Positions 1-64,000 of a DNA stretch of 64,000 nt are shown piece by piece. How positions within the stretch are numbered: position 1 is the stretch's first letter; each line of letters begins with the position of its first letter. Made by a program: the position numbers and the translations under genes. This DNA is from a phage. Where the stretch lies: NCBI GenBank assembly GCA_024614665.1, contig GCA_024614665.1_4861.1. One strand, given 5' to 3'. The notes beneath the pieces were generated by a model. It was not told where the DNA came from, did not search any database, and saw only the letters and a program-made list of their open reading frames with translations.

Positions 1-174
1 CAAATCGATTCGCCGATACCGGCAGCCACCTTTAGGTTATCCAGTTCATCGACACCTGCTGAGATCCTGCCGAGTGTGACGTAATACTTTACCAACTGAC
101 GCTCAGTCGCTTTCTGTTGGTAGATATCCGTCTTGCGAAACCACTCTTCGACTGCCTGAACTTGCTGAATGATG

Positions 175-597
175 CTAGGCACAGACTTCTTCCTCCCGAT
201 ACGCGTAGCAGATTGCAAAGTTAAGCTGGCCGGTTGCGCGAGAAACCACAACGGCGATAGTCTGGTCTTCTACACCCGACATCGGTGTGCCCTGGTTAAC
301 CATCTGGCCAGCGGCTTTACTTACCGGACCCAACAAACGCCAGCTGTACAGACGACTACGTAACGCCGCGTTTTGTAAGAAAGCGGAACCGCAATCATAG
401 TCGACGTTAAACGCTGCAAACATTGGACCACAGTCCGCCATCGTGCCGTTAAACGGCAGCTCGCTCGTTACCACAATCTTCACAGGCTTGTCTTTGAGAC
501 GTTGCGCTAACGCTTCCCAGTTAGCGTTATTAGTGCCAGCGACGATGGTGTTGTTCAGAAGTAACCCAACGCCTTTTTCAAACGCGATATTGTTCAT
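175..597 (-). CDS. hypothetical protein (140 aa)
   Basis: Intact ORF in co-directional minus-strand block; no motif recognised. Confidence 0.45.
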   Translation of the reverse strand: MNNIAFEKGVGLLLNNTIVAGTNNANWEALAQRLKDKPVKIVVTSELPFNGTMADCGPMFAAFNVDYDCGSAFLQNAALRSRLYSWRLLGPVSKAAGQMVNQGTPMSGVEDQTIAVVVSRATGQLNFAICYAYREEEVCA

Positions 598-645
598 TAT
601 AGTTCTCCTTGAGGTCTTTTACATACGTACAGCCGTGGCCGTAAA

Positions 646-1008
646 TTATCGAAGAATAAGAATTTGGCTACTGTCGTGCACATTGTACGTATTCATCCTG
701 GGCTTGCTAGGCGGATTGAATCCCATCAATAATTCGCTCAATACACGACCAGGCTGCCCACTGAAGATAACCAGGTGTGTGGTGTCTTCGCCGTCTCCAA
801 GTCGGGAGAAAGCCACGCGTGGCGACGCAGCTTGCGTGTAGAGTTGCAATAGTTGAAACTTACCTTCTGCGAAGGGAGCAAGTTTCTCTTTCCACTCGAC
901 CATAGATGATTCGTCGAGTTCTAACGTGCGTACACGTCTCCCGTCGCTATCCGCAACCCCACAAACAAACACGATTCCGTGACGATTAAAGAAAAAACCG
1001 ATTTGCAT
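646..1008 (-). CDS. hypothetical protein (120 aa)
   Basis: Intact ORF, same strand as neighbours; no motif recognised. Confidence 0.4.
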   Translation of the reverse strand: MQIGFFFNRHGIVFVCGVADSDGRRVRTLELDESSMVEWKEKLAPFAEGKFQLLQLYTQAASPRVAFSRLGDGEDTTHLVIFSGQPGRVLSELLMGFNPPSKPRMNTYNVHDSSQILILR

Positions 1009-1025
1009 TTACATACTCCTTAAGA

Positions 1026-1060
1026 TAAAAAATGAAGATACCCTCCCCCGAAGGAGAGGG
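1026..1060 (-). terminator. hairpin + T-run (imperfect stem)
   Basis: ccctccccc-gaa-ggagaggg inverted repeat followed on minus strand by T-rich run. Confidence 0.35.
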
Positions 1061-1066
1061 TACGAC

Positions 1067-1729
1067 TTAGATGCGGGTTTCATTATCCCAGTAGTCCCGA
1101 ATGACTTCTTGGTCATCGGGGTTAGAAGGATTGCCTGGAATAGCGTCTTCTACTGCAAACGGCAATACGTCCTTGATAGACGTCAGCTCAAATCGCTCAA
1201 CTTCCAGTTCGACTTTTACCCACTCGCCGAATGTAGTGGAGTCGCGCAGTTCGTTGACAAGGTCTTCAAACCCCGCTTGCGATTCGATAACCGGATGACC
1301 TGCCAGTTTAAAGAACAGGTCGATATCCCAATGTTTCGCACCTTGCTCTGCCAGCTCGCCTGGCTCGAGTTTGATACGACGCACGAGATGCGCAAGATTG
1401 CCATCTTCGTAGAAGGTCAGACCGGAAGCAAACCCGATATCCGAGTTCTCTTCGATACGACCATCAGATGCTTGCCTTTTTAACGTCAGTACCGCGGTTT
1501 TATCGGTGGACAACCGCACCCGGCGTTTGCCGTTAACGACCGGCATAATCACATCCAGGAAGGTTTCGCCTGTCTGACCAAACAGCCATTGCCAACCTTC
1601 TTCAGTGGGCTTAACCCACATGCAATACTCACGTTCCTTCTCCGTAGAGATAGACTCACGCGCAACAGTAATGACTTCTTTTTCCTGCTGCTCGTCTAAG
1701 TTTTTGAGAATATCAAATAGTCCCATCAT
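1067..1729 (-). CDS. hypothetical acidic protein (220 aa)
   Basis: Long ORF followed downstream by hairpin+T-run; no motif recognised. Confidence 0.5.
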   Translation of the reverse strand: MMGLFDILKNLDEQQEKEVITVARESISTEKEREYCMWVKPTEEGWQWLFGQTGETFLDVIMPVVNGKRRVRLSTDKTAVLTLKRQASDGRIEENSDIGFASGLTFYEDGNLAHLVRRIKLEPGELAEQGAKHWDIDLFFKLAGHPVIESQAGFEDLVNELRDSTTFGEWVKVELEVERFELTSIKDVLPFAVEDAIPGNPSNPDDQEVIRDYWDNETRI

Positions 1730-2564
1730 CGATTCCTAGTTTCTTCAAAAGTTCGGTTCGATCAAACGTACTGTCCTCAGGATCGATATGTTCAGCTATC
1801 ATCTCAATCAGATTTGGTAGCCAGTCCCAGTGTGCTGGGAATATCTTACGCCCTTGCATCATGTAATAATGCTTAAGCGGGATACGTGCTCGCAGAATCT
1901 CTGCAAATACATTACCTAACGATGTCCCGTCGACCGACAGTATAAAGAGTTTATTTACCAGCGCATGGATAAAACGGCTTTCTGTAACCGGGGTAAATGA
2001 ACCGGGCTTATAACTGGTTCCTCCGTAGATTTCCGCTTTCAGATTACGACCTAGCCGGATACAGTCGGTGCCATCTAGTGCACGCAACTTCTCAATATCA
2101 GGCCAGGTGTTCACTGCCTGTCGCATGATATCAAATTCCATCACCAGAGTGCGGTCATCAATCTCACGCATCAGGTAATCCAGAATACGCAGATAGTGGT
2201 AATAACCCTCGAGCGTTCGGAAAGGCCCGTGGGGGGTAACAAAATACTCACCAGGGCGAGCATAGAAGTTACTCGCCATCCGACCTATCTCAGTTCGACC
2301 CTGCGAATAGATGTTGAAGTGATTCAGACCGTCTGTAGACGGCGTGATATCCACCAAGGTACTCTGGTAACCCATACGCAGTAAATAGCGTACAAAGGCT
2401 TCCTTTTCTTCTGGTGGGAGGATGGGACGTAAAACAGGATATGTGGCTTCTACCGAGGCGGGCAACGTAAACCCAAAAGCAGCCGCCAAAGCATCCACCG
2501 ATGCACCATCGACACGTAGACGTTCCAACGCACTACGCAAAAACTTACCTTCATCTTTCGACAT
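1713..2564 (-). CDS. hypothetical protein (283 aa)
   Basis: Long ORF, 17-nt overlap with downstream gene. Confidence 0.5.
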   Translation of the reverse strand: MSKDEGKFLRSALERLRVDGASVDALAAAFGFTLPASVEATYPVLRPILPPEEKEAFVRYLLRMGYQSTLVDITPSTDGLNHFNIYSQGRTEIGRMASNFYARPGEYFVTPHGPFRTLEGYYHYLRILDYLMREIDDRTLVMEFDIMRQAVNTWPDIEKLRALDGTDCIRLGRNLKAEIYGGTSYKPGSFTPVTESRFIHALVNKLFILSVDGTSLGNVFAEILRARIPLKHYYMMQGRKIFPAHWDWLPNLIEMIAEHIDPEDSTFDRTELLKKLGIDDGTI

Positions 2565-2573
2565 AGAGGTACC

Positions 2574-3848
2574 TTACAAGGCGAAATAGCTCTGCACCAG
2601 CGTACTGGCAGACTGATATTGGACACTACCACCGGCGATAACGTACGGACGTTTCTCGGTGGTCAGGAGTGCTTGAATCGCATTACTGTTGGCGTACGTG
2701 TAAAGCTTAAGCTCAACCATTCCAGGATTCGTTTTAGAGATATCCCAGTTCGGATTAAGCGCTTTAAACAACGTCAACAGTCGTTGGCCGTAGGTGCTGT
2801 AACCCACACCCGGCTCAACGTTAAGGTTCATCAGAAGATTCTGAATAACAGTATCTGCAATCTCAGCACCTTGACCTGGCTGTAGTTTAGGCAAGTAATA
2901 CTCAACAGAATTGAGATTGCCCGAAGCCGCAGCCTGTATCATCAGTTCGCCGTACAACGCTTGTTGTGCAACAGGATCGGTGATAGCCTGAATCATCGGA
3001 TCGATGCGATTCGGCAGACCGTATTGATTGAGCTTCGTGGACATACCGTATATCAACGCAGACGAGGTGTTGATATCCAGCGAGGAGAAATTCCCACTCC
3101 CGCCCGTAAAGCTATCAATGATCCCGTCGATAGACAAGAAGTCGTCCAGGTCCTTAAAGCTATCGAACGTGTGTGTAACATCGTCAATCAGTGCAGTGAC
3201 TTGCCATTTGGCGCTATTGGCCATGTCGACGTAGTTACCGATTTCACGTTGCACCTCACCAGGCAGTTTGGCAAGCTGTCCCGCGATGTTCATCGTGGAC
3301 TCCAGGCGAGCTTTCACCGACGCATAATCTGTCCCGACCGCGCTTAAAGCGCTATCGCGAAGATCAGTCAGCGTATCCCATCCCTTACTTAACAGGCTAC
3401 CTGCGCCACCCGGTGAGAGATAGCTCAGTGCAGTTTTCCCTTCCTGGTTTACCTTCTGAAAGGGTTCGGACACATCGCGCTTCTGCGGATCGATAACCGG
3501 CAGCGCTTCTTTCGTGTTGGAAGCAAAAGTAGGCACACGTTGTGGCGGCGATACTCCGGAAGCCGCTGAACCTGCTGCCTTTTTACCGCCTACCGTGACT
3601 TGGTCACCACCACCGAACACGTTACCAAATTTCTCACTTATCGTGTTGCCAATGTTGGAGATCTTGTCGAACGTCTCTCCGGCTTTAGCAGTTGCGTTAT
3701 TGTACAAATTTTGAGCACTTTCAATACCGCGCTCGGCATTACCAATCGTTGACTGGACACGGTTTTGAACATCGTTAACTTTGTTCTCTATTGCGCCCGT
3801 TGTGCTGCTTATCTGGTTGGTAATCCCATCAAGGTTGTTCAGTTTCAT
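2574..3848 (-). CDS. hypothetical protein with Gly/Ser-rich N-terminal third (424 aa)
   Basis: Long ORF; low-complexity Gly-rich segment (GNVFGGGDQVTVGGKKAAGSAASG); function unknown. Confidence 0.5.
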   Translation of the reverse strand: MKLNNLDGITNQISSTTGAIENKVNDVQNRVQSTIGNAERGIESAQNLYNNATAKAGETFDKISNIGNTISEKFGNVFGGGDQVTVGGKKAAGSAASGVSPPQRVPTFASNTKEALPVIDPQKRDVSEPFQKVNQEGKTALSYLSPGGAGSLLSKGWDTLTDLRDSALSAVGTDYASVKARLESTMNIAGQLAKLPGEVQREIGNYVDMANSAKWQVTALIDDVTHTFDSFKDLDDFLSIDGIIDSFTGGSGNFSSLDINTSSALIYGMSTKLNQYGLPNRIDPMIQAITDPVAQQALYGELMIQAAASGNLNSVEYYLPKLQPGQGAEIADTVIQNLLMNLNVEPGVGYSTYGQRLLTLFKALNPNWDISKTNPGMVELKLYTYANSNAIQALLTTEKRPYVIAGGSVQYQSASTLVQSYFAL

Positions 3849-4707
3849 TGGAACTCCAGAATCTATACGTCGCTAACGGAACGTTGTCGCTGACCTCATA
3901 TTCTCTACCACTGCGATGGCGAACTTTGAAAGTGATTTCGAACTCACGTACGTCCAGCGCTTGTAAGATTATTAGAAACCAACGCCAGGTGATTGCCTCG
4001 GTGTGACGCATCGCCTGTTTCATGTTGTTTCGTCTGTCCCCACGTTTGGATGATGTGCCTGGGCACAACTTAGGGTTGTTGACGTAGTTCGTCGTCCACC
4101 GTTCCAGTTTATCGCCATCGATTTTATACCCACGAATAACTTTGTAGATTAGACGCAGGAGAATATGCTTCATCACATGTTCGATGGTGTGGTCGATGTT
4201 CGCAACATACTCGTTAACGTCGTGAGATGCAGGATGCTCGAAACGCTCTTTACGTTTCTTCCTGTTCTCATTACGTAAGTTCTTAATGAAGTCCTCACGC
4301 ACAAACGTACTGTCGAATACAAAACACTTCGTGTCAAAGCTTCCCCGCTTAGTCAGCAGGGTGACTGTTAGCGTTTGCATCTCCAGGATAACTAATCCCT
4401 CGATGAAACGTTTCCACGTAAAATCGACTGTCAGGTTACGTACTGAACCACCCGTAAGTGAGGTGTTCAGCCGGTTAACGCGGTCGGTCATCGTGGTCAG
4501 TTTGCTGTCGCGAAACTGTTTCAGATACTCCGGGTCGTTGACATGTTGACGGATAAGGTTTTTCCATATCCCGTCGCTAATACCCATCAACTTAACCAGA
4601 TTCCAATAAGCTTTCCTTAACGGGTAGCTGGAATCTGACGCCGGTGGCGTACCGTGCCAAATTTGCTCGCGTGTGCTATTCAGCGGCGGCTTTTTCTCAT
4701 CATCCAT
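3829..4707 (-). CDS. hypothetical basic (Lys/Arg-rich) protein (292 aa)
   Basis: Long ORF; KR-rich stretches (RNENRKKRKERF); no catalytic motif recognised. Confidence 0.45.
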   Translation of the reverse strand: MDDEKKPPLNSTREQIWHGTPPASDSSYPLRKAYWNLVKLMGISDGIWKNLIRQHVNDPEYLKQFRDSKLTTMTDRVNRLNTSLTGGSVRNLTVDFTWKRFIEGLVILEMQTLTVTLLTKRGSFDTKCFVFDSTFVREDFIKNLRNENRKKRKERFEHPASHDVNEYVANIDHTIEHVMKHILLRLIYKVIRGYKIDGDKLERWTTNYVNNPKLCPGTSSKRGDRRNNMKQAMRHTEAITWRWFLIILQALDVREFEITFKVRHRSGREYEVSDNVPLATYRFWSSNETEQP

Positions 4708-4740
4708 ACATCACCTTGTTACAAGGGAATAGATTAAAAG

Positions 4741-5271
4741 TTAGAGATAGTGTTCCACTATCACTTCTAACTCGCGGAAGATATGTGCGGTTTGATTAAA
4801 CAGCGTATCCTGTTCGGGTGTTTGTTTATCAAATGCACGCTGATACTGTTCTAACATAGCGAAGACCGTGCGCAGTTTTTCGCGCGCGACTTCAGGATCG
4901 GATGCACCGAAATAGTGATCAAGCCATCGTGGTTCTGAACTCTCTCCTTTTCTATCGATTGCCTCAGGCAACTCTAACCAACGTTGATTGGGAATGTTGC
5001 TACTGGATACACGGTTATACTCAGAAATGAAGAATTCCAATCGCTCCACCAACGTGTCAAAATCTCGAATACGTAATTCGAGTTGTCCACGCAATGAAAA
5101 AGGAAGGTATTCTTTCCCATTATATTCCAGAGGCTCTGTAATGAGTTCTAAGCCCACCATCACTCTGTGCAGGGTGTTATGGGTATTCTTATGAAACTCA
5201 GCCTCCAAAGAGCGTCTGCGAGCTTCTACAGCCTTACGACGCAGGAGTGTTGAAAGCCATTTAAAAAGCAT
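4741..5271 (-). CDS. hypothetical protein (176 aa)
   Basis: Intact ORF preceded by divergent intergenic region with AGATAATATCT motif. Confidence 0.45.
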   Translation of the reverse strand: MLFKWLSTLLRRKAVEARRRSLEAEFHKNTHNTLHRVMVGLELITEPLEYNGKEYLPFSLRGQLELRIRDFDTLVERLEFFISEYNRVSSSNIPNQRWLELPEAIDRKGESSEPRWLDHYFGASDPEVAREKLRTVFAMLEQYQRAFDKQTPEQDTLFNQTAHIFRELEVIVEHYL

Positions 5272-5304
5272 AGGTGTTATCCTATTATGAGATGTTGTCT
5301 CGGA

Positions 5305-5318
5305 TAGATAATATCTGT
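5305..5318. promoter_or_regulatory. palindromic AGATAATATCT motif in divergent intergenic region
   Basis: Near-palindrome containing TAATAT/ATATTA hexamers 30-45 nt from both flanking start codons. Confidence 0.3.
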
Positions 5319-5347
5319 CTGAGTTCTTTTTGAGATGAGGTTATCCC

Positions 5348-5818
5348 ATGAGCGAAGAAGTGAAATACCAAGCGTTCGACGGAGATGTGGACAACGAAGA
5401 TTCGCTTCTCCGCCAAACACAACAGCTACGCGTTAAGCTCGTCACAGATATGGTTAACGACGGTGAAGTACACAAAGACTTAAAAGCCGTCGACCGAATC
5501 GAGCGCCTAATCAACGGCATCGACAAACAGGTCATGACGAAGCGGAAAATTAAAGCTGCTGAGAAAGGCGCTGAGGCGACTCAAGATTTGGCCAACAGTT
5601 TAAACGGCTTCTTAATGACCCGTGCAGGCGTTGGTATCAAACGTCACGACGATGAAGAAGATTTAAATAACGGATACCAACCCACCGTCCCACAGATTGC
5701 CGCAGTACGGCCTCCGAAAGAAGGTGAGTTGGCACCAGTAGGCGAAAAGATTGACGTTGACCAGATCATGGCATCTGCGTTTGCGAGTCGTCGTCCTGCT
5801 GATGACGACGAAGACTAA
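5348..5818 (+). CDS. hypothetical protein with acidic C-terminus (156 aa)
   Basis: ATG preceded by GAGG; ends PADDDED; convergent 53-nt overlap with next minus gene so one end may be mis-set. Confidence 0.4.
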   Translation: MSEEVKYQAFDGDVDNEDSLLRQTQQLRVKLVTDMVNDGEVHKDLKAVDRIERLINGIDKQVMTKRKIKAAEKGAEATQDLANSLNGFLMTRAGVGIKRHDDEEDLNNGYQPTVPQIAAVRPPKEGELAPVGEKIDVDQIMASAFASRRPADDDED

Positions 5819-6494
5819 ACAGCGCAGTGTCCTTTACGTCAGTACCGACGTATTGGGCAAGAAAACGGGTGGACTCCTTAAAGGGGTTCACCTTATCTCT
5901 TTTTATTTGCGCGATTGCTTCTTCCGTTAATTCGCTGGTCAGCATACTCGGTCGGGTAATCGTAAAATCCGGAATCGGTTTCTGGAAATGGCTCGCGTGT
6001 TGTTCTATCCACGGATACCAATCGTACATTATCCAACCATCCCATGCAGAAGCAAGTCGTCCTGGTGTAAGATCGCTGTGAGGAATAACAACGACGTCTA
6101 CTTGCACTTCGTTGTAGTAGTAGCGCAGTTCTTCCAAAAACGCATGACGTTCTTCATCATCGAGATCGGCGTATGGCCACAGGTTAAACGTTAAGACAGG
6201 TCGCTCGATAGGAGCGTGCATCTGTATCGTCATTAACATTGCCTGTACTTCGTTCTTTAGCGTAAGCAACATTTCTGTTGGCTGCGCGTTCTGCAACGCG
6301 CGTTTATCACGCTCCGCGAACTTTTTATTCCAGTCCTGAATTCCTACCACTTCGGCCCACGCATCCGTGAACCGCATCCGATACACTTCTAAATCAAGCT
6401 TCTCTAATACATCAGGCTGCAACACTTTCGCCCAACCAATTCGTGTATCGAAGATTGTGTCGATATCGACTAAGAAACGGCGTCCTAATCTCAT
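5766..6494 (-). CDS. hypothetical protein (242 aa)
   Basis: Long ORF; ATGA-type overlap with upstream gene. Confidence 0.45.
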   Translation of the reverse strand: MRLGRRFLVDIDTIFDTRIGWAKVLQPDVLEKLDLEVYRMRFTDAWAEVVGIQDWNKKFAERDKRALQNAQPTEMLLTLKNEVQAMLMTIQMHAPIERPVLTFNLWPYADLDDEERHAFLEELRYYYNEVQVDVVVIPHSDLTPGRLASAWDGWIMYDWYPWIEQHASHFQKPIPDFTITRPSMLTSELTEEAIAQIKRDKVNPFKESTRFLAQYVGTDVKDTALFSLRRHQQDDDSQTQMP

Positions 6495-7159
6495 TCCGGG
6501 CGTCCTAAGTTGTTACCGATGTGCATTGCTTTAAAGTACGAAGACCATGTACGCGGTGCTTTTGAACTGGTCCGCTCAGCCCCTTCCAGGTTGATGCGAC
6601 CTTTACCGGTTTGCCGTAGCGATTGATAGAACGCACGTTGTAACGTATCGTTACCACCACGCGCCCACAGGAACTCCTGGAGCGTTGAGTCGTGTCCATC
6701 CGAGTACATGATGTACGCTTCTGGAAACGAAACACCTGAAGCTTTGGAAGGCCCTACTACCTGACCTGAGAGTTTATCGCGGACTTTATCGTTCTTCGCC
6801 ACCGCCATTTTCTTCTCTTGCATCTGCGTCTGGCGACGTGCAGGTAAACGGAAGACTAAATGGGGGTAACGGGTACGCTGCAGGATACCGGTTTTCGGTT
6901 CCGTGAGCCACAGGCGCTGACACAAGTTCAGTCCCATCGCTTCGCAAATTTTAATATTGCGCATATGGTCAATTTTGACCTTGCCACCAGTTGGGTTGTA
7001 AACAGGCAACCCTTCGCGCAGACGATTGAACTCTTCGTCAGACATTCGCGAGAAAGCGCGCTTGGCAGCTTCCGCGTTAATCCCGGTCGGGTCAACTAAG
7101 TTCAGTAACTGTAAAGCATAAGCTTCTGCTTTTTTTCGCCGTGCCGGGTCTAATCTCAT
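6491..7159 (-). CDS. hypothetical protein (222 aa)
   Basis: Long ORF in operon-like array. Confidence 0.45.
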   Translation of the reverse strand: MRLDPARRKKAEAYALQLLNLVDPTGINAEAAKRAFSRMSDEEFNRLREGLPVYNPTGGKVKIDHMRNIKICEAMGLNLCQRLWLTEPKTGILQRTRYPHLVFRLPARRQTQMQEKKMAVAKNDKVRDKLSGQVVGPSKASGVSFPEAYIMYSDGHDSTLQEFLWARGGNDTLQRAFYQSLRQTGKGRINLEGAERTSSKAPRTWSSYFKAMHIGNNLGRPE

Positions 7160-7431
7160 TTTTTCATCCTCTCACGGAGCACTGGAAGAACCACACGTTC
7201 CAGGTCTTCAATCCAGTACGGGATATCTTCATTGTGTTCAGGCACACCGACCGCATCAACCTTCGGTTTATCATTAATCAGGTTGCCGTAGTGGGCATTT
7301 ACCTGATGACTAAATTCAGACAGTGCATGTCGCGGTGCTGAGAACTCGTTATGGAACGCAGTGCTAAGCTCCTGGCTAATGCCAGCGAGGCCCAGACAGA
7401 GACGCTCTACAATATCTTTCTGATAACGCAT
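7156..7431 (-). CDS. hypothetical protein (91 aa)
   Basis: Small ORF with 4-nt overlap to downstream gene. Confidence 0.35.
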   Translation of the reverse strand: MRYQKDIVERLCLGLAGISQELSTAFHNEFSAPRHALSEFSHQVNAHYGNLINDKPKVDAVGVPEHNEDIPYWIEDLERVVLPVLRERMKK

Positions 7432-7474
7432 CGCTAATCCTCAGGGGAAAACAGGCGGGTTGCCCCGCCCATGC

Positions 7475-8968
7475 TTATTTCTTCTTAGTCAAGAACTTCG
7501 GTTCCAGACCATCCACGGCCATCGCTAGTAATGACATTGCTGTTAAACAACGCTTACCACCTTTGACTTCCTGATCCTTGAACATCCAGTATTCCACCGT
7601 ATTGTCCAGAATTTCATTCCAGTCCCACTTTTCGTCGATAACCTTATAAAGCTCCGCCGGTGAGAGATGATATTTCATTTCCAGTCGGTGGTAGTTGTTC
7701 TGCATATACGCTAACGCAGCAGTGATTTCCAATGCCCTACGTAAACGCGGATTGCTGTCACACATGTCGCGAATCGTGGTACGCATGAAAGATGTACCAG
7801 GTAACAAATCGAGGGTATAATTAGCACCACTACGTTTGTAGCCCCATTCATCTTTCAGTGTGTCGCTCAGGTAATGCCACAGAGAGAGGTGATAAAGCAG
7901 ACCCATCTCCTGTGAGAAGACCATTTTGAACTTAACGCCTGTGTGACCACCTTTCGCACGGTACTGCGTGAAGACGATTTCTTTCAGGTCGTTTACCGAA
8001 GCATTCATCGCTTTTGAACGCGCAGTCGGGTATTTCTCTTCGTTTACACCGGTCTTCGCGTTGTAAGTCTGATCCTGCTTCAACTCACCAGACTTGGTTG
8101 CAACCAGCAGGGAGTTAGTTAAGAACGACAACTGACGACGCGGAATACCCGCAAACTTCAAATCATCGCCAGCATCGTCTAGCAGTTTACCGTTCGCTTT
8201 CGGTCCACCGCGACCGCCGGCAGCCATCGCCTTACCAGCATCGTCGGCCAGTTGAGCAACAAAGCCCATGTAGAAACCGCCACGCGCGAATGCAGATGGC
8301 CAACGACTCATCATGTTAGACTTTTGCAGCGCGTCGTGGGCGTTCAGGATGTTCTGTTCGGAGTCACCGACTTCTGATTTGGCATGTTTCTCTTCCAGAG
8401 AAGAGGTGTGCCATTCAGACAGGGAGTCAATCGAGTACAACCACGGGTCGAGAATCTTTTTCGCAGAGCGGCGAATTGGGTCCGGGAACGGCGTTTCGCG
8501 CGCTTTACCAGCCATATACTCTTTGAAACGTTTTTCGACTTCATCACGAATATAGGCAGAGTAATATTCTTCACCTGCCATGATATCCGAGCCAACCATG
8601 TTGTAACGACCTTCGTGGATCAGGTCCAGCACGCCGCCTGTTGGTGATACTTCTAATCCGTTTGCTTTCGCAGCGGAGATGTACCCCGTTTCCAGACGAC
8701 TTAATGCTGCCGTAACTTCGGTATCGTATTTCGATCCCCAGGCTGCATTATAACGTTGCAGAATCATGAAAATGCAGAAGTCTAATAAGGTAGACTTAAA
8801 AGTGTTCCCACGACCTGCGAAGCCCATGATGTGGGCAAAACCACCGTTGAGGTAGTACAAACCATCTTCCCCGCGCTCGTAGTTACCGAGAGCGTGGTCC
8901 ATGATGGTATATACGTTAAAACGAGGGCGAATTACTTCACCCATGACTTGTTTAGCTGGACCTGCCAT
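7475..8968 (-). CDS. putative RecA/UvsX-family recombinase-like ATPase (497 aa)
   Basis: N-terminal P-loop-like segment GFAGRGNTFKSTLLDFCIFMILQRY, which I recall resembles the T4 UvsX Walker A region (AGPSKSFKS...YMRQY); rest unassigned. Confidence 0.4.
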   Translation of the reverse strand: MAGPAKQVMGEVIRPRFNVYTIMDHALGNYERGEDGLYYLNGGFAHIMGFAGRGNTFKSTLLDFCIFMILQRYNAAWGSKYDTEVTAALSRLETGYISAAKANGLEVSPTGGVLDLIHEGRYNMVGSDIMAGEEYYSAYIRDEVEKRFKEYMAGKARETPFPDPIRRSAKKILDPWLYSIDSLSEWHTSSLEEKHAKSEVGDSEQNILNAHDALQKSNMMSRWPSAFARGGFYMGFVAQLADDAGKAMAAGGRGGPKANGKLLDDAGDDLKFAGIPRRQLSFLTNSLLVATKSGELKQDQTYNAKTGVNEEKYPTARSKAMNASVNDLKEIVFTQYRAKGGHTGVKFKMVFSQEMGLLYHLSLWHYLSDTLKDEWGYKRSGANYTLDLLPGTSFMRTTIRDMCDSNPRLRRALEITAALAYMQNNYHRLEMKYHLSPAELYKVIDEKWDWNEILDNTVEYWMFKDQEVKGGKRCLTAMSLLAMAVDGLEPKFLTKKK

Positions 8969-8983
8969 TTAGCGCTCCGTCAA

Positions 8984-9283
8984 TTAGCGTTTTTTCAGTG
9001 GGAGTAACAGACGACGTTTATGCCAAACTTCGAAATGCATTTCTGCCCACTCGGTGACTTGATTGTCATCCTTAGGATTGATGTTAGAAATGCTTTTGAA
9101 GCGGTTACGGTTACGTTCGTCGATTTCGATTTCTAGAACGCGCTTACCATCAGCACGAGTGGTCACGTTCAGGATTTTACCAACCACGATAGGACTACCA
9201 TCGGCATTCTTCTTCGTCGGGGTGGTGTAAATCTCAGGTTCGATACGAGAGGTTAAAGCACGAGTCAGTAATTTGATTCTCAT
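8984..9283 (-). CDS. hypothetical protein (99 aa)
   Basis: Small ORF directly upstream of the RecA-like gene on same strand. Confidence 0.4.
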   Translation of the reverse strand: MRIKLLTRALTSRIEPEIYTTPTKKNADGSPIVVGKILNVTTRADGKRVLEIEIDERNRNRFKSISNINPKDDNQVTEWAEMHFEVWHKRRLLLPLKKR

Positions 9284-9381
9284 CAGGTGTTACCTTTTTG
9301 CAGTTCTCGTACATAAGGTTTGGGTGATACGTAAAAGACTTACTATGTAGCCCAATCCCTTATATATTCGAGGTTGATAGA

Positions 9382-10137
9382 ATGAATGTTAATCCACTTG
9401 CAGCGTTGTCGGGCTTTGTTGCCAAAGCATCCACGATTCTGCCTAAAGCCTTTAGCGGCTCTCAACAGGAACTCGCGCTGACCACCTATGACGACATGTC
9501 TGATGTGTCCAAGTGGATGCAGCAAGAGAAGTTTTTAAACTTTACCGGAATGCTTGTACCCGTACCTCCGGGCTTCAACACGTATGTGATGGACCACATA
9601 GAACGGTTGGAATCTGTATGGGCTGTGCTCCAGAAGATTCAGGAAGGGGTTTTAACACCCATCGATAAACGTTTCGGTGCGATGACCCATGACCTGGGCA
9701 TGTTAACTCTGCCGATTGGGTTTAAGTTCAAAGACCTGAACTACCCGCTGAAAAATATCAATCCAAAAGATCTGGTTGAGAAACTGGCGAAGTCGTATAC
9801 CAACAACGTCATTGACCAGCGTCCGATTGAAAAGACCTACCACAGCGCAGGCGAGATCGATGTTGCATTTAATCGTGCCAAAGCGCTGAACCTGGAAGTG
9901 ACTAAGAAACTTCAGAAAAGTATTGACCGTACAGTTGAAAGCATCAATGTCTCTGTGGATATTATCTCTAATTCACAAGTCCATCCTAATGTGGCGGCAG
10001 AGTTAGTGAAAATGGCTGACATGGGTGCTGACTGGGTTGAGCTGTTCGGACTTTTTATGAAACAGATTAACGAACTGACAGAATGTCTGAACGTAACTGG
10101 TGATCGCCTCAAGACCCTGAAAGCAAACAAAAAATAA
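9382..10137 (+). CDS. hypothetical protein (251 aa)
   Basis: ATG start; followed by strong hairpin terminator at 10147-10188. Confidence 0.5.
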   Translation: MNVNPLAALSGFVAKASTILPKAFSGSQQELALTTYDDMSDVSKWMQQEKFLNFTGMLVPVPPGFNTYVMDHIERLESVWAVLQKIQEGVLTPIDKRFGAMTHDLGMLTLPIGFKFKDLNYPLKNINPKDLVEKLAKSYTNNVIDQRPIEKTYHSAGEIDVAFNRAKALNLEVTKKLQKSIDRTVESINVSVDIISNSQVHPNVAAELVKMADMGADWVELFGLFMKQINELTECLNVTGDRLKTLKANKK

Positions 10138-10146
10138 AACGTGATA

Positions 10147-10188
10147 CCTCCCACCTACCGTAACTGGTAGGTGGGAGGGTTTTATTTT
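10147..10188 (+). terminator. intrinsic terminator
   Basis: 13-bp GC-rich stem cctcccacctacc/ggtaggtgggagg then TTTTATTTT. Confidence 0.6.
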
Positions 10189-11110
10189 AAACGGTAAGGA
10201 AACCACGAACGAGCGTTGGTGGAATCCATCTTACGACTTTCTGGCGTACGCCATCGCGCGGACCTTTCCAGAAAGTGTGCCAATGTGCACGCCGCATATG
10301 TGCTTTACGACCACCTTCTCTTAATCCGCTCGTGGTTGTTCCGTACTGATTGAGATAGCGTTCCTGTTCGTTTATGGTTGAAATAACAATTGGCTTAGAT
10401 CGTGGCTGGACATGATAATCCGGCATCGTTTTTCTTTTCTTCCTTTTTGGGTATACCGTAGGTTCGGGATAACGCGGGATGAGAGAACAGGTAAAGAGCA
10501 TTGCAGTGACTAGCCGATGGGGTGCCTCTGTCCATTCATCGAACACCCCACTAAGTTTAACAAAGCCGTTCCCCACATCTACGATTTCTGCGGCATCAAC
10601 CTGTACACAATCGACCGCGTTACGAAAAATACTTAGAATCAAACAGTCTTTTCCTTGAATCCACCGCCTGGAGATATAATAAACCAATTCCAGTTTTTCA
10701 CCAGTCTGCTGTATGATCTCTAGGGGGAATTCTACGGTCCATCCTGGGATTTTATCAAACCAGTCACGCGGCAATTCATCGAGAAGATCGGAGCCTATCA
10801 TCTGTTCAAACACAAAAGAGTCACCGATAAGTAACACACCACCATAACGGTAACCGTGTGCGATAGTGGCGTAAAGATTTTGAACTTCAAGGTTTTTCGG
10901 AGTAGACGATAAGAAATATTCCGGTGGAATGAACCGCTGACCTATGCACCCCTCGTGCTCAGACGCATATTTCTCAACCAAGTTGATGCCCCTGGAACGT
11001 TCATTTGCTTTACTCAACATGACAAGGAAATCACCATCGGTTTTCACTCTATCAGCATCAATACCCAGCAATTTTAATGCTACTTTATCACTTTCACTAA
11101 TGTTAAACAT
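10187..11110 (-). CDS. hypothetical protein (307 aa)
   Basis: Long ORF; upstream has terminator hairpin, AATCGACTAT motif, AAGGTG RBS. Confidence 0.5.
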   Translation of the reverse strand: MFNISESDKVALKLLGIDADRVKTDGDFLVMLSKANERSRGINLVEKYASEHEGCIGQRFIPPEYFLSSTPKNLEVQNLYATIAHGYRYGGVLLIGDSFVFEQMIGSDLLDELPRDWFDKIPGWTVEFPLEIIQQTGEKLELVYYISRRWIQGKDCLILSIFRNAVDCVQVDAAEIVDVGNGFVKLSGVFDEWTEAPHRLVTAMLFTCSLIPRYPEPTVYPKRKKRKTMPDYHVQPRSKPIVISTINEQERYLNQYGTTTSGLREGGRKAHMRRAHWHTFWKGPRDGVRQKVVRWIPPTLVRGFLTV

Positions 11111-11130
11111 TTTAATACACCTTACGTAAA

Positions 11131-11142
11131 TAGTCGATTAAA
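11131..11142 (-). promoter_or_regulatory. conserved upstream motif AATCGACTAT (candidate promoter element)
   Basis: TTAATCGACTATTTACGTAAGG about 20 nt upstream of ATG at 11110; same motif recurs at three other gene starts. Confidence 0.3.
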
Positions 11143-11175
11143 AAATAAAACTGCGGACACCCCGAAGAGTGTCCG
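11140..11175 (-). terminator. intrinsic terminator
   Basis: cggacac/gtgtccg stem followed on minus strand by T-run. Confidence 0.45.
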
Positions 11176-11180
11176 TTTAA

Positions 11181-11723
11181 TTAGAAGTTGCCAATAGCGA
11201 TAGGCTGCATTGGCTCGACCACAATCAGTATTTCTTTCAGACGCGAAACGATATGCTCCCAGACTTGTGCTTCGAGGTGACGTAACATGGTGGTGAACTC
11301 GCCCATGTACATCTCTTTAAACTCGTCGCGATTGAGATGTTCCCACGCTTCTTTCAATGGGCCTGCTTCTGGACCAGACATCTTGATCATCATTTCGATG
11401 TCTTTCATCTCATCAAACGCCTTGCCGACTTTATCAATAACCTCGTCGGTCTTGAGTTCGAGTGAGAAACGACCCATCTTAGACTGCAGGAAGCCATCTT
11501 CAATATCTTCGTCGTTGTATTCGAAACACGCAATACGTTGCGCGAGTTGATGAACTTCATTTACCGCGATGTTGACGTACGCCGCAGAAATAAGTCCAGC
11601 GAGGTGCTGACGATCGATATTCTTTGGTATCAGATAGTCTTCACACTTACGCTTAAACTCGAACAACGCCGCTGGAAATATTTCACGAAATTCGTCATCG
11701 AGTAAATCAATGAATATTTTCAT
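11181..11723 (-). CDS. hypothetical protein (180 aa)
   Basis: Intact ORF; 4-nt overlap with upstream gene. Confidence 0.45.
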   Translation of the reverse strand: MKIFIDLLDDEFREIFPAALFEFKRKCEDYLIPKNIDRQHLAGLISAAYVNIAVNEVHQLAQRIACFEYNDEDIEDGFLQSKMGRFSLELKTDEVIDKVGKAFDEMKDIEMMIKMSGPEAGPLKEAWEHLNRDEFKEMYMGEFTTMLRHLEAQVWEHIVSRLKEILIVVEPMQPIAIGNF

Positions 11724-12259
11724 TCAACAGGTTTCCCATATTTCTCGCCGAGATACAGCAGTTCACGACGACAGATAGCCAGCACTTTCATTTCCGCTTC
11801 ACGATACAGCTTGGTGATTTTGTCAATGATTGGCTGGTCAACGATATCAGACCAAGTTACCGTATCCGTAACGTTCGATGATTGCCCGTTAATGACCACA
11901 GCAACGTATGTCTCGCCCAGGTTCTCTTGATGTAACCCCGCCAGAGATTCACCAACCTTATCAAAGGCTTCACTCAATAAGTCGGTGATTTGGTCCGTCC
12001 CTTCTACCAGTTCAAAACGATGGGGATAGTTCAGAATGTTACGCAGCCGCGTGAACATGCGTTCAATAAGCTGATTTACCATATCCTCAGTGTCACAGAT
12101 AGCCACATCTACGCCCGAACCTATTTCGTCAGACAAACGATTTTCGTGGACGACCAACGCGTCGTGAAGTTCAAATTCCACGTCTCGTTTTAATCCTAAC
12201 AGAATTTCATCTAGCTGACGTCTCGACTCCGACAGAGCGAAGTCTATTACGATTTGCAT
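11720..12259 (-). CDS. hypothetical protein (179 aa)
   Basis: Intact ORF in array. Confidence 0.45.
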   Translation of the reverse strand: MQIVIDFALSESRRQLDEILLGLKRDVEFELHDALVVHENRLSDEIGSGVDVAICDTEDMVNQLIERMFTRLRNILNYPHRFELVEGTDQITDLLSEAFDKVGESLAGLHQENLGETYVAVVINGQSSNVTDTVTWSDIVDQPIIDKITKLYREAEMKVLAICRRELLYLGEKYGKPVE

Positions 12260-12269
12260 CTAATACTCC

Positions 12270-12677
12270 TTAGAAGTTACTTACCTCGGGCTGCGTATAC
12301 CAGTATCTACACGCTACGAGATCCACAACGTTATATTTCAGTTGTCCGCCGTGCTGTGACGTATCTGCTAGTTCATGTGCAAGCTTGTACGCCAAATCTT
12401 CACGGTTGTCGAGGATAAGCAACACAACACGCTGCACCTCATTGAAGATATCTGGTTCACGTAAACAACTGTAGCGGTCGCCAAGATGCTTAATAACGCC
12501 TTTATAAACATCTCCTGGTACAGCAGTGCCATTTTCTGCCGCGTGGAATGAAACAAGCACGATTTTAATTAAAATCTCGACAACCATGGAGTATATCATT
12601 CCACGGTTGCCGTTAATTTCCACGTGCTTTAGATACTCTTGCAAATCCATCAGTGACTCGCTATACACCTTTAACAT
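12270..12677 (-). CDS. hypothetical protein (135 aa)
   Basis: Intact ORF in array. Confidence 0.4.
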   Translation of the reverse strand: MLKVYSESLMDLQEYLKHVEINGNRGMIYSMVVEILIKIVLVSFHAAENGTAVPGDVYKGVIKHLGDRYSCLREPDIFNEVQRVVLLILDNREDLAYKLAHELADTSQHGGQLKYNVVDLVACRYWYTQPEVSNF

Positions 12678-12687
12678 AGCGACCTCG

Positions 12688-13059
12688 CTATTTGTTCGCT
12701 GGCCATACCCCCGGTGAAGGTATTGCCGTTAATCCTCGCCACTTCTTGACGGTTATTTGATCCTGTCCAGCCACGCCGAATATGTCGAACCCCACAGTTG
12801 CCACCACATCGACTTCACGGTCAAGTGACGATTCGCTAAAGGGAGAGATATGCACAAACGACACCAGTTTGCCGCCGTTGATGGCCGTGTCGCGAACAAG
12901 ACGTGCCATCTTACGCAACTCTACGGTCACATCGCCGCGGATAGCCGTGCTTGCGGTAGTGGGATTTAACCATTGTTCATGGCCAGGTGCCACAATATAC
13001 AGAATAGCACCTTCTTTGTAATACTGTTTTACCATTGTTTCAAATTCATCTTGCGTCAT
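12688..13059 (-). CDS. hypothetical protein (123 aa)
   Basis: Intact ORF in array. Confidence 0.4.
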   Translation of the reverse strand: MTQDEFETMVKQYYKEGAILYIVAPGHEQWLNPTTASTAIRGDVTVELRKMARLVRDTAINGGKLVSFVHISPFSESSLDREVDVVATVGFDIFGVAGQDQITVKKWRGLTAIPSPGVWPANK

Positions 13060-13072
13060 GTTAAATACTCCT

Positions 13073-13807
13073 TCAGTAGTTTAGCTTCTCAGAGACTTCT
13101 TTACGGATGCGACACATCACCACCATCGCACCATTCGGAATTTGGCTCACGCAGTTATCCGTGTAAAACTTACCTTCACACAGATAAAAGTCCAGACACA
13201 TGGCATCGGTCAGCTCGTGCCACAGGGTGCCGAAACCATACTGCCAAGGGCCGGAATGAACGACATCGTAATCGCCATCAGTTATGCCAAATGCGGCAGT
13301 AGCGGAAGACCACAGTGTTGAGGAGGTGGTATAAGTGTCATACCAGTAACCGAGCAGTCGATGGTTACGACGTATCTCAGCTAACCGCTCGTACATTGGG
13401 ATGAATACGTCCTCCACTTGCGTGACAAAATCAGCCAGCATCAACTTTTCCGTGAACCACTCGATCCACGCAAAGATTTGTTCTTCAACGTCTTGCTGGC
13501 TTAACCCCGTGGCAGTAATGCCTTCTTCGTAGGAGTAACCTTCGTAGACGTCAACAACATTAATCTCTACATGTTCTAGCGTGAACAACCGTTCGGTGTT
13601 GATGCAGTCGTACATCTCTTGTAACCACGCAGTGAAGACTTCTATACAGACGTTGATGGCTGTATACTTGAACTCGTCACGCAGAGGATACCACTGTGGG
13701 TTATCCTTTAGTTCGTTCTTCGCGAACGCGGGCCAATGCTTTTCGAACAACGCTTCAAAGAACTGGGGCGTGAGGTTTAAAAGCACTGGCACTTCGACTT
13801 TAAGCAT
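13073..13807 (-). CDS. hypothetical protein (244 aa)
   Basis: AAGGAG RBS before ATG; AGATATTATCT motif about 40 nt upstream. Confidence 0.5.
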   Translation of the reverse strand: MLKVEVPVLLNLTPQFFEALFEKHWPAFAKNELKDNPQWYPLRDEFKYTAINVCIEVFTAWLQEMYDCINTERLFTLEHVEINVVDVYEGYSYEEGITATGLSQQDVEEQIFAWIEWFTEKLMLADFVTQVEDVFIPMYERLAEIRRNHRLLGYWYDTYTTSSTLWSSATAAFGITDGDYDVVHSGPWQYGFGTLWHELTDAMCLDFYLCEGKFYTDNCVSQIPNGAMVVMCRIRKEVSEKLNY

Positions 13808-13840
13808 CGTGAATAAATTCTCCTTAAGGTTACGTCCCTG

Positions 13841-13855
13841 TAGATAATATCTATC
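13841..13855 (-). promoter_or_regulatory. AGATATTATCT motif upstream of gene 13073..13807
   Basis: Same motif as at 5305, about 40 nt upstream of ATG. Confidence 0.3.
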
Positions 13856-13860
13856 TCAGA

Positions 13861-14601
13861 TTACTTTAAGAGATGCAAGAAGCGTGCTGCCTGTTCTGTA
13901 AAGTGAAAATACTCGATGGTATCAGGTTCGTCCGAGTGAATGTCATCCGGGTCCAGCAGGTAGCCCGAGATATCATCCGTTAAAACCCAAGCGTCCCCTT
14001 GCAGGAAAATACCCATCGGTTTTTCTACCACGGGCATCACTAAGTCCGAATAAGAGTTACCTTCTGCTACCCTTACAATGTCTACACACGGGTCAACAAT
14101 ATACAGGTTGCAGAGACTGCGATCTTTAAGACTGCGATGAAACATCGCTCGATCGTACCAAATAACCTGAGAACAATTATCTTCGTCACCCGCCACATCG
14201 ACCAACTCTGTCCAGAAACGATGTAAGAACCAGTTCAACGCACCGGTTATTAGCTCGTTCGGTTTCAGCATTCTAACGTGTTCGTCGTACAACTCTTCCA
14301 TTGTCCAGATTCGACACTGCTCACGATCGATTGTCGGTAGGGGAGGTATTTGCGGCGGGACTTGTTTAGGCATCGGTTCATCACATCTTGCATTGTAACG
14401 CGCAATTGTTTCGGTAACCAGCTCTGCCACAACATCACAAGCCGCTTCAAATCCCCACTTGTACAACACGTCGTAATCTTCCATGGGCGCAGCACCGAAC
14501 TCACGGTTCGTTGCCATCCACGACATCCATCCGTATTGCTCCACACAGTTAATCAGACTTTGTGTGTGGAGCGTGAGCGATTCACTCACGACTCGCAACA
14601 T
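13861..14601 (-). CDS. hypothetical protein (about 246 aa)
   Basis: Start moved to the ATG at 14601, directly after the stop of the upstream RNase H gene; the longer track ORF would overlap it. Confidence 0.45.
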   Translation of the reverse strand: MLRVVSESLTLHTQSLINCVEQYGWMSWMATNREFGAAPMEDYDVLYKWGFEAACDVVAELVTETIARYNARCDEPMPKQVPPQIPPLPTIDREQCRIWTMEELYDEHVRMLKPNELITGALNWFLHRFWTELVDVAGDEDNCSQVIWYDRAMFHRSLKDRSLCNLYIVDPCVDIVRVAEGNSYSDLVMPVVEKPMGIFLQGDAWVLTDDISGYLLDPDDIHSDEPDTIEYFHFTEQAARFLHLLK

Positions 14602-14602
14602 G

Positions 14603-16117
14603 TTACACCTCTTCTTCTCGCAGTATGCGACGGTTTGCGTAATACGCACACCACAACCCATGATACTCTTTACCGATATAGATTAAGAAGTAACGGATGT
14701 AGTATTTTTCAGGACGACACACCGCGATGTAATAACGGCCTTCCGGTTCTTTAATACGGTTGATTTCCGTACGCGATGGAATATCGATGCCGCGAGTCAA
14801 AATAACCGAGACAGGTCGTTTACCCATCGGAAAGTCAATCTTTAACGTTATTGACTTATCGACGCTACGGTAGTATTCCTTGACAGGTTTACCTTTGTCG
14901 TCGAATAGCAAGTCGGTAATGTCGTTTAAGACATAACCCTTTTCCTGATGCAGAACATCTCGCAACGTTGTAGCGAGTTCGTCACGAATATCCAGCGCAC
15001 GGTACGACAATAAGGGCGGGCGAAGCATTCTGGAGATGGCCAGGTCTTCAAAGAACCAGACATTGGAATCTTCTCCACTGAAATGCATCTTGTCTGCCGG
15101 TAATCCATCACCTGCCACATCAACGAACTTCTTACGTTTAACGAACTCATTGTTAACAACACCGATTGGATCATACTGCCGCATCTTCGGTGTATCTTTC
15201 CATGCCAGGGCGGCGTGGGTGTTTACAATCGTGTAGATGTTATCCCACGGTTGTTTAGTGAACATTACGGAAAAGTGTGCATCAGGAATCATTTTCCCAA
15301 TAAACACCAAGTCGTCCTTGTTCTTTGCATGGTTACCACCAAACATGTAATAGAAAGTTTCATCTTTCACTTTTACAGTAGGATGGTCCTCGTTCACCAA
15401 CGGATAGCAATATTTAACCGTACAAATCGGCGGATATGCCGCAAGGTTCATCCCAGCGGCGATGGGCTCGGGTTCCGCGGATGCAGGCAACTCATCTTTC
15501 GACCAGTACGGCTGATATGGAACGCCGTCGTTGGTCGCAGTGATAGCTGAACCTTTTCTAGCCAATTCGTCCGCCCGGTCGTTACCGTAGTGGCCGGAGT
15601 GTCCTTTGATTTTGATAACCTTAACACCCCGTCCTTCTTTTTTCATCTGCTGTTTGATTTCCCAGATACGAACAATAAGTTCTTTGTTCGCCAGCGGAGT
15701 ACCGTCAGCACGAACCCAACCACGTTTATGCCAGCCGTCTATCCACTCGTTAAAAGTGTTTACAACGTAACTGGCATCCACGTAGATGATATAGTTCTTC
15801 GCGCGGAAGGGTGCGTTCTCAAACAACGTGATGAAGGCGATTAACTCGCCCACATCTGAGTAGAACTCTTTCGGAACGGGAATAACGGCGTCGACAAATT
15901 GAACGGTGTCCGGCAACTCCGGACACTTCACATCCTGCGGCACTTTTTTGTATCCAACAGTGGTAATCCGTTCTGAAACACCCGGATGGCTATAAGCCTG
16001 ACTGTCTTCCAAATCTCCGTTGTTGAATAAATAACCATGAATACCAGCCCCCGAACCTTTCGGGGACTCAGTATGACTACCATCGGTATAAATAACCGCT
16101 ACGTCGACGTCTTTCAT
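14603..16117 (-). CDS. RNase H (type 1) domain protein with about 320-aa C-terminal extension
   Basis: N-terminal VIYTDGS and KIKGHSGHYGNDRADELARKG match RNase HI catalytic motifs; C-terminal two thirds have no recognisable motif. Confidence 0.65.
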   Translation of the reverse strand: MKDVDVAVIYTDGSHTESPKGSGAGIHGYLFNNGDLEDSQAYSHPGVSERITTVGYKKVPQDVKCPELPDTVQFVDAVIPVPKEFYSDVGELIAFITLFENAPFRAKNYIIYVDASYVVNTFNEWIDGWHKRGWVRADGTPLANKELIVRIWEIKQQMKKEGRGVKVIKIKGHSGHYGNDRADELARKGSAITATNDGVPYQPYWSKDELPASAEPEPIAAGMNLAAYPPICTVKYCYPLVNEDHPTVKVKDETFYYMFGGNHAKNKDDLVFIGKMIPDAHFSVMFTKQPWDNIYTIVNTHAALAWKDTPKMRQYDPIGVVNNEFVKRKKFVDVAGDGLPADKMHFSGEDSNVWFFEDLAISRMLRPPLLSYRALDIRDELATTLRDVLHQEKGYVLNDITDLLFDDKGKPVKEYYRSVDKSITLKIDFPMGKRPVSVILTRGIDIPSRTEINRIKEPEGRYYIAVCRPEKYYIRYFLIYIGKEYHGLWCAYYANRRILREEEV

Positions 16118-16836
16118 TATTCTCCTCGCAACTGCGGTGGAATGTATTCACCTGTGCACATTTCGCGGTGGGCTTCTAACATGCGCTCGAAGCCGTACGT
16201 ACGCGCGACCAGGGCCAAATGATAGATGCGTGCCGTAGAATACGCTTCCTTCGCAGCATCAAAGCTAGCGTTATGCTCGTACGCTTCTTTGCCACGGGTC
16301 CAATGGTGCGCTTCTGCGTGCCAGTTAGGTTCCAGGCCAAACGCATATGCAATACGCTCTGCAGTCCGGTCAGAGTCCAATATAGAAAACTTGCGGTACT
16401 TGCCCGGCGGGATATCGCACTGCGCGAACGCGTTCATCAGAATTGGAGCATCGAAATCGGGACCGCGCATGGTGATAACCATTTTCACGTTGCCCAGATC
16501 ATCCAACCATTTTTTGGCCGCCCACAGTGCTTCTGGCAGTGGCGTGGTCCCAGAAAACGCTTCAACACGTGCTTTCTCGCTCGGTGCGTATTCGGGGTCG
16601 CCTTTACCTTCCCAATAGCCGACCGTTTGTGGATCGATGTAGAAGATTTCTTTTGCTTTTGCATCGTTAGGGTCGATTTTGTGGTAACACGAACCGATCA
16701 TTTTCATTGTCGGAACATCGAATGCCACGTTTGCCAACGTTAAGATGTAGGCATCTGGACGTAAAGCCAGGGTCTCTAAGTCTGTACCAACAACCACGGT
16801 TGGTGTTAAAACAGGCAGAATTTTAGGATAGGTCAT
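16117..16836 (-). CDS. DEDDh-type 3'-5' exonuclease (DnaQ-like fold)
   Basis: VVGTDLETLAL (Exo I D-x-E) and HNASFDAAKEAY (H-x4-D Exo III) motifs; 1-nt overlap with RNase H gene. Confidence 0.55.
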   Translation of the reverse strand: MTYPKILPVLTPTVVVGTDLETLALRPDAYILTLANVAFDVPTMKMIGSCYHKIDPNDAKAKEIFYIDPQTVGYWEGKGDPEYAPSEKARVEAFSGTTPLPEALWAAKKWLDDLGNVKMVITMRGPDFDAPILMNAFAQCDIPPGKYRKFSILDSDRTAERIAYAFGLEPNWHAEAHHWTRGKEAYEHNASFDAAKEAYSTARIYHLALVARTYGFERMLEAHREMCTGEYIPPQLRGE

Positions 16837-16881
16837 TTCAACTCTCCACGAGATTATATATCACACTATTAACTATTAACG

Positions 16882-16918
16882 TAAAAAAGGAAATCCCTCT
16901 TACCCGAAGGTAAGAGGG
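16882..16918 (-). terminator. intrinsic terminator
   Basis: ccctcttacc-cgaa-ggtaagaggg stem followed on minus strand by T-run. Confidence 0.55.
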
Positions 16919-16924
16919 GAATTT

Positions 16925-17404
16925 TCATTGCACAAGGCAACTACTTCTGTGCCGTTCGTAGGCACGATTAAAAGACACTCTGTCTTCGCGATAGCCGCGA
17001 ATGAGAGACTTAATCTGTCGTGACAAATCACGACTAATGTCTTGAGGGCTACGAGAACCAGGGTCGAGATATATCCCAGTGGGTATATCATGAAGAGTGG
17101 GGCGAATAAACTCTTCACAAAGCGGTGCGGCCATCGGGGTGCGCCACCCCTTAGCTTCTGCGTAATTGTTCAACGACTTAGCGTACAGATAAACGTAATA
17201 AGCATAAGCGTTCACATCCGCAACAAACATTTTCCCTGCCAGCTTTTTCGCCTCAGGACTGTTCCCACCGACATAAACTGGTGGGTGTTCTAAAGGACGA
17301 AAAGGCCAATCTCCGGTTGAGGAGTAATCTGGGTCTACGTGACGGATGACCCCAGGGCATCCTGTCAACAATAGCACCAATATCGCCGCCAAAAATAACT
17401 TCAT
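16925..17404 (-). CDS. putative lipoprotein (159 aa)
   Basis: N-terminus MKLFLAAILVLLLTGC = signal peptide with lipobox LTGC; terminator hairpin downstream. Confidence 0.5.
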   Translation of the reverse strand: MKLFLAAILVLLLTGCPGVIRHVDPDYSSTGDWPFRPLEHPPVYVGGNSPEAKKLAGKMFVADVNAYAYYVYLYAKSLNNYAEAKGWRTPMAAPLCEEFIRPTLHDIPTGIYLDPGSRSPQDISRDLSRQIKSLIRGYREDRVSFNRAYERHRSSCLVQ

Positions 17405-17413
17405 GTATGCTCC

Positions 17414-17929
17414 TCATGGATTATTAAGCGTACTGATAATCTCCTGTCGGAAATCATTTGCCTCCTGCGACCCTACCGGGCGAGAAGCGGCCTGGTGTTT
17501 CTTGGCAGGTGGGCTAGACGGATTTAACGGTGCCGGCGGTGTTACCGGCTTGGGTTCTACAGGCGGAACCGCGGCCCCAGTGCCTGTTCCTGTTGGAGAT
17601 TTGGTACCATCATATGGCGGTCGAGAACCCAGGCACGTGAAGAGACGATCGTACAACTTATTGTTCTCCACTTCGCCGTGATCGGACTTCTCTTTTAGCT
17701 CCTTATAGGATATCTCCAGATACTGAGTACGCGATTGAACGCTAACCAGTGTGTGGTATTGAACAATATAGGCATATGAGACAAATGCAGAGAACGCGAT
17801 CAGTGCCACTATCACTAGTGTCACTATTTTCCCGGCTCGTGTTACTTTCTCCCCCTCGCCCGGTTTAAATGCTTCCCACAGTATCTGTAAGAATGGAAGC
17901 AGTTTGAAAACTGATGCTATCATGCTCAC
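17414..17929 (-). CDS. membrane protein with Pro-rich periplasmic/cytoplasmic tail (171 aa)
   Basis: Hydrophobic segments (KIVTLVIVALIAFSAFVSYAYIV); Pro-rich PVEPKPVTPPAPLNPSSPP. Confidence 0.45.
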   Translation of the reverse strand: MSMIASVFKLLPFLQILWEAFKPGEGEKVTRAGKIVTLVIVALIAFSAFVSYAYIVQYHTLVSVQSRTQYLEISYKELKEKSDHGEVENNKLYDRLFTCLGSRPPYDGTKSPTGTGTGAAVPPVEPKPVTPPAPLNPSSPPAKKHQAASRPVGSQEANDFRQEIISTLNNP

Positions 17930-17947
17930 CTCGGAGAGTTTTTAATT

Positions 17948-19327
17948 ATGTATGATTTACAAGGCTTTATTCAAATAGCGGCTCTGATTGATAATGGCCC
18001 TGGCAACACCGCTCCGGTAGGTGAGTTGTCTGAGCTGTCATATTCGTTCGCTAAAAGCAAGCAGTATTTTACTAAAGAAAATCTGCAGGTGGAACTGGTT
18101 GCTTTTACTTCTAAACGTGACGAGTTGCCTATTAAGACCCCGGCCGTCTTTAGCGACCACGTTCTTACTGTTTCCCAATGGATCTACCAACAGTCTATCC
18201 TTGGCAACTTAAGAAACGACGAAGTTGAATTCCAGCGTTTGCTGTTGGGGCAATTTAATAGTGTCATCAGCGGTGTTCAGTCTGGCGCGATGATTCAGAC
18301 TAACAGTAACTGGTTCCCACGTTGGGTCAGTTGGAAACTTGAAACCACAGCAGATAAAGTCGAAGACCCATCTGATGTGAATAACCAGATTATTCTCTGG
18401 TTTGCTGATGAAGATTTCAATCAGGACTATACCGGATTTGAAATTGAAGTCCAAATGCCGATATTACCGGTTGATACTTTCTTGGCTGTGAAATCTGTAG
18501 TCGAAAAGGCAATGGAAGGGTTCAACCTTCCGGATCACCATAATAAGATTAACGAATTAGCTGACGGTTATCCGTACACTAGCCTGATTACTAACATCTA
18601 TACTTGGCACGACCAGGAAGACTTTGATTCCACCCTACCGATACCGATGTCGGCTATCATCTACGGACGCGCGGGTCGTAACCCGAGCAGAATTAAACAA
18701 GCGTTACGTGATTACATTTTGGCAAACTCCAGTTTTACTGTGGCGTTGGGTGTCAAGGTGTTCCCAGAAATCTTTACGACCACCAAGTTCACAATTGTTC
18801 CCGGTTGGTCAATTCGTGGGATTCCAAATGAGGAAGATGTTGCGGCATTATACTCGCCGATTCTCCCATATGATTTCTGGGTCAAAGCAATCTCCCGATT
18901 TGGGGAGTGGACTGTTCAAACCATTACGGAAAAAAATAGTGGAGCAATCTCAACTCCAACTACCGATGTAACGGATTTACCGTCCATCTATAAATCACTA
19001 AACGCTGTAGTTATCGCAGGCCCTGAAAACGATTCACGCAAAACGACCCTGCACGATACGATTCCCGACTACGCATTAATCGGCACTAACAATGCAGATA
19101 TTGCGAGAATGTCGAAGAAAACCACCGAGTGGCTGGACCTGTTCTTCCAGGCGTTAATCGCAGCGGAAGAGTATCACCCACATTCCACCCCGCTGGATAT
19201 CGTGAAGCTCGTAGACGACGTTGATCCTAATGTTTACTTCTACGTCTTCGAATTCGATAACGTGGAGTATCGTGTCTTGGCCCGCAAAGCTGTTTGGGAT
19301 GTCCCTGCGGTAGAGCCAGAAGCCTAA
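17948..19327 (+). CDS. hypothetical protein (459 aa)
   Basis: Plus-strand island inside minus-strand block; function unknown. Confidence 0.5.
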   Translation: MYDLQGFIQIAALIDNGPGNTAPVGELSELSYSFAKSKQYFTKENLQVELVAFTSKRDELPIKTPAVFSDHVLTVSQWIYQQSILGNLRNDEVEFQRLLLGQFNSVISGVQSGAMIQTNSNWFPRWVSWKLETTADKVEDPSDVNNQIILWFADEDFNQDYTGFEIEVQMPILPVDTFLAVKSVVEKAMEGFNLPDHHNKINELADGYPYTSLITNIYTWHDQEDFDSTLPIPMSAIIYGRAGRNPSRIKQALRDYILANSSFTVALGVKVFPEIFTTTKFTIVPGWSIRGIPNEEDVAALYSPILPYDFWVKAISRFGEWTVQTITEKNSGAISTPTTDVTDLPSIYKSLNAVVIAGPENDSRKTTLHDTIPDYALIGTNNADIARMSKKTTEWLDLFFQALIAAEEYHPHSTPLDIVKLVDDVDPNVYFYVFEFDNVEYRVLARKAVWDVPAVEPEA

Positions 19328-19337
19328 GGAGGGTTAA

Positions 19338-19961
19338 ATGGCACAACTGTTGCCTAATACGCCTCAGGTTAACCTTGAGGGGTTGTTCAAGGTTAAGGCA
19401 CCTTATACGTTGCCAGATAAAGTGATTTACCGTGTTGACGCGGTACAGAACTTTCCGAAGCTCCAACGTAATAATATTGACGTTTATAGCAAGTATTATA
19501 AACCCGTCGGCCTAACTCGTGACGACTATATCAGCGACGCTAATGTCGAAGCTTCGATTGTAACATTAAAGTCGAGGGACGGTCAAGTCTACGAGTTGCC
19601 TGATACGTACATTGAGACGTATCCCGGACTGAACGGGTTAAATTATAGACGCAATGTTGTGGTTATTGACCTGGCATTAATACCCGAATACGTCGACGTC
19701 ACACTGCTAACGAACGACCTGAAAAGCATTTTAGAACGCGGTTTAGGAATCGATGCACGTGTGGACATCACATCGATGGATTACGAAGGGACGGTGACGG
19801 AAGAAGAACACTTGCAAATGGAAGCGGTGCGTAAAGCCAAAATCCGTGAGCAGGTTCCTCTGACAGAACAAGTTGCAACACTCACTAAGCAGAATCAAGA
19901 ACTGCAGGCGTTGAATGATGCGATGTTGAAAATCCTGAAAGATAACGGGTTAACAAATTAA
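19338..19961 (+). CDS. hypothetical protein with C-terminal coiled-coil-like region (207 aa)
   Basis: AAGGAGGG RBS; followed by bidirectional terminator. Confidence 0.5.
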   Translation: MAQLLPNTPQVNLEGLFKVKAPYTLPDKVIYRVDAVQNFPKLQRNNIDVYSKYYKPVGLTRDDYISDANVEASIVTLKSRDGQVYELPDTYIETYPGLNGLNYRRNVVVIDLALIPEYVDVTLLTNDLKSILERGLGIDARVDITSMDYEGTVTEEEHLQMEAVRKAKIREQVPLTEQVATLTKQNQELQALNDAMLKILKDNGLTN

Positions 19962-20011
19962 AGAAAAAAAGAACTACCTACTCCCTTGGGAGTAGGTAGG
20001 CTTTTATTTTT
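19962..20011. terminator. bidirectional intrinsic terminator
   Basis: A-run, stem ctacctactcc/ggagtaggtag, T-run; sits between convergent genes. Confidence 0.6.
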
Positions 20012-20018
20012 TATCGCA

Positions 20019-21176
20019 TTATTTACCGACGATGTCGCGGACCATTGCTTTGATTGTGGCAGCAGTACGTTTCTTTTTCGGCAGCTTGCGGATTTCCGCG
20101 TACAGTTTATCCAGGTTCAGAGTTTTCTGTACCTGAGCAACAATCTGCATTTGCTCTTCGTCGATTTTCACTTCGACGGTCTGCTCCTGCATTTTGCCCA
20201 GTTCCTGAATCACACTGGCAACCGACACCGGATAAGCTGTTGATTTTGGACGTTCGATACCGAGGGTAACAAAGATTTCGTCGTCAATAAACACATTTTC
20301 GATATCAGCCAAGTTTTCCAGAATGATTTCATCGTGGTCTTCATCTTCTGACGCATTCGGATATGGACGTTTGTAGGTGTAATCCCACACGTCATAGCCG
20401 AGTTTATCTGCGAGTTGTACGAAACCTTCCCAGGTTACTTCGCCGGGGTTGATAGTCTGACCACGGAAACCAGGGTTGGCCGTAAAGACTTTCACCCAGT
20501 CGATGTTTGCGATGCTGCGACACTCTTCCAGCGGCGCGTAACGATCTCCCACTTCGTCATTGTCAGACTCTTCAACATGCTCTGCTTCACAACGCTCGAA
20601 AGTAACTGAGTGTGGTTTACCGTCACCGAAGATAACGGAGGCAGAACGCCAGTCTTCGATAGTCCACTGGACATGAGTCAAATCAATGTAACAATGCCCA
20701 ACTTTAACACGACCTCGTGGGGCACTTACTGGTTTAATCAGTTCACCTGGTTCGAAGAAGAATTCGTCAGAATGTGCAATGGCATACCAGACACCATCAA
20801 CACCTTCAACGAGAATAGACCAGTTATACGGCGCATGGCAACTTTGGAAAGCTACGCCCAGCATACTTCCCCAACGGTCATCTGGCGAATATTTCAGCGG
20901 CGGTAGGTTATCAAACTGAAGAGTTTGAGAAGAAAGGCACAACTTATTACGCAGGTGCGGCAGCGGCAGATAAGCCTCCACATTGTTATCGAACAGCGCA
21001 TTGTAAAGATCCGGGTTGATAACACCGGTGCCAGTGACGTGTTGTGCAATCAGAGCTTCGGAATATGCACGAAAACCTTCGTAGCTAAGCACATACGCAC
21101 GGTTACGTACTACACGAGCCATATCTTCGATTACGGAAATTGGAAATTGCATGTTAATAGTCCTTATAAAAGTCAA
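20019..21176 (-). CDS. hypothetical protein (385 aa)
   Basis: Long ORF; start may be the internal ATG 24 nt downstream. Confidence 0.5.
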   Translation of the reverse strand: MTFIRTINMQFPISVIEDMARVVRNRAYVLSYEGFRAYSEALIAQHVTGTGVINPDLYNALFDNNVEAYLPLPHLRNKLCLSSQTLQFDNLPPLKYSPDDRWGSMLGVAFQSCHAPYNWSILVEGVDGVWYAIAHSDEFFFEPGELIKPVSAPRGRVKVGHCYIDLTHVQWTIEDWRSASVIFGDGKPHSVTFERCEAEHVEESDNDEVGDRYAPLEECRSIANIDWVKVFTANPGFRGQTINPGEVTWEGFVQLADKLGYDVWDYTYKRPYPNASEDEDHDEIILENLADIENVFIDDEIFVTLGIERPKSTAYPVSVASVIQELGKMQEQTVEVKIDEEQMQIVAQVQKTLNLDKLYAEIRKLPKKKRTAATIKAMVRDIVGK

Positions 21177-21211
21177 TGGTATTTTCAGATGATTAGTTAC
21201 TGCTGTAAAAA

Positions 21212-21478
21212 CTAGTTACGGTCGGAATTAAAGACGTGCCAGGTACTACGCCAGCGAAAGAATCGGGTCATGAAACCACGCACGTGGTAGCCTGAGAACA
21301 ACATCCAGATCGTGAGAAAAAGCTGCGCCCATGGAGTGGTGAGTTCCATCAAATGTGCGACTATCGCACCAACTATCAACATTACCGTGGAGAATAACAA
21401 ACCATACATCATCGGAATGTTGTGGCTATAGTGTTTCTCCATCCAGTAGAGAAAATTTATTAAACGTTTCACGAACAC
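21212..21478 (-). CDS. small membrane protein (88 aa)
   Basis: Two hydrophobic helices (LLFSTVMLIVGAIVAHL, LFLTIWMLFSGY). Confidence 0.4.
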   Translation of the reverse strand: MFVKRLINFLYWMEKHYSHNIPMMYGLLFSTVMLIVGAIVAHLMELTTPWAQLFLTIWMLFSGYHVRGFMTRFFRWRSTWHVFNSDRN

Positions 21479-21490
21479 ACATCCAAGAAT

Positions 21491-21525
21491 TAAATAAAAG
21501 GTGGTCAGACCCGAAGGTCTGACCG
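21491..21525 (-). terminator. intrinsic terminator
   Basis: ggtcagacc-cgaa-ggtctgacc followed on minus strand by T-run. Confidence 0.5.
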
Positions 21526-21529
21526 TTAA

Positions 21530-22123
21530 TTACGCATCGGCCTCAAAGAACGGCTGGTTTGGTACCACTGCGTATTCGAGCACGAACAGATGTTCTGGGG
21601 CATCTTCTGCTCGCCACAGTTTGTGACACGTTGCCAGTTTTTCCAGGATGGTCAGCCAGCTGAGTTGGCAAAACGCACGATCGCCGAAGAACAGTTTCTG
21701 CAGTGCAATTGACACATCCATATACGCCTGTTTGAAGTCGAGCCCTTTATCGTAACCTGCCGACTGTCGCCAGGTCAGCACGAAACCTGCTTCGGTTTCG
21801 TTAATTGCTGGACGTAAACCACAAATCCACATCAGTGCCAGATTAACGTTCCAGTCGAATTCGATACCTTCGTCTTCGTCATCACCAAACGCCGCGTTTA
21901 ACGCGTCGTAGAAACCGTGGTTCTCTGCGAACCATTCGCCGTACTCAACGTAGACCGGTGCTTCGACAGCCTCCCCATCGACTTCACCGATAGGGCGCTC
22001 TACATAGTTCGGGTTGGTTTGAACGTGTTCCGCACCCGCGCGAATCAGTTCGTAGACATCTTTGGCGGTGATTTGTGCGGCTGTTTTAAGACCTGGATAC
22101 CAGGGGCGTGTTACGAGTGTCAA
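21530..22123 (-). CDS. hypothetical protein (197 aa)
   Basis: Intact ORF; terminator hairpin downstream. Confidence 0.45.
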   Translation of the reverse strand: MTLVTRPWYPGLKTAAQITAKDVYELIRAGAEHVQTNPNYVERPIGEVDGEAVEAPVYVEYGEWFAENHGFYDALNAAFGDDEDEGIEFDWNVNLALMWICGLRPAINETEAGFVLTWRQSAGYDKGLDFKQAYMDVSIALQKLFFGDRAFCQLSWLTILEKLATCHKLWRAEDAPEHLFVLEYAVVPNQPFFEADA

Positions 22124-22881
22124 AGCAGTGCTCCTTTCATGATGGTGTTATTTGCCAGTAATGTACCGGCCGCAGGTGATATTTTGGTGTACAGCGTATC
22201 CCAGATTTTCTGAAGTTCAGCGACGCGTTGGTCGTGGTCTTCCTTCGCAAAAGCAAGCTGACGTGTTTCAGCTTTCGGTGGCGTCATTTTCGCACCGTAG
22301 AATGCTGCGTCTTTTCGGTAACTGGCCATCCAGCGTTTCCCGACCGGTGATTTCTTTTTAATCATCGCAACAGCAGCACTCTCACCGAAGCGGTAGCCTA
22401 ATGCGATTTCGGCTGTGCTCGGCTTGCGTTTGAGTTGTTTCGTCAGATGATCCTCGATGTGTTTCATGTAAACAGCAGCAAGCTGTACAGCATATTTCGG
22501 TTTATTAAGGTCTGCGTTCTTTGGGATGTTAAGTTGTTTCCCATACAGACGTATCATGGAGCGTTTAGTGCCTGTCGTCATTTGGACAACACTACTAGCA
22601 CTGCTCGATTTATTCTTACCCACGTTTTTATTAAAACGGGATTCACGGTAAATAGTGGTCGCAAGCATCCCGGCGTGTACACCTTGCTTTTGAGATGCGG
22701 AGACGATGAGAGGTTTAATCTCATTGAACTGGTCCTGGATAAGGACAAATTCTTTTTGATGTTTGTTACTGGTGGACTGGTAAGAAGCGTTGCTGTTGAA
22801 TGTGGTCACTGCTACCAGAAGAAATAAAATGGTGCGAAACATGGATGTTCTCCAAATGGATTTATACTTTTCCGTTCCCAA
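22120..22881 (-). CDS. putative exported lytic transglycosylase-like (SLT-like) protein
   Basis: N-terminal hydrophobic signal (MFRTILFLLVAVTTF from internal ATG); ESRFN...SSVVQMT...GYRFG resembles SLT catalytic Glu-Ser region; start uncertain. Confidence 0.4.
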   Translation of the reverse strand: MGTEKYKSIWRTSMFRTILFLLVAVTTFNSNASYQSTSNKHQKEFVLIQDQFNEIKPLIVSASQKQGVHAGMLATTIYRESRFNKNVGKNKSSSASSVVQMTTGTKRSMIRLYGKQLNIPKNADLNKPKYAVQLAAVYMKHIEDHLTKQLKRKPSTAEIALGYRFGESAAVAMIKKKSPVGKRWMASYRKDAAFYGAKMTPPKAETRQLAFAKEDHDQRVAELQKIWDTLYTKISPAAGTLLANNTIMKGALL

Positions 22882-22929
22882 TCCGGGAAGACGGCGCGGA
22901 CGGCATTGTGCTCCTTTGTAATGTGCCCT

Positions 22930-22944
22930 GATAATAATATCTAT
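22930..22944 (-). promoter_or_regulatory. AGATATTATTATC motif upstream of gene 22120..22881
   Basis: Related motif about 50 nt upstream of start. Confidence 0.25.
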
Positions 22945-23441
22945 TTGAAACTTTTTGGGATGATTTTCTCTGCTTCCCTCAGCAGGGTGTCTGGTAAATA
23001 GAATCGATAAGTCTGCTCCGTGTGCTGTAGTCGTTTCTGTAAGTGTATAAAGATTTCCAATCGCTCATGGTAACGTAACCAACCGTTAGCCATCCCTAGG
23101 GGCGGTATCGCAATCCCTCCTTCTAAGTCTTCCCCTAGTCGCGCCAGCGCATCAATGCCGGACGTGACATAGTAAATCTGCGATTTATAGCGAAAATGGG
23201 TTTTAGTAGGAAGGAGTATTACCCCTTCCTCAGGATAACAATAGACCTCACCGATAACGATTTGCTCTTTACGACATTTCTGGCGATAGTCGTTATAAAG
23301 CGATGGGAAGCGTTCTCGGCACGCCAAGGCAATGCCCCTTCCCATCGCACCAACACAGTTAACTGTAACGACCTTGAAGCGCTCAGGCGCGTTAAACAGG
23401 TCGTGGGAGATAATAGCCTCGTCGATCAGTTCGAGTGACAT
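22941..23441 (-). CDS. macrodomain protein, TARG1/DarG-like (166 aa)
   Basis: KVVTVNCVGAMGRGIALACRERFP and IAIPPLGMANGWL match the NCxGxMGxGIA / GxxNG pattern I recall for TARG1/DarG-type macrodomains. Confidence 0.5.
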   Translation of the reverse strand: MSLELIDEAIISHDLFNAPERFKVVTVNCVGAMGRGIALACRERFPSLYNDYRQKCRKEQIVIGEVYCYPEEGVILLPTKTHFRYKSQIYYVTSGIDALARLGEDLEGGIAIPPLGMANGWLRYHERLEIFIHLQKRLQHTEQTYRFYLPDTLLREAEKIIPKSFK

Positions 23442-23640
23442 CTATTGCCATACCCCATTGTGAAATAACCGGAGACTGAAGCAGCGATTCCAGCTCAGTA
23501 AGAACTCTGGCTTTTGCTTCTTCGCGCAACTTACGGACTTCCGGATCAGGTTTGCCTGCGCCCAAATATTGGGGTTCTGTCTGCGGGGTAGGGAAACCAC
23601 AGAAAGAACTAACCATTATTCCGATGATTGTTTTTTGCAT
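23392..23640 (-). CDS. hypothetical small protein with hydrophobic N-terminus (82 aa)
   Basis: ORF overlapping the macrodomain gene start by 50 nt; N-terminus MQKTIIGIMVSSFCGF. Confidence 0.3.
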   Translation of the reverse strand: MQKTIIGIMVSSFCGFPTPQTEPQYLGAGKPDPEVRKLREEAKARVLTELESLLQSPVISQWGMAIDVTRTDRRGYYLPRPV

Positions 23641-24063
23641 TTAGCTATTCCTTTTCGCCCAGGCATGTACCGCTGACTCGAAACCTTCGTGTTCGATACC
23701 GAGCCGTTTCATTGCCAACATAGTGTTGAGGCTATTCGTAATTTCTTCACGGTAGCGATGGTCATCCATCTTACGCCAACACTTCTCCGGGTCAACGCCT
23801 AAACGCTGGAGTAGATACGCCTCACGCACCATACCAGGCCGCCAGAATTTAGGGCGGGTAATCGCGATTTCAATCATGGGCGTCATGTCCAACGTGTGGG
23901 CGAGAATACTAACCGGCGTTTCCCCAACTTTATCACGTAGCGCTAAACGTAACCACCACTGAACATTTGCTTTGGTTTCAGGTAACAGGTCGTAGAATAA
24001 GGCTGTTTCTTCTTCTGATAAATGATCGTATAGTGATTTTGTTTCGCGAATAGCGGTAACCAT
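23641..24063 (-). CDS. hypothetical protein (140 aa)
   Basis: Intact ORF. Confidence 0.4.
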   Translation of the reverse strand: MVTAIRETKSLYDHLSEEETALFYDLLPETKANVQWWLRLALRDKVGETPVSILAHTLDMTPMIEIAITRPKFWRPGMVREAYLLQRLGVDPEKCWRKMDDHRYREEITNSLNTMLAMKRLGIEHEGFESAVHAWAKRNS

Positions 24064-24074
24064 TTTAATGCTCC

Positions 24075-24338
24075 TTAGGGTAAAGTTGCCTCCCAGTCGT
24101 AACGGTGAGGCTCAGGCAGCGTACCAAGCGCTGCTTTAATACACGTACTCAGCGGAGTATCATCGAACGCAACACGCCCGATAGTACCCACGTTGATGTG
24201 TTTTGGATTTACGGGTAAGAACTCCTTCACCCGCTCGTACTCAGCCCAACAGATATCGGTGTTTAAAGCTGAAAACCCAGGACGGTGAAACATAAATAGC
24301 ACTCCTCGCGTAAAAATACCCCACTCATAGTGAGGCAT
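24075..24338 (-). CDS. hypothetical protein (87 aa)
   Basis: Intact ORF. Confidence 0.35.
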   Translation of the reverse strand: MPHYEWGIFTRGVLFMFHRPGFSALNTDICWAEYERVKEFLPVNPKHINVGTIGRVAFDDTPLSTCIKAALGTLPEPHRYDWEATLP

Positions 24339-24363
24339 AATCGTAAGGAGTGCTAAAACAGGA

Positions 24364-24852
24364 CTATGCTACCGCAGTCCTTAAAGGTTCATCTGCTTCC
24401 GCAGGAACCTGCTTCGTAAATTCAAGCCATTGTCCGTCTGTAGAGACGGTCTTGCCAAAGCCGCGAGCGGTAAAGAACGCAATACCAGCTTCCTGGCAAG
24501 CGTATATTCCCCCATGCGCACTGGTGAACCGTTCATTCACATCAAGCGCATCAAAAATCTGCGTCATCGTTTTGCGACGGCGTGCCATTTCGGACACGAA
24601 CATCGTACGAATCTTCAGAACCCCGGCGATTACGCGATAGAGACAGTAACCAATAGGGGTGCCCCCTTCCAGAGCAACGCAAGCACGGTTCCCCGCCAAC
24701 AGTTTCTCCAGAGTGAGGTTCGGAATCTCACCTTTTTCGATATGGAGTATGGTACGTTGGTGGTTCAGAAATTTATAATGCAGCCCCAACAGCTGTTTAT
24801 TTTGTGCTTCCGTTAAATCTGAGGATGAGGTAAGAATGACAATTTCGGCCAT
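24364..24852 (-). CDS. hypothetical protein (about 162 aa)
   Basis: Start set at internal ATG (MAEIVILT) preceded by AGGAA; the longer track ORF begins at a TTG. Confidence 0.4.
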   Translation of the reverse strand: MAEIVILTSSSDLTEAQNKQLLGLHYKFLNHQRTILHIEKGEIPNLTLEKLLAGNRACVALEGGTPIGYCLYRVIAGVLKIRTMFVSEMARRRKTMTQIFDALDVNERFTSAHGGIYACQEAGIAFFTARGFGKTVSTDGQWLEFTKQVPAEADEPLRTAVA

Positions 24853-25013
24853 GAGCTGAATTCCTAAGTGAGCTTTCACCTGCAATGAAAGCGTGTGACG
24901 AAGAATTGCGTTTGTGTTTTCTTAAGTTTACCGGTAAAGCTTAGCGGTGTATACCGCCACAGATGAAGACCAGTTCTCTATCGGAACTATGTCTTTAATC
25001 AGCAACGACGTTT

Positions 25014-25277
25014 TCAACGTCGTGATGCTGAGGTAACCTTCCGTCGCCACATTCGCTCATGGCGCTTCTGATTACCACGCCAGTCTTCCCCGACTGTACG
25101 TGAAACTGCAAAATCATCCGGCCCGCAGACTTCCGCGATGTCTGCTAAAAGGTTCTTTGAAGACCCTATAGCCATCCCCACGCTAGAAAGAACGATACGC
25201 CGGGTTGGCTCGGCCGCCCCTAAACCCACGACCACGGGATCAGAGACTGTTTCACTGCTACATGTTGTTTCTCCCAC
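25014..25277 (-). CDS. hypothetical protein (87 aa)
   Basis: Intact ORF. Confidence 0.3.
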   Translation of the reverse strand: MGETTCSSETVSDPVVVGLGAAEPTRRIVLSSVGMAIGSSKNLLADIAEVCGPDDFAVSRTVGEDWRGNQKRHERMWRRKVTSASRR

Positions 25278-25390
25278 TTCGTAATTACCCTCCTGTTAAA
25301 ACCAACCTTGCGTCAATGCAAGGATTGCGCCTAGGGCGTATGCGCCTGCTCCTAGTATCAGGCTACAGACGATACACCCAATCCATTTCA

Positions 25391-25522
25391 CTAAAATAGC
25401 CACGTTACTACAAACGCTCCGATTGCGCAAACGATAAACGTGATACCAACATCTGTCCAGGTGGCACCGTCATACGCACCCGTTGCAATCATCGCCGCGT
25501 TGACACTATTCACGACTGTCAT
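25391..25522 (-). CDS. small hydrophobic peptide (43 aa)
   Basis: Not in the ORF track (below its length cut-off); ATG...TAG; translation MTVVNSVNAAMIATGAYDGATWTDVGITFIVCAIGAFVVTWLF. Confidence 0.25.
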   Translation of the reverse strand: MTVVNSVNAAMIATGAYDGATWTDVGITFIVCAIGAFVVTWLF

Positions 25523-25709
25523 AAGCCGGGTCCCTTAAACGTGGGGGCTTGCTCCACAGATTACCGAAGTAAACCCCTTCTAAGAACACCAAAACAACTA
25601 ATCCCCAAAAGGCAGGCGTGGCACGAGACAAGAAAATACCCAGCAGCACCGCAGTGTGCATTACCACAACTGCCCAAAACTTTAAACGTCGCGGTTTACG
25701 TGTTGCCAT
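25506..25709 (-). CDS. small membrane protein (about 67 aa)
   Basis: Start at internal ATG (MATRKPRRLKFWAVVVMHTAVLLGIF) with AAAGGA upstream; one TM helix. Confidence 0.35.
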   Translation of the reverse strand: MATRKPRRLKFWAVVVMHTAVLLGIFLSRATPAFWGLVVLVFLEGVYFGNLWSKPPRLRDPAYDSRE

Positions 25710-25796
25710 GGAATGCCCATCCTTTCGTGCGGATAATCCAATCCCAGGCACCACGAATTAACCACAGCGCAATACCGGTTAGTACAATACCTTCGA

Positions 25797-25988
25797 TCAT
25801 GACCGTTCCCCTACATCTCGCCACTCACAACGTGTGTCGAACAGACGTTCTTTAAGAGCAGCAGCTAAATAAACAACCGCAGCGATAACCACTACGGTTG
25901 CACAAAAGGAGAGGTACAGTACCATCACAACAAACTGAAGGAACTGAAAACCCCACCAAGCCCATAAGCGCCAACCTTTATGATGCAT
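25797..25988 (-). CDS. small membrane protein (63 aa)
   Basis: Trp-rich hydrophobic N-terminus and second helix VVVIAAVVYLAAAL. Confidence 0.35.
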   Translation of the reverse strand: MHHKGWRLWAWWGFQFLQFVVMVLYLSFCATVVVIAAVVYLAAALKERLFDTRCEWRDVGERS

Positions 25989-28488
25989 ATTTGATTATTA
26001 CCCCTTCGTTATAAACCGGTGGAAGCGTTACACCTTCTGGCTCGACGACACAGTAGGTGGCTTCGTTAAGTTTAGAATGAACTTCCGCTTCATGCGAAAC
26101 GACCAGTAATTGAGAAAACTCTCCCGACAACGCCAACGATTTAATGAAGTTAACTAATCGGTTTTTGTGTTCTTCATCCATGCCTTCAGATGGTTCATCC
26201 AATAACAAAGGATAGTTTTGTAAACCAAGCGCTTTATACGCCGTTAAACGAAACATCATGTTAAAGATAATACGCTGTGCTTTTGAACCTTTCTTCACAT
26301 CCGGTACCAGTTCTACATGGTCTTTTAATCGCACAGGGAACGTGTAGTCCAGATCCCCGTCGGTTAGATCGCACGGAATAACCTGCATCGGATATGCCCA
26401 CACCATTTCGATATACCGATTCATTAAATCCATGATGCGGGTAATCGCAGCGTAGAAGTAACGTCTCAGTAAACCTTTTTCAGGAGAAACCGCATTAATA
26501 ATCAGTCTGGCATGGTGGTGTTCTTTGAGCAACTCAGCTTGCTCTTTTTCCAGTTCCGCTAAACGTGCAATAGCCCCTTCCATTTGACGAAACCGTTCAC
26601 GAGCTGAAGTATACGCATCGAGCTTCGCTTCGCGGCGGTTTAACAACTCACGAACTACGACGTTGTTAACGGAGATGTTCATTTCCGATACCAGATGTTC
26701 GTAGCCCTTTTGGAAACGTTCGATTGCTTCTTTGGTTTGTTGCAGTTGGGTGGTTTCGCGTTCCAGCTCATTGGCTTGTCTGCGGTATTCTATCAGTCGA
26801 CGGTTAGCCCCGTCTAGTTGTGAACGGATATGTTCAATTTTCTGGCTCAGAGCACCATCAACATTACCTACTGCGGCAACAGCCTCTTGCCATTCCCGTT
26901 CCGCTGTTGCAAGCTTCGCTGATTGACGCAGATACATCATGGCCGAATCTAACTCTTCGGTAAAGGCACGTGCAATGGCACCATATCGATCCCGCGCCGT
27001 GGTGAAGATATCCAGCTCCTGTAGTTTACGGAAAAACAAACCGACAACGGGATGATTGGAATACGACATGACAATTTCGCGAATCGTACGTAGGCTACGG
27101 ACGTCCTCTTCAATCTCTTTGCGGTCACGCAAAAGACTATCCATTTCGTCTTTCAGCTGTTTTTTCCAACCTTCATTATCGTTGATGGCCTTTTCAATTT
27201 CAGGTAACGACTTACGAATCCCAGGACGGAAACGGTGGTTACACTGTGGACAATCAACTTCTGCAGTTTCTAAGAAGTGTTGACGGTCGTGGTATAAACC
27301 GTGTAGCACATTCTCACAACGTTGCAACTTTTCAGATAGACCCGCAGAGGTTAAATCCATACCCTGTAAACGCTTCTCTAACGCTCCTAGGCGCTCTGTT
27401 GTCTTTAACTGGTCCAGATGCATGGACAACGGTAAATTCCAGTTACAGGCGTCGTTTAACGCGTTCTGAATGCTATCCACGTCGATGCGGGTACCTTCAA
27501 ACAGAGCCGGGAACATCCAGTTCTGTTGGAACGTTGCCAGTTCCTGTTTTAAGCTGTCGATTGTTTGTTTTAGACCGGTATGGTTACGCATCAGATACGC
27601 TTGACGCGACTCCTCATCCAGTAGCTGTGACAACTCTTTATTGTACATGTTGCATTCAGTTTCAGCGGAGGCAGCTTGCTCACGCCAGGCAACCACACGA
27701 CTTTGAAACTCGTTAATCAGTTCGTCAGAAGGCAGAACGCCATAACGTTCCATAATGAGTTTTACAGCCGGTTGCAACGAAGCAATGCGTTTCCGGATAC
27801 TGTCAACCGAAACAGCGTTATCTAAACCGGGCCTTGCTTCAATTGTGCGGTTTAATTCTTGAAGCTCAGCATCGAGTTCTTTCAAACGAACTTCTAAACG
27901 TGCACGATCTTCTTCATCGTCAACGACGCGCATTTTTGCTTCGCCGATTTTTCGTCCGGTGTGTTCGATGGCCCCGCTTAAACTGGAAGCGAGTTTACGC
28001 AAACGTCGATAGCAGCCAACAACGTACGTCAGATCAGATTCTGACATTAACGTAAACCATTTACGACGAACTTCGGTAGTGGCGTCAGTTAATAAGGTCT
28101 CACCATTAATTAACTCTTTGATTTCTTTGGTGATTCCGGTTAATTGCTCCACCATGGAGTTGTAAACTTTGGCGTTTACCGAGTCCACAATGGGGACGCC
28201 TTTGGTGATATTGAAAATACTACAAGACAAAGAAGACCCACGTCGCAGGACTTCAAACTTAAGACGGTCGTCCCCGACTAACGCGTAGTTAGTGTAAGAA
28301 CCACCTTCACGGAATTCAGATTTTGCTGGAGCTAAGGGGAGAAAAACAGATAGGAGGCTTGTTTTACCGCAACCATTCCCACCAAGGATAATGGTAACGG
28401 TTGATTTAAGGGTGAAATCAAACGTTTCGATTTCATGTAACCCCATGCCGGTAAATCCTTTCAAAATGATACGTTCGACCTTGAGCAT
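25978..28488 (-). CDS. SbcC/Rad50-like recombination ATPase (836 aa)
   Basis: N-terminal Walker A GGNGCGKTS; long central coiled coil with CPQC hook-like motif; C-terminal LLLDEPSEGMD Walker B and VVSHE. Confidence 0.7.
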   Translation of the reverse strand: MLKVERIILKGFTGMGLHEIETFDFTLKSTVTIILGGNGCGKTSLLSVFLPLAPAKSEFREGGSYTNYALVGDDRLKFEVLRRGSSLSCSIFNITKGVPIVDSVNAKVYNSMVEQLTGITKEIKELINGETLLTDATTEVRRKWFTLMSESDLTYVVGCYRRLRKLASSLSGAIEHTGRKIGEAKMRVVDDEEDRARLEVRLKELDAELQELNRTIEARPGLDNAVSVDSIRKRIASLQPAVKLIMERYGVLPSDELINEFQSRVVAWREQAASAETECNMYNKELSQLLDEESRQAYLMRNHTGLKQTIDSLKQELATFQQNWMFPALFEGTRIDVDSIQNALNDACNWNLPLSMHLDQLKTTERLGALEKRLQGMDLTSAGLSEKLQRCENVLHGLYHDRQHFLETAEVDCPQCNHRFRPGIRKSLPEIEKAINDNEGWKKQLKDEMDSLLRDRKEIEEDVRSLRTIREIVMSYSNHPVVGLFFRKLQELDIFTTARDRYGAIARAFTEELDSAMMYLRQSAKLATAEREWQEAVAAVGNVDGALSQKIEHIRSQLDGANRRLIEYRRQANELERETTQLQQTKEAIERFQKGYEHLVSEMNISVNNVVVRELLNRREAKLDAYTSARERFRQMEGAIARLAELEKEQAELLKEHHHARLIINAVSPEKGLLRRYFYAAITRIMDLMNRYIEMVWAYPMQVIPCDLTDGDLDYTFPVRLKDHVELVPDVKKGSKAQRIIFNMMFRLTAYKALGLQNYPLLLDEPSEGMDEEHKNRLVNFIKSLALSGEFSQLLVVSHEAEVHSKLNEATYCVVEPEGVTLPPVYNEGVIIKYAS

Positions 28489-28541
28489 GTTTGCCTTCTA
28501 ATGAGAAAGTATTAGTCGTTCATATCCAAAAGGTCATGCGT

Positions 28542-28573
28542 AAAAAAGAAGAAATGGAACCCCGAAGGGTTCC
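28542..28573 (-). terminator. intrinsic terminator
   Basis: ggaaccc-cgaa-gggttcc followed on minus strand by T-run. Confidence 0.5.
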
Positions 28574-28584
28574 AGAGAGGAGAG

Positions 28585-29211
28585 TTATTGCGGAATAAAC
28601 TTACGGTGTCCGAGTGATTCCCAAAAACTATCGGTGCGCTCTTTGGTTAATTCATACCACGCACGCCCGGCATCAGAATCGACAACCTTTAACGTTTCAG
28701 TAAGCAGGAATTTGAACAGTTCAGCGCTACGACCGGGTGCTACACCGTCGAGATATATCGGAATTAAATAACCGGTTTTGATTTCTTCGTACGGTTGCGA
28801 TTGGTGCTGACCAACAACCCAGGCGTCAGCCGCGCTACCGACCAAAGTGGTGTTTACAGTTAACTCATCAGAAATCCAGTTAACGGTATCAGCCATTATT
28901 GAATCGCCATTGACGTAGAAGAAAACTAAACGTTTAGGTTGCTCCACCGAACCGGCCAAATCTAATGCAGTAGTTCCGGTGAAGATCGTATTATTGGGAT
29001 TACGTTCTGCAATAGGTAGAGCAAACCACGCTTCGAGCTGTTCCCAGCTACGCGGCAGTGCTTCTTTAAACCACTTCACCAATCGCGGGTATTCCAGAAA
29101 CCCTTCTACCTCTTCTTCCATCAGATTGATACGCAGTTTGGTATCCTGACGATTCGCTTTCTGACATGTCACCATGTCATCGATGAAACGAATCAGGGTA
29201 ATTTCGTTCAT
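28585..29211 (-). CDS. hypothetical protein (208 aa)
   Basis: Intact ORF followed by terminator hairpin; no phosphoesterase motifs. Confidence 0.45.
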   Translation of the reverse strand: MNEITLIRFIDDMVTCQKANRQDTKLRINLMEEEVEGFLEYPRLVKWFKEALPRSWEQLEAWFALPIAERNPNNTIFTGTTALDLAGSVEQPKRLVFFYVNGDSIMADTVNWISDELTVNTTLVGSAADAWVVGQHQSQPYEEIKTGYLIPIYLDGVAPGRSAELFKFLLTETLKVVDSDAGRAWYELTKERTDSFWESLGHRKFIPQ

Positions 29212-29228
29212 GTTTAATCCTTCTTCAA

Positions 29229-29256
29229 CAAAAAAAGAAGGTAGCCCGTAGGCTAC
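29229..29256 (-). terminator. intrinsic terminator
   Basis: ggtagcc-cgta-ggctacc followed on minus strand by T-run. Confidence 0.5.
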
Positions 29257-29265
29257 CTCTCGTAT

Positions 29266-29766
29266 TTACAGCCCCATATGCATAAGGGAAATGATAGGGA
29301 CTTTTCGGCCACGTATCATTGCATACGGTTCGTACATTTGTGCGTTAGTTTCGAATAACTCACAGGCCGGAATACGATCGCCGGTAGAGAGTTGTAAGAC
29401 TTCGATTTGGTCGCCCCAGAAGTTATTCACTAATACGTGGTCGACAGTGTTGTCTTCACGACCTTCAGGGGTTTTGCAATAAGTGGCGGCATCGTACCAA
29501 CCTTTGCGGTATACTTCATAACCCGCGTGAAGCATCCGGTAGTACGGACGCAGTTGTGGGGCATTCAACGCAGCATCTAGCCACTCGCTGTGAATGCTGT
29601 TAATCAACACGGTCGCTTCTTCTGGCCACTCGCTGCGGTTTAGGGTTAACTCGCCTAACAGCTTTAACTTCCAGCCAGTGGAAAGAATAGCGCGGGTACG
29701 TTCTGGATTGACGTTCATCTGAGTAAAGAAAGTAGAACGAGTATCGTCAAGAATGTTCATGTTCAT
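29266..29766 (-). CDS. hypothetical protein (about 166 aa)
   Basis: Start at ATG (MNMNILDD) with AAGGA RBS, preceded by AATCGACTAT motif and hairpin. Confidence 0.45.
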   Translation of the reverse strand: MNMNILDDTRSTFFTQMNVNPERTRAILSTGWKLKLLGELTLNRSEWPEEATVLINSIHSEWLDAALNAPQLRPYYRMLHAGYEVYRKGWYDAATYCKTPEGREDNTVDHVLVNNFWGDQIEVLQLSTGDRIPACELFETNAQMYEPYAMIRGRKVPIISLMHMGL

Positions 29767-29785
29767 TTGCTTAGTCCTTACGAGT

Positions 29786-29796
29786 AATAGTCGATT
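29786..29796 (-). promoter_or_regulatory. conserved upstream motif AATCGACTAT (candidate promoter element)
   Basis: TTAATCGACTATTACTCGTAAGG upstream of ATG at 29766, nearly identical to the 11131 copy. Confidence 0.3.
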
Positions 29797-29895
29797 AAAA
29801 AGGACCCTGCGGCTATGTGTTGGGGATATCACCGCAGGGCCAAAGTGAGATGGGTCGTCATCTCACGTTATAACATCTGTCTGAAAACTTTTCGG

Positions 29896-30279
29896 TTACT
29901 GGTCGAGCGCTACTGAACCACGCACCACTCCTTGCTGTTCAATAACCAGGAGGCGTTGTTTGGTTTTCGTATTGTAAGCGAGCGACGCGCGAAGCGTCGG
30001 GTCGCACGTTATTGTCTCTACTGGCACAATCTCTTGTGCCTTTGAGTTCAACAAAAAGTAGTAACCTGCCGGACAAGTTTCCTCGCCCTTTGCGTGGACC
30101 AGGATGTACTCGTCGTGCCGGCTGACTTCTTCACATCTACCATCATCCCCAGTACAGACTTCGAACGAAGGCGGGTTGTACTGATACGGTGTGCCTGGTA
30201 GTAAATCTTCTACGCTAGTTGTAGCTGAAGCAGAAGCGGTAAAGAACACCGCCACGATAATACCCATAAATCCACGCAT
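29896..30279 (-). CDS. secreted small protein with conserved Cys (127 aa)
   Basis: Signal peptide MRGFMGIIVAVFFTASASA; 4 Cys in mature part. Confidence 0.45.
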   Translation of the reverse strand: MRGFMGIIVAVFFTASASATTSVEDLLPGTPYQYNPPSFEVCTGDDGRCEEVSRHDEYILVHAKGEETCPAGYYFLLNSKAQEIVPVETITCDPTLRASLAYNTKTKQRLLVIEQQGVVRGSVALDQ

Positions 30280-30292
30280 GTTGTTTCCTTAC

Positions 30293-30703
30293 TTAAAAGT
30301 CGAGTTTATTGATGCCTACGTTTTTCTTAATCGTAGGGTCATACATGATAACCGTCAGGGCATTATCACCTGGGTCGCGAGTAAACTCAGCAACGGCTTC
30401 ACCACTGCAGGCCTGGTTATCATTATAGTTCATGGTTTCGGCTTGCCCGGTTGCCATGTTAATAACCCCGTATTCCGGGTCGCCACATGCGACGCCGCCC
30501 ATCGTTTTCACTAACAGGTAACGGTTGTTATCGGACATCGCAACGATCTGGCAGCTACCGCCTTGTACGTCAGAGTTCTGGCACCAGAACTGGCCGCCGT
30601 ATTCGTGATCGTTAACAACTTTTGGTAACTCGATACTTCCAGCACGAGCGAAGAAGCTAATGGCCAGAGTAGCAAGTAAAACTGGTAATAAAAAATGTTT
30701 CAT
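30293..30703 (-). CDS. secreted small protein with conserved Cys (136 aa)
   Basis: Signal peptide MKHFLLPVLLATLAISFFARA; about 5 Cys in mature part. Confidence 0.45.
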   Translation of the reverse strand: MKHFLLPVLLATLAISFFARAGSIELPKVVNDHEYGGQFWCQNSDVQGGSCQIVAMSDNNRYLLVKTMGGVACGDPEYGVINMATGQAETMNYNDNQACSGEAVAEFTRDPGDNALTVIMYDPTIKKNVGINKLDF

Positions 30704-30725
30704 AATAGCACCTCAATTTTTTGAG

Positions 30726-31217
30726 TTATTCTGAATAGTCGATTGTTTTGATAGTTTCCATACCGTAGTACATAGCGATGGAGGCCAGAGTTTTGGTATC
30801 CGGTCGCTGTACAAAACCGGCCCTGAAATCTTTGCTGCAAATTTTCTCCACTGATAGTTCATCACGATTAGGGATAAGCCATAACGCGTCACCGTTGTGA
30901 CGGTCGACTGCACCCCACCAACCACCTGGGCAATCTTTATCGCCCGGACGGTGTACGATAGCGACACGTCCGTTGAAGGATATGTCAACTACACGACACT
31001 GTTTCTTAAGCAGCTTACGCGCATTGCACCAGAACGGCTTATCATTAAGATTGATGGTGCGGGTATATGCTGGAATGCTGCCGTTAATACTGCCCTGGAA
31101 CCCGCTGAATTCGTCAGCGCGTGCCTTAGAAATCCGTAGCCCAACAACAAGTGCCATCAACAGCACAGTAAAAAGCACCACTTTGGCCAAGTGGCGATTA
31201 ACGTTATTGCATTTCAT
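30726..31217 (-). CDS. secreted or membrane-anchored small protein (about 163 aa)
   Basis: Start at ATG with GGAG RBS; hydrophobic N-terminus HLAKVVLFTVLLMALVVGL; 4 Cys. Confidence 0.4.
   Translation of the reverse strand: MKCNNVNRHLAKVVLFTVLLMALVVGLRISKARADEFSGFQGSINGSIPAYTRTINLNDKPFWCNARKLLKKQCRVVDISFNGRVAIVHRPGDKDCPGGWWGAVDRHNGDALWLIPNRDELSVEKICSKDFRAGFVQRPDTKTLASIAMYYGMETIKTIDYSE
30734..30744 (-). promoter_or_regulatory. conserved upstream motif AATCGACTAT (candidate promoter element)
   Basis: CAATCGACTATTCAG about 30 nt upstream of ATG at 30703, inside 3' end of upstream gene. Confidence 0.25.
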
Positions 31218-31605
31218 TTTTAATATCTCCACGATTAAGGGTGATGCGACCGACGAGCACATCGTTGTGATAAAAACTCACAGCAACCAGATCTGGCAAT
31301 TCCAACGGCGATACACTGACCGAGGTGACTTTTGGTTGATTGCACGATATGTCGATTAATCGCTGATACATTTTCAATTTCTTATCAGCGATAACCAGCC
31401 CTGTGCAGTTCTTACCGTCCGTCAGTCTGTAGATTTGTAACTGTTCGACCTCACGCATCAGTTCCGGTTTTTCATTCGGTGCAATGGCATAATCCGAATC
31501 AGCTGATGTGTATTCAGTCACGTCTGGCTTATCGAAAGCATAAGTTGCTGCAATACCACATGCGGCCAGAACTACTACTGCTTGTAAGAACTTCTTGATA
31601 GTCAT
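31204..31605 (-). CDS. putative lipoprotein (133 aa)
   Basis: MTIKKFLQAVVVLAACG = signal peptide + lipobox LAAC; AATCGACTAT motif 12 nt upstream. Confidence 0.45.
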   Translation of the reverse strand: MTIKKFLQAVVVLAACGIAATYAFDKPDVTEYTSADSDYAIAPNEKPELMREVEQLQIYRLTDGKNCTGLVIADKKLKMYQRLIDISCNQPKVTSVSVSPLELPDLVAVSFYHNDVLVGRITLNRGDIKNEMQ

Positions 31606-31614
31606 GTTTTGCTC

Positions 31615-31625
31615 TATAGTCGATT
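31615..31625 (-). promoter_or_regulatory. conserved upstream motif AATCGACTAT (candidate promoter element)
   Basis: CCAATCGACTATAGAG 12 nt upstream of ATG at 31605, just after terminator hairpin. Confidence 0.25.
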
Positions 31626-31630
31626 GGTTT

Positions 31631-31659
31631 AAAAAAGAATAGGCTACCCGAGGGTAGCC
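31631..31659 (-). terminator. intrinsic terminator
   Basis: ggctaccc-gag-ggtagcc followed on minus strand by T-run, then AATCGACTAT motif and gene start. Confidence 0.55.
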
Positions 31660-31710
31660 AGTTGAGTTAATCTCTTAACTCTCACCTAGGTAATATATAT
31701 CTGAGATATT

Positions 31711-32298
31711 TTACAATGTGAAGGTTGTGTTAAGAATACGAAAACCCAATGCTCGCTTAGCGATTTGCATATTTGCAGGCGTGAAGTCCACCAGTTTGAT
31801 TTGAACGATCGATAAATCGTAAAGCTTGTGAAGCACTTCGATTTTGTGCCGCCAATCTGTTTTTTGGTGCAGCTCTATCGTCGTTGGTATCTCGCCTAGT
31901 CTCGGCAACTGTGCCCCAAGTAAACGATGATGGACTTTACCGTTTATAGTTGGGGTACCTTCCGTAACCATCAGTCGTGCATCGATGTAGTTATTTCGCT
32001 TAGCGTACTCCATAAAAGTTTTGACATTTATCTTTTCCTCGTATAGAATGCTGCGAAAGTATTCGTAAATGATGTGTCCTGCCTCCCTACCGCTTTCCGA
32101 GTCTGGAATAACCTTATCGATGAAAATCGCAGAGACCACTTCGCTCCGACGCGAATGCATTGTAATGACCCTATCCCCGTGCTGTGCGGCAGTTAATAAT
32201 CCACTCACATCAAGCCCCACCGGAAACAAGCCACGACTACGCATTACGTGCAGGTCTTCTAACTTGTTCTCTTGCAGTCGTAAAATACGTTCTGTCAT
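31711..32298 (-). CDS. hypothetical protein (about 195 aa)
   Basis: Start at ATG (MTERIL) with GAGGTG RBS; the track ORF begins at an upstream GTG. Confidence 0.45.
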   Translation of the reverse strand: MTERILRLQENKLEDLHVMRSRGLFPVGLDVSGLLTAAQHGDRVITMHSRRSEVVSAIFIDKVIPDSESGREAGHIIYEYFRSILYEEKINVKTFMEYAKRNNYIDARLMVTEGTPTINGKVHHRLLGAQLPRLGEIPTTIELHQKTDWRHKIEVLHKLYDLSIVQIKLVDFTPANMQIAKRALGFRILNTTFTL

Positions 32299-32331
32299 AT
32301 ACCACACCTCAAATTAATTTGAGTTAAGTGT

Positions 32332-32372
32332 AAAAAATAAGAGGACTCCAGTAACCCTCGTGGTTACTGGAG
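32332..32372 (-). terminator. intrinsic terminator
   Basis: ctccagtaacc-ctcg-tggttactggag followed on minus strand by T-run. Confidence 0.55.
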
Positions 32373-32377
32373 ATAAA

Positions 32378-32905
32378 CTACACACTCAACGTTTCAATGA
32401 ATTTGATGCGCGCTGGGTGAAATGTGTGATAAACAGTTACCGGCGTGTGCGCGCCTTCTGCTGCGTGTATTGCACCATCGTATCCGTTCAGCAATAGATG
32501 GTCGTATATCGTACTGCAGTTATACGCCACCGATGCCCACAGAGGTAACTTGTCAAACTCTTTAGGGTGTTGGTGGTAAACCTCCATCAAACCCTTTTCA
32601 GGATGACGCTCTCGGATACGCTCCCACTCATTTGTTTCAATGAGCAAGTTCCCTTTCTTCTGTGCAACAGTCTGGTATTGGTGCGGGGAGAGAATCTCGC
32701 GGAAATTACCGATATCGACGAACGGGTCAGTAGGATCGTTGATAAACGGATTGGTGATTTCCAAAGAAACGTGGTTGATTAGCCAGCTGGGATTCGCTTT
32801 AACAATTTCAGCAGGGACATCGATGTCTTTATAGACAACTTGAGAACGTGAAAGGTTAGCCTCAACAAACGGCTTATCAGTAACAATATAACCTTCGAGT
32901 TTCAT
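32378..32905 (-). CDS. hypothetical protein (175 aa)
   Basis: Intact ORF; terminator downstream. Confidence 0.45.
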   Translation of the reverse strand: MKLEGYIVTDKPFVEANLSRSQVVYKDIDVPAEIVKANPSWLINHVSLEITNPFINDPTDPFVDIGNFREILSPHQYQTVAQKKGNLLIETNEWERIRERHPEKGLMEVYHQHPKEFDKLPLWASVAYNCSTIYDHLLLNGYDGAIHAAEGAHTPVTVYHTFHPARIKFIETLSV

Positions 32906-33468
32906 TATAAGGCTCCTTTAAAGTGGTATGTCATGCTTTCCACGAGGTGAGAAGTCTGGCTTTCAAAGAAGTGTAAAACGGGTTCGAGCGGTACACCACC
33001 GAGATTATAAATAGTGACGTCCTGCTTTAATCCCGCATTAATTTCACTAAGAAAAGACTCGATTGCCTGTTCGCTGTTCGTTGTGGAGAGGGTGATCGTT
33101 GTTTCACCCTCTTCGCTAAAGCCTGACGCATCTTGTAAACGTAAAACAGTTGGCACAGTTTTACTAATACGGATGTCTGGCGGAAGGATGACCTCCAATT
33201 GTGGCGTACGTACTTTACGCGCAAGGTAATTAACAAACAGATTGACATCAAGCTCACTGACTCCGCAGCAAATGCAGTTTAGAACCGTTGCCAAATTCGT
33301 TGTCTTCCGTTCAAAAATTCCCTTGATCTGTTTAGCTTTATCGCTGTAAAGGAACACCAGTAGTTGGTCGGGATTATCTGGTAAATCCTTTTCCACTCCC
33401 TCCCATTCCGGATCGTCGCGGACATGTTCTTGCCAGATATCGTTACGTATTTCTAACAAGCGGAACAT
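32905..33468 (-). CDS. hypothetical protein (187 aa)
   Basis: Intact ORF; 1-nt overlap with downstream gene. Confidence 0.45.
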   Translation of the reverse strand: MFRLLEIRNDIWQEHVRDDPEWEGVEKDLPDNPDQLLVFLYSDKAKQIKGIFERKTTNLATVLNCICCGVSELDVNLFVNYLARKVRTPQLEVILPPDIRISKTVPTVLRLQDASGFSEEGETTITLSTTNSEQAIESFLSEINAGLKQDVTIYNLGGVPLEPVLHFFESQTSHLVESMTYHFKGAL

Positions 33469-33477
33469 ATACCCTCC

Positions 33478-34059
33478 TTACGCAACGTAAACCGCGCGAT
33501 GGTTGCGGAAGCCGTGTTCTTCGGTAAGGTAGCGGGCGTAGGTGTGTTCAATAGACGGAGTATAACAAAGCAGATGCAGTTCCTGCCCTTCAGCTAGGCC
33601 AGGCAACATCACACTCAACCAGTCCATTCCACCGTTCTGTTGAAGCATGTCTTGAGTTAGCGTTAGCGGTTGAACAATATGTTCCGGACTGCTATCGTCT
33701 TCACTTTTTGTAAAACGAAGAATTCCCGGACGAGAACCCTCCACCAGTACCGTGCGCGGTAAGTCAAACGCGACCACTTTCGCTTTCTGTTCGTAGGACG
33801 ACTTATAACGACGTAGTAGTCCAATATCGGTATCCAGTACGGTAGCCATCACGTTATACAACATCACAAGACGGCCGTCGTTGTCGTTAGTGACATGTTT
33901 TACGAACACCAACATCGGAATACCTTCGCGTTGGAATACCACGAAGTCTGCTTCTTTGTATTTCTCGCAACCTTCTACTACCTGTGGGGCTTTCACGCGA
34001 TAGCGGCGGGTCAGTTCTTCGTAGTTCATTTCATGTTGTTCAATAATTGGTTGTGGCAT
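33478..34059 (-). CDS. hypothetical protein (193 aa)
   Basis: Intact ORF. Confidence 0.45.
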   Translation of the reverse strand: MPQPIIEQHEMNYEELTRRYRVKAPQVVEGCEKYKEADFVVFQREGIPMLVFVKHVTNDNDGRLVMLYNVMATVLDTDIGLLRRYKSSYEQKAKVVAFDLPRTVLVEGSRPGILRFTKSEDDSSPEHIVQPLTLTQDMLQQNGGMDWLSVMLPGLAEGQELHLLCYTPSIEHTYARYLTEEHGFRNHRAVYVA

Positions 34060-34080
34060 GGTTATATACTCTTTACGGTT

Positions 34081-34110
34081 AAAAAATAAGAAGGGGGTAC
34101 AAGACCCCCG
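34081..34110 (-). terminator. intrinsic terminator
   Basis: gggggt-acaaga-ccccc followed on minus strand by T-run. Confidence 0.45.
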
Positions 34111-34119
34111 ATGACGAGA

Positions 34120-35358
34120 TTACAGTAAACGCAAATCTGCGACAAACAACAGTTGACGGCCGTACTTAGTCACTTCTTTCCAGCCATTGTTAACACCCCA
34201 TTTGATGATAGCGTCGTAATGCCACTGTTTCAGTTCGCTGGTACCCCACGCATCCCGTACCGCCTTCGCCGACATCAAATAAGCAGGTTCGGCAACGGAG
34301 CGCATTTCAGAATCTGGCAGGCGAGAAACAACGGAACTGTTCACGCGCCGCAGCGTTCCTGACACTTGTATCCAGAACGCAGGCGATATTGTATTTGTCG
34401 GTCGACAGTCAAATACCCACGCCGTGTCATTTTCACTGGCCGGGGTCTTGCGTTTATAGATGCTTAACAGTATTTCTGACTGGATAACTTCGCGGAAAAC
34501 AGCAAGAAGAGCGACGACTTTCTCATTAACCACCTCACCCTTTTCGACCTTATAGTAATCTTTAAGGTTTCCTGGCTCTGTTATCGGCATTACTGACCAA
34601 ACATCGGCGTCTAACATCTCACCGAAATAATGGTTAGCGTTTTCATCAGATGTCCAGAACATCGTATTACCGTCATTGGCAGTGGTGACTAGATCACGCA
34701 GTGCTTCCTTGGTGTCTTCGTCAATTTCCACAGGTTTGGCTGCTTCACGCGGTGCGTTTTTCGTGTAGAATCTGCGCTTGCTTACCGCTCTATTCCATAC
34801 GGTAGTAATTTGGTACGCAGTGAATTCGGGGAACTGCTGCACCAACACTTCCGCATCAACATCGAGTCGCTCTGAATTAAAGTTTTGTAATTTCTCATTA
34901 AACCCTGTATTCAGCTCTCCGCCAGTCCACCAGTTGCTGTCGCTTAGTGCAGGCATGTCAGGTGTTAACTCGAACACCGGTTTACCGGTCAGCAGAGTAA
35001 GAATGTAGTGCACCCACATTGTGTTACCCTCAGCAATGGCGCGTCCGATGTTTTGATTACCCGATAGGTAAGTTACTCGCGAATCCCCTTCGAACGTCAT
35101 GGTTAACTCAACCCACGGCGCTAAGTCGGAGACGTGGTGGCCTAAACGGCACTTTACTTCCCCTTTGTCAAGCAGACGCTTTTCAACAACGGTTGAGAGC
35201 TTTTGTGGCAGGCACGCACAATCCTGCCACGTTACGTCGCTGTAAGCCATACTCCGAATATTGAACTGCATTCCCAACAGTACAATTGAGTTAGTAATTA
35301 CTGCATTAAAGAATGCTTCTTTCGGTGTCTGGTAAACTAATTCGTATTCGTTATACAT
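34120..35358 (-). CDS. hypothetical protein (412 aa)
   Basis: Long ORF; terminator hairpin downstream. Confidence 0.5.
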   Translation of the reverse strand: MYNEYELVYQTPKEAFFNAVITNSIVLLGMQFNIRSMAYSDVTWQDCACLPQKLSTVVEKRLLDKGEVKCRLGHHVSDLAPWVELTMTFEGDSRVTYLSGNQNIGRAIAEGNTMWVHYILTLLTGKPVFELTPDMPALSDSNWWTGGELNTGFNEKLQNFNSERLDVDAEVLVQQFPEFTAYQITTVWNRAVSKRRFYTKNAPREAAKPVEIDEDTKEALRDLVTTANDGNTMFWTSDENANHYFGEMLDADVWSVMPITEPGNLKDYYKVEKGEVVNEKVVALLAVFREVIQSEILLSIYKRKTPASENDTAWVFDCRPTNTISPAFWIQVSGTLRRVNSSVVSRLPDSEMRSVAEPAYLMSAKAVRDAWGTSELKQWHYDAIIKWGVNNGWKEVTKYGRQLLFVADLRLL

Positions 35359-35478
35359 TTGGTATTTCCTTTAAAGTACACTAAAGTGACCAAAAACTGT
35401 TACTAAAGAACAGTTGGTGTTTAAGCGACTGTGGGTTTATACACAATGCTCACTAAGATGACATCTATCTGTAAAAAC

Positions 35479-35796
35479 TTAGTATACGACCAGGACGACG
35501 CAGTCATCGATAGCCAGATTCAGTAATGAGTAGTCGTTACTTAACCGCTGGTAACGCATCCCTTTTTCAAACTGACTTAATTGTTCAGTCGGCATGGCGT
35601 ATACCGCGCTTTGCACTACTCCCGTAAACAGTTCGTCGTAGAACTGGTCTACTTCCCCGACTTTGTAAAAGCGCATTCTTTGATTGTTAGCAAAGACGCT
35701 GTCTAGCTTCCCGTTACTGGCTTTCTGTAACGCAGTAAAGGCACTGTCTGCATCATTACGCTCTAATGCACTTTTAATGGTTTGAAATAAAGACAT
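35479..35796 (-). CDS. hypothetical protein (105 aa)
   Basis: Intact ORF facing divergent intergenic region. Confidence 0.4.
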   Translation of the reverse strand: MSLFQTIKSALERNDADSAFTALQKASNGKLDSVFANNQRMRFYKVGEVDQFYDELFTGVVQSAVYAMPTEQLSQFEKGMRYQRLSNDYSLLNLAIDDCVVLVVY

Positions 35797-35976
35797 GGTA
35801 CTGCACTCCTCGTTAGGTTAAAAGTCAAGGTCAACTACAAAAAGGATGTCGGTATCCTACGGATACCTCCGTTTATGTTCGCATCCAATACATAAACCCC
35901 CTTACCCCCGTACTCTCCTCGATTGTCAAACGATGAGATCGAAACGTAAAAAAGTGTAGTATGAGAGGAGGGTGGT

Positions 35977-36909
35977 ATGAACAAATCTAAGTCAGGGTTG
36001 CACATCTTCTCGATAGGTATCGTCGCGGAAGATAAACCTCGTGGTGCCACTCGAGTTAAAGTCATCCCTATCGAAGTTAACTTTATTAATCCAACAGCTG
36101 TCGATGCAACAGAGACGCCTGTAGAGAAGCAACACAACAGTTTAAGTGGTACTGACAACCTTACTGTAAAGCAAGGTAATGCCATCACTGCAAAATGGAT
36201 GAAGTCCAATAGCAACCGGGTTAACCCTCCGGATGTGAAAAAAGAAGACTATGTAAGAATCTGGCGTATCGGTGAAACCGATATGTACTTCTGGGAAGAT
36301 TTAAACAACAGTAACGTTAAGCGACTGGAAGATGGGGTATATGCCTGGTCTGCTGACCCAGTAAACCAGATGGCCGATGACCTCTCTAACGCCTACGTAC
36401 TGAATATCTCCCCGATGGATGGTCACATTACCTTACGTACCAGTATGACCAACGGTGAGAAAAATGCGTATTTGCTCCAGCTGAATACCCGTGACGGACT
36501 TTGCCAGTTAGTGGATGACGAAGGGCGTAAGTTCTACCTCAATTCTCCGGAGGATGACTTAGGGTTTGAAAACGCCTGCCGGTCGAAGATTAATATCAAT
36601 AAAGAGGACGCTTTCATTTATGCTAAACGTTCTATTAATCTCGAGACAAAGACGATTAACGAGAAGTGCGAAACTCGCAACTCTACAGCGTCGAAAAACA
36701 TGGCATGGACGACTGAAGACTGGAAGACCACATGCCCAACGAATCTATTTACCGGTAACCTGGAAGTAGGTAAGGATTTCCTCTATAACGGCAAGGGTGA
36801 GGGTAAGGGCACATTCACAGTTACCGAATCGGTTATCGGCGGCATCACCTTTACTCTTCACGTACATACTGGCCATGGTCCGGGCAACGACACCAGTACA
36901 CCTCACTAA
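35977..36909 (+). CDS. hypothetical protein, possibly virion-associated (310 aa)
   Basis: GAGGAGGG RBS; first gene of plus-strand module; function unknown. Confidence 0.5.
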   Translation: MNKSKSGLHIFSIGIVAEDKPRGATRVKVIPIEVNFINPTAVDATETPVEKQHNSLSGTDNLTVKQGNAITAKWMKSNSNRVNPPDVKKEDYVRIWRIGETDMYFWEDLNNSNVKRLEDGVYAWSADPVNQMADDLSNAYVLNISPMDGHITLRTSMTNGEKNAYLLQLNTRDGLCQLVDDEGRKFYLNSPEDDLGFENACRSKININKEDAFIYAKRSINLETKTINEKCETRNSTASKNMAWTTEDWKTTCPTNLFTGNLEVGKDFLYNGKGEGKGTFTVTESVIGGITFTLHVHTGHGPGNDTSTPH

Positions 36910-36910
36910 G

Positions 36911-36934
36911 TTATTTACGTGTGTGGGGTATAAT
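36911..36934 (+). promoter_or_regulatory. candidate sigma70-like promoter (perfect TATAAT)
   Basis: TTATTTACGTGTGTGGGGTATAAT; -10 hexamer TATAAT at 36929-36934; about 180 nt upstream of DUF1471-like gene. Confidence 0.3.
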
Positions 36935-37116
36935 GTGACAATAAACCCCTAACTGTAACGATAACCCGAATCGCTTGTACACAGTTAGCCACTTTTTTCG
37001 CACAAAAGCCGGTTTATTGTCAACTAACTTACGAGTCGGGGCAGTTAATATGCCTCGTAGTACAAGTAGTTGAACATAGGGTTCTTCTGCTATCATTTGT
37101 TAATGGAGATAAGTAA

Positions 37117-37326
37117 ATGAGCATTCGTGAAATCACCGCAGGCAGCGACGTTTCTGGTCTGGTAGAAGCAGGCACCGTTCAGGTTTCTGGACTGAGCACC
37201 GTTACCGAAGTTACCGAAGCGCTGGCTAAAAAAGCCGAAGCTGAAGGCGGCGTAGCATTCAAAGTTACCGCTTGTGGCGGCAACAACAAAATGTTCGGCA
37301 ACGCGATCTATTACGTAAACGCGTAA
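37117..37326 (+). CDS. DUF1471 (YdgH/BhsA/McbA-like) domain protein without signal peptide (69 aa)
   Basis: LAKKAEAEGGVAFKVTACGGNNKMFGNAIYY closely resembles the BhsA-type C-terminal region as I recall it (LAQKADEMGAKSFRITSVTGPNTLHGTAVIY); in-frame stop directly upstream of ATG; GGAG RBS. Confidence 0.5.
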   Translation: MSIREITAGSDVSGLVEAGTVQVSGLSTVTEVTEALAKKAEAEGGVAFKVTACGGNNKMFGNAIYYVNA

Positions 37327-37339
37327 TCAGCCTGCAGGC

Positions 37340-37397
37340 AAAAAAAGATATAGGTACCCTACTCCCAACGGGAGTAGGGTTTACCTTTTATTTTTTT
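37340..37397. terminator. bidirectional intrinsic terminator
   Basis: A-run, stem ccctactcc/ggagtaggg, long T-run; between convergent genes. Confidence 0.6.
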
Positions 37398-38650
37398 CTT
37401 GCTTTGTAGCGATGCATTTCAACAAACGGCTTACCCCAAGCCCCGAAAGGCCCGACGATTGCCTGCGCGTCGTTTACCAAATTCTGGTTATACCAACGTG
37501 CGTTCCCCAACAAAAAGTTTTCCCGGTCGAAGAATGTGGTATTGAAAACCCACTCCCCTTCTTCCCAGGTCGGCCAGTACCCTACACATTTACCAATACG
37601 GTTAAAGATAGGACCTAGCGTTTTCTTCCCATCTGGGTCAGTTGGGTCTTTTAAATAGAACCGGCCCCAGATAGCGTTGTGGCTTATTCCGTGAATCTCT
37701 TTTTCGAGATACGGGTTGTCTATCGTAAAGATAAACGAGGATTCGTGCGTCAGCAACGCTTTTAACGTTTCTGAGTTACGAATACGTTGAACGGACGTAG
37801 GCGTACTTAAATCACCTACACCGATGGCGTCCCAATCGTAATAGCGACGGGTTTCCAATACAATCTTCGCCACGCTAAGGTTTGGCAGACTCAGCATAAT
37901 CGCACGGTCGCTGAAATAGCCCTGCGGTGGCAACCAATGCAGAATACCCCCGATGACGAACCCAACGGTTTTCCCTGTAATGGAATCGGGTAAGGTCAAC
38001 ATTAACGAAGAATAGTAATCTCGCGTAGTATCGAGTTTGTTCATCGTTAAACCGGATATGGGGTAGGTCTTTACTTTACCGATGTTTGCCATCACCAGAC
38101 AGCCGATGTCAGGTGTATTGGCACGCCGCACGATGTTACCAGCGCCAGTTAAGCGAACACCCACTGGGTCAGATTGGTGAGGTACCCATTGACCGTTGAT
38201 GTTGTACAGTACCCCGGTACGGTATTTCTCTTTCCACTCATCGTCGCAGACTACAACAACGTCATGTGCATCATCAGGATTGAAGTCCTGAGTGTAATGG
38301 TACCCAGGAGGGCATAGGTGCGTTTCTACGGGCACATCTGCATTAATAGACTGGTAGTGTGCCTCAACGAATTCGAGCTTCGGTAGGCCCTTCCCAAGCG
38401 TTGGAATCGCGATTCCTGACTTGGTGTTTAACCAATCTTGCAACGTGTCCGTACGGTTTTGTAAATCTGCCAGGTGATACTGGCTATAGAAGGTATATTC
38501 AGCACCTAGTGCTTCTAGTCCTACTTCGAAAAAGTGGTAGTTAGCACAAAGGGTATTTAAGGGCTGCGTGACATCGATGGTTCCCCAAGTTCGGGTGTCT
38601 CGAGAGAAGCCAAAAGCGCTGTCGGCCCGCACTTGATAAGCAGTAGTCAC
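37388..38650 (-). CDS. hypothetical protein (420 aa)
   Basis: Long minus-strand ORF between plus-strand structural genes. Confidence 0.5.
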   Translation of the reverse strand: MTTAYQVRADSAFGFSRDTRTWGTIDVTQPLNTLCANYHFFEVGLEALGAEYTFYSQYHLADLQNRTDTLQDWLNTKSGIAIPTLGKGLPKLEFVEAHYQSINADVPVETHLCPPGYHYTQDFNPDDAHDVVVVCDDEWKEKYRTGVLYNINGQWVPHQSDPVGVRLTGAGNIVRRANTPDIGCLVMANIGKVKTYPISGLTMNKLDTTRDYYSSLMLTLPDSITGKTVGFVIGGILHWLPPQGYFSDRAIMLSLPNLSVAKIVLETRRYYDWDAIGVGDLSTPTSVQRIRNSETLKALLTHESSFIFTIDNPYLEKEIHGISHNAIWGRFYLKDPTDPDGKKTLGPIFNRIGKCVGYWPTWEEGEWVFNTTFFDRENFLLGNARWYNQNLVNDAQAIVGPFGAWGKPFVEMHRYKARKK

Positions 38651-38717
38651 TGGCTGTTTCCTCTAAGGATTCGGGTCATAGTATGAACTCGACGCCCTCA
38701 GAGAAAAGGAGTGTAAA

Positions 38718-41700
38718 ATGGCTGTCGTCCCTGACCCGCACTATCAAGAACCGGGGAATATGCAGACCGGTGAAGCGGTAACGCCGATCGGTACTAAGTA
38801 CCGGATGCTGTTCCCCGCACACGCCCCCTTTTATACCACATCCCTGGTGGTCAAGAGTGGCGGCAAGAAATTAACATTAGGTGATGATTACGTCATCACC
38901 CATGCGTACGTTACGGGCATGGCCCGCACTGGTCATGTTTGTCACGGCGGCGTGTGGATTACCAACCCGAAATATCAGAGTGGCTTTACACTCGATTACC
39001 ATGCAATTGGTATCGGTGAAGCCACTGCAGAAATGATCGCCGCAGAACGAGAAGCGAATAAAGATCGCTATCCTGTAGACTGCCAATGGGATAACGTCAT
39101 TGGGGATTTATATTTCCCACCGGTCGATATTAAGTTCGACTGGGAAAACTGGCGTGGTGAATCCGAACTGATGGAAGCGATTGCCGAGATCGGACAGAAG
39201 ATCGCGACATTACCACCGATACCCGATCCGATGGCAAATAACACCGCAAAATACGTTGATAACGATTTAGTTGAACCGAACTTTACGTACGATAACGCCG
39301 GTGGCTTCGTTACTAATACGAACAAAGCTGACCAGTATAGCACCTTAGGGTCAAGGACGTATTCTCTTGGTGACTATAAGTTCCAGGCAACGTATACATT
39401 ACCAAGTTACTACTCGACAACCACTACGCCGTACTGGTGGTTCACGCTAATCGGGTACTGGGGATCGCCTTTCCGCAAGGCAACGCTTGAACTTGTTAAC
39501 GGTAACACTTTCCGCTTCCTAATTACCTACGACTCGTTTGACAAAAAAGAAACGTTCGTCTGGGCAACTTTGCCGGTTGGGATTGATTTCTTCAAGAAGC
39601 CTTTTACAGTTACCATTGACCGTAAACGTGCGGCCCGCACCATCGAATTGACTATTACGCAGGATTCGAAGGTCGTTTTACACTCGCTGATGGATATGAA
39701 TAATCCACCGGCAGAGTTTGCGACCAGGTTTACACAACTGGGTATTGCGTCGACGCTGGATCGCAATACGGACTTCCGTTTCCGTCACATCAGCAGCATC
39801 GGCGATAAAGTGTCTTTTAGGGCTCTTCCAGGCGCAGTCATTGAGGCCCCTGATGGCTCAGATGTACTATCGATACTCAAAAAGTATCACGCATTAGTTG
39901 ACCAACTGTACCGAGGCGCGCCAGCGCACGCGCACGTGCCGCGCAAGGATAACCCACATCGCGATTCGTGGGGTGCAATCCGTGCTTTGGAAAATAACGG
40001 TATTGCTTCGGACGCGACACTGGTATACGGAAAAACGCAACCGCAGCTGACAGATTACGTTAACAATCTGTTGCCGAAACTGTCAACGCTGGCGAATAAG
40101 CTTTTGCGTTTACCGGCGGCTGCACAGTCTATCAGCGGCACGTTCGGCATGAAGCCTGGCCTGACTTCGATAACGTCAGCAGTGGGTACCGATGAGTCTG
40201 AAGGCGTGGGTGCGCAATTCACGGTTGACCCGAGGGTTATCCGTTTTATTGGACGCGATTCGCAAACCGTTAACGCCGGGAACAACCCGATCACATGGCA
40301 AGGCGGTGCTAACCAACTCATCCTTTATCCGGATTCCCGTGGATTGGAGTTCAACGGTAAGAAACTGTTGGACCCTACTACGGTCGGGCCGTATTTGCCG
40401 GGTAACGAGTCAGGTGGCGATGGACTGTTTTACGGAACTTCCACAGCTACTGTAACCATTAACGGTAACGGTATTCAGTCTGTTCCGTTTATTTGTACCT
40501 TTGTTCCACCGGAGTCCGATGACCTTGGCCTGATGGCTGTCCGTTTGTTGGCTACTGAATTCGGCGATCGTGAGGACTTGGCCGCAACGCCGGCACTCAT
40601 CAAGAAATTGGATCAGCAGTTTACGGGCAAGTTGGTTGCCGTTAAATCGTACATCAACGACATGCCACTGACGAGTTCTATTTACATCGATAAAACTAAC
40701 TTTGGCTTATCGAACGTACAGAACGTCCCAGATGTACAATTGCCGATTTCCCCGCTCCAACAAGCTGAGCTGGACAAGTATGCAGTCGTCGGTCACAAAC
40801 ACACTTCTGCTGCGTTCGGGATTAAGCGTGCAACAACGACGGAGTTCGGTTTAGTACAGTTCGGCACCGCGGTTGACGATGCCACGCTGGCATTAGACGG
40901 CGGTGTGGTCATCCGACAGGCGGACGCCATCACAGAGATAGAGAAGGTTGCGAAGACGGTCGACTCTGGTGCTGCAATCGACATTATTCGTTACGGTTTA
41001 CCCGGCACAGATATCATTGAAAACGGCATCACTTACACCGACTGGATGGTTACTATTAAAGCGAACGATTATTTCGTTGGTCGCGAGTACAAAGTACCTC
41101 TTTCCACATTTAACTTGGCGGAGCTATTCCCAGCAACGCACGAGGATGCTGAGTTTGGCGTGTATGTTGACGTGGCAGGCAACGATGCTAAGTATATTAT
41201 CTACGAAAATCCAAATACGGCAGAAACTGAGACGATGACCAAAATAGGTTCCATCATCACCAGTGAAACCGGTGTGGTGTTTGTAGAAATCCGCAACGTG
41301 ACGCGTTTAGGTGAGTTCCGTGAATTAGGCGAGCATATCGAGGATGATAACGCCCATATTCGTCGGGGTATGACGCAAGCTGAATTCGGATTTACTTACG
41401 GTACGGGCGGGCCTGTGTGGTCCACGGGTGCACCGGGTACAAAACGTATAGATGCTGATTGGCGTTACGCGCAGGCTAACAGCTATACGCCTATGTTGGA
41501 AGCGGACTACGATCCGGCTGCTGACAAATGGACGTTTAAAACAACCAGTTTATCTGTAGCCGATTATCGTTTTGTCCACAACACATTCCCGATGTTCCAG
41601 AATAACGGCATTACCGCGACGTGGACACCTTTAACCGCAACAGCGGACAGTGTGCTAGAAACGGTAATTGGGTGTTGCCATCACTCGGCCACGTTCATGC

Positions 41701-42422
41701 ACCGTATTTCTGTACTCGTCGCACGCACCGCAGGGCGTATTACCACTCCAGGCGGCGTGAGCACGTATGCGGGAATCGCGGTTAACTACGGACGTGCTGC
41801 ACAGGTTGTTATTGGCCTGAATGGTGTCACTGGTTCTGGCCGAGACTGGACGGCACTTAATCCATCGGTGCGTTTCAGCCACACGCGAACAGCGGACGGT
41901 ATTTCGTTCGAGGGAACGATTAACATCGATTCCAAAACGATTAACTTTGAGTTGACGCTAACCGCGACAACAAAGACGCTGAAATACACCTTGCAGTCGA
42001 CCGGCGAGTCGTGGACTGAAGATTTGTCTACCCGTCTCCGTCCTGACTATATTGACTTGACGAAACTGATTACCGATCCGAGTACGCCGATTTATCACGG
42101 CATGGGTGGTTTGTTTAGTTCCGACACAGAAGTGCGTTTGACCTACGCTAACCTGAACACGATGCCGACAAAGAATCGTTATTACGCCACGTTCCTTGAT
42201 TATGCGATTAACTATTCCGGCTTAAACCGCGCAAGATTCTTTACTGGCGTGGTGGAAGCAGGTTCAACGATTAATGAGATGAACAGCGAGATGTGCAACT
42301 ATTCATACAGTTCGTTCCGACCAGTGGATACAGGTAAAATTCCGCCGGCGGCACACCCATCCAAGATGATGACGTTCAATCCGCAAAACACGTCAGGTCG
42401 AACACTTATTATTCGTGATTAA
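38718..42422 (+). CDS. large tail fibre / receptor-binding-like structural protein 1 (1234 aa)
   Basis: Very large ORF with AAAGGAG RBS; N-terminal domain shared with next three proteins (APFY...LGDDYVI...GVWITNPK); fibre role is inferred from size and arrangement. Confidence 0.55.
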   Translation: MAVVPDPHYQEPGNMQTGEAVTPIGTKYRMLFPAHAPFYTTSLVVKSGGKKLTLGDDYVITHAYVTGMARTGHVCHGGVWITNPKYQSGFTLDYHAIGIGEATAEMIAAEREANKDRYPVDCQWDNVIGDLYFPPVDIKFDWENWRGESELMEAIAEIGQKIATLPPIPDPMANNTAKYVDNDLVEPNFTYDNAGGFVTNTNKADQYSTLGSRTYSLGDYKFQATYTLPSYYSTTTTPYWWFTLIGYWGSPFRKATLELVNGNTFRFLITYDSFDKKETFVWATLPVGIDFFKKPFTVTIDRKRAARTIELTITQDSKVVLHSLMDMNNPPAEFATRFTQLGIASTLDRNTDFRFRHISSIGDKVSFRALPGAVIEAPDGSDVLSILKKYHALVDQLYRGAPAHAHVPRKDNPHRDSWGAIRALENNGIASDATLVYGKTQPQLTDYVNNLLPKLSTLANKLLRLPAAAQSISGTFGMKPGLTSITSAVGTDESEGVGAQFTVDPRVIRFIGRDSQTVNAGNNPITWQGGANQLILYPDSRGLEFNGKKLLDPTTVGPYLPGNESGGDGLFYGTSTATVTINGNGIQSVPFICTFVPPESDDLGLMAVRLLATEFGDREDLAATPALIKKLDQQFTGKLVAVKSYINDMPLTSSIYIDKTNFGLSNVQNVPDVQLPISPLQQAELDKYAVVGHKHTSAAFGIKRATTTEFGLVQFGTAVDDATLALDGGVVIRQADAITEIEKVAKTVDSGAAIDIIRYGLPGTDIIENGITYTDWMVTIKANDYFVGREYKVPLSTFNLAELFPATHEDAEFGVYVDVAGNDAKYIIYENPNTAETETMTKIGSIITSETGVVFVEIRNVTRLGEFRELGEHIEDDNAHIRRGMTQAEFGFTYGTGGPVWSTGAPGTKRIDADWRYAQANSYTPMLEADYDPAADKWTFKTTSLSVADYRFVHNTFPMFQNNGITATWTPLTATADSVLETVIGCCHHSATFMHRISVLVARTAGRITTPGGVSTYAGIAVNYGRAAQVVIGLNGVTGSGRDWTALNPSVRFSHTRTADGISFEGTINIDSKTINFELTLTATTKTLKYTLQSTGESWTEDLSTRLRPDYIDLTKLITDPSTPIYHGMGGLFSSDTEVRLTYANLNTMPTKNRYYATFLDYAINYSGLNRARFFTGVVEAGSTINEMNSEMCNYSYSSFRPVDTGKIPPAAHPSKMMTFNPQNTSGRTLIIRD

Positions 42423-42434
42423 GGAGATTTTTGA

Positions 42435-45400
42435 ATGAAAACGTATCCTTACGATCCTCGGGGTGTAAATCCCGAGTGTCACTTCATCGAGGAACGTATC
42501 ATCGACTCCGACAATCCTAACGATCGGGTGGTGATGCTAGATCATCGCCCGTTTTTCGAAGGATTGGTGGTAACGCTCGCCGGCTCGTCCATACCGCTTA
42601 CCCGCGGGACGGACTATGAGCTGGAGTATGCTTTAACACCGTTGGACGACTCGGTGACGACCCCGGTGTTCTGTGGGGTGCATCTTATTAACCCTAAACT
42701 GCGTGGTGCAGTGGTCTTTGAAGGCCAGATGCTCGGGGGTACGTTTTACAGTGGTCTGATTGAGATGTTGGATGAGCTAATTAAGGCTCTCAACAATCCA
42801 ACGGCTGCAGATTGGCTGCTTTTAGGTAATCGACCTTCCCTGTACCCAGCCACCCCTGCAGCGGTAGCTTGGTCAGACATGCTGAATAAAAAGTATGTTG
42901 CCTCTGCAGTGCATGATGTGGAGTTAGATGCCGGGGCGGCCAACGAGCAGATTCGTGAAAAGCTTACCGAGCTGAAAGATACGGTTCTGGCCTTAGGAAC
43001 TGAAATCGCCACATTTAACTACCCCGGACACATTGCGTCCACTAACCCTCATGGGACTACCGCGGCGCAGGCCGGTGCGCATCCTGTCAACCTGAAAACG
43101 CCAGATACTTTCCTGGCGTACGGAAAGACGTTGCGTCAGTTAACCAGCGAGGTCCGTGCACTGGGTCTGCAGCAATCGGATATCGACAAGTACATTTCTA
43201 AATGGGTATCGAAAGAATCCAAAGGGGTGTTTAATGCGACGATATCTGGTACTCGTGCCCTGTTCCGTTCTCCTGCTGGCGAATCTGAAATTGTGTTCTC
43301 TGCTGAGGCTTTCACTCTTAAATCTAATGGCTCTGTTGTGTTGGCGTGTGGGTATGCCGATACTACTGGAACCGTCCGGTTTATGGAGTGGAAAGCAGGC
43401 ATCAATACATTACGTATTGAGTCGACTGGCAGTGCCTTGGGGATGGATAAGCTGACGCTTAACGGAACAACGTTGCTGACCACCACCGCTCTCATGGGCT
43501 ATCAACAAGACCCTGGTGCCGGCGGTGGTACCGGCGGTGGTACCGTTGACCCGGATGACAATAAACTGTACATTAGCGGGGTGAACGGCATTACTTTCAC
43601 GGGTAAAGGGTCAAAAGCCGATCCCGTCGCCGGGAAGGTCACAGCCAAGCCAGCGACGACCTCTGAACCCGGCGTTGTGACGCTAACTGATAAGCCGAGC
43701 GATGTAGTCAAAGGACAAGCAGCCACCCCAGCTTCGCTCTTACCGTACGAGGGTGATCTGTCTTCGTACGTCAGGAAGACAACACTGCTGAATAACCAGC
43801 CGATGGACACTGGTAGCCGAACGCTAACGAAAAAGGATTTGGGTCTGGACTTGGCTGATAACACAGCTGACGTCGATAAACCACTTTCTGATTCGTTGGC
43901 AGAAGCAGTTACTGGTCTTAGTGATAAAGGCCACCATCACAACTTCGCCGATTTACAGATCCCAACGGCTTCTCAAACAGTTCCCGGTATCGCTCGATAT
44001 TCTACCAACCTAAATAGCTTGTCGGATAATCGCGGCGTTACCCCGAACGTACTGAACGATTTGTCAAAACGTTTAGACGTAGTTGCAGCTGCGCTAGCAA
44101 ACGCGAAAGAGGACACCGTGACCGATTTTGCCGCTGTGCGCGGTAAGACTTGGACTGTGGGGTCTTCACGTACCACCCTCGCCGTAACGGATTTGAATTA
44201 TTTCTATCTGTTAAATGGTGCACGTAAAGAGGGGACGGTATCCGGTTCGATAGACCTGCAAACCACGCCGATGTTCCAGTGGTTCTCTCCAGATAACCGT
44301 ATGGAAAGAACGTGGCAGAACGCGGTAATCAATACCGGTGCCGGTATTGATTTTAGTGGGTTTGAGGTTGCCGTCCCGGAAACGGACTACGGTGCCCAGA
44401 TTGGTTTAACGACAACCGGAATGGGTGATTTGTCGGTCGTTAACCTCTTGGCGAAAACGTGGGTTCGTTGCGACTCTGGTAAGCTGCGGATTTGGGTTCG
44501 TGGCGGTGGTGCTGTTTCTGTTTATCTAGACGGTGAAATTATCGCTGCGGGTATTACAGAAGCGGGGTATCTGGAGGCGACTGTCAAGGAGGGGTGGAAG
44601 CAACACTGCTTAGCATTCCGTGCCGAGTGTAACGATAGCGCTAAAGCAGCCGCAATTCGTTTCACAATTTACGACGGTGACTTTGCGGTTGGGGCCTCGG
44701 ATAAAAACACCAAAGTTGCCCGCCTGCAGGAGTTTGTTAAGACACCGAATGGTTTAAGGCATTACCTCTATGTGAACATGATAACCGATGCGTTATATTC
44801 GCGCGCCGAACCTATTGTGGACACGGATGGTATTAACCTGGAGCGCGGGTACATTGGTTACATTGATGTGCCCGAGACGGGATTGGTTGCAGGTACGACT
44901 TACGAGTTTGAAACGACGTTTGATTTTGGCATGGCGTCCGAACTTAAACGGCACTTCGAAACACGTCTGGCGCACGGAGTGAGTAATACCGACTGGTCGT
45001 TGACGGATAACCCGAAAATGCTGCCGTTGAATAAGGTTGATCCGTTACCTAAACAATGGCTGTACGCGTATCCAACTAACCCGTCAGTTTCTGGGGATAA
45101 CCTCGTTCGTTTAGATCGTGGGTTATTTGATTATAAATTCGTAAGTGCCACCTCGCTCACGATTCTTCTTGCGGCGGTTGTTTCCACTGAAAACGCGTCC
45201 CCGTATTGCTGGTTTACACCAAGCAACCCGAAAGAAAATGGAATGGCGACATTCGAGGGTTCGGTGGTAATCGACACTGATTATCCTGAAGTCCCAAAAA
45301 CCTCGGACGTCGAAGTTTCATTAAACTTCATGGCCCCTTCTGCTGATGGGAAAGGTAAAACCAGAGTTCTGCAGTGGAGTAATTCCAAGACCAGTTTAAA

Positions 45401-46577
45401 CTGTGGCTTTATTGCTGCGCCGTACGATAAACCAACCGGAAGAATTGCCAGCACACAATCCAGCGTTACTAATACGCTGGTTGATGCTCCTCGTGTAATC
45501 AAGAGCGTGGAAGTTCAGTCGCCTGACTGTTTAGACTATCTCCCGGTTTCAATCGCTAGCGAGTTCGCAGCCATTGGTTCACGCTGGCTTATTCGTTATC
45601 GCTATATTGTTGATACGCAGATACTGCGAATATCGACGATTAGTAAGATAGGTGGCCAGGCTTCGGCAACTGTTCGTGAGATAGAATACGACATTCCGTT
45701 TGACGCGATTGATTATTTTAAAGGTGGCGCTTTATCGATTAGTGTTACTGGCATCGAAACTGGTGAAGGCGTCACAATCAACCACGGTTTGATGGACCCC
45801 TCCACAACAGAAGTAGATTTAAATCGTTTCCATTATCTACGCTCATTATTTGAGTCGTATATTGAGCGTTCTCCAGACACCCAGTCTTCTGGGCATGAGG
45901 AGATGTCGATATCAACCGTCACGTTCGCGAACTTTGGAGATAACGTCGATAACCCGGTTACGGAATACATCACGTTGTCTGCTGCAGGCGAGGGTTATCC
46001 GGAACTTGCACCGAATGGTAAACTCCCTGCACCGTTTTACAAAGGACTGCAGAAACGTGGTGCTCCGCTACTTGAGTCGGCTCCTACAGACTATACGTCT
46101 AACGGTGGTGAATGGAAGTACGGCTTTATGCGGGCTTATCGCCCAACTCAAAATGAGCGTTTTGTGTCGGTAAATGGGACAATGCTCTCTAACTACCCTG
46201 GATACATCATCGTGGGTAGTGAGAAAATTCCGGGTAATGTTATACCTTTCAGTGCATCGACAACAGCTGTTCAGATATCTGGGACTCTTGCCCGCACGAA
46301 ACCGATGCAGCCAATTCACATCGTGTTCGTGCCTCCGGAAGGTTCTGTGCCGCCACTGCAAGCGAAGTTCACTATTAATGGTGTGGGCAGTAGTGGTAAT
46401 CCGTTGTTCGTGATTACTGAAACGACACCGGTGGAACTTCGCACAGGTGGCGAGACGGTCCTCATTGAGAAGCGTAATCCATTCCACATCCCCACCAGGA
46501 CATGGGATTGGATTTTACAAACGTTGGATACTGAACGTAGAAACGAAGGCAACAACTCGGGTGAGTGGGCCTCTTAG
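42435..46577 (+). CDS. large tail fibre / receptor-binding-like structural protein 2 (1380 aa)
   Basis: AAGGAG RBS; N-terminus RPFFEGLVV...GTDYELEYA...GVHLINPK; Gly-rich linker GGGTGGGT. Confidence 0.55.
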   Translation: MKTYPYDPRGVNPECHFIEERIIDSDNPNDRVVMLDHRPFFEGLVVTLAGSSIPLTRGTDYELEYALTPLDDSVTTPVFCGVHLINPKLRGAVVFEGQMLGGTFYSGLIEMLDELIKALNNPTAADWLLLGNRPSLYPATPAAVAWSDMLNKKYVASAVHDVELDAGAANEQIREKLTELKDTVLALGTEIATFNYPGHIASTNPHGTTAAQAGAHPVNLKTPDTFLAYGKTLRQLTSEVRALGLQQSDIDKYISKWVSKESKGVFNATISGTRALFRSPAGESEIVFSAEAFTLKSNGSVVLACGYADTTGTVRFMEWKAGINTLRIESTGSALGMDKLTLNGTTLLTTTALMGYQQDPGAGGGTGGGTVDPDDNKLYISGVNGITFTGKGSKADPVAGKVTAKPATTSEPGVVTLTDKPSDVVKGQAATPASLLPYEGDLSSYVRKTTLLNNQPMDTGSRTLTKKDLGLDLADNTADVDKPLSDSLAEAVTGLSDKGHHHNFADLQIPTASQTVPGIARYSTNLNSLSDNRGVTPNVLNDLSKRLDVVAAALANAKEDTVTDFAAVRGKTWTVGSSRTTLAVTDLNYFYLLNGARKEGTVSGSIDLQTTPMFQWFSPDNRMERTWQNAVINTGAGIDFSGFEVAVPETDYGAQIGLTTTGMGDLSVVNLLAKTWVRCDSGKLRIWVRGGGAVSVYLDGEIIAAGITEAGYLEATVKEGWKQHCLAFRAECNDSAKAAAIRFTIYDGDFAVGASDKNTKVARLQEFVKTPNGLRHYLYVNMITDALYSRAEPIVDTDGINLERGYIGYIDVPETGLVAGTTYEFETTFDFGMASELKRHFETRLAHGVSNTDWSLTDNPKMLPLNKVDPLPKQWLYAYPTNPSVSGDNLVRLDRGLFDYKFVSATSLTILLAAVVSTENASPYCWFTPSNPKENGMATFEGSVVIDTDYPEVPKTSDVEVSLNFMAPSADGKGKTRVLQWSNSKTSLNCGFIAAPYDKPTGRIASTQSSVTNTLVDAPRVIKSVEVQSPDCLDYLPVSIASEFAAIGSRWLIRYRYIVDTQILRISTISKIGGQASATVREIEYDIPFDAIDYFKGGALSISVTGIETGEGVTINHGLMDPSTTEVDLNRFHYLRSLFESYIERSPDTQSSGHEEMSISTVTFANFGDNVDNPVTEYITLSAAGEGYPELAPNGKLPAPFYKGLQKRGAPLLESAPTDYTSNGGEWKYGFMRAYRPTQNERFVSVNGTMLSNYPGYIIVGSEKIPGNVIPFSASTTAVQISGTLARTKPMQPIHIVFVPPEGSVPPLQAKFTINGVGSSGNPLFVITETTPVELRTGGETVLIEKRNPFHIPTRTWDWILQTLDTERRNEGNNSGEWAS

Positions 46578-46578
46578 G

Positions 46579-46652
46579 ACGGACTGCCTACGGGCGGGTA
46601 GTCCGTAGGTAAACCGCCCTTCCGTTATTGGGAGGGCGGTCTCCGTTTTATT
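46579..46652 (+). terminator. tandem hairpins + T-run between fibre genes (terminator/attenuator)
   Basis: acggact...agtccgt stem then accgccct/agggcggt stem followed by CTCCGTTTTATT. Confidence 0.4.
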
Positions 46653-46672
46653 ACAGATTAGGAGTGTTTGCA

Positions 46673-49600
46673 ATGCCGAGAGAAGATGCGGCGCAGTTTA
46701 ACGGTACGCTCAGTACCGCTACTTACCCGAACCGTTATTCGGCGGTCATTCCCGTCGAAGCACCGTTCTATCGCATCGGGTTAACGTTAACCGTTACCGA
46801 TAAAACAACCGGAACCAAACGCAAGTTAATAGAAGGTCTTGATTATTTCTTAGGACATTACTTCCAGGAATTAGCCGAGGCTGAGAACGATGCAATATAC
46901 GGCAGCATAATGCTGCTGAACGCCACAGAGGTAGAATACGAGTTGTTGTCGGTTGGTCGACAGTATCGCATCCCTGCTTCTGAAATCGGCAAGTATCTGG
47001 TTAAGACAGATATGAAAGACCCGCGTAACTGCGATTGGTCTGAGCTGATGAAATATCCGCCGATTATCTCGCCAATCGACCCGCCAAAAGACCTCGAAGA
47101 AGCGATTCTTCGCGATGAAATCGTAAAGGCGTTGGAAGATATCCGTCTGGGTATTTTAGAGCGCGCCCACGAGCTGGATGAGGCTTTTGCCGAAGTTACC
47201 GATTTGATTTATCAGAACGGTAAGCAGGTGTTTGAAGATGAGATGTATCAGCACCACCTGGTTAAAAACGCACACGGTTACACCTGCGGTGATATTGGCG
47301 CTCTCCCGGTACTCGGCAAAGCCGTAGATGCGACTAAGGCATTCGGACGTACCCTGGCAGAGCTAGTGACGTTAATGTCTACCAGCGGCATCCAACAGAA
47401 ACACGTTGACATGCTTCTGGATAATACCCTGGGTGATTTACTGGGCCGTATGCGTGTTCTGAATAACGACGCGATTACGTTCCAAACAACGTCTGGTCAC
47501 GTTATCAGCATGAAGGGTGAGAAGTTCATCATCACCTCGACAAAACCGCTGGTATTAAAAGCTGACCAGGATAACAACGAACCGGGTATCGCTACGGAGT
47601 TCAGTGCTGGTCTGAACACGCTTTGGGTTCACTCGGGTAAAGCAGGTGACAAGTGGGGCGATTATGATGCGGGTGTGCTTGCACCTGTGTATAATAGCGT
47701 GTATCTCGTTACACCGGATATGGTTAAGATGTACTTGACCTCGGTGAAGATACTTCCAGCAAACGCCTACTTCAAGTCCAGCGACACGTTGAAGATTTAT
47801 GGCTCTGGTAAAGAAACAAACAAAGTTTACATGAATGCGGAGCTGCCTGCAGCAACCACAACTGTGCAGGGTTTGTTTGCGATTACTAACCTTTCGGCGT
47901 CCGCTGCATCGTCCACAGCGATTTCCCAAAAAGCTGTTACTGACTTGAAGAACAAACTCGACGGATATGTGGACGACACGTATACGGTCAACGGCAAAGG
48001 GTTTGTGTTAGACGAAAACGGTCAAATGCATTTAACCTTAACCGCGTCGGATTTCGGTATTGAGAAGATGAACAATACCGGGCCGCTGGAGAAACCGGTT
48101 ACTAATGCGTTGCGCACCGTGCTATCAGGCAAGGCACTCTCAACACACACCCACACCATTGCTGATCTCGATGACGTGCCGTACGCATCCACATCTGTTA
48201 CAGGTTTGGCTAAACTGTGGGATGCTATTGACACCACAACAGATAAGATGGTTACTGCCCGCCAGGGTTTCTTGCTCGAACAGAAGATCGGTACACTGAA
48301 CGACAAGATTGCTACGTTGTTGCCAGCATGGACCGTTGGCGGATCGTCGTACGGTAACAATAACTTCTTGCCTATACCTGTCCAGGGGAACTACGAAGGG
48401 TACACCAAAAACCAAACTTGGCAAAAAGGACTGGCGCGTTACGAGGCTGGTAAGGTTTACTCGTTGCGTAATGGTTCCAACGGTAACGCCCCTGCTGACT
48501 GGGCTATCTATTACGCCTATGCTGATGTGTCGCCAAGCAATACGCTGGAAAATATGCAGCAGACGTCCGTACGTTATCACCCCGCTGGAATGTCGGCGTA
48601 TCCTGGGGTGAATCTGGTTGCTATTCTGATTACCGGTACAGATGCAATGATCTGCTTAGGCAGTGACGGTGCGTATTACCTGGTCATCTTTGACGGCACC
48701 ATTGACCATGCAAAACATCATCGTGTTGTTAAAGTTTACTTGGGCGATTACCGAAATGGTAACGCGGCCGGTGTGATTACAACCGCACCATGGGTTGCCG
48801 ATCCATCAACAAACGATTTGATCGTTTGCAACGATCGGGTTTATCTGCTCCGTACTGTGCTTACCTCCGGTGACTATTTCGTGAGTATGCGTAGCATCGC
48901 ACTCGACGAACTTAATCTGGGTGGTAGCAACACGTTTGTGGCGGATGTGTTAACGGGTGGGATGTTAACGTCGGGAGATAATATCTACTTGCGTCAGGGT
49001 CAGAAACGTTCTGATACAGATGTGTTGGTAGCGCCAGTAACACAAATCTACGCAGACGCATCGGCGAAGTGGAATAGTGCGCGAAATTTCGTCCATGGTC
49101 CGGAATGTAATCACGCGATTGCTGTGGATGGGCTGAACTTTCGTGTTGGTTTAACGCCAACAGTCTGGTTTGCTTCTACTACAGGGCAAACTATTAACTT
49201 TAAACAATGGGTGTCAAGCTTTGTTGTTGATTGCAGTTCAATGACGGTAACGCTGGAAGGGGCTGATCGATTCCCTATTGTGGCTGATCTTACCGCGGTT
49301 CGTTATAACGGTGGTGCTGAGATTGGGATTCCGAGCTGGAAGTGGGGCGAAGGTCAAGCTAATAACCGAACCTTTGCAACATCGCAAGACAAGTATATTG
49401 TTTCGCAAGGACTTTCAGGCGATCGCGACCTAATGCCTTATGTCAGGATTACAACGTTAGATGACGGTGTGAGTTGGTACGAGTACCTGTCGTGCGACTA
49501 CAACTTCACTGCCAGAAGTTTTAGTGCGGTAATGTTAAACCAAGGACGTGGTTCTATCTACGAGCTGGGTATGGCGTATCCGCTGACTCTGGGAGCGAAT

Positions 49601-51856
49601 TCCAGACTTATCTGGTTGTCACAACCGCGTACCCGTTTGGCAATTGAAGTTGAGTTTGATCCGAACACCACTTACTCAGGTAAGGCGGGGTATGGCCCAA
49701 CTAACAATCGTCGTGTAGTAGATTCTATCACGTATGAGAATCTGTCGCAGATGTGCCACATTGTTACACCGGCGTCGCCTGGTACAGAGTTAAACGGCTG
49801 GTATTGCACAGGACCAGAAACATTCCCTTACCACAACGTTTCCGGCACTTTCACGATTCATGCCGATCGATTGACGCTGTCACAAGCTGAATGGAATAAG
49901 ATGAAGCAGATGATCATCGACGGAGCACCGGCAGGCGCTGCGAATGGTTATGCTTCGGAATTTATCCTTGCTGCAAATAACGCAGGAAAGGCATTGTTTT
50001 CCGTTTGGTTCATCGGCATCGGAACGGCCACACCGCTCACATTAGCACAAGTAGCATGTACACGTACTGTGAACAATGTTAACGTGTTAGATATCTACTA
50101 CTTTACACTGAAACCAACAATCAGCAACGGGCAGGTAACATTCCCCGCAGCGATATTGGCACTGTTTGACTTCTATAACAACCTCGTCTATGGCTTGAAC
50201 TATGCTACGTTGGGAGAGATAACGGGAGGAAAAACACGCCGGCCGGGACAACCTACCATGGTGTCGGTAGATGGTACGCAGTTCGGGTTGTATCTTCCAC
50301 ACACGTTAACCTTGCGCCAAATTGGCGACTTGGGTGCGCTTAACTACGGTGTCGGTCTTACGCTGTCTAATGGTACCTGGACGCGTTCTTCTGCCCCGCG
50401 CGGCATTGGACGCATGGCACCATCACACACTCCAGTCAGCCCAGCTTATCTGGCTCATCGTGATCAGGTGATGCTACACAACTCATCTCTCGACTACGTC
50501 TATTGTGGTGGTATCGCAATGTCGTCGAGTGATTTTGTCGCGGCTCCTAATTTTAGTGGCCCGACTGAATCGGTCGTCATTGCTGGTGTGGAAACAGCCG
50601 AAGGTTGGCTGGTATATGTGACTGAGGAAGTTAACCTGCGTTTCGGCTCGAGCACTTATAAGCTGCCTACGTGGTATATTGACCTCAGCGCAGCGTTTCC
50701 AACAAACCATCAGAACCGGACATTCTACCTGCACGCCAAGGTAGAAAATGGTACACCGAAGTACGTAATGGACGTGATTCAACATCCAGACACTGAAACG
50801 GAACTCTATATCGGGTATGTTAAAACGGGCTCGTCGCGAGTCGTCGAGACTAATGTCGAACATGTTAAGCGCTTGGGTGCGGTGAAACAGCTGTTGGAAC
50901 ACGCAGCAGTTGAGAATAAGCACGATGTGGAAGTGGGAAGGGATGCAGCAACGGGCAGACTGGCACCATTACGTAAAGAAGCGATGGGTCCTTTGTCTAT
51001 CGATGGCAAGAAAGGCTATCTGGATAGTCAGTTGCTTTATACCGTATCTGACGCACAGCGTCGCGGTAAAGCGATGGTGTCCAAACGTTTCGAAGGCTTG
51101 AAAACCTTGCCGGTGTTTACTCAGGCAAACAAGTCGGGGGCGTTTTGGAAACATCCTACAACAATTGCGACGGTAACGGCCGATGAGAACGGTGAAGCGG
51201 CATCGTTGGGAATGGAGTGGGTAGGTATTCCAACGCCCGCCTTCTCTCCGACCACAACATACGCGATGGTGATGATACAAAGTAAATTCGTCGTCCCAGG
51301 TACACCTGGAGTGGAAACAACCTTTAATGTCAACATCGCCCCATGGGAGACGGTAGAAATGTTTTTCTACAACGTCGAGGCGGAAGGTAAGGATGTTAAC
51401 ATTGATGAAAGTTCAGAACTGTTAACGCCGAGACCACATACCGTGTATCACGAACAGCACTCTCTGCCCGCAGGCGTGCCATGTACGTTTACTTTCGTTG
51501 GTGTGTTGAGTTCCTCAGCGCTTGAGATGGCCAACCAGCATATTTGCTCTTGGCTTTTCACGGACGCGGGGGGACTACCAATCACCACCGATCTTTCGGA
51601 TAGTAAGATTCAAATCTTTCCAGCGGCGGGAGAGACCAACGGCACACCAGTTGTTTTTAACAGCCGTAGCTACACGTTTGTGGATGTGGCGGGTGCAATT
51701 CCGGTTGTTACCACGGGCGCTCAGGGTTTATACCCACCACCGATCGTGGCGTGGGATGGCGATGATCTTACGTTAACGATTGCGCACGATTGGGTGAACG
51801 AGAGAGGATGGCAACAGGCTAATGTTATCCAGGTCAATCTTATGTTCCGTACCTAA
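46673..51856 (+). CDS. large tail fibre / receptor-binding-like structural protein 3 (about 1727 aa)
   Basis: Start at ATG with AGGAG RBS (track ORF begins at upstream TTG); N-terminus APFYRIGLTLTV...LIEGLDYFLGHY. Confidence 0.55.
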   Translation: MPREDAAQFNGTLSTATYPNRYSAVIPVEAPFYRIGLTLTVTDKTTGTKRKLIEGLDYFLGHYFQELAEAENDAIYGSIMLLNATEVEYELLSVGRQYRIPASEIGKYLVKTDMKDPRNCDWSELMKYPPIISPIDPPKDLEEAILRDEIVKALEDIRLGILERAHELDEAFAEVTDLIYQNGKQVFEDEMYQHHLVKNAHGYTCGDIGALPVLGKAVDATKAFGRTLAELVTLMSTSGIQQKHVDMLLDNTLGDLLGRMRVLNNDAITFQTTSGHVISMKGEKFIITSTKPLVLKADQDNNEPGIATEFSAGLNTLWVHSGKAGDKWGDYDAGVLAPVYNSVYLVTPDMVKMYLTSVKILPANAYFKSSDTLKIYGSGKETNKVYMNAELPAATTTVQGLFAITNLSASAASSTAISQKAVTDLKNKLDGYVDDTYTVNGKGFVLDENGQMHLTLTASDFGIEKMNNTGPLEKPVTNALRTVLSGKALSTHTHTIADLDDVPYASTSVTGLAKLWDAIDTTTDKMVTARQGFLLEQKIGTLNDKIATLLPAWTVGGSSYGNNNFLPIPVQGNYEGYTKNQTWQKGLARYEAGKVYSLRNGSNGNAPADWAIYYAYADVSPSNTLENMQQTSVRYHPAGMSAYPGVNLVAILITGTDAMICLGSDGAYYLVIFDGTIDHAKHHRVVKVYLGDYRNGNAAGVITTAPWVADPSTNDLIVCNDRVYLLRTVLTSGDYFVSMRSIALDELNLGGSNTFVADVLTGGMLTSGDNIYLRQGQKRSDTDVLVAPVTQIYADASAKWNSARNFVHGPECNHAIAVDGLNFRVGLTPTVWFASTTGQTINFKQWVSSFVVDCSSMTVTLEGADRFPIVADLTAVRYNGGAEIGIPSWKWGEGQANNRTFATSQDKYIVSQGLSGDRDLMPYVRITTLDDGVSWYEYLSCDYNFTARSFSAVMLNQGRGSIYELGMAYPLTLGANSRLIWLSQPRTRLAIEVEFDPNTTYSGKAGYGPTNNRRVVDSITYENLSQMCHIVTPASPGTELNGWYCTGPETFPYHNVSGTFTIHADRLTLSQAEWNKMKQMIIDGAPAGAANGYASEFILAANNAGKALFSVWFIGIGTATPLTLAQVACTRTVNNVNVLDIYYFTLKPTISNGQVTFPAAILALFDFYNNLVYGLNYATLGEITGGKTRRPGQPTMVSVDGTQFGLYLPHTLTLRQIGDLGALNYGVGLTLSNGTWTRSSAPRGIGRMAPSHTPVSPAYLAHRDQVMLHNSSLDYVYCGGIAMSSSDFVAAPNFSGPTESVVIAGVETAEGWLVYVTEEVNLRFGSSTYKLPTWYIDLSAAFPTNHQNRTFYLHAKVENGTPKYVMDVIQHPDTETELYIGYVKTGSSRVVETNVEHVKRLGAVKQLLEHAAVENKHDVEVGRDAATGRLAPLRKEAMGPLSIDGKKGYLDSQLLYTVSDAQRRGKAMVSKRFEGLKTLPVFTQANKSGAFWKHPTTIATVTADENGEAASLGMEWVGIPTPAFSPTTTYAMVMIQSKFVVPGTPGVETTFNVNIAPWETVEMFFYNVEAEGKDVNIDESSELLTPRPHTVYHEQHSLPAGVPCTFTFVGVLSSSALEMANQHICSWLFTDAGGLPITTDLSDSKIQIFPAAGETNGTPVVFNSRSYTFVDVAGAIPVVTTGAQGLYPPPIVAWDGDDLTLTIAHDWVNERGWQQANVIQVNLMFRT

Positions 51857-51903
51857 CAGATAGCGCTATGGGGCAAGGAAGCCCCAATCAAAGGAGTTTG
51901 GCA

Positions 51904-53106
51904 ATGGCCGAAATCATTTATCAGTACCCGCTCGACCTTACCGGGACATTAACGTCGAACGCCGTTACGCGGCGTATTACGTTAGGTTCTGGTAAAGTTA
52001 ACCGGGCTTTTGCATTTCCTGACGGAGCTTTCTACGCGGATACTTTCCGCTTAGCGGCTGCGAACAAACCGGGTGTCTACCCGTACAAACGTGGTACAGA
52101 CTACGAGCTGATTTTTGCACATACTGCATATCAGAAAATGACCAAGAACCGCGAAGTGGTCATGGGTGTGGTGGTAACTAACTCGGCCATTCCTACAGAT
52201 ATCGAAGTCTCTGCGCAAGTCGTTGGTGGTTTTCAGTCTGCGAACGTCGAAGGCATCCGACAAGCGATTGCGTCGTTGAAAATTGAAGACCGCGTGGTGG
52301 ACTTCAAGGATCTTCGGAACGTACCCGATACGTTCCCGTCCGCACCGACGTATAAAGACCTTGGCGATATCTACGGTTTTGAGTACATCATTACCGTGCT
52401 CGCGGGGATTAAAGATGCGATTAACTCCGGCTCTGCAGTACAGCTGGAAGAAATTAAAGGTATTCTGGACGGTCTGAAAAACGACTTCCTCGATGCCTTA
52501 AATACCCACATCAACGCCGAAGGTAACGTACACAATCTCGACATTCATCAGGTTAATGGCCTGACGGAGACGGAGATTCGTGCTCTGATTCAAAGTGTAC
52601 AGACTGCCATTGACGCCACTATCAGAGATATCGGCGACTTAAGAGCAGCAGACACGGCGTTGGGGCAACGCATCGATGCAGTTGTGGCTTCGTTAGCCGC
52701 GTGGAACGACCAGCTTAATGTAGTTGCTCAAAATTACCAGAAAATGTCGTTAGCATTAGCTAACCTTAATTCTCTGGTGTTGCAATTACAGAAGAAGGTT
52801 AATGATCTTCAGTCTGCGCTGAATGAAACAAATCAGCGTGTCACGGATCTTGAGAATCAAGGCAAAGACTTCCAACAGCAAATTGATAACCTGCAAGGAC
52901 AAATCAACAGTCTTAAAACTCAGGTTGTAAACAACACCAACGCAATTTCGCAGGCAAACCAGAATCTGGCGAACCATGCGGCTGCGGATAACCCACACCC
53001 GAATTACCTCCATAAACAGTATGGCGGTGTTGTGCAGGCTGCTGTTCACGTCAACAACAACCTCACCTCGCGCGACGATGTTCAAGCTGAAGCGGGTACT
53101 AAGTAA
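51904..53106 (+). CDS. fibre-like protein with shared N-terminal domain and C-terminal coiled coil (about 400 aa)
   Basis: Start at ATG with AAAGGAG RBS; N-terminus GAFYADTF...KRGTDYELIFAH; heptad-like Q/N/L-rich C-terminus. Confidence 0.5.
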   Translation: MAEIIYQYPLDLTGTLTSNAVTRRITLGSGKVNRAFAFPDGAFYADTFRLAAANKPGVYPYKRGTDYELIFAHTAYQKMTKNREVVMGVVVTNSAIPTDIEVSAQVVGGFQSANVEGIRQAIASLKIEDRVVDFKDLRNVPDTFPSAPTYKDLGDIYGFEYIITVLAGIKDAINSGSAVQLEEIKGILDGLKNDFLDALNTHINAEGNVHNLDIHQVNGLTETEIRALIQSVQTAIDATIRDIGDLRAADTALGQRIDAVVASLAAWNDQLNVVAQNYQKMSLALANLNSLVLQLQKKVNDLQSALNETNQRVTDLENQGKDFQQQIDNLQGQINSLKTQVVNNTNAISQANQNLANHAAADNPHPNYLHKQYGGVVQAAVHVNNNLTSRDDVQAEAGTK

Positions 53107-53113
53107 CTTGTTT

Positions 53114-53160
53114 ACGAGCCGGACTATGTTTATGGACATAGTCCGCTCGTTCTACTTTTT
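53114..53160 (+). terminator. intrinsic terminator separating fibre module from Cys-peptide cassette
   Basis: cggactatgt/acatagtccg stem, then TCTACTTTTT. Confidence 0.5.
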
Positions 53161-53171
53161 AAGGAAGCGTA

Positions 53172-53564
53172 ATGGCGATATCTATTAAAGACGTCAGAAA
53201 CCGCGTCCAGATAGTCGAAGCTAACATGGCGACAGGCCCCCGTATCGACGCGCAAGTGGCCTCTAAAGCCCATAACGCGGCAGACCGATTTGGGGGTTGG
53301 ACGAAAACACAGCTAGATTGCGGCGGGACATGTTCTTGGACGTGCTCTAACGGTTGCTCGCATGGCTGTTCGAGCTGTTCAGGAAGCTGTTCTGCTTCTT
53401 GTATCGGTAGCTGTTCTTCGACGTGTGGCGGTAACTGTTCTGGTTGCTCTGGTTGTTCTGGTGGTTGCAGTAGTAGCTGTACCGGTAACTGCACAGGTGG
53501 TTGCGGTGGCTCTTGTTCCGCAAACTGCTCCGGGGCCTGCTCCGGCGGCTGTTCAGGTCGCTAA
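53172..53564 (+). CDS. Cys-rich leader+core peptide A (130 aa), candidate RiPP precursor
   Basis: AAGGAAG RBS; leader-like N-terminus (ISIKDVRNRVQIVEAN); core has about 21 Cys at Cxxx spacing. Confidence 0.6.
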   Translation: MAISIKDVRNRVQIVEANMATGPRIDAQVASKAHNAADRFGGWTKTQLDCGGTCSWTCSNGCSHGCSSCSGSCSASCIGSCSSTCGGNCSGCSGCSGGCSSSCTGNCTGGCGGSCSANCSGACSGGCSGR

Positions 53565-53574
53565 GGGGGATTAA

Positions 53575-53979
53575 ATGGCAATTGGATTAAAAGAACTGAA
53601 TAACCGATTAAACACGATCGATGCAAACGCTCTAAAGAATACCACGAATGTGCAAAACTACATTCGCAATAAAGCTACGAATAACGCCGACTTGTTCGCA
53701 GGTCAAGGCCGTTCGCACTATGACTGTGGTGGCACATGCTCTTTTAGTTGCTCGAGTTGTTCTGGCGGATGTACTGGGTCTGCGACAGGTGGTTGTGGGT
53801 CGACTTGTTCGGCAAACTGTGTATCAGGCTGTAGCAGCAGCTGCACGGGCTGTAGCTCTTCGTGCTCTGGTGGTTGTAGCGGCACGTGCACAGGCAGCTG
53901 TTCTGGGGGTTGTGGTAAATCCTGCTCCGCAAACTGCTCAGGTGCGTGCTCTGGTGGTTGTTCAGGTCCTAACTCCTAA
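53575..53979 (+). CDS. Cys-rich leader+core peptide B (134 aa), candidate RiPP precursor
   Basis: AAGGGGGA RBS; leader (IGLKELNNRLNTIDAN); core about 20 Cys; C-terminus near-identical to peptide A (SCSANCSGACSGGCSG). Confidence 0.6.
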   Translation: MAIGLKELNNRLNTIDANALKNTTNVQNYIRNKATNNADLFAGQGRSHYDCGGTCSFSCSSCSGGCTGSATGGCGSTCSANCVSGCSSSCTGCSSSCSGGCSGTCTGSCSGGCGKSCSANCSGACSGGCSGPNS

Positions 53980-53994
53980 CTGACGGAGGCTTAT

Positions 53995-54201
53995 GTGATC
54001 AGTCTCAAGACTATTCGAAACCGTCTCGTTACGGCAGAAGGCTACATTACAACCGCGCAGGCAAACAACTATATCGCTAACCAGGGCACCGTGTCAACCA
54101 CGAACAACCTGGCTGGTTTACCGCTTTCTCACTATAACTGTAATGGTGGGTGTAGCTGGTCCTGCAGCGGAAGCTGTAGCCGTGGAGCGGGGAATCGATA
54201 A
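53995..54201 (+). CDS. short Cys-containing leader+core peptide C (68 aa), candidate RiPP precursor
   Basis: GTG start 5 nt after GACGGAGG; leader (ISLKTIRNRLVTAEGY); short core CNGGCSWSCSGSCS. Confidence 0.45.
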   Translation: MISLKTIRNRLVTAEGYITTAQANNYIANQGTVSTTNNLAGLPLSHYNCNGGCSWSCSGSCSRGAGNR

Positions 54202-54223
54202 CAGAAAACGTTCGGAGTATTAA

Positions 54224-55111
54224 ATGAAAAACGATTTGCATCTTGCGTATAAAACCACATTCAACCACCCGCTGCATCTATCTTCCCCAGATTCGGTGCG
54301 TGCACACCTCGCTGACAAAGTCAGACTGATTGCACAGATTCCTGGTGAGTGGCCAAAGGTTCGTGGTCGCTTCTTGACCGACAAGAAGAACTACACCGTA
54401 GAAAATACGTTTAAGATCCGTGATATGGTTGCAGAGGCCATCGTTATCTTTAACGGCGATGGTAACTCTCGCGGCGTGTTGGTTGACGGTAAGTATTTCT
54501 TCAGTGAAGGGATTCTGAACAACAGTGTCGATTTAGAACTGATGTTTACACCGTTTGACGAACTCGAAGCAAAACCGATGGCGCGCCGTTGGTGGAGTCC
54601 GGACTATCTGGGCTCGTTCCCTTACTACTTTGTACTGGTACCTGCCGATACGGAAACGTATTTCGACACCGAACCGTACATCGATATCGAGGGATATAAA
54701 GAACTCGGCATCACCCGTTTAGCGGACATGATGGCGTATAGCTATAAGTTCGTGTGGGATAAAAAGCGTTCTGTCTGGTATGCGCTGACTGACGATTTTG
54801 AAATCACCAAACGTATTCGTAAGCCGTGGATGCAACACCTGGTTCAAACCCGATATGGGGATTACCCGGCGACAGAAGCGGATTTGAGTAAGCTGGTAAG
54901 CTTCCTCTTAACGAAGGTGGATTTAACGAAAGAAGAAGCAGAAGCTGTTTCTGAGATTCGTAGTCGTTCGGTTACGTTGGCCGATTTGAAACGCTTGAAC
55001 GAAAGACATGCCGACCTGAACAAAATTTTAGCTGCCTATCACGACCCGATGTTACTGGTGCCTGGCGCTAATGTAGACGAAGATCCTTTATTCGCCATTG
55101 ATTATATTTAA
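54224..55111 (+). CDS. hypothetical protein in Cys-peptide/radical SAM cassette (295 aa)
   Basis: Between the peptide genes and the radical SAM genes; no motif recognised. Confidence 0.5.
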   Translation: MKNDLHLAYKTTFNHPLHLSSPDSVRAHLADKVRLIAQIPGEWPKVRGRFLTDKKNYTVENTFKIRDMVAEAIVIFNGDGNSRGVLVDGKYFFSEGILNNSVDLELMFTPFDELEAKPMARRWWSPDYLGSFPYYFVLVPADTETYFDTEPYIDIEGYKELGITRLADMMAYSYKFVWDKKRSVWYALTDDFEITKRIRKPWMQHLVQTRYGDYPATEADLSKLVSFLLTKVDLTKEEAEAVSEIRSRSVTLADLKRLNERHADLNKILAAYHDPMLLVPGANVDEDPLFAIDYI

Positions 55112-55133
55112 AAATATACTGGAGCAACCTGCA

Positions 55134-56048
55134 ATGACAGATCAAGTAGAATCCAGGATCTCGTCTGAACTGTACGACAAACCGTCAATTCTGTCGGTTG
55201 TCGCAACTTCTAAGTGTAACTTAGACTGTAGCTTCTGTGGAGGGGCTTATTACATGGATAGAGAAGATACTTCTCGTGAGTTTCAACGTGAAGAGATTCT
55301 CTCGATTTTAGAGAAGAATCCGGATATCGGTGAAATTCATTGGACGGGCGGTGAGCCGCTGTTAGCGCAGCGCAAGATTGAAGACTTCGTGAACGAGTTG
55401 AAGGAGTCTCATCCGAACCTCCGTCATCACATGTACACCAACGGTTTAAAGATGCGTAAATCACATCTGCCGTTGCTGAAACAGTTCGACCTTATCTTTG
55501 TGTCCATTGACGGCTACAAGAAGTCGGAACGTCCGTTTATGAACTTTGTAAACGGTGGTAATCACGAAGCGCTGGAAGTGCTGTACGAGCTGGACAACTA
55601 TTACACCTGGGGTGTGATGACGCGTGACCAGTTAGGTGATAAACGCTGGTACGAAGATTTCATCGAGCTGCACCGAGCAATCTATCATTACCGTCCAGGT
55701 GGTATGTCGTTGCTGTTTGATGCGATGATGCCGAAACCGTTATCGCCAGACCACGTCATGAACTTCATGTACGGGTATTGGAAAATACTCGACAATATCG
55801 AACGCCTTAACATGCAGAACGATTCTGAGTGTGGGCTTGCGATCAGTAAAATGTTCGATACTGAGTGCAACACGTGCAGTGAAGTGCTGTGGCTTAACGC
55901 CGACGGTACGCAGGAGCAAATTCAGAACGCCCCAGAGATATTGGAAGTCGGCTGTAATCGCCTGGCGCGTTCTATCGGCGTTGATGCGTATAACTACATC
56001 AACCGTGTAATTTCTGCTAAGCGTAAACGGGCGGCGAACAATGAGTAA
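55134..56048 (+). CDS. radical SAM enzyme 1 (about 304 aa)
   Basis: CNLDCSFC (CxxxCxxC) near N-terminus and IHWTGGEPLL; extra C-terminal Cys; ATG with GGAG RBS (track ORF begins at upstream TTG). Confidence 0.7.
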   Translation: MTDQVESRISSELYDKPSILSVVATSKCNLDCSFCGGAYYMDREDTSREFQREEILSILEKNPDIGEIHWTGGEPLLAQRKIEDFVNELKESHPNLRHHMYTNGLKMRKSHLPLLKQFDLIFVSIDGYKKSERPFMNFVNGGNHEALEVLYELDNYYTWGVMTRDQLGDKRWYEDFIELHRAIYHYRPGGMSLLFDAMMPKPLSPDHVMNFMYGYWKILDNIERLNMQNDSECGLAISKMFDTECNTCSEVLWLNADGTQEQIQNAPEILEVGCNRLARSIGVDAYNYINRVISAKRKRAANNE

Positions 56049-57369
56049 CAGCGAACAGCAAATCCAGTACACACCACGCACGTATCAGGTTGTGACTAAC
56101 CTGTCATGTAATCTGGACTGCGAATACTGCTACGAGCGTAAATATCCTCGTAACAACAAAGTAGCAGACGTGATTGATTTTATCCACGCTTGTTTCGAGC
56201 GTGATAAAGATATCCCGAACGTTGAGGTCATCATCGATATCATCGGTGGTGAGCCGTTCATGCAGCCTAAACTTCTTTTGGCGGCCTTTGAAACCGCAGA
56301 GAAGTTATGCGCAGAACACAATCGCCCGTATATGTTCAGTATCTCCACGAACGGTACACTTCTGGACCGTCCGCTGAACAAAGAAATTATCGAGCGCTGG
56401 AAAGACAAACTGTCTATTGGGGTCTCCATCGATGGTTTACCTGAAGTCCATGACAAATATCGTATCTTTACCACGACGCGTGAAGGGTCGTACGAAGCTG
56501 CGGTACGCGGTTACAATTATCTGAAGAGTGTTGGCATCGCTGAATTAGGCGTAAAGGCGACGTTTACGATCGATACATTGCCGCACTATGCCGCCAGCAT
56601 GAAATCGTTAATTGACATGTCCGGCGGTGGTACCATTTCTGGTAACGTAACGTACGAAGATATCCTGCCGCGCCATATGGCGTTGGATATCGCGAACCAG
56701 ATGATGGACGTGATGGACTACTGGATTGAGAAGGGTCTGCACACCAACCCGCGTAACACGATTACACACATCATCCCGGATGGCCTGAACTTTATGGCAA
56801 CTTGGGACCCGGATTGGCGTGACAAACTCTTACATGACGACTCTGTTCGTCTCGACCCAGAACGCCTGAAACCGTACTGCGGTACGTTGACGCACATGAC
56901 CTGTCTCGGCTTTGATCGCAAGATTTACGGTTGTAACCGTTTCATGTCCACGGTAACTTCCCGTTCTGCTGTAGCAGAACTGGTCGGTCGTGAGTTTGTG
57001 AGCCTGGACGGTGGTAAGTTGTTAGAAGAGATTCAAACACAGTACACCAACTACCCAGAAACCTGTTTAGGGTGTCCGATGAAACACAGTTGCGGTAGCT
57101 GCGCAGCAGCATCGTACGAAAACGGTGAAGGTACACTGGAAGACCGTAAAGCGTATCACGCCGAGCGTCGTCAGTGTGGTTGGACTACTGCGAAGCTGAT
57201 GGCGGCGGAATATTGGTATCAGAAAACTGGTACGACCCGCGCATCAGATTTGCATGATAAATCCATGTGCTATTGTTCACGTTGTGTACGCCAACGTGCT
57301 GAAGCAGAAAAATTACAAAACGGAGCCCAGAATGAAGTCAATACTGATTCACAATTTTACGAAGCGTAA
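56041..57369 (+). CDS. radical SAM enzyme 2 with SPASM-like C-terminal Cys cluster (442 aa)
   Basis: CNLDCEYC and IIGGEPFMQP; C-terminal CGTLTHMTC...CLGCPMKHSCGSC...CYCSRC; ATGAGTAA overlap with enzyme 1. Confidence 0.7.
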   Translation: MSNSEQQIQYTPRTYQVVTNLSCNLDCEYCYERKYPRNNKVADVIDFIHACFERDKDIPNVEVIIDIIGGEPFMQPKLLLAAFETAEKLCAEHNRPYMFSISTNGTLLDRPLNKEIIERWKDKLSIGVSIDGLPEVHDKYRIFTTTREGSYEAAVRGYNYLKSVGIAELGVKATFTIDTLPHYAASMKSLIDMSGGGTISGNVTYEDILPRHMALDIANQMMDVMDYWIEKGLHTNPRNTITHIIPDGLNFMATWDPDWRDKLLHDDSVRLDPERLKPYCGTLTHMTCLGFDRKIYGCNRFMSTVTSRSAVAELVGREFVSLDGGKLLEEIQTQYTNYPETCLGCPMKHSCGSCAAASYENGEGTLEDRKAYHAERRQCGWTTAKLMAAEYWYQKTGTTRASDLHDKSMCYCSRCVRQRAEAEKLQNGAQNEVNTDSQFYEA

Positions 57370-57898
57370 ACTGCACTTGGTCGATCGCTTCCTGCGCAAA
57401 AGCAAGCTGTACAATGTGCACGCAATTGTGGCAGGGGAAGACTTCACTGATGAAATCCAAAGCCTGTTGATTAAATACGGGCTGAATGTGATGATCCCGG
57501 TCTACTGCGTTGAGAAAGGACACGAGTCTGTCGCGGAAATCGAAAAGCGCAACCCCGGCTTTGAGAAGCGACTGCTTGCATACCCACGCCACAAAATCGA
57601 ACTGCTACGTCACTCTATTGATGAAGCCAGTCCTGAAAGTTTAGTGGCTTTGGGCTTGTCTTTCCCGCGGATGCGTATTCGTAACTTACGCTCCAATAAC
57701 CCGGTTGACGCTTATTACACAGAGCGTCAAATCTTCGAAGAACACCTGCTCCCGCAGTTGGAAGAAGAAGAGCAACACAACATTTCTCTGTTGTGGGCCG
57801 GTAACCTCGATCAGGACTTCCAGATGCTGGACTTCGGTTTGTTGTTAGAACTTGGCCTGATTGAGGAGGACGAATGTCTGTTACTGACAAAAGCTTAA
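57332..57898 (+). CDS. hypothetical protein in cassette (about 188 aa)
   Basis: Start at ATG with GGAG RBS (MKSILIHNF); overlaps end of radical SAM 2. Confidence 0.45.
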   Translation: MKSILIHNFTKRKLHLVDRFLRKSKLYNVHAIVAGEDFTDEIQSLLIKYGLNVMIPVYCVEKGHESVAEIEKRNPGFEKRLLAYPRHKIELLRHSIDEASPESLVALGLSFPRMRIRNLRSNNPVDAYYTERQIFEEHLLPQLEEEEQHNISLLWAGNLDQDFQMLDFGLLLELGLIEEDECLLLTKA

Positions 57899-58545
57899 CG
57901 AACGAAGAGATCCGCGCCCGTTATTTCCAGCGTGATTTGCCGATTGATCGTCACGGTAATTTCATGGAACGAATCGGTGCGCAGGATCAGGGCCGTACAG
58001 GCTTTTGCGCTCTGCTCCATTATCATCTCATCGAAGGGATGTCTGATAAAGAAGCCCTGGCACGCATGAAGCTGTATGAGATGTCGGAGATTGAAGCTAA
58101 CTTCACATTGAAACGCACGAAAGAGTTTATTGCTAATGTGCTGGAGATTGACCTCGACGAAATTCGCGGGAATCTGAAATCTACCGCACGTTACATTTAC
58201 GAAGACGTGCAGAAGATGCTGTTGGAGCTTGACCACCGCTACGAAGATGAGCGTCATGGTTATATCGAGTTTGAAGGTAGTCACTTTCAAGCCGATGAAT
58301 CGTCGCGTACCATCCTCGGTCAATACATTCAGGCAGATACCGCACCAGAATACTGGCTCGATACGCTGAATACTAAGCACAGTCCGTTTACAGTAGCCCA
58401 ATGTAAAGCGTTGCTGGCCGCTATTGTTGCACGTGACCAAGTGTTGCACTCAGCAATGGCAGATAACAAACGCCATATCCGTGAGTTAGCTGAAAAGCGC
58501 GATTACACTGGATTAAAAACATTGTCCGAATCTCTCGGCATTTAA
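57874..58545 (+). CDS. hypothetical protein in cassette (223 aa)
   Basis: GGAGGA RBS; followed by bidirectional terminator. Confidence 0.45.
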   Translation: MSVTDKSLTNEEIRARYFQRDLPIDRHGNFMERIGAQDQGRTGFCALLHYHLIEGMSDKEALARMKLYEMSEIEANFTLKRTKEFIANVLEIDLDEIRGNLKSTARYIYEDVQKMLLELDHRYEDERHGYIEFEGSHFQADESSRTILGQYIQADTAPEYWLDTLNTKHSPFTVAQCKALLAAIVARDQVLHSAMADNKRHIRELAEKRDYTGLKTLSESLGI

Positions 58546-58547
58546 GC

Positions 58548-58602
58548 AAAGAAAATAAAGGCCCTACCTCCCTTCGGGGAGGTAGGTACCTTATTTTATT
58601 TC
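58548..58602. terminator. bidirectional intrinsic terminator
   Basis: A-rich run, stem cctacctccc/gggaggtagg, T-run CCTTATTTTATTTC. Confidence 0.6.
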
Positions 58603-58625
58603 TTAGAAACTACTAAGTTGTTTTG

Positions 58626-59153
58626 TTAAACGAATCCGTCCAGTTCACCGTTGGTGGTGCTCAGGTCAGTTTTAACGATTGGCTGCGTTACAGTATAAAC
58701 TGCAGGGCTGCCAGGTCGGTATTTAATGTGGCCTGATTTCACCTTAACAGTGATGACTTTCTCACCACTGCTGCCGTCCACGCGTTTAATGATGAGTTCA
58801 GACAATGCAAACGCATCTTCCGTTTTACCGGCGGCAATTAGATCTGCGTTGACAAAAGCAAGCACTTCTTCATCGGTATCCCATTCTGCCTGGTCAGCGG
58901 TAACTGCCTTCTCACCGATGATGTCCGATAAATTGAGGCGGGTATAATGCAGCTCTTTCACGCCAGTAAAGTTAGCGGATTCCGCGGTGGCGGTGATGGT
59001 GAGATTGGTGTTGCGAGTGTCTCCAGAATCTGCTGGTGAATAGTCAGCAACAGCGCCGAATGTAACGTCAGCAGCAGTTAACGGACTAGGCAGTCCGCTG
59101 TTTGCAGCATTAAACAGCGCGACGAGTTGGTCTTTTGCAGAGATGACTGCCAT
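58626..59153 (-). CDS. hypothetical protein, possibly structural (175 aa)
   Basis: Intact ORF; Thr/Ala/Val-rich composition; function unknown. Confidence 0.45.
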   Translation of the reverse strand: MAVISAKDQLVALFNAANSGLPSPLTAADVTFGAVADYSPADSGDTRNTNLTITATAESANFTGVKELHYTRLNLSDIIGEKAVTADQAEWDTDEEVLAFVNADLIAAGKTEDAFALSELIIKRVDGSSGEKVITVKVKSGHIKYRPGSPAVYTVTQPIVKTDLSTTNGELDGFV

Positions 59154-59280
59154 GGTTGTTTCCTTATAGTAGGTTTGTGGTGCATACTAAATCGTTCTAA
59201 AAAAAATACATAGTGGGCTTAATATGACAGTAAAGTTGACTGTTAAACGAGAAAATTATTTACCACTGAAAGGATACCTT

Positions 59281-59772
59281 ATGAAACGTCTATTTATCGT
59301 ATTCGCGATTATAAACCTGTTGGCCGGTTGTGTTCAGTCGCCAAGCAACATAGGGCAATTTAGCGCCACACCGGTAAAGAATCACGACTTGGTGATTTAT
59401 ACATGCACAGGGACGCAGGAGAAGTTTGTAGACTACCGTCCGGTTCTGGACAACCTACAAATGATGCCGCGGTCAGTAACAGTATTGGATGTGGGTGCAA
59501 ACTGGGTAGCAACGTGGGACGGCGGCAAACTAGAGTCGCCGATGATGTTTAAAGACATGATCGGCAAAATCGACGGGAATGTTAACACCACCACGGGCGA
59601 GCGTTATTACCGTATTAATAAAACCGTAAACGATGGCCCCACTTATTCTTTTTCGGATGTGAACCCGCATACCGGGGAAGGTAAAGGGATGACGTTCTTT
59701 CGCTGCAATGGCGGCCTTATTGACGAAGTTCCTACCCCGATTACGATTGTTCCGTTAGAAGAAAATAAATAG
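59281..59772 (+). CDS. putative lipoprotein (about 163 aa)
   Basis: ATG with AAAGGA RBS; MKRLFIVFAIINLLAGC = signal peptide + lipobox LAGC; own terminator. Confidence 0.5.
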   Translation: MKRLFIVFAIINLLAGCVQSPSNIGQFSATPVKNHDLVIYTCTGTQEKFVDYRPVLDNLQMMPRSVTVLDVGANWVATWDGGKLESPMMFKDMIGKIDGNVNTTTGERYYRINKTVNDGPTYSFSDVNPHTGEGKGMTFFRCNGGLIDEVPTPITIVPLEENK

Positions 59773-59774
59773 TG

Positions 59775-59818
59775 CTTACCCACTCCCGTAAGGGGAGTGG
59801 GTAAGGGCTTTATTTACC
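59775..59818 (+). terminator. intrinsic terminator
   Basis: cttacccactccc-gtaa-ggggagtgggtaag then GGCTTTATTT. Confidence 0.55.
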
Positions 59819-59897
59819 CTCTAAAACGCTCTGTAACGCTCTCTAAAAGCGCTAAACGTATTAGATGATAAATTATATTACTTTTGATTAAAGTAGC

Positions 59898-60413
59898 TTA
59901 GATTTTAACTAGCTTGCTCCAATCGATGGGTTGTTGTTTTACCACTTTAACGGTACCACGCGTTGGTGACCAGAAGGTGATATCAGGCTGGTTGCGTACG
60001 TCAACATGCAGCCAGGTAATATCGCACTCGATAAAGTGAATAAACGGAAACTCGTTAGGGTTCGCGGCAATATAGTCGTGTACTTTCTGCAACGGAGTAT
60101 CAAGCATTGTTGCATCAAACGCATTACCGAATTTATGCATACTGCCTGATTCCGCGTACAGTTTGTTTGCACGAGTTTGCCAATCGCCACCCTTTGGTTT
60201 CTCTTGATTAATAAAGAACTGCAGGGTACGCAGACTACGCTGTTGCTGGGAACTGGTTAAAATCACCATCCGCCCAAAACGATTACGAATCTGTTGGAGC
60301 GAGATTAGCAGTAACGGATTAAGGAAACGAATAGCGCCTTCACCGTATTTCGCGATGTACTCCTGCGGCATCAACTCTTTTAACGCGAAGTTGGCAGGAT
60401 TCGGATGAAACAT
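59898..60413 (-). CDS. LAS-type metallopeptidase (peptidase M15-like) cell-wall hydrolase
   Basis: SMHKFGNAFD (H-x6-D) and WLHVDV motifs as in M15/VanY-type zinc peptidases. Confidence 0.5.
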   Translation of the reverse strand: MFHPNPANFALKELMPQEYIAKYGEGAIRFLNPLLLISLQQIRNRFGRMVILTSSQQQRSLRTLQFFINQEKPKGGDWQTRANKLYAESGSMHKFGNAFDATMLDTPLQKVHDYIAANPNEFPFIHFIECDITWLHVDVRNQPDITFWSPTRGTVKVVKQQPIDWSKLVKI

Positions 60414-60422
60414 TTTCTCTCC

Positions 60423-61064
60423 TTAAGGGGCAGTCAGGAACGCACGTTTGATATTCAAATACTGCACGTTTACCGGTTGCCCATTAGTGATGTCAACACG
60501 TTCGTGTTCAGGAATCGCTAACGTATGCGACGTTCTAAAGAACAGGTAGTTGCGATTATAGGACAGCGTCTTTTCTACCGGCCGACTATAAACCACCTTA
60601 GAGTTATCGTCTACATAGGACGGCCAACCAAACTCGTGAACGGCACGGTAGAAGGACTTACGAATAAAAGTGTCAACGCCTAATGCCTCCATGATGCGTA
60701 AGAACATCAGGTCAGCGAATGTTTTGTCGCAAGCACGAGATAGATTACCTTCAGCGGTGTCAGGGTAAAAGCCTACCGATGAACGTTTCTGGTAAAACAA
60801 ATCATGCACACAAGCGGCAGCAGCCCAAGGGCCATCCGGATGCAGGATAGGACGTAACGCTTCTGGAATACTTGCCAGGTCCGTTACAAATCCTTTCGGC
60901 ACCGTTACCCATAACGGAGTATCCGGATGTACACCTGATAATGCTACCATCGCATCCATTCCGGTGTGTTCACGATACAAGCTGCGCAACGTAAACTCGA
61001 AATGGAAATCATCCGTGAGAATAAACCACGGCTTCTCTAACAACTTATACTTAAGTGCTTCCAT
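60423..61064 (-). CDS. DUF1353-like protein (213 aa)
   Basis: VPKGFVTDLASIP ... CVHDLFY matches the DUF1353 FxTDxASIP...HDxxY pattern as I recall it. Confidence 0.45.
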   Translation of the reverse strand: MEALKYKLLEKPWFILTDDFHFEFTLRSLYREHTGMDAMVALSGVHPDTPLWVTVPKGFVTDLASIPEALRPILHPDGPWAAAACVHDLFYQKRSSVGFYPDTAEGNLSRACDKTFADLMFLRIMEALGVDTFIRKSFYRAVHEFGWPSYVDDNSKVVYSRPVEKTLSYNRNYLFFRTSHTLAIPEHERVDITNGQPVNVQYLNIKRAFLTAP

Positions 61065-61352
61065 ACTGGCCTCACGTCATATAACGCACGAGCATCGTGA
61101 GCGCCATCAATCCCAGTAAAATGGGTATTAAGCCTTTCGGCCAGTCGTCGTTGTCGTATTGCATGGCTTTACCCTCCGACAGAAGATCGCACGTAATAGT
61201 TTGAAGAACCCAGAATCGTAATACGTTTCCGGAACGGTTCGTACTTCAGGGAACATAGGCGGAGTTGGACGGTGGGTCATTACGTTTTCTCCTTGCGGCA
61301 AACACAAGGGCACGCCAGATAGCTTTCATTAAGGTAGCAAACCAATTCTGTT

Positions 61353-61970
61353 TCATTTGCACATCCCCAACTTAGCCGCGTAGTCTGGCATTTCCTGATA
61401 GACGCGCCCATACCAGCCGTAAGTAAACTCTTCGTTATCCTCACGCCTTTCACTGATTTCCGTGTAGTACGCTACCTGATGACAGGTTAAAGCGAACATC
61501 AGTCGATTCAGGCCCTCTTCCCCACGAGCTTTGATAAAGCCTTCTAACGCTGTTAACGTACGTGGACCAATACCGCCATCTGCTTCGATGTCGTCGTACA
61601 GTTTACCCTGACGGTTTAATACGTTCAGAATACGCTGCAGGGACTTGATACAGTTGCCACGACCTGCGTTGATGCCGAAATCAAACATCCGGTCAGCTAG
61701 CAGGACATTCATTTTCATAATCTGGTCTAAGCGCATCCGCTGCCACCAGAGCTTGTTGTAAATGTCTAACGCGGTTTCTAGGCTCAGGTCACGCATATCC
61801 CCTTTATAGCCATATTCACGCGCCGTGAGTTCGGTGACACCACGGTTCGTTGCTTTACCCAAATCTTTCGGGTTATTAACGTAACCGGCTTCGATGTTTA
61901 CTTTGGCACGAATAATGCCCTCTTTACTCCAACGATCGACCACGATAACCTCCTGAGTTGATAGGGTCAT
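61353..61970 (-). CDS. endolysin-like: GH108-type muramidase with PG_binding_3-like C-terminal domain
   Basis: IEAGYVNNPKDLGKATNRGVT resembles GH108 EGGYVNDP...GIT; DGGIGPRTLTAL resembles peptidoglycan-binding motif; start at internal ATG (MTLSTQ), since the longer track ORF runs through a terminator hairpin. Confidence 0.55.
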   Translation of the reverse strand: MTLSTQEVIVVDRWSKEGIIRAKVNIEAGYVNNPKDLGKATNRGVTELTAREYGYKGDMRDLSLETALDIYNKLWWQRMRLDQIMKMNVLLADRMFDFGINAGRGNCIKSLQRILNVLNRQGKLYDDIEADGGIGPRTLTALEGFIKARGEEGLNRLMFALTCHQVAYYTEISERREDNEEFTYGWYGRVYQEMPDYAAKLGMCK

Positions 61971-62002
61971 AAAAAGAAAGCCTCTTCCCCGTGGGGAAGA
62001 GG
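61971..62002 (-). terminator. intrinsic terminator abutting endolysin start
   Basis: cctcttcc/ggaagagg stem followed on minus strand by CTTTCTTTTT then ATG. Confidence 0.45.
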
Positions 62003-62048
62003 GCATGGGTTATCCTCAGGCTTTAACCCCGTCAAGTTCCTCGTTAAA

Positions 62049-63998
62049 TTATGATAACGATTTCTTTGGCCGCTCCCACGGTTTAGGGGCGGATTTGGTA
62101 TACGGATTACATTCCATCATCTTGCCGAGATACGCATCGTAATACACGAAGCGATCGACATAGAACCTCTCCACCGGTGCACTACTGGTAGCCGATTTCA
62201 CCCGGTTGCGTTCCACAGCGAGGTTAATCGTCCCGGTAGGCGCGGGTTTTAGCGTGAACATCACCGCACGGTTGTAACGCCAAGTGTCGTGCACAATATC
62301 AAACTCCGATACACTGTGTGCCATGATACCAAACAATGTGGTGCTCGGTAAATTGGCTACAGCATCACCGTATGGTGTTCCCACCAAACCGCCGGGTAAG
62401 TTTTGCTTTTTGAACAGCGTACCTGAAATAATCGTACCTAAGAACTCCACAACTACAGGCTTGGTTGGGTCGGTGACTTTATCTATCCCATCCGCACTGG
62501 CCAATCTGTTGGCATCTAAATCTGCGAGGTAGTCGAGGAACTCTTGGTACTCGTCGGTGACATTCGGTTTCACCGTTCCGACGGATACCCAGTTGACGAT
62601 ACTTTTATTCCCACCGACAGCTTCGCCTGCCATCCCAGGGCGAGTCCATGACATCCCGTCTTCACGACCGTAGACATAGACTGGCGAGCCGGTAGCCGGG
62701 GTGTTCCATTGCTCGAACGCTGTATATCGTCCCGGCTGGCCCCAATCCCCACCCGGACCGCCATAGTAGCGACTCTGGTAGCCGGTAAATTGTGCGACGA
62801 CTAACTGGGTAGCACCGCCTTTGTCACGGGACCCAGCTAAGCCGTTACGGTTATTGGTGCCACTGGGTACCGCCGCGCCTGGCCCGAGTGGCGCACCACC
62901 AGCTCCACCGATCTTGGTGGTGCTAAACGCATAGTAGTCGCCCCCACCCCCACCACCGGCGATGGTGCCGTAGTTTTCGATGGTGACTTTGCCACGGAAG
63001 GTATCGCTAATGTGGATTGCGTCAGCTCCGTCCGCTGATGTGTTCGCAGGCAGTGAATAGACCATGCCCGAACCACCGCGACCAAGAATGGTTCCCCGGT
63101 TAACGAAGTTCCAAACCACCTCGCCAATTTGCGGCAATTCATCGATAACGAACGTCGGTTTCAGGTTGCTGTCGCGATAAACGAAAGCCCCCGCATCTAC
63201 GGTCACGTTAACAAACAAACGCCCGCACGCCGCATGGTTGGTCAACGTCGTGGCCCAGTAGCTGTCCGAAACTTGCGACGTAGTTGTGTAGTTCAGGTTA
63301 AGGGTTTGCTCGTTATCTTGATAGCGTGCCACATTCAACGTGGCGTTGCCCATGACTTTGTACGAACCCTCTACGGGTGCCAATTGCACTTGTCTTGGCC
63401 ACTCGCCTTCCAGGTTCTCTACAGGAGCAATTTCGTTTACATCAAAAACACCCCGAATGCCGAGTGTCTCGATGGCCAGAGCATCGTGCAGGCTACCGGT
63501 GAAATCATCCGGGACGTATGTGGTTTTGCCTGCATATGTCTCGAGTTTGTTACGTGAGAAGAACACATACTTCGTTCCAAACATCCCGCTCCCCGGTCTA
63601 GCGGTCAAAGCTACGACGCTGTTATACGCAGAGGTTTGGCCTATATCCTCCGGGGACATCGGGGCACTGACATCGACTTTATCAAGATCCACGATCCGTT
63701 TGGTTGCATTAGAGTAGAAGTTAATCCACTGCTGTTTATTCGCAGCCTTTAGCGTGAGAATGATGTTGGTAACAGTGTAGACGGTGTTGATATCCACGTC
63801 ACCGTTTATCACATCTAGCGTTTGGCTGCCGTACCAGATAAGACTTGTCTGTTTCGCCTGGAACGTGATGCGCGCAGCATTGTTTGTCCAAGTGATGGGC
63901 AGGTCTTCAAAGTCGTCGGTTAAAAAGGTAATCCCTAGTAGAGTGTCTAAATGCGGCAACAGTTCGTGGATGGACGCACAAGTGGGAATGGCATCCAA
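62049..63998 (-). CDS. structural (tail/fibre-like) protein with Gly-rich segments, N-terminus possibly beyond window end
   Basis: Long ORF reaching window edge; Gly-rich stretches (GTIAGGGGGGDYY, GGAGGAPLGPG); function inferred only from composition and context. Confidence 0.45.
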   Translation of the reverse strand: MDAIPTCASIHELLPHLDTLLGITFLTDDFEDLPITWTNNAARITFQAKQTSLIWYGSQTLDVINGDVDINTVYTVTNIILTLKAANKQQWINFYSNATKRIVDLDKVDVSAPMSPEDIGQTSAYNSVVALTARPGSGMFGTKYVFFSRNKLETYAGKTTYVPDDFTGSLHDALAIETLGIRGVFDVNEIAPVENLEGEWPRQVQLAPVEGSYKVMGNATLNVARYQDNEQTLNLNYTTTSQVSDSYWATTLTNHAACGRLFVNVTVDAGAFVYRDSNLKPTFVIDELPQIGEVVWNFVNRGTILGRGGSGMVYSLPANTSADGADAIHISDTFRGKVTIENYGTIAGGGGGGDYYAFSTTKIGGAGGAPLGPGAAVPSGTNNRNGLAGSRDKGGATQLVVAQFTGYQSRYYGGPGGDWGQPGRYTAFEQWNTPATGSPVYVYGREDGMSWTRPGMAGEAVGGNKSIVNWVSVGTVKPNVTDEYQEFLDYLADLDANRLASADGIDKVTDPTKPVVVEFLGTIISGTLFKKQNLPGGLVGTPYGDAVANLPSTTLFGIMAHSVSEFDIVHDTWRYNRAVMFTLKPAPTGTINLAVERNRVKSATSSAPVERFYVDRFVYYDAYLGKMMECNPYTKSAPKPWERPKKSLS

Positions 63999-64000
63999 CT

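What the first reader, a model, noticed from the sequence alone, without database searches (positions are those of the whole stretch)
5305..31705. Second recurrent palindromic element AGATA(A)TATCT 30-50 nt upstream of start codons
Seen: ATAGATAATATCTG (5305-5318, divergent region), TAGATAATATCTATC (13841-13855), GATAATAATATCTAT (22930-22944), TAATATATATCTGAG (31691-31705). Each contains a TATTAT/ATAATA -10-like hexamer inside a near-palindrome. Inference: a family of host-sigma70-type promoters with an operator-like palindrome, possibly bidirectional at 5305.
Basis: partly seen in the sequence, partly recalled or inferred. Interest (0 to 1): 0.4.

Follow-up and report, generated by a model that had tools for sequence, protein, structure and literature searches.

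The report
Jumbo-phage early promoters, not host promoters
The recurring AT-rich near-palindrome is real, but it is the SPN3US-group version of the known early-promoter motif that phiKZ-like giant phages use with their own injected RNA polymerase, so it is ordinary for this kind of phage.

Summary
The four quoted sequences are at the stated coordinates, and the recurrence is far above chance. The window is a SPN3US-type jumbo Salmonella phage (Seoulvirus).

The informative strand is the minus strand, which is the coding strand here. Read there, the element is a ~28-nt oriented motif, TTTC-AGATAkATATTAyCT-nn-GTGAG. The closely related complete genome SaP7 has 23 clear minus-strand copies plus that weak copy.

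- Almost all copies are intergenic and co-oriented with the downstream gene.
- None has a -35 hexamer.
- The S1 core is invariant across three phage genera while its flanks drift.
- The consensus matches the published predicted early promoters of OBP and N1M2 and contains the phiKZ early core TATATTAC.
- A matrix built from this phage finds the mapped early promoter of phiKZ gene 054.
- One SaP7 copy sits directly upstream of a non-virion RNA polymerase subunit gene.

Best explanation: these are early promoters read by the virion-packaged phage RNA polymerase, starting at the conserved GTGAG. Host sigma-70 recognition and an operator role are not supported. Bidirectional use at 5305 is possible but unproven. 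Novelty is low.

The parts
5297..5331 (-). S1, an early-promoter motif in a 76-bp divergent intergenic region: AAAAAGAACTC-AGACAGATATTATCT-atcc-GAG. Predicted start near G5301, giving a ~30-nt leader to the ATG at 5271. The mirror reading on the + strand (5302-5323) lies ~27 nt before the ATG at 5348.
   Evidence: Sequence. Independent matrix: 28.3 bits on the minus strand, 23.2 bits for the mirror. 26 consecutive invariant positions (5306-5331) plus GAG (5299-5301) across 7 phages of 3 genera.
13833..13860 (-). S2, an early-promoter motif: tctg-AGATAGATATTATCT-acaGGGAC. It starts 3 nt after the stop codon of the upstream minus-strand gene. Predicted start near 13837, giving a ~30-nt leader to the ATG at 13807.
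   Evidence: 25.0 bits. Conserved at the orthologous position in Erwinia phage Asesino, L007 28906.
22923..22950 (-). S3, a weaker early-promoter motif: tttc-AAATAGATATTATTATCAGGGCAC. It overlaps the stop codon of the upstream gene and is followed by an ~85-nt leader to the SLT transglycosylase gene (ATG at 22842).
   Evidence: 16.3 bits. Orthologue in Asesino at L007 37733. SLT domain.
29859..29886 (-). S5, a weak or degenerate copy: tttc-AGACAGATGTTATAAC-GTGAGATG.
   Evidence: 0 mismatches to CAGAYAGATRTTAT. Only 8.6-12.7 bits by the matrices. No orthologous hit in Asesino.
31679..31706 (-). S4, the best copy in the window and a member of the 'class B' subfamily: tctc-AGATATATATTACCT-ag-GTGAGAG. 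It contains the phiKZ core TATATTAC. Predicted start near 31683.
   Evidence: 37.5 bits. 1 mismatch to the literature-derived pattern. In distant Erwinia phages only this ~31-50-nt segment of the region finds matches.
35447..35474 (-). It lies ~93 nt upstream of the 412-aa gene 34120-35358.
   Evidence: 30.7 bits. Probable orthologue in Asesino at L007 48902.
31630..31683 (-). Leader module after S4: a 5' hairpin (31681-31664), then a terminator-like hairpin (31659-31642) with a T-run. It precedes the AATCGACTAT box and the gene start at 31605.
   Evidence: Fold -21.2 kcal/mol, z -4.35. Terminator scan. Conserved in pEa_SNUABM_29 with an A-to-G change that keeps a G.U pair.
29797..29866 (-). 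Leader module after S5: a 5' hairpin (29866-29845), then a long hairpin (29841-29804) with a U-run, followed by the AATCGACTAT box (29787-29796).
   Evidence: Fold -32.7 kcal/mol, z -6.43.
6491..7159 (-). Gene for the beta-C subunit of the virion RNA polymerase (SPN3US gp218, 222 aa). This polymerase is the enzyme proposed to read the motif.
   Evidence: phrog_3233 'RNA polymerase beta subunit', E 9e-94. gp218 is 222 aa and was detected in virions as vRNAP beta-C (PMC5105663).

Best explanation
The element is the early-promoter motif of a SPN3US-type, phiKZ-like jumbo phage. It is an oriented ~28-bp sequence on the minus strand: TTTC-AGATA(G/T)ATATTA(T/C)CT-nn-GTGAG.

Proposed mechanism: the multisubunit RNA polymerase packaged in the virion and injected with the DNA recognises the motif without host sigma-70. 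It initiates at or next to the conserved G/A of GTGAG, about 10 nt downstream of the centre of the AT-rich core.

The transcripts run into minus-strand operons of small genes of unknown function. In the sister genome one such transcript would run into a non-virion RNA polymerase subunit gene.

The partial dyad symmetry is a by-product of the AT-rich core, not the selected feature.

Shown here: the motif, its copy number, orientation, intergenic placement, cross-genus conservation, similarity to published early promoters, and the lack of sigma-70 features.

Inferred: which polymerase reads it, the early timing, and the exact start site.
For: 1. The window is a SPN3US-type phage: 98.7% identical to SaP7 over 12 kb, and 100% identical to SPN3US across S1. 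It carries the vRNAP beta-C gene gp218.
2. Census of the full SaP7 genome gives 23 minus-strand copies at 23.8 bits or more and nothing else on that strand above 10 bits. No independent plus-strand copy exceeds 11.4 bits.
3. About 20 of the 23 sites lie outside greedy-called ORFs, in a genome that is ~95% ORF-covered.
4. Copy number is like phiKZ (28-32) and N1M2 (31).
5. An independent matrix (26.9 bits) finds 5 sites in the window, against 0.075 expected at 15 bits or more.
6. A degenerate pattern merged from the published OBP, N1M2 and 201phi2-1 consensus finds 3 window sites against 0.01 expected.
7. The published consensus sequences are N1M2 TTTCARRYAKATATTATYWAAGTG, OBP TTTYARRYAKATATTATYWWADTG and phiKZ TATATTAC (PMC7058600). 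The consensus here is TTTCAGATAGATATTATCTTAGTGAG.
8. The SaP7-derived matrix scores 21.0 bits at phiKZ 45563, upstream of PHIKZ054. Wicke 2021 reports an early-promoter motif with a primary start site for that gene.
9. Footprint at S1: 26 invariant positions across Seoulvirus, Erskinevirus and Machinavirus while the flanks vary. S2, S3 and S6 are also kept in Asesino.
10. SaP7 copy 135822 is 45 nt upstream of a protein matching phiKZ nvRNAP subunit gp71 (7OGP chain C, E 3e-29). nvRNAP genes are early genes in phiKZ.
11. No copy directly precedes a gene annotated as virion structural. The 20-kb plus-strand block of large genes at 38.7-57.4 kb has no copy.
12. Start-site inference: the reviews place the AT-rich core at about -10 and a T-rich element upstream of -19. 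With the start at G20 of the motif, TTTC falls at -23 to -20. About 11 of 24 copies then begin with a hairpin whose 5' arm is GAGAG.
13. Those hairpins are more stable in the minus-sense RNA than in the complement: mean -2.1 kcal/mol, G.U pairs in 6 of 11, Wilcoxon p 0.03.
Against: - I found no 5'-end mapping, time course or rifampicin data for any SPN3US-group phage in the held literature. Polymerase, timing and start site rest on homology with phiKZ.
- The OBP and N1M2 motifs are themselves only predictions.
- Three window copies (S4, S5, S6) lie upstream of a terminator-like hairpin rather than downstream of it. This is unusual for a simple operon promoter.
- One copy precedes a lytic transglycosylase gene, not an obviously early function.
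- S5 is weak and not conserved.
Confidence: 0.85

Rival explanations
1. Host sigma-70 promoters with an operator-like palindrome. Salmonella RNA polymerase holoenzyme would use TATTAT as a -10 element.
For: Each site contains a TATTAT- or TAATAT-like hexamer with A at position 2 and T at position 6. The sites sit upstream of genes.
Against: - No -35 match at a 16-18-nt spacing and no TG extension.
- None of the six sites is called by the sigma-70 scan, and such calls are at chance level (18 vs 21.0; 15 vs 14.3).
- Information content is high at positions a sigma-70 promoter does not constrain: AGATA upstream, CT, and GTGAG at the start.
- The same motif occurs in phages of Pseudomonas, Klebsiella and Erwinia.
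- phiKZ-type infection is rifampicin-resistant.
Confidence: 0.04
2. Promoters of the non-virion phage RNA polymerase (middle or late class) rather than of the virion enzyme.
For: The temporal class is untested in this phage group. One copy precedes a transglycosylase gene, and two lie just downstream of capsid or tail genes.
Against: - The motif matches the phiKZ early consensus, not the middle one (weak AT-rich at -24, or TACT at -22) or the late one (TATG at the start).
- A copy directly precedes an nvRNAP subunit gene, which must be expressed before that enzyme exists.
- No copy directly precedes a gene annotated as virion structural.
Confidence: 0.06
3. The dyad symmetry is functional. It would serve either as the binding site of a dimeric phage regulator that shuts early promoters off (a Cro/C1-type HTH protein is encoded downstream of one copy), or to let the promoter fire in both directions at divergent junctions such as 5297-5331. 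This would add to, not replace, the promoter role.
For: - The consensus has 7 of 10 symmetric pairs around T10.
- The two best opposite-strand scores in the genome (21.4-22.9 and 19.7-21.0 bits) are both in short divergent regions, 28-32 nt from a plus-strand ATG.
- The upstream half of S1, which would be the leader of the plus-strand gene, is invariant across three genera, although those positions are only weakly constrained in the family.
- An HTH gene lies downstream of SaP7 copy 71364.
Against: - Class B copies break two symmetric pairs (G6 to T, T13 to C) without compensation, yet they are the highest-scoring copies.
- Three other copies in divergent regions have poor mirror scores (3.3, -0.4, 10.1).
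- The chance that the top two of 24 fall among the 6 divergent-context sites is about 0.05, which is marginal.
- Every copy scores better in the direction of the minus-strand gene.
Confidence: 0.2

Closest known systems
phiKZ early promoters (core TATATTAC, read by the virion RNA polymerase; Ceyssens 2014 and Wicke 2021 as cited in PMC8244752 and PMC7598289)
   Same: - An AT-rich ~10-nt core at about -10, with a T-rich element upstream of -19.
- Intergenic, co-oriented with genes, about 25-30 copies per genome.
- Class B copies here contain TATATTAC exactly.
- The matrix from this phage scores 21.0 bits at the PHIKZ054 early promoter.
   Different: - The motif here is longer and more tightly conserved, with AGATA upstream and GTGAG at the predicted start.
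- About 40% of copies have G/T13 variants (AGATAGATATTATCT) that create a 5+5 palindrome.
- The hosts are enterobacteria.
- There is no experimental mapping in this phage group.
Predicted early promoters of Pseudomonas phage OBP and Klebsiella phage N1M2 (TTTCARRYAKATATTATYWAAGTG; PMC7058600 Table 2)
   Same: The consensus is almost position-for-position identical, including TTTC, the KATATTAT core and the downstream GTG. The copy number (31) and the kinds of downstream genes are similar: an RNAP beta subunit, a lytic transglycosylase, and genes of unknown function.
   Different: They belong to different genera with little DNA similarity. Both sets are bioinformatic predictions only.
Bacterial sigma-70 -10 element and extended -10 promoters
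   Same: A TATAAT-like hexamer (TATTAT) sits ~7 nt upstream of the predicted start.
   Different: There is no -35 and no TG. The conserved flanks are unrelated to sigma-70 contacts. The sites are not enriched over chance as sigma-70 sites.
phiKZ promoter-proximal (5'UTR) terminators that yield short RNAs of ~71 and ~141 nt (Putzeys 2024, PMC10914365)
   Same: S4 and S5 are followed within 50-70 nt by a hairpin plus a terminator-like hairpin and U-run, ahead of the gene. This is the arrangement reported for phiKZ P112/T102.
   Different: No RNA data exist here. The terminator might simply belong to the upstream gene.
T4-type 'promoter-early stem-loop' cassettes (recalled from memory, Arbiol et al. 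2010; not checked here)
   Same: Repeated early-promoter plus stem-loop modules are scattered between small early genes. In distant relatives only the ~31-50-nt promoter segment of the S4 region matches, at 2-3 places per genome.
   Different: The T4 cassettes use host sigma-70. Mobility or recombination of the modules here was not tested.

Membership tests
Early (virion-RNAP) promoters of phiKZ-like jumbo phages | An AT-rich ~10-nt core matching TATATTAC / KATATTAT | tested here: met
   The consensus from 18 independent copies is TTTCAGATAGATATTATCTTAGTGAGAG. Class B copies contain TATATTAC. The literature-derived pattern gives 3 hits against 0.01 expected.
Early (virion-RNAP) promoters of phiKZ-like jumbo phages | A T-rich element upstream of about -19 | tested here: met
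   TTTC lies immediately 5' of AGATA (0.6-0.8 bits per position), preceded by A/T-rich sequence. The position fits -23 to -20 if the start is at G20.
Early (virion-RNAP) promoters of phiKZ-like jumbo phages | Intergenic, co-oriented with the downstream gene, tens of copies per genome, absent from late structural operons | tested here: met
   23 of 23 strong copies are on the coding (minus) strand, and about 20 lie outside called ORFs. None directly precedes a gene annotated as structural.
Early (virion-RNAP) promoters of phiKZ-like jumbo phages | The genome encodes a virion-packaged multisubunit RNA polymerase and a second, non-virion one | tested here: met
   Window 6491-7159 is gp218, vRNAP beta-C. 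An nvRNAP gp71 homologue is present in SaP7. RNAP subunit annotations appear.
Early (virion-RNAP) promoters of phiKZ-like jumbo phages | The motif from this phage recognises an experimentally mapped early promoter of phiKZ | tested here: met
   21.0 bits at phiKZ 45563, 85 nt upstream of the PHIKZ054 ATG. An early motif with a primary start site is reported for PHIKZ054. I could not obtain the exact mapped coordinate.
Early (virion-RNAP) promoters of phiKZ-like jumbo phages | Primary 5' ends ~10 nt downstream of the core centre in the first minutes of infection | not testable with these tools
   No transcript data for SPN3US-group phages were found.
Early (virion-RNAP) promoters of phiKZ-like jumbo phages | Transcription independent of host RNAP (rifampicin) and of new protein synthesis | not testable with these tools
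   This is known for phiKZ and AR9 only.
Sigma-70 promoters | A -35 hexamer (TTGACA-like) 16-18 nt upstream of the -10, or a TG extension | tested here: not met
   None of the six sites is called on either strand. No TG precedes the hexamer.
Sigma-70 promoters | A -10 hexamer with A2 and T6 | tested here: met
   TATTAT or TATTAC is present within the core.
Dyad-symmetric operator | Symmetric arms kept across copies, by compensation where they change, and no orientation preference | tested here: not met
   Class B copies lose two symmetric pairs without compensation. All copies share one orientation relative to the downstream gene.

The most novel reading that the evidence does not exclude
Some early promoters may do more than start operons.

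(a) At S4 and S5, and more weakly at S6, the promoter is followed within 50-95 nt by a 5' hairpin and a terminator-like hairpin. The injected polymerase would then make abundant ~52-nt and ~70-nt structured early RNAs, or be subject to conditional read-through that gates the downstream gene.

(b) The near-perfect dyad at 5299-5323 may let one site fire in both directions in the divergent region.

Neither reading is excluded by my evidence.
Probability: 0.25. Interest if true: 0.4.

Novelty: already known. Interest (0 to 1): 0.15.

Why it matters
Practically, recognising these sites gives a ready map of the early transcription units of SPN3US-type phages: 24 sites per genome and 5-6 in this window. 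SPN3US-type phages are used as a genetic model and as Salmonella biocontrol agents.

It also corrects the assumption that these sites depend on host sigma-70. That matters for anyone designing reporter constructs or engineering these phages.

The near-identity of the motif in Salmonella, Erwinia, Klebsiella and Pseudomonas phages shows that promoter recognition by the virion polymerase is very conserved. This is useful for structural work on that still-unpurified enzyme.

As a discovery it is minor, because the kind of element is already described.

Tried and rejected
**Papers and data I could not obtain**
- Lavysh 2016, the AR9 genome paper cited for motifs 'in each jumbo phage'.
- Ceyssens 2014.
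- Cornelissen 2012.
- Supplementary start-site tables of Wicke 2021 and Putzeys 2024, which are not held. As a result I could not transfer an exact mapped start coordinate from phiKZ.

**Searches that found nothing**
- Literature searches for a published SPN3US promoter list or transcriptome.
- Rfam at gathering thresholds found nothing in the window.

**Tests that did not support a lead**
- I tested whether the 617-aa gene behind two tandem SaP7 copies is the nuclear-shell protein. It has no PDB sequence match and the PHROG has no known function, so this is unsupported.
- Sigma-70 scans gave only chance-level calls, none at the sites.
- The first iterated matrix absorbed mirror-image plus-strand hits. 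I rebuilt it from minus-strand sites only.
- The 5' hairpin is not universal: about 11 of 24 copies, mean z only -0.7.
- WTTTACGTW is not enriched (5 vs 3.56), so I dropped it as a motif.
- AATCGACTAT with 1 mismatch is not enriched in the window (6 vs 3.74). However, the 4 exact copies are all minus-strand and just upstream of start codons, so I keep it as an unexplained side observation.


Full report
**Observation.** The element recurs more than chance allows. AGATATTATCTA with up to two mismatches gives 12 matches against 3.69 expected, and no shuffle out of 100 reaches 12. Two descriptive details hold for only half the sites. The strict palindrome AGATA-N-TATCT is at 5305 and 13841 only. 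The '30-50 nt upstream of start codons' spacing also applies only to those two. The sites at 22930 and 31691 lie about 90-100 nt from the annotated starts.

**What the window is.** The window is a SPN3US-type jumbo Salmonella phage (genus Seoulvirus). It is 98.7% identical to phage SaP7 over 12 kb and 100% identical to SPN3US across the first site. Between 1 and 36 kb nearly all genes are on the minus strand. The sites must therefore be read as reverse complements.

**Anatomy.** On the minus strand the four sites align over about 28 nt, not 11: TTTC-AGATA(G/T)ATATTA(T/C)CT-nn-GTGAG. Pattern and matrix searches add a strong fifth copy at 35447-35474 and a weak sixth at 29859-29886. Each copy starts just after, or overlapping, the stop codon of the upstream minus-strand gene.

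**Genome census.**
- I assembled the whole SaP7 genome and scanned it with a matrix built from the minus-strand copies. This gives 23 minus-strand copies scoring 23.8-40.3 bits and nothing else on that strand above 10 bits.
- The plus strand has only nine hits of 10-22.9 bits. Six are mirror images of minus-strand copies, and the three independent ones score 11.4 bits or less.
- About 20 of the 23 sites lie outside ORFs, although roughly 95% of the genome is ORF-covered.
- Two subclasses are visible. Class A is AGATAGATATTATCT, which carries the 5+5 palindrome. Class B is AGATATATATTACCTAGGTGAGAG, which does not.

**Independent statistics for the window.**
- A matrix made only from the 18 SaP7 copies that lie outside the window (26.9 bits of information) scores the window sites at 28.3, 25.0, 16.3, 37.5 and 30.7 bits. 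Markov-simulated windows give 0.075 hits of at least 15 bits and none of at least 20 bits.
- A degenerate pattern merged from consensus sequences published for other phages finds three of the sites, against 0.01 expected.

**Conservation.**
- The divergent intergenic region holding the first site was aligned for seven phages of three genera (Seoulvirus, Erskinevirus, Machinavirus).
- It shows 26 consecutive invariant positions, AAAAAGAACTCAGACAGATATTATCT (5306-5331). Four variable positions follow, then an invariant GAG (5299-5301). The rest of the spacer and the adjoining coding ends vary.
- Erwinia phage Asesino, about 74-76% identical to the window here, keeps copies at the positions orthologous to 13856, 22946 and probably 35470.
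- A blastn of the 31.7-kb region against distant Erwinia phages matches only the ~31-50-nt promoter segment, at two or three places per genome.

**Comparison with known promoters.**
- A paper on Klebsiella jumbo phage N1M2 tabulates predicted early promoters: N1M2 TBYAWWWWWTTTCARRYAKATATTATYWAAGTGWA, OBP ...TTTYARRYAKATATTATYWWADTG, 201phi2-1 ...TATATTACDWHDGTG, and phiKZ TATATTAC (PMC7058600). The consensus here agrees with the OBP and N1M2 motifs almost position for position. Class B copies contain the phiKZ core.
- A review states that every RNAP-encoding jumbo phage has such a motif upstream of presumed early operons. It describes the motif as a ~10-nt AT-rich block centred near -10, and says it proved to be the early-promoter consensus wherever transcripts were mapped (PMC7598289).
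- For phiKZ the mapped motif is an extended -10 box plus a T-rich element upstream of -19 (PMC8244752).
- As a direct test I scanned the first 50 kb of phiKZ with the SaP7 matrix. The best hit (21.0 bits) is the TATATTAC site 85 nt upstream of the nuclear-shell gene PHIKZ054. That paper reports an early motif with a primary start site for this gene. All seven TATATTAC copies in that stretch are on the coding strand.

**Mechanism.**
- SPN3US packages a five-subunit RNA polymerase in its head, and the beta-N subunit gp241 is essential (PMC5105663). The window itself encodes the beta-C subunit gp218 at 6491-7159.
- In phiKZ the injected enzyme transcribes early genes, including those of the second, non-virion polymerase, without host polymerase or new protein synthesis.
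- Consistent with this, one SaP7 copy lies 45 nt upstream of a homologue of phiKZ nvRNAP subunit gp71 (E 3e-29).
- The genes downstream of the window copies are PHROG families of unknown function plus an SLT transglycosylase. The N1M2 paper lists the same kinds of targets.
- I therefore conclude that these are early promoters of the virion polymerase.
- The start site is inferred. Placing the AT-rich core centre at -10 puts +1 on the conserved G/A of GTGAG and puts TTTC at -23 to -20, as described for phiKZ. This gives leaders of about 30 nt at 5301 and 13837, and of 78-97 nt at the other sites.

**Rivals.**
- Host sigma-70: there is no -35 and no TG, none of the sites is called by the scan, and such calls are at chance level. 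The conserved positions also extend beyond what sigma-70 contacts.
- Non-virion polymerase: the phiKZ middle and late motifs are different, and a copy precedes an nvRNAP gene.
- Operator: the dyad is lost without compensation in class B, and all copies are oriented.
- Bidirectional use at 5305 remains open. With leave-one-out matrices the two best mirror scores in the genome (21.4 and 19.7 bits) belong to this site and to one other site in a divergent region, each ~30 nt from a plus-strand ATG. Three other divergent sites have poor mirror scores, and the association is marginal (about 0.05).

**Surroundings.**
- About 11 of 24 copies are followed at once by a hairpin whose 5' arm is the conserved GAGAG. 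These hairpins are more stable in the minus-sense RNA than in the complement and use G.U pairs.
- At 31683-31630 and 29866-29797 the hairpin is followed by a terminator-like hairpin and a U-run before the gene (z -4.35 and -6.43).
- The first of these modules is conserved in Erwinia phage pEa_SNUABM_29, with a change that keeps a G.U pair.
- The arrangement resembles the promoter-proximal terminators and short RNAs described in phiKZ (PMC10914365).
- A second box, AATCGACTAT, lies 20-41 nt upstream of several minus-strand start codons. Its role is unknown.

**Verdict.**
- The promoter idea is right.
- The host-polymerase and operator ideas are not supported.
- The element belongs to a well-described class.
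- I found no published site list for SPN3US itself in the held literature. I could not read the paper cited for 'each jumbo phage'.
- At most, then, this is a new listing of members of a known kind.

Noticed in passing
window 31630-31683 (-) and 29797-29866 (-); weaker at 35392-35453 (-): The predicted early promoters are followed by a 5' hairpin, then a terminator-like hairpin with a U-run, all before the gene. This predicts ~52-nt and ~70-nt structured RNAs or conditional read-through (fold z -4.35 and -6.43). The first module is conserved in Erwinia phage pEa_SNUABM_29 with a G.U-preserving change. A similar arrangement is reported for phiKZ 5'UTR terminators.
   Followed up: partly
window 11130-11139, 29787-29796, 30735-30744, 31616-31625 (all -): There are four exact copies of AATCGACTAT, all on the minus strand and 20-41 nt upstream of minus-strand start codons. 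About 0.1 copies would be expected for a 10-mer. In the SaP7 genome there are 22 minus-strand vs 6 plus-strand copies at up to 1 mismatch, and 13 of them lie 20-31 nt from an ATG, often just 5' of the ribosome-binding site and after class B promoters. It may be a second promoter class or an mRNA element; the function is unknown.
   Followed up: partly
window 6491-7159 (-): This 222-aa ORF is the beta-C subunit of the virion RNA polymerase (SPN3US gp218; phrog_3233). Some records annotate it only as 'virion structural protein 22'.
   Followed up: yes
window 5299-5323 (+): Read on the plus strand, the S1 dyad plus the following TTCTTTTT is flagged as a terminator-like hairpin (11 pairs). It lies just upstream of the plus-strand gene 5348-5818. 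A chance-level sigma-70-like match (TTTAAA-17-TATTAT, 5260-5288) sits upstream of it.
   Followed up: no
window 22862-22906 (-): A 14-codon upstream ORF (ATG at 22906, with AAGGAG 5 nt before it) lies in the ~85-nt leader of the SLT transglycosylase gene. The ATG is CTG in Erwinia phage Asesino, so it is probably not a conserved coding feature. The surrounding leader sequence is conserved.
   Followed up: partly
SaP7 (L005) around record positions 150489 and 150582; SaP7 139565: Two tandem motif copies precede a 617-aa gene of unknown function (phrog_8316; no PDB match). One full-strength copy lies inside a 544-aa gene, 280 nt upstream of the next gene.
   Followed up: partly
SaP7 (L003) record 70928-71293, downstream of copy 71364: A Cro/C1-type helix-turn-helix protein (HTH_3) is encoded directly behind one of the best class B promoters. 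It is a candidate regulator, untested.
   Followed up: no
window intergenic regions, e.g. 10147-10178, 11154-11175, 28555-28574, 32346-32372, 34093-34109: GC-rich hairpins with T-runs (often with CTTCGG/CGAAGG-type loops) are enriched over shuffles in 22.0-36.5 kb (31 vs 14.1; only 13 vs 8.8 in 4.5-14.5 kb). They mark most gene-cluster ends and usually sit just upstream of the promoter motif.
   Followed up: no

What the first reader, a model, noticed from the sequence alone, without database searches (positions are those of the whole stretch)
7475..9283. RecA/UvsX-like P-loop protein with unusually long C-terminal region
Seen: 497-aa protein whose N-terminal region (GFAGRGNTFKSTLLDFCIFMILQRY) resembles the UvsX Walker A neighbourhood as I recall it, but the protein is about 100 aa longer than T4 UvsX and the remainder has no motif I can place; a 99-aa ORF follows. 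Inference: divergent recombinase, possibly with a mediator encoded next to it.
Basis: partly seen in the sequence, partly recalled or inferred. Interest (0 to 1): 0.35.

Follow-up and report, generated by a model that had tools for sequence, protein, structure and literature searches.

The report
Jumbo-phage nuclear UvsX/RecA-like recombinase gene
This gene encodes the already-known, highly diverged RecA/UvsX-type DNA recombinase of SPN3US-like "nucleus-forming" giant phages; the small gene beside it shows no sign of being a recombination helper.

Summary
The two ORFs are real: 497 aa (7475-8968, minus) and 99 aa (8984-9283, minus). The window is a SPN3US-type Salmonella jumbo phage, 99% identical to SaP7. 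The 497-aa protein is 100% identical to SPN3US gp216, already published as a diverged UvsX homologue. It is 88% identical to Erwinia phage Asesino gp238, which microscopy placed in the phage nucleus. It is a full-length homologue of PhiPA3 gp175, which is annotated as similar to phiKZ gp152/Nlp1.

The RecA fold is confirmed. The AlphaFold2 model is confident (pLDDT 90, pTM 0.91), and its top 50 PDB matches are all bacterial RecA (E down to 2.5e-12). It matches PHROG 97 "UvsX-like recombinase" (E 2.8e-55), the same family T4 UvsX matches. The catalytic set is conserved in 83-84 of 84 homologues: P-loop K58, E84, Walker-B D181, Q239/His switch, and R337/K339.

The 106 residues beyond T4 UvsX are not a C-terminal tail. 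There are two internal expansions (+46 and +47), +6 between them, +15 at the C-terminus and -8 at the N-terminus. The RecA/UvsX N-terminal helix is missing.

The 99-aa ORF lies upstream of the gene, not after it. It is confined to this phage clade, matches no known family or fold, and is absent from phiKZ-type loci, so the mediator idea is unsupported.

Verdict: an ordinary, already-known gene.

The parts
7475..8968 (-). uvsX/recA-like recombinase gene, 497 aa. It is SPN3US gp216 (YP_009153510) and the counterpart of phiKZ gp152/Nlp1, PhiPA3 gp175 and Asesino gp238.
   Evidence: ORF. 100% identical to the SPN3US product. phrog_97 E 2.8e-55. AF2 pLDDT 90.2. Foldseek top 50 hits are all RecA. 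88% identical to Asesino gp238. 27% identity, E 4e-43, to PhiPA3 gp175.
8789..8815 (-). Walker A / P-loop GRGNTFKST (aa 52-60, Lys58). It is the UvsX type, with Phe before the Lys.
   Evidence: Aligned to T4 UvsX GPSKSFKSN by HMMER and hhalign. K58 is present in 83 of 84 homologues.
8717..8728 (-). YDTE (aa 81-84). Glu84 is the catalytic glutamate at the end of strand beta-2.
   Evidence: D82 and E84 are invariant in 84 sequences. Aligned to T4 UvsX YDSE 89-92. The Lys-to-Glu spacing is 26 residues in both proteins.
8444..8716 (-). Expanded segment between the catalytic Glu and Walker B (aa 85-175). It is 46 residues longer than in T4 UvsX. The model has extra helices and loops at 103-118 and a beta-hairpin at 156-173.
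   Evidence: Inter-motif distance is 97 against 51 in T4. The family range is 82-102, so the expansion is family-wide. Secondary structure from the AF2 model. The exact insertion boundaries are inferred.
8420..8443 (-). Walker B strand plus DSL (aa 176-183, Asp181).
   Evidence: D181 is invariant and S182/S184 nearly invariant. It sits at the end of model strand 176-181. It corresponds to T4 UvsX FIDSL D143 by motif; this step is inferred.
8351..8377 (-). L1-like segment SEVGDSEQN (aa 198-206) before the long helix 204-221.
   Evidence: G201 is nearly invariant; N206 and K216 are invariant. The resemblance to the RecA L1 sequence 'GDS' is from my knowledge of RecA, so this is an inference.
8159..8254 (-). 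Switch residue Gln239 followed by the L2-like loop (aa 239-270; residues 247-261 are disordered in the model).
   Evidence: This column is His in 73 and Gln in 11 of 84 homologues. T4 UvsX has His195 at the matching INH motif. Residues 247-261 are the only segment with pLDDT below 50.
7988..8083 (-). Loop-rich stretch (aa 296-327). With the long L2 region it makes the switch-to-hairpin segment 47 residues longer than in T4 UvsX.
   Evidence: Distance is 98 against 51 in T4; the family median is 82.5. Model secondary structure.
7913..7987 (-). Beta-hairpin aa 328-352 carrying Arg337-x-Lys339. This is the predicted trans-acting basic pair at the subunit interface.
   Evidence: R337, K339 and G341 are invariant, with 'RK' in 84 of 84. 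The pattern matches T4 UvsX EK246-S-R248. The role is inferred from my knowledge of RecA and UvsX.
7478..7894 (-). C-terminal domain (aa 359-497): a helix, three short strands and several helices. It is about 15 residues longer than the matching part of T4 UvsX.
   Evidence: AF2 model. phrog_97 aligns query aa 463 to profile position 347 and T4 aa 364 to position 355. This region is the best-conserved part across other jumbo-phage groups.
8984..9283 (-). 99-aa basic ORF (pI 10.2), immediately upstream in the same transcription direction. It is a clade-restricted orphan (phrog_10750, homologue of Asesino gp237). There is no evidence it belongs to the recombinase system.
7156..7431 (-). 91-aa ORF immediately downstream (phrog_6181, unknown function).
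   Evidence: BLAST finds no similarity to the small ORFs at the same position in PhiPA3, Goslar or the phiKZ-type phage Bobae.
6491..7159 (-). Conserved downstream neighbour: a 222-aa protein deposited as 'RNA polymerase beta subunit' or 'virion structural protein'. It anchors the synteny shared with PhiPA3 gp172, which is annotated as similar to phiKZ gp149.
   Evidence: phrog_3233 E 9e-94. 34% identity to PhiPA3 gp172. Same gene order.
9382..10137 (+). Divergently transcribed 251-aa gene, weakly related to the reverse-strand genes at the same position in Bobae, Goslar and PhiPA3 (PhiPA3 gp176 is annotated as similar to phiKZ gp153). It is the upstream synteny anchor.
   Evidence: phrog_4682. 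Weak BLAST matches to the Bobae and Goslar reverse-strand genes, E 1e-6 and 1e-5, and to PhiPA3 gp176, E 0.018.

Best explanation
The 497-aa gene encodes the RecA/UvsX-family recombinase of a SPN3US-type, nucleus-forming (phiKZ-like) jumbo phage. It is the counterpart of phiKZ gp152/Nlp1, PhiPA3 gp175 and Asesino gp238.

Shown here:
- It has a RecA-fold ATPase core and C-terminal domain.
- It keeps a UvsX-type P-loop (K58), the catalytic Glu84, Walker-B Asp181, a Gln/His switch at the start of a disordered L2-like loop, and an invariant Arg337-x-Lys339 hairpin.
- It sits in the gene order conserved among these phages.

Shown by others for orthologues:
- The protein is imported into the phage nucleus.
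- In phiKZ it is non-essential but strongly fitness-conferring, and it is needed to survive the CBASS nuclease NucC.

Inferred:
- It binds ssDNA as an ATP-dependent filament inside the phage nucleus. There it catalyses homologous pairing and strand exchange for repair of broken phage DNA, and probably for recombination-dependent replication, as T4 UvsX does.
- Relative to T4 UvsX it lacks the N-terminal helix and has two family-wide internal expansions. The subunit-subunit contacts, and possibly the surface recognised for nuclear import, therefore probably differ from those of classical RecA and UvsX.

The adjacent 99-aa ORF is a clade-specific gene of unknown role, not a demonstrable mediator.
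For: Genome identity:
- 99.1% DNA identity to SaP7, and the protein is 100% identical to the SPN3US product.
- SPN3US gp216 is named a diverged UvsX homologue in PMC5694885.

Sequence profiles:
- phrog_97 'UvsX-like recombinase' matches at E 2.8e-55. T4 UvsX (E 9e-105), PhiPA3 gp175 and Goslar gp193 match the same profile.
- The family profile searched against the PDB gives T4 UvsX 3IO5 as best hit (E 0.022), and every other hit is RadA.

Structure:
- AF2 model has pLDDT 90.2 and pTM 0.91.
- Foldseek against the PDB returns RecA for all top 50 hits, E from 2.5e-12, with TM 0.6-0.7 normalised to RecA length.
- BFVD hits are phage UvsX/RecA proteins; DnaB helicases score much weaker.

Conserved residues:
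- D82, E84, D181, N206, K216, R337 and K339 are invariant.
- K58 is present in 83 of 84, and the switch column is His or Gln in 84 of 84.

Synteny with PhiPA3, Goslar, a phiKZ-type phage and Asesino.

Orthologues:
- 88% identity to Asesino gp238, which is nuclear by GFP (PMC11724907).
- PhiPA3 and phiKZ RecA are nuclear.
- PCH45 UvsX is nuclear and non-essential.
- phiKZ delta-nlp1 replicates slowly, makes small plaques and is NucC-sensitive (PMC12676376).
Against: - No Pfam (RecA, Rad51) or NCBIfam model matches at E<=1. phmmer against the PDB finds nothing.
- hhalign to T4 UvsX aligns only aa 44-95, with 23% probability.
- The RecA/UvsX N-terminal oligomerisation helix is absent.
- I found no paper in the searchable library reporting ATPase, filament or strand-exchange activity for any member of this jumbo-phage family.
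- Nuclear import and function have not been tested in SPN3US or SaP7 themselves.
Confidence: 0.9

Rival explanations
1. It is a RecA-fold ATPase of another functional class, such as a DnaB-type helicase, a KaiC/RadA(Sms)-like protein or a loader, rather than a strand-exchange recombinase.
For: Foldseek against BFVD also returns DnaB-type helicases at E 1e-8 to 1e-6. Recombinase Pfam models do not match. The N-terminal filament helix is missing.
Against: - Helicase matches have TM of only about 0.3, against 0.6-0.7 for RecA, and all 50 best PDB hits are RecA.
- All sequence-profile hits are recombinases, UvsX and RadA.
- The UvsX-type 'FKS' P-loop, the His/Gln switch ahead of a disordered L2 loop, and the R-x-K hairpin are recombinase features.
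- The phiKZ deletion phenotype resembles a T4 uvsX mutant.
Confidence: 0.05
2. The 497-aa recombinase and the adjacent 99-aa protein form a recombinase-mediator pair, with the 99-aa protein as a UvsY/RecO-like loader.
For: - The two genes are co-oriented and 15 nt apart.
- The adjacency is kept in Asesino (gp237-gp238) and in Erwinia relatives down to 44-57% identity.
- The 99-aa protein is basic, pI 10.2.
- In one related clade a 143-aa domain is fused in frame to the recombinase N-terminus at the same position.
Against: - No match to Pfam, which I recall includes a UvsY model, at E<=1, and none to NCBIfam.
- Only 6 relatives among 1.84 billion representatives.
- Present in 59 phage records against 301 with the recombinase.
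- Absent from the same slot in PhiPA3, Goslar and phiKZ-type phages.
- The weak model is mostly beta-strand with no significant fold match, whereas PMC7824862 describes UvsY as alpha-helical.
- The fused 143-aa domain is unrelated to it.
- The comparative survey PMC7824862 states that UvsY is restricted to its group 2 jumbo phages, while the RecA homologue is found in all three groups.
Confidence: 0.07
3. The protein has lost recombinase activity and survives mainly as a structural or import-related nuclear protein, that is, a pseudo-enzyme.
For: Extreme divergence from RecA and UvsX. Loss of the N-terminal helix. The family is used experimentally mostly as an import tag.
Against: Every catalytic position is invariant or nearly so across 84 homologues that go down to 24% identity, which indicates selection on ATP hydrolysis. 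The phiKZ mutant shows a DNA-damage tolerance defect.
Confidence: 0.03

Closest known systems
phiKZ gp152 (Nlp1), PhiPA3 gp175, 201phi2-1 gp237, Asesino gp238 and PCH45 gp72: the nucleus-imported RecA/UvsX-like recombinase of nucleus-forming jumbo phages (Chimalliviridae)
   Same: - Full-length homology: 88% to Asesino gp238, and 27% with E 4e-43 to PhiPA3 gp175.
- Similar length: family members range from 404 to 635 aa, median about 480.
- Same motif set and same internal expansions.
- Same gene order: RNase H ... reverse-strand gene (PhiPA3 gp176, annotated as similar to phiKZ gp153) - recombinase - small ORFs - gene deposited as RNA polymerase beta subunit.
   Different: - The switch residue is Gln (as in RecA) in this clade, against His in 73 of 84 family members.
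- This clade has about 30 more residues than the family consensus.
- It has its own N-terminal peptide, MAGPAKQVMGEVIRPRFN, in place of the phi-x-x-A-P motif of phiKZ-like members.
- A 99-aa ORF is inserted upstream.
Bacteriophage T4 UvsX (PDB 3IO5)
   Same: - Same PHROG family (phrog_97).
- P-loop with Phe-Lys-Ser, followed by Y-D-S/T-E with identical 26-residue spacing.
- Walker B 'DSL'.
- A His/Gln switch.
- A basic pair in the following beta-hairpin.
- A dispensable but fitness-conferring role in repair.
   Different: - 106 aa longer: +46 between the catalytic Glu and Walker B, +6 from Walker B to the switch, +47 between the switch and the basic hairpin, +15 at the C-terminus, and -8 at the N-terminus.
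- No N-terminal helix.
- T4 UvsX has an acidic C-terminal tail, whereas this protein ends in LTKKK.
- No UvsY partner was detected.
- Sequence similarity is detectable only with profiles.
Bacterial RecA (for example E. coli 3CMT, P. aeruginosa 8S70)
   Same: Best structural matches to the predicted model (E down to 2.5e-12, TM 0.6-0.7 on RecA length), covering both the ATPase core and the C-terminal domain. Gln at the switch position.
   Different: Only 11-15% identity. Not recognised by the RecA Pfam or TIGRFAM models. The P-loop lacks the Gly before Lys. The N-terminal helix is missing. There are large insertions.
Long-form 'UvsX' proteins of other jumbo phages (Aeromonas phage D6, Klebsiella phage Miami, Erwinia phage AH04)
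   Same: Proteins of 485-491 aa whose predicted structures superpose on the whole model (TM 0.81-0.86, 24-25% identity).
   Different: By tblastn only the C-terminal third (aa ~313-497) aligns. I did not check whether those phages form a nucleus.

Membership tests
RecA/Rad51/UvsX recombinase superfamily | RecA-fold alpha/beta ATPase core | tested here: met
   AF2 pLDDT 90.2, pTM 0.91. The 50 best Foldseek PDB hits are all RecA, E 2.5e-12 to 4e-9.
RecA/Rad51/UvsX recombinase superfamily | Walker A P-loop with conserved Lys | tested here: met
   GRGNTFKST, aa 52-60. K58 is present in 83 of 84 homologues. It aligns to the T4 UvsX P-loop.
RecA/Rad51/UvsX recombinase superfamily | Catalytic Glu after strand beta-2 (RecA E96, UvsX E92) | tested here: met
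   E84 is invariant. YDTE aligns to T4 YDSE, with identical spacing from the P-loop Lys.
RecA/Rad51/UvsX recombinase superfamily | Walker B Asp at the end of a hydrophobic strand | tested here: met
   D181 is invariant at the end of model strand 176-181. Motif is LYSIDSL against T4 VFIDSL. Placed by motif and model, not by a pairwise alignment.
RecA/Rad51/UvsX recombinase superfamily | Gln/His gamma-phosphate sensor leading into the flexible DNA-binding loop L2 | tested here: met
   The column is His in 73 and Gln in 11 of 84. It is followed by the only disordered segment, 247-261.
RecA/Rad51/UvsX recombinase superfamily | Trans-acting basic residues in the beta-hairpin after the core (RecA K248/K250, UvsX K246/R248) | tested here: met
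   R337-x-K339 is present in 84 of 84, in hairpin 328-352. The equivalence rests on pattern, and the role is inferred.
RecA/Rad51/UvsX recombinase superfamily | N-terminal oligomerisation element (a helix in RecA and UvsX) | tested here: not met
   Only about 17 residues precede the conserved core, and they are coil in the model. The phrog_97 match starts at profile position 39, against 20 for T4 UvsX. A short peptide motif may substitute for the helix, but this is untested.
RecA/Rad51/UvsX recombinase superfamily | DNA-dependent ATPase, helical filament on ssDNA, strand exchange | not testable with these tools
   I found no biochemical report for this jumbo-phage family in the library. The genetics in phiKZ are consistent with these activities.
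Pfam RecA (PF00154) / Rad51 (PF08423) and NCBIfam recA (TIGR02012) sequence models | Score above the curated threshold | tested here: not met
   No hit at E<=1 in Pfam or NCBIfam. T4 UvsX itself scores only 56 bits against a cutoff of 325 for TIGR02012.
PHROG 97 'UvsX-like recombinase' | Significant match to the family profile that also contains T4 UvsX | tested here: met
   E 2.8e-55 over aa 6-463. T4 UvsX matches at E 9.4e-105.
Chimalliviridae nuclear RecA-like protein (phiKZ Nlp1/gp152 group) | Full-length orthology and conserved genomic position | tested here: met
Chimalliviridae nuclear RecA-like protein (phiKZ Nlp1/gp152 group) | Import into the phage nucleus during infection | not testable with these tools
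   Shown by microscopy for Asesino gp238, which is 88% identical, and for PhiPA3, phiKZ and PCH45. Not shown for SPN3US or SaP7.
UvsY-type recombination mediator (for the 99-aa ORF) | Sequence or fold similarity to UvsY, or to RecO/RecR/Rad52-type mediators | tested here: not met
   No Pfam or NCBIfam hit at E<=1. No Foldseek hit at E<=0.001, though the model is of low confidence at pLDDT 64.
UvsY-type recombination mediator (for the 99-aa ORF) | Co-occurrence with the recombinase across the family | tested here: not met
   59 records against 301. Absent from the slot in PhiPA3, Goslar and phiKZ-type phages.

The most novel reading that the evidence does not exclude
This jumbo-phage recombinase family may assemble its filament through a non-RecA interface. 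It lacks the N-terminal helix. Many phiKZ-like members carry a fixed-position phi-x-x-A-P peptide whose spacing to the P-loop resembles, as I recall it, the Rad51/RadA F-x-x-A polymerisation motif. Two family-wide insertions of about 40 residues decorate the core. These insertions could also form the surface patch that licenses import into the phage nucleus. If so, it would be a UvsX lineage with Rad51-like polymerisation and an import-recognition module built into it.
Probability: 0.2. Interest if true: 0.45.

Novelty: already known. Interest (0 to 1): 0.12.

Why it matters
As a discovery it matters little. The gene is the published UvsX homologue of SPN3US (gp216), and its orthologues are the standard cargo marker for protein import into the phage nucleus.

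Three modest points come out of this check:
- It explains why domain databases miss the protein: Pfam and NCBIfam models fail, while PHROG and fold comparison succeed.
- It gives a residue-level map of the catalytic motifs and shows where the extra length really lies.
- It shows the family lacks the classical N-terminal filament helix. That is relevant to anyone who wants to study how recombination filaments form inside the phage nucleus, or which surface the import machinery recognises.

Tried and rejected
- Pfam and NCBIfam scans of the 497-aa, 99-aa and 91-aa proteins gave nothing useful.
- phmmer of the single sequence against the PDB gave only chance hits to Pks13 and ATP synthase delta, E > 1.
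- hhalign of the family profile against the single T4 UvsX sequence aligned only the P-loop-to-Glu stretch, with 23% probability. The remaining equivalences therefore had to be set by motifs and the model.
- For the 99-aa ORF, the word-indexed homologue search found 9 proteins and the exhaustive HMMER search found 6. A shallow-alignment AF2 model reached pLDDT 64. Foldseek gave no hit at E<=0.001, and the best hits were small MCE-like beta-barrels at E ~0.1, which I regard as meaningless.
- I tested whether the 143-aa N-terminal extension of the 635-aa relatives is a fused version of the 99-aa ORF, which would be a Rosetta-stone argument for partnership. It is not: blastp found nothing below E 2 and hhalign gave 0.2% probability. 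The extension has no copy in the window.
- I tested whether the 99-aa or 91-aa ORFs match the small ORFs flanking the recombinase gene in PhiPA3, Goslar or the phiKZ-type phage Bobae. No BLAST similarity was found.
- The sigma-70 promoter scan around the genes was no better than shuffled sequence.
- Literature searches for '201phi2-1 gp237 RecA' and for 'jumbo phage UvsX strand exchange' returned nothing in the searchable library.
Full report
OBSERVATION

The minus strand carries an ATG-to-stop ORF of 497 aa at 7475-8968 and a 99-aa ORF at 8984-9283. T4 UvsX, read from the T4 genome record, is 391 aa, so the protein is 106 aa longer.

One detail is reversed. Both genes are on the minus strand, so the 99-aa ORF lies immediately upstream of the large gene, 15 nt apart. 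Each ORF has a Shine-Dalgarno-like sequence in front of it.

WHERE THE WINDOW COMES FROM

The region is 99.1% identical to Salmonella phage SaP7 and 96-97.5% identical to SPN3US and its relatives (genus Seoulvirus). The 497-aa protein is 100% identical to the SPN3US product YP_009153510. That product is annotated 'hypothetical protein' in SPN3US, but 'putative UvsX protein' or 'UvsX-like recombinase' in SaP7 and the SPLA phages. Ali et al. 2017 (PMC5694885) already name SPN3US gp216 as a diverged homologue of T4 UvsX.

IS IT A RecA/UvsX-FOLD PROTEIN?

Curated domain libraries miss it:
- No Pfam or NCBIfam family matches at E<=1.
- phmmer against PDB sequences gives only chance hits.
- None of the 105 homologues found in 5.8 billion proteins has a precomputed Pfam domain.

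More sensitive evidence agrees that it is a recombinase:
- PHROG 97 'UvsX-like recombinase' matches at E 2.8e-55. T4 UvsX (E 9.4e-105), PhiPA3 gp175 (E 2.9e-57) and Goslar gp193 (E 1.8e-32) match the same profile.
- A profile of 84 homologues searched against the PDB returns T4 UvsX (3IO5) as best hit at E 0.022, and all ten other hits are RadA. The alignment pairs GRGNTFKST with GPSKSFKSN and YDTE with YDSE. hhalign reproduces this stretch.
- AlphaFold2 with the 84-sequence alignment gives a confident model: pLDDT 90.2, pTM 0.91, with only residues 247-261 disordered.
- The 50 best Foldseek matches of that model in the PDB are all bacterial RecA, with E from 2.5e-12 to 4e-9, TM 0.6-0.7 on RecA length and more than 400 alignment columns.
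- In the viral library the best matches are 485-491-aa phage proteins (TM 0.81-0.86), one of which is named 'UvsX protein' (Aeromonas phage D6). Ordinary phage RecA/UvsX proteins come next, and DnaB helicases are much weaker at TM about 0.3.

MOTIF MAP

Across 84 homologues, with identity to the query down to 24%, the conserved positions are these:
- Invariant: D82, E84, D181, N206, K216, R337, K339, G341 and several C-terminal residues.
- Nearly invariant: G52, N55 and K58.

Anchored on T4 UvsX:

| Feature | This protein | T4 UvsX |
|---|---|---|
| P-loop Lys | K58 | K66 |
| Catalytic Glu | E84 | E92 |
| Walker B Asp | D181 | D143 |
| Switch residue | Q239 | H195 |
| Basic pair | R337 / K339 | K246 / R248 |

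- The P-loop in both proteins has Phe where classical Walker A has Gly.
- The spacing from the P-loop Lys to the catalytic Glu is 26 residues in both.
- The switch column is His in 73 and Gln in 11 of 84 family members. Gln is the RecA state, from my knowledge of RecA Q194.
- The R-x-K pair sits in beta-hairpin 328-352.
- The disordered stretch 247-261 after the switch is where L2 lies in RecA. The VGDSEQN stretch (aa 200-206) before helix 204-221 resembles the RecA L1 'GDS' sequence. Both assignments are inferences from my knowledge of RecA.

The conservation of every catalytic position argues for an active, filament-dependent ATPase.

WHERE THE EXTRA LENGTH IS

| Segment | This protein | T4 UvsX | Difference | Family |
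|---|---|---|---|---|
| N-terminus to P-loop Lys | 58 | 66 | -8 | median 58 |
| Lys to catalytic Glu | 26 | 26 | 0 | median 26 |
| Glu to Walker B | 97 | 51 | +46 | 82-102 |
| Walker B to switch | 58 | 52 | +6 | median 58 |
| Switch to basic hairpin | 98 | 51 | +47 | median 82.5 |
| Basic hairpin to C-terminus | 158 | 143 | +15 | median 162 |

The PHROG alignment agrees: query aa 6-463 span profile positions 39-347, while T4 aa 1-364 span positions 20-355.

So the title 'unusually long C-terminal region' is inaccurate. Most of the excess is two internal expansions that are shared by the whole family.

The N-terminus is shorter than in T4 UvsX. Only about 17 residues precede the conserved core, and they are coil in the model. 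The RecA/UvsX N-terminal oligomerisation helix is therefore missing.

In phiKZ-like members this short peptide often carries phi-x-x-A-P at a fixed position. It occurs in 27 of 81 members, against a mean of 3.2 in shuffles, though the sequences are related so this is not a probability. The SPN3US clade instead has MAGPAKQVMGEVIRPRFN. Whether this peptide acts like the Rad51 F-x-x-A polymerisation motif is speculation that I could not test.

GENOMIC CONTEXT AND ORTHOLOGY

Full-length homologues at 25-30% identity occur in phiKZ-like phages of Pseudomonas, Erwinia, Klebsiella, Serratia, Vibrio, Ralstonia and Escherichia, 301 phage records in all.

The gene order is conserved in PhiPA3, Goslar, the phiKZ-type phage Bobae, Asesino and a metagenomic relative:
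1. RNase H.
2. A reverse-strand gene (PhiPA3 gp176, annotated as similar to phiKZ gp153).
3. The recombinase.
4. One or two small ORFs.
5. A gene deposited as RNA polymerase beta subunit (PhiPA3 gp172, annotated as similar to phiKZ gp149).

PhiPA3 gp175, annotated as similar to phiKZ gp152 and 201phi2-1 gp237, aligns over the full length at 27% identity, E 4e-43. Asesino gp238 is 88% identical.

WHAT IS KNOWN ABOUT THE ORTHOLOGUES (from the papers)

- PhiPA3 gp175 'RecA' localises inside the phage nucleus and was used as proximity-labelling bait (PMC10643120).
- PhiPA3 and phiKZ RecA are each imported into the other phage's nucleus (PMC11087766).
- Asesino UvsX gp238 is nuclear (PMC11724907).
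- PCH45 UvsX gp72 is nuclear, carries fused transposase into the nucleus, and is non-essential by Tn-seq.
- phiKZ gp152, named Nlp1, carries EcoRI into the nucleus when fused to it.
- A phiKZ nlp1 deletion replicates slowly, makes small plaques and becomes sensitive to the CBASS nuclease NucC. The authors interpret this as a recombinational repair role (PMC12676376).
- I found no paper in the library reporting strand exchange or a filament structure for this family.

MECHANISM

Shown: fold, motifs, orthology and synteny. Shown by others for orthologues: nuclear import and a repair-type fitness phenotype.

Inferred: the protein is made in the cytoplasm and imported into the chimallin-bounded phage nucleus. 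There it polymerises on ssDNA in an ATP-dependent manner and catalyses homology search and strand exchange. This would repair breaks in phage DNA and probably support recombination-dependent replication, as T4 UvsX does.

Because the N-terminal helix is absent and two expansions decorate the core, the protomer interface and the import-recognition surface are probably specific to this family.

THE 99-aa ORF

What supports a link to the recombinase:
- It is basic, pI 10.2.
- It stays adjacent to the recombinase gene in the SPN3US, Asesino and Erwinia clade, down to about 44% identity.

What argues against a mediator role:
- It belongs to phrog_10750, of unknown function.
- It occurs in only 59 phage records.
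- It has only 6 relatives among 1.84 billion representative proteins.
- It has no Pfam or NCBIfam match.
- It is absent from the equivalent slot in PhiPA3, Goslar and phiKZ-type phages.
- Its model is weak (pLDDT 64) and is mostly beta-strand with two helices, with no significant fold match. PMC7824862 describes T4 UvsY as alpha-helical.
- In one related clade the same slot is occupied by a 143-aa domain fused in frame to the recombinase. That domain is unrelated to the 99-aa family.
- The comparative survey PMC7824862 reports that UvsY is restricted to its group 2 jumbo phages, while the RecA homologue is found in all three groups.

The mediator proposal is therefore unsupported. The slot looks like a variable accessory position.

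VERDICT

However, it concerns a gene that is already identified in the literature and in several database records. The 'long C-terminal region' and 'mediator next to it' parts are not supported.

- Novelty: already known.
- Interest: low, 0.12.
- The only mildly new points are the residue-level map, the location of the insertions, and the missing N-terminal helix.

Noticed in passing
window 10187-11110 (-): This 307-aa ORF (phrog_6160, unknown function) is a variable cassette. It is annotated in SaP7 (99% identity) but is missing at this site from the SPN3US reference, where only about 60 bp separate the flanking genes. JN03 has a 40%-identical, unannotated version at the same place. Only the C-terminal ~50-100 residues are shared patchily with Erwinia, Dickeya, Klebsiella and Serratia jumbo phages. 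It accounts for the 85-86% coverage gap in the megablast hits.
   Followed up: partly
L007 4001-5908 (also L008 1117-3024); proteins P0023, P0024, P0026, P0027: A related clade encodes a 635-aa version of the recombinase. An extra, conserved ~143-aa N-terminal domain is fused in frame directly before the MAGPAK... start, in the slot where this window has the 99-aa ORF. The domain has no Pfam match, no copy in the window and no similarity to the 99-aa family.
   Followed up: partly
window 8915-8968 (-), aa 1-18 of the recombinase; alignment A1: The recombinase family lacks the RecA/UvsX N-terminal helix. Many phiKZ-like members carry phi-x-x-A-P-x-phi-R-P-x-phi-N at a fixed position (27 of 81, against a mean of 3.2 in shuffles). 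This is reminiscent of the Rad51/RadA F-x-x-A polymerisation motif. The SPN3US clade has a different conserved peptide.
   Followed up: partly
window 7475-9283; phage records LR5359xx (SPFM1, 6, 7, 8, 10, 12, 15, 20): In several SPFM Salmonella phage records, both the recombinase gene and the 99-aa gene appear broken into 3-7 tblastn pieces. They yield truncated or chimeric predicted proteins (P0030-32, P0042, P0045, P0110-114). These look like frameshift errors in those assemblies rather than biology.
   Followed up: no
window 10147-10178 (+): A strong terminator-like hairpin (14-bp stem with 9 G-C pairs, then a T-run) lies between the convergent 251-aa gene (9382-10137, +) and the 307-aa gene (10187-11110, -).
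   Followed up: no
window 7475-8968 (-), aa ~313-497: By tblastn, only the C-terminal third of the protein aligns (31-37% identity) to 'UvsX-like' proteins of another set of ~235-260-kb phages: Klebsiella Miami, Aeromonas D6, Erwinia AH04, Kosakonia Kc263 and Vibrio Aphrodite1. Yet the predicted structure of at least one of these, the Aeromonas phage D6 protein, superposes on the whole model (TM 0.81). The C-terminal domain is therefore the slowest-evolving part of this long-form recombinase.
   Followed up: no

What the first reader, a model, noticed from the sequence alone, without database searches (positions are those of the whole stretch)
11128..31628. Recurrent AATCGACTAT element immediately upstream of several minus-strand genes, usually just after a terminator hairpin
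Seen: on the coding (minus) strand TTAATCGACTATTTACGTAAGG (before ATG 11110), TTAATCGACTATTACTCGTAAGG (before ATG 29766), CAATCGACTATTCAG (before ATG 30703) and CCAATCGACTATAGAG (before ATG 31605). In three cases the order is hairpin, T-run, motif, RBS, ATG. Established knowledge: the core loosely resembles T7-type single-subunit RNAP promoters (TAATACGACTCACTATAG), but could equally be a host-RNAP promoter variant or an RNA processing site. Inference: a phage-specific promoter or re-initiation signal class.
Basis: partly seen in the sequence, partly recalled or inferred. Interest (0 to 1): 0.55.

Follow-up and report, generated by a model that had tools for sequence, protein, structure and literature searches.

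The report
Conserved leader motif of jumbo-phage early genes
A real, strongly non-random 10-base signal (A-W-TCGAC-Y-AT) sits about 20 bases in front of a dozen early genes of this SPN3US-type giant Salmonella phage and is kept in a related Erwinia phage genus. It is not a T7-type promoter. It is either an undescribed secondary promoter for the phage's own RNA polymerase or an RNA control site in the early mRNA leaders.

Summary
AATCGACTAT occurs four times in the window, always on the coding (minus) strand, against 0.18 expected. The window is a SPN3US-like jumbo phage (Seoulvirus), which transcribes with two multisubunit RNA polymerases.

In the whole SPN3US genome the family A[A/T]TCGAC[T/C]AT has about 12 gene-proximal copies, all sense-strand. 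Nine of 15 matches start 15-45 nt upstream of a start codon (p=5e-13).

Two of the "terminators" are leader attenuator hairpins inside early transcription units.

The motif is kept at orthologous genes in SPAsTU and in Erskinevirus (phiEaH2, Asesino) although the flanks have diverged. It changes to TTGACTAT or is lost in more distant genera. One bearer is the homologue of PHIKZ068, the sigma-like subunit of the non-virion polymerase.

No T7-like polymerase is encoded, and there is no sigma-70 fit, TATG or Rfam match.

Best reading (about 0.45): a tandem or internal promoter for a phage RNA polymerase. Close rival (about 0.33): an RNA-level operator or processing site in early leaders. Only 5'-end mapping can decide between them.

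The parts
31616..31625 (-). Motif copy AATCGACTAT, 10 nt before the ATG at 31605 (orthologue of SPN3US 165783-166184).
   Evidence: Orthologous copies are AATCGACTGT (SPN3US), AATCGACCAT (SPAsTU) and ATTCGACTAT (phiEaH2). The spacer is 10 nt in all although its sequence has diverged.
31681..31706 (-). Early (vRNAP-type) promoter, subclass TCTCAGATATATATTACCTAGGTGAG.
   Evidence: Six near-identical copies in SPN3US are all followed by the motif. A 49-nt stretch is 92% conserved in Erwinia Machinavirus phages whose flanks do not align.
31664..31681 (-). Hairpin at the predicted 5' end of the early transcript (GAGTTAAGAGATTAACTC).
   Evidence: An equivalent hairpin of different sequence is present in every cassette of this promoter subclass.
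31631..31659 (-). Terminator-like hairpin plus T-run inside the leader, between the early promoter and the motif.
   Evidence: Premature termination in 5' UTRs has been mapped in phiKZ and 201phi2-1 (PMC10914365, PMC11512511).
30735..30744 (-). Motif copy 31 nt before the ATG at 30703, inside the 3' end of the upstream gene. Membership is doubtful.
   Evidence: Present in SPN3US (166644). Absent at the orthologous place in SPAsTU and phiEaH2. The spacing is atypical and there is no hairpin.
29787..29796 (-). Motif copy 20 nt before the ATG at 29766 (orthologue of SPN3US 167622-168122).
   Evidence: Conserved in SPAsTU and phiEaH2. In phiEaH2 a 10-nt insertion separates it from the T-run, so it travels with the Shine-Dalgarno sequence and not with the hairpin. 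The Huxley version is TTGACTAT.
29797..29841 (-). Long hairpin with conserved loop TCCCCAACAC, followed by the invariant GGTCCTTTTT (leader attenuator or short RNA).
   Evidence: One search shows compensatory stem changes across window, SPAsTU, phiEaH2 and Huxley. Coordinates.
29845..29887 (-). Early-like promoter TTTTCAGACAGATGTTATAACGTGAG (29862-29887) overlapping the first leader hairpin (29845-29866).
11130..11139 (-). Motif copy 19 nt before the ATG at 11110.
   Evidence: Only the motif and a Shine-Dalgarno sequence lie between a strong terminator and the gene.
11140..11175 (-). Intrinsic terminator of the upstream operon (CGGACACTCTTCGGGGTGTCCG plus a T-run).
10187..11110 (-). Gene of 307 aa served by the 11139 copy. 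It is absent from SPN3US (an insertion) and matches phrog_6160, of unknown function.
   Evidence: (no counterpart between SPN3US 186719 and 186782).
29266..29766 (-). Gene of 166 aa served by the 29796 copy (phrog_8115, unknown function).
30293..30703 (-). Gene of 136 aa downstream of the 30744 copy.
31204..31605 (-). Gene of 133 aa served by the 31625 copy (phrog_9424, unknown function).

Best explanation
The motif A-[A/T]-T-C-G-A-C-[T/C]-A-T (usually followed by T-A) is a cis-acting expression signal of one set of early genes in Seoulvirus and Erskinevirus jumbo phages.

Most likely it is a compact secondary promoter for one of the phage's own multisubunit RNA polymerases. It sits in tandem, just downstream of the vRNAP early promoter or inside early operons.

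If transcription starts at the conserved pyrimidine-purine step right after it, the conserved block covers about -11 to -2. That is the region where the sigma-like subunit of jumbo-phage nvRNAPs engages and opens DNA. The mRNA would then carry a leader of roughly 19 nt holding only the Shine-Dalgarno sequence.

Such a promoter would keep these genes expressed after the injected vRNAP phase. It would also bypass the attenuator hairpins in their early leaders. The genes include the PHIKZ068-type sigma-like nvRNAP subunit.

Shown: the existence of the motif, its statistics, its position, its conservation, and the exclusion of the T7, sigma-70 and TATG types.

Inferred: that it acts on DNA as a promoter, which polymerase reads it, and where the start site is.
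For: Statistics and shape:
- 4 copies in the window against 0.18 expected.
- In SPN3US, 8 exact copies, all on the gene strand.
- 9 of 15 degenerate matches start 15-45 nt upstream of a start codon, p=5e-13.
- The block is sharply bounded at 10 nt, with invariant C-G-A-C and terminal T. The next two positions are T (15 of 20) then A or G (15 of 20), a pyrimidine-purine step typical of a start site.

Conservation:
- The motif is kept at orthologous genes in SPAsTU, phiEaH2 and Asesino while the flanks diverge.
- Its sequence drifts to TTGACTAT in Machinavirus, as expected for a signal co-evolving with a phage-encoded reader.

Contexts where a promoter makes sense:
- It is the only element between a strong terminator and the inserted gene 10187-11110.
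- It follows leader terminators at 29796 and 31625.
- It occurs at internal cistrons (SPN3US 224197; phiEaH2 38744 and 234633).
- Spacing to the Shine-Dalgarno sequence varies from 1 to 11 nt between genes but is fixed within orthologues. This fits a promoter better than a ribosome-positioning element.

Precedents:
- In AR9, continuously expressed genes have tandem early and late promoters, and late promoters sit inside early operons. These genes include g226, the PHIKZ068 homologue (PMC5312081).
- phiKZ gene 54 has an early primary and a middle secondary start site (PMC8244752).
- Here the PHIKZ068 homologue (PDB 7OGP_B, E=2e-6) carries early promoter plus motif in tandem, identically in Erskinevirus.
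- nvRNAP promoter recognition takes place within -11 to +1 with no -35 element (PMC7598289, PMC12809450).
Against: - No 5'-end data exist for any Seoulvirus that I could find.
- Nine of 14 strong early promoters in SPN3US are followed by the motif, including all copies of one promoter subclass. The motif is therefore certainly present in early mRNAs, and this equally suits an RNA-level role.
- A separate, statistically solid family, TTTAC[G/A]-N12-15-[T/C]ATG, already looks like the nvRNAP middle/late promoter of phiKZ. It also occurs in tandem with early promoters; the HTH gene has that family, an early promoter and the motif. A further promoter class is therefore not needed to explain late expression.
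- The core is G+C-rich (CGAC), unlike known jumbo-phage promoter elements.
- The position after TAT is never G, so it is not the phiKZ TATG type.
- Its resemblance to the early promoter core is not significant (346 of 5000 shuffles).
Confidence: 0.45

Rival explanations
1. RNA-level element. The motif works in the single-stranded leader of early mRNAs, between a 5' stabilising hairpin and the Shine-Dalgarno sequence. It would be the binding site of a phage-encoded factor: either a translational repressor or activator that times early protein synthesis, or an endoribonuclease that trims or inactivates early messages.
For: - It lies downstream of the predicted early start site in 9 of 12 SPN3US copies, and in every cassette of the TTTCAGATATATATTACYTAGGTGAG subclass.
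- It is always on the sense strand and close to the Shine-Dalgarno sequence.
- It is predicted to be mostly unpaired next to stable hairpins; unpaired probability is 0.7-0.95 in most copies, range 0.36-0.95.
- The hairpins keep their structure but not their sequence, while the motif keeps its sequence. That is the signature of recognition by a trans-acting factor.
- It also occurs between cistrons of early operons.
- T4 RegA, RegB and gp43 operators are precedents for leader sites next to the Shine-Dalgarno sequence (my own knowledge).
Against: - No candidate reader has been identified.
- No complementary RNA exists in the phage noncoding regions, and there is no meaningful complementarity to 16S rRNA.
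- The distance to the Shine-Dalgarno sequence varies from 1 to 20 nt.
- No Rfam family matches.
- It does not explain why the motif is the sole signal after a strong terminator at 11139.
Confidence: 0.33
2. DNA operator. The motif is the binding site of a phage transcription regulator, for example the Cro/C1-type HTH protein whose own gene carries it. That regulator would block or modulate transcription from the upstream early promoters.
For: - The HTH gene (SPN3US 94310-94675; Pfam HTH_3) has the motif in both SPN3US and phiEaH2, which would fit autoregulation.
- TAAT-CGACT-ATTA has weak dyad symmetry (direct reading of the sequence).
- The block is sharply bounded at 10 nt.
Against: - All 20 or so copies have one orientation relative to the gene.
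- The motif keeps its distance to the start codon, not to the promoter; promoter-to-motif distance ranges from 4 to about 70 nt.
- phiEaH2 copies carry an extra T that breaks the dyad spacing.
- HTH homologues occur in genera where the motif is changed or absent upstream of the same gene.
Confidence: 0.08
3. T7-type single-subunit RNAP promoter, or a host sigma-70 promoter variant.
For: - Loose resemblance of TAAT-CGACT-AT-TA to TAATACGACTCACTATA.
- TCGACT matches 4 of 6 positions of the -35 consensus, and one copy (11137) scores 9 of 12 as a sigma-70 site.
Against: - No T7-like RNAP is encoded in the window, SPN3US or phiEaH2.
- The conserved block is too short and lacks the T7 spacing.
- The other three window copies give no sigma-70 match. 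The one that does places the -10 on the start codon.
- Development of the related phage phiKZ, which encodes the same two multisubunit RNAPs, is independent of host RNAP (PMC7598289). This has not been tested for SPN3US.
Confidence: 0.03
4. Passenger sequence. The motif has no function of its own. It recurs because a promoter-hairpin-leader cassette was copied around the genome, like the PeSL cassettes of T4-type phages.
For: - The leaders of two genes are identical over 27 nt, AATCGACTATTAATCTAAAGGAGTATT.
- Cassette-like modules flank variable small genes, and the window-specific inserted gene carries one.
Against: - Within cassettes the hairpins differ completely while promoter and motif are kept.
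- Orthologous copies survive in another genus despite diverged flanks.
- Information content drops to zero right outside the 10-12 nt block.
Confidence: 0.05

Closest known systems
AR9 tandem early and late promoters, with late promoter 5'-AACA-N6-T-A/G(+1) read by nvRNAP through its sigma-like subunit gp226 (PMC5312081, PMC7598289)
   Same: - A short promoter confined to about -11 to +1 with no -35 element.
- Placed downstream of vRNAP early promoters or inside early operons to give continuous expression.
- The sigma-like subunit gene itself is among the genes served.
- If the start site is the purine two bases after the motif, A-A/T falls at -11/-10 and T-A at -1/+1, as in AR9.
   Different: - Positions -9/-8 are T-C, not C-A, and six further positions are conserved here.
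- AR9 needs uracil DNA and template-strand recognition.
- SPN3US is a phiKZ-type (Chimalliviridae-like) phage with thymine DNA.
- The start site is not mapped.
phiKZ promoter classes: early AT-rich block at -10; middle TACT / AT-rich block at about -22 to -24; late TATG with G=+1 (PMC7598289, PMC8244752, PMC12809450)
   Same: - The same polymerase system is encoded: vRNAP and nvRNAP genes are annotated, and a PHIKZ068 homologue is present.
- The phage has clear counterparts of the early class and of a TTTACG...TATG class.
   Different: - The motif matches none of the three classes. It has a G+C-rich core, lies downstream of the early block, and is never followed by G after TAT.
Leader terminators and 5'UTR-derived short RNAs of phiKZ and 201phi2-1 (PMC10914365, PMC11512511)
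   Same: - The architecture of early promoter, then structured leader ending in a T-run, then gene is present at 29887-29797 and 31706-31631.
   Different: - Those papers describe no conserved linear motif between the leader terminator and the Shine-Dalgarno sequence.
Translational operators and RNase sites in T4 early mRNA leaders (RegA, RegB, gp43 operator); from my own knowledge
   Same: - A short sequence-specific site in the single-stranded leader, next to a hairpin and the Shine-Dalgarno sequence, shared by a set of early genes.
   Different: - The sequences are unrelated: RegB cuts GGAG, and RegA sites overlap the AUG.
- No homologous regulator has been identified here.
PeSL (promoter-early stem-loop) cassettes of T4-type phages; from my own knowledge
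   Same: - Repeated modules of early promoter plus stem-loop in front of small variable early genes.
   Different: - PeSL cassettes use host sigma-70 promoters and have no extra conserved linear motif.
- A role in recombination was not tested here.

Membership tests
T7-type single-subunit RNAP promoter | A cognate single-subunit RNAP is encoded by the phage. | tested here: not met
   tblastn of T7 RNAP against the window, SPN3US and phiEaH2 gives a best E of 0.69. The SPN3US 'polymerase' at 73754-75532 has no Pfam hit.
T7-type single-subunit RNAP promoter | About 17-23 bp of conserved sequence with fixed spacing from an AT-rich -17 region through the -8/-11 specificity bases to the TATA at the start site. 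| tested here: not met
   Information content is confined to 10-12 nt. The T7 'CAC(T)' spacer and one base of the AT-rich part are missing.
phiKZ-type early (vRNAP) promoter | An AT-rich conserved block of about 10-13 nt centred near -10, in front of early operons. | tested here: not met
   That block is a different sequence (cAGATAGATATTAYCTnnGTGA) lying 4-70 nt upstream of the motif. Similarity of the motif to it is not significant.
phiKZ-type late (nvRNAP) promoter | TATG with G as the start site; all four bases are required. | tested here: not met
   The base after TAT is T, C or A in 20 of 20 copies and never G.
phiKZ-type middle promoter | An A/T-rich run plus a TAC(T) block about 22-24 nt upstream of the start site. 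| tested here: inconclusive
   A separate family, TTTAC[G/A]-N12-15-YATG, fits this description. The motif could fit only if transcription started at the start codon, and the start sites are unmapped.
AR9-type late promoter | AACA at -11 to -8, T-A/G at -1/+1, and uracil-containing template. | not testable with these tools
   There is a partial positional parallel: A-W at the 5' end and T-A after the motif. The start site and DNA modification are unknown, and -9/-8 differ.
Host sigma-70 promoter | -35 and -10 hexamers with a 16-18 nt spacer, giving a start site upstream of the gene. | tested here: not met
   Only 1 of 4 window copies overlaps a 9/12 match, and its -10 lies on the start codon.
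Intrinsic terminator (as part of the element) | A G+C-rich hairpin followed by a T-run directly before the motif. | tested here: inconclusive
   Present at 3 of 4 window copies. Most genome-wide copies follow a non-terminator 5' hairpin or no hairpin, and phiEaH2 has a 10-nt insertion between T-run and motif.
Leader RNA operator or processing site | Lies within the transcript, single-stranded, close to the ribosome-binding site. | tested here: met
   Downstream of the predicted early start site in 9 of 12 copies. Mostly unpaired in folds. Lies 1-11 nt from the Shine-Dalgarno sequence in most copies.
Leader RNA operator or processing site | A specific trans-acting protein, RNase or RNA that recognises it. 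| not testable with these tools
   No complementary phage RNA. No rRNA complementarity beyond chance. No Rfam family.

The most novel reading that the evidence does not exclude
The motif defines a fourth, so far undescribed promoter class of chimallivirus-type jumbo phages. A phage multisubunit RNAP would read it through contacts in the -11 to -2 region. It would be used, among other things, for self-sustaining expression of the polymerase's own sigma-like subunit and to bypass attenuators in early leaders. An equally new alternative: a sequence-specific RNA operator through which the phage switches a regulon of immediate-early mRNAs on or off after transcription.
Probability: 0.4. Interest if true: 0.65.

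Novelty: new variant of a known kind. Interest (0 to 1): 0.5.

Why it matters
How the non-canonical RNA polymerases of jumbo phages choose their start sites is only partly understood.
- The phiKZ middle promoters are not transcribed in vitro.
- The four-base late signal cannot explain specificity.
- A fifth to a third of mapped start sites have no motif (32 of 149 in phiKZ, 24 of 67 in 201phi2-1; PMC7598289, PMC10914365, PMC11512511).

A compact 10-base element that is information-rich and conserved across genera gives a concrete, easily testable handle on this problem. It sits in front of the sigma-like nvRNAP subunit gene and about ten other early genes of SPN3US, which is a genetically tractable model.

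If it is a promoter, it reveals a new specificity of these enzymes. If it is an RNA site, it reveals post-transcriptional control of immediate-early genes, of which nothing is known in this phage group.

It would also be a useful expression part for engineering these phages.

Tried and rejected
- **T7-like polymerase:** tblastn of T7 RNAP and Pfam on the annotated 'polymerase' found none.
- **Host sigma-70 promoter:** the scan gave no consistent match.
- **Pairing with rRNA:** the best 16S match is 6 contiguous pairs including G-U, with the wrong geometry. A 9-nt match in 23S is within chance.
- **A complementary phage RNA:** none in noncoding DNA. The output was dominated by the reverse strand of the motif sites themselves.
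- **Known RNA families:** no Rfam match at gathering score or at E<=1.
- **IMG/VR pattern scan** with AATCGACTAT-N4-9-AAGGA returned only scattered, apparently chance hits and wasted one scan.
- **The search for related loci** with the 166-aa protein found only SPN3US itself.
- **Literature search** for the motif string gave only FOXO3 primer matches. A search for TATATTAC gave nothing relevant. The Ceyssens 2014 phiKZ paper is not held.
- **Similarity of the motif to the early promoter core:** 9 of 11 with one gap, but 7% of shuffles do as well.
- **A motif-like AATCACTATTA upstream of SPN3US 15768:** not conserved in phiEaH2, so dropped. That 617-aa protein has no PDB sequence match.
- **A Klebsiella phage Miami sequence (AAATCGATATTACC) resembling both motif and early promoter:** it occurs at a single place per record, so no conclusion can be drawn.
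- **Phylogenetic profile of the HTH protein against the motif:** no tight correlation.

Full report
**Identity of the window**

Megablast places the window in the SPN3US group of jumbo Salmonella phages (Seoulvirus). It is about 98% identical to SaP7 and SPN3US, in reverse orientation relative to the SPN3US record.

These phages encode a virion (vRNAP) and a non-virion (nvRNAP) multisubunit RNA polymerase. The split beta and beta' subunit genes are annotated in SPN3US. The biology is reviewed in PMC7598289. I fetched the whole SPN3US genome and the whole Erwinia phage phiEaH2 genome (Erskinevirus) to put the finding in context.

**Check of the observation**

- AATCGACTAT occurs exactly four times, at 11139, 29796, 30744 and 31625 (5' ends on the minus strand).
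- Expectation is 0.18, and no shuffle reached four.
- One-mismatch hits add nothing beyond chance.
- Hairpin plus T-run precedes three copies.
- The 30744 copy lies in the last codons of the upstream gene.

**The family genome-wide**

- SPN3US has eight exact copies, all on the strand of the genes.
- One-mismatch variants sit in the same context at 4477, 56335, 114030, 165763 and 224197.
- Of 15 matches to [AT][AT]TCGAC[TC]AT, nine start 15-45 nt upstream of an annotated start codon on the sense strand. That zone holds 1.7% of positions, giving p=5e-13.
- Aligning 20 copies from SPN3US, the window and phiEaH2 shows a sharply bounded block. A, T, C, G, A, C, A and T are invariant or nearly so at eight positions. 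Position 2 is A or T and position 8 is T or C.
- The block is followed by T (15 of 20) and then a purine (15 of 20). There is no information upstream of it.
- The distance from motif start to ATG is 28-33 nt in 15 of 20 copies. Gene-specific exceptions are 20, 24 and 41 nt. The 20-nt and 28-nt exceptions are kept exactly between orthologues although the spacer sequence has changed.

Sixty to ninety bases upstream of the 31625 and 29796 copies lies a second, longer conserved element.

- The consensus is cAGATAGATATTAYCTnnGTGA, with a near-identical subclass TTTCAGATATATATTACYTAGGTGAG.
- It is AT-rich and about 13 nt long. In a strict-pattern scan, 13 of 18 matches end within 80 nt upstream of a same-strand start.
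- It is conserved even in Erwinia phages whose flanks do not align.
- It answers the published description of jumbo-phage early promoters read by vRNAP: a conserved AT-rich block centred near -10 that can be located bioinformatically in each such phage (PMC7598289).
- Nine of 14 strong matches in SPN3US are followed, before the first ATG, by the AATCGAC motif. That includes every copy of the subclass.
- Between promoter and motif there is nearly always a hairpin at the predicted 5' end of the RNA. Its sequence differs completely from cassette to cassette.
- At 31625 and 29796 there is in addition a terminator-like hairpin with a T-run.
- For the 29796 leader, both hairpins show compensatory changes in SPAsTU, phiEaH2 and Huxley, with a conserved loop and an invariant GGTCCTTTTT.
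- Terminators inside 5' UTRs that yield abundant short RNAs have been mapped in phiKZ and 201phi2-1 (PMC10914365, PMC11512511).

Only the one at 11175-11140 ends a preceding operon.

**A third motif family**

- TTTAC[G/A]-N12-15-[T/C]ATG, usually right after a terminator T-run, is also highly enriched upstream of genes: 12 of 22 strict matches, p=2e-11.
- It precedes genes for DNA polymerase, dTMP kinase, SbcC and RNase H-type proteins, among others.
- It combines the two features reported for phiKZ nvRNAP promoters: an A/T-rich TAC(T) block near -22 and TATG at the start site (PMC8244752, PMC12809450).
- It occurs in tandem with early promoters, including upstream of the HTH gene that also has the AATCGAC motif.

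The phage thus already shows recognisable counterparts of the known promoter classes. AATCGACTAT is something additional.

**Conservation**

- At the orthologue of the 31605 gene, SPAsTU has AATCGACCAT and phiEaH2 has ATTCGACTAT, each exactly 10 nt from the ATG.
- At the orthologue of the 29766 gene the motif is intact in SPAsTU and phiEaH2. In phiEaH2 a 10-nt insertion lies between the T-run and the motif, so the motif travels with the ribosome-binding site and not with the hairpin.
- phiEaH2 has eight good copies. These include the orthologues of the HTH gene, of SPN3US 4501 and of SPN3US 23886. Asesino has the two copies expected in the 41-kb segment examined.
- In Machinavirus (Huxley) the corresponding slots hold TTGACTAT or TTGACTTT, or nothing recognisable.
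- Kwan and CR5 lack the motif upstream of the 23886 orthologue.
- The 30744 copy is not conserved in SPAsTU or phiEaH2 and may be non-functional.

**The genes served**

- Most are small proteins of unknown function.
- One is a Cro/C1-type HTH protein.
- One is an HD-domain protein (annotation).
- One is the homologue of PHIKZ068, the sigma-like fifth subunit of nvRNAP. tblastn reaches phiKZ-like phages, where it is annotated as an nvRNAP subunit, and phmmer hits PDB 7OGP chain B at E=2e-6.
- The gene at 10187-11110 is absent from SPN3US. It sits after a strong terminator with only the motif and a Shine-Dalgarno sequence in front.

**Exclusions**

- No T7-like RNAP, and the block is too short, so it is not a T7-type promoter.
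- No consistent sigma-70 fit.
- Not the phiKZ TATG type, since G never follows TAT.
- No Rfam family.
- No rRNA or phage-RNA complement.
- The motif string is not discussed in the searchable literature.

**Mechanism**

Two readings survive.

*(a) A secondary promoter for a phage RNAP.* In favour:
- A short, strand-specific, sharply bounded element with a pyrimidine-purine step at its 3' edge.
- It lies where a start site would give a 10-20 nt leader.
- It is the sole signal after terminators and at internal cistrons.
- Its spacing to the Shine-Dalgarno sequence is variable.
- It drifts between genera.
- There are direct precedents. AR9 uses tandem early plus late promoters and late promoters inside early operons for continuously expressed genes, including its PHIKZ068 homologue (PMC5312081). 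phiKZ gene 54 has an early and a middle start site (PMC8244752).
- nvRNAP recognition confined to -11 to +1 (PMC7598289, PMC12809450) matches the extent of the block.

*(b) An RNA-level site in early leaders.* In favour:
- The motif is certainly transcribed from the early promoters.
- It is part of every cassette of one promoter subclass.
- It is predicted to be single-stranded next to structure-only conserved hairpins.
- The phage already has a plausible nvRNAP promoter family that is used in tandem with early promoters.

I put (a) at about 0.45 and (b) at about 0.33. A DNA operator for the HTH protein gets about 0.08, because the strict orientation and the gene-anchored rather than promoter-anchored spacing argue against it. 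T7 or sigma-70 types get about 0.03, and a functionless cassette passenger about 0.05. No computation available here can separate (a) from (b). 5'-end mapping would.

**Verdict**

- The finding is real and biologically meaningful.
The T7 analogy and the "re-initiation after a terminator" picture are not.
- The element matches no described promoter class of jumbo phages and no described leader element. I therefore class it as a new variant of a known kind, of moderate interest.

Noticed in passing
window 29797-29887 (-): Conserved structured leader: an early-like promoter, a first hairpin, then a long hairpin with conserved loop TCCCCAACAC and the invariant GGTCCTTTTT. Stem changes are compensatory in SPAsTU, phiEaH2 and Huxley. 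It is probably a 5'-UTR attenuator or short non-coding RNA, of the type mapped in phiKZ and 201phi2-1. No Rfam match.
   Followed up: partly
window 645-621, 9335-9311 and 24314-24290 (all -); SPN3US genome-wide: A motif family TTTAC[G/A]-N12-15-[T/C]ATG lies directly after terminator T-runs. In SPN3US, 12 of 22 strict matches lie within 80 nt upstream of starts (p=2e-11), in front of genes of replication and nucleotide-metabolism type. These are probably the nvRNAP (phiKZ middle/late-like) promoters of this phage group.
   Followed up: partly
window 5320-5308, 13856-13844, 29882-29870, 31702-31690 and 35470-35458 (all -): Copies of the early (vRNAP-type) promoter family cAGATAGATATTAYCTnnGTGA. 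The subclass TTTCAGATATATATTACYTAGGTGAG is about 92% conserved in Erwinia Machinavirus phages whose flanks do not align.
   Followed up: partly
window 10187-11110 (-): A 307-aa gene (phrog_6160, unknown function) is absent from SPN3US. It is inserted between the orthologues of SPN3US 186177-186719 and 186782-187537, after a strong terminator, and carries its own motif plus Shine-Dalgarno sequence.
   Followed up: partly
L003 (SPN3US) 23859/23886-25493, outside the window: Homologue of PHIKZ068, the sigma-like nvRNAP subunit (PDB 7OGP_B, E=2e-6). An ATG 27 nt upstream of the annotated start is in frame, and phiEaH2 annotates the corresponding ATG as the start, so it may be the true start. Early promoter and motif lie directly in front, identically in phiEaH2 and Asesino.
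   Followed up: partly
L007 (SPAsTU) 2738-2977: A small extra ORF is inserted between the early promoter plus leader terminator and the motif-bearing gene. Its TAA stop codon overlaps the first bases of the motif. The same overlap occurs at SPN3US 114783-114785.
   Followed up: no
SPN3US 93795 and 222528 (L004, L002), outside the window: Two exact AATCGACTAT copies lie inside coding regions (the dTMP kinase gene and the 222301-222600 gene), far from a start codon. phiEaH2 has no exact copy at the corresponding loci. They are probably chance or decayed copies.
   Followed up: partly
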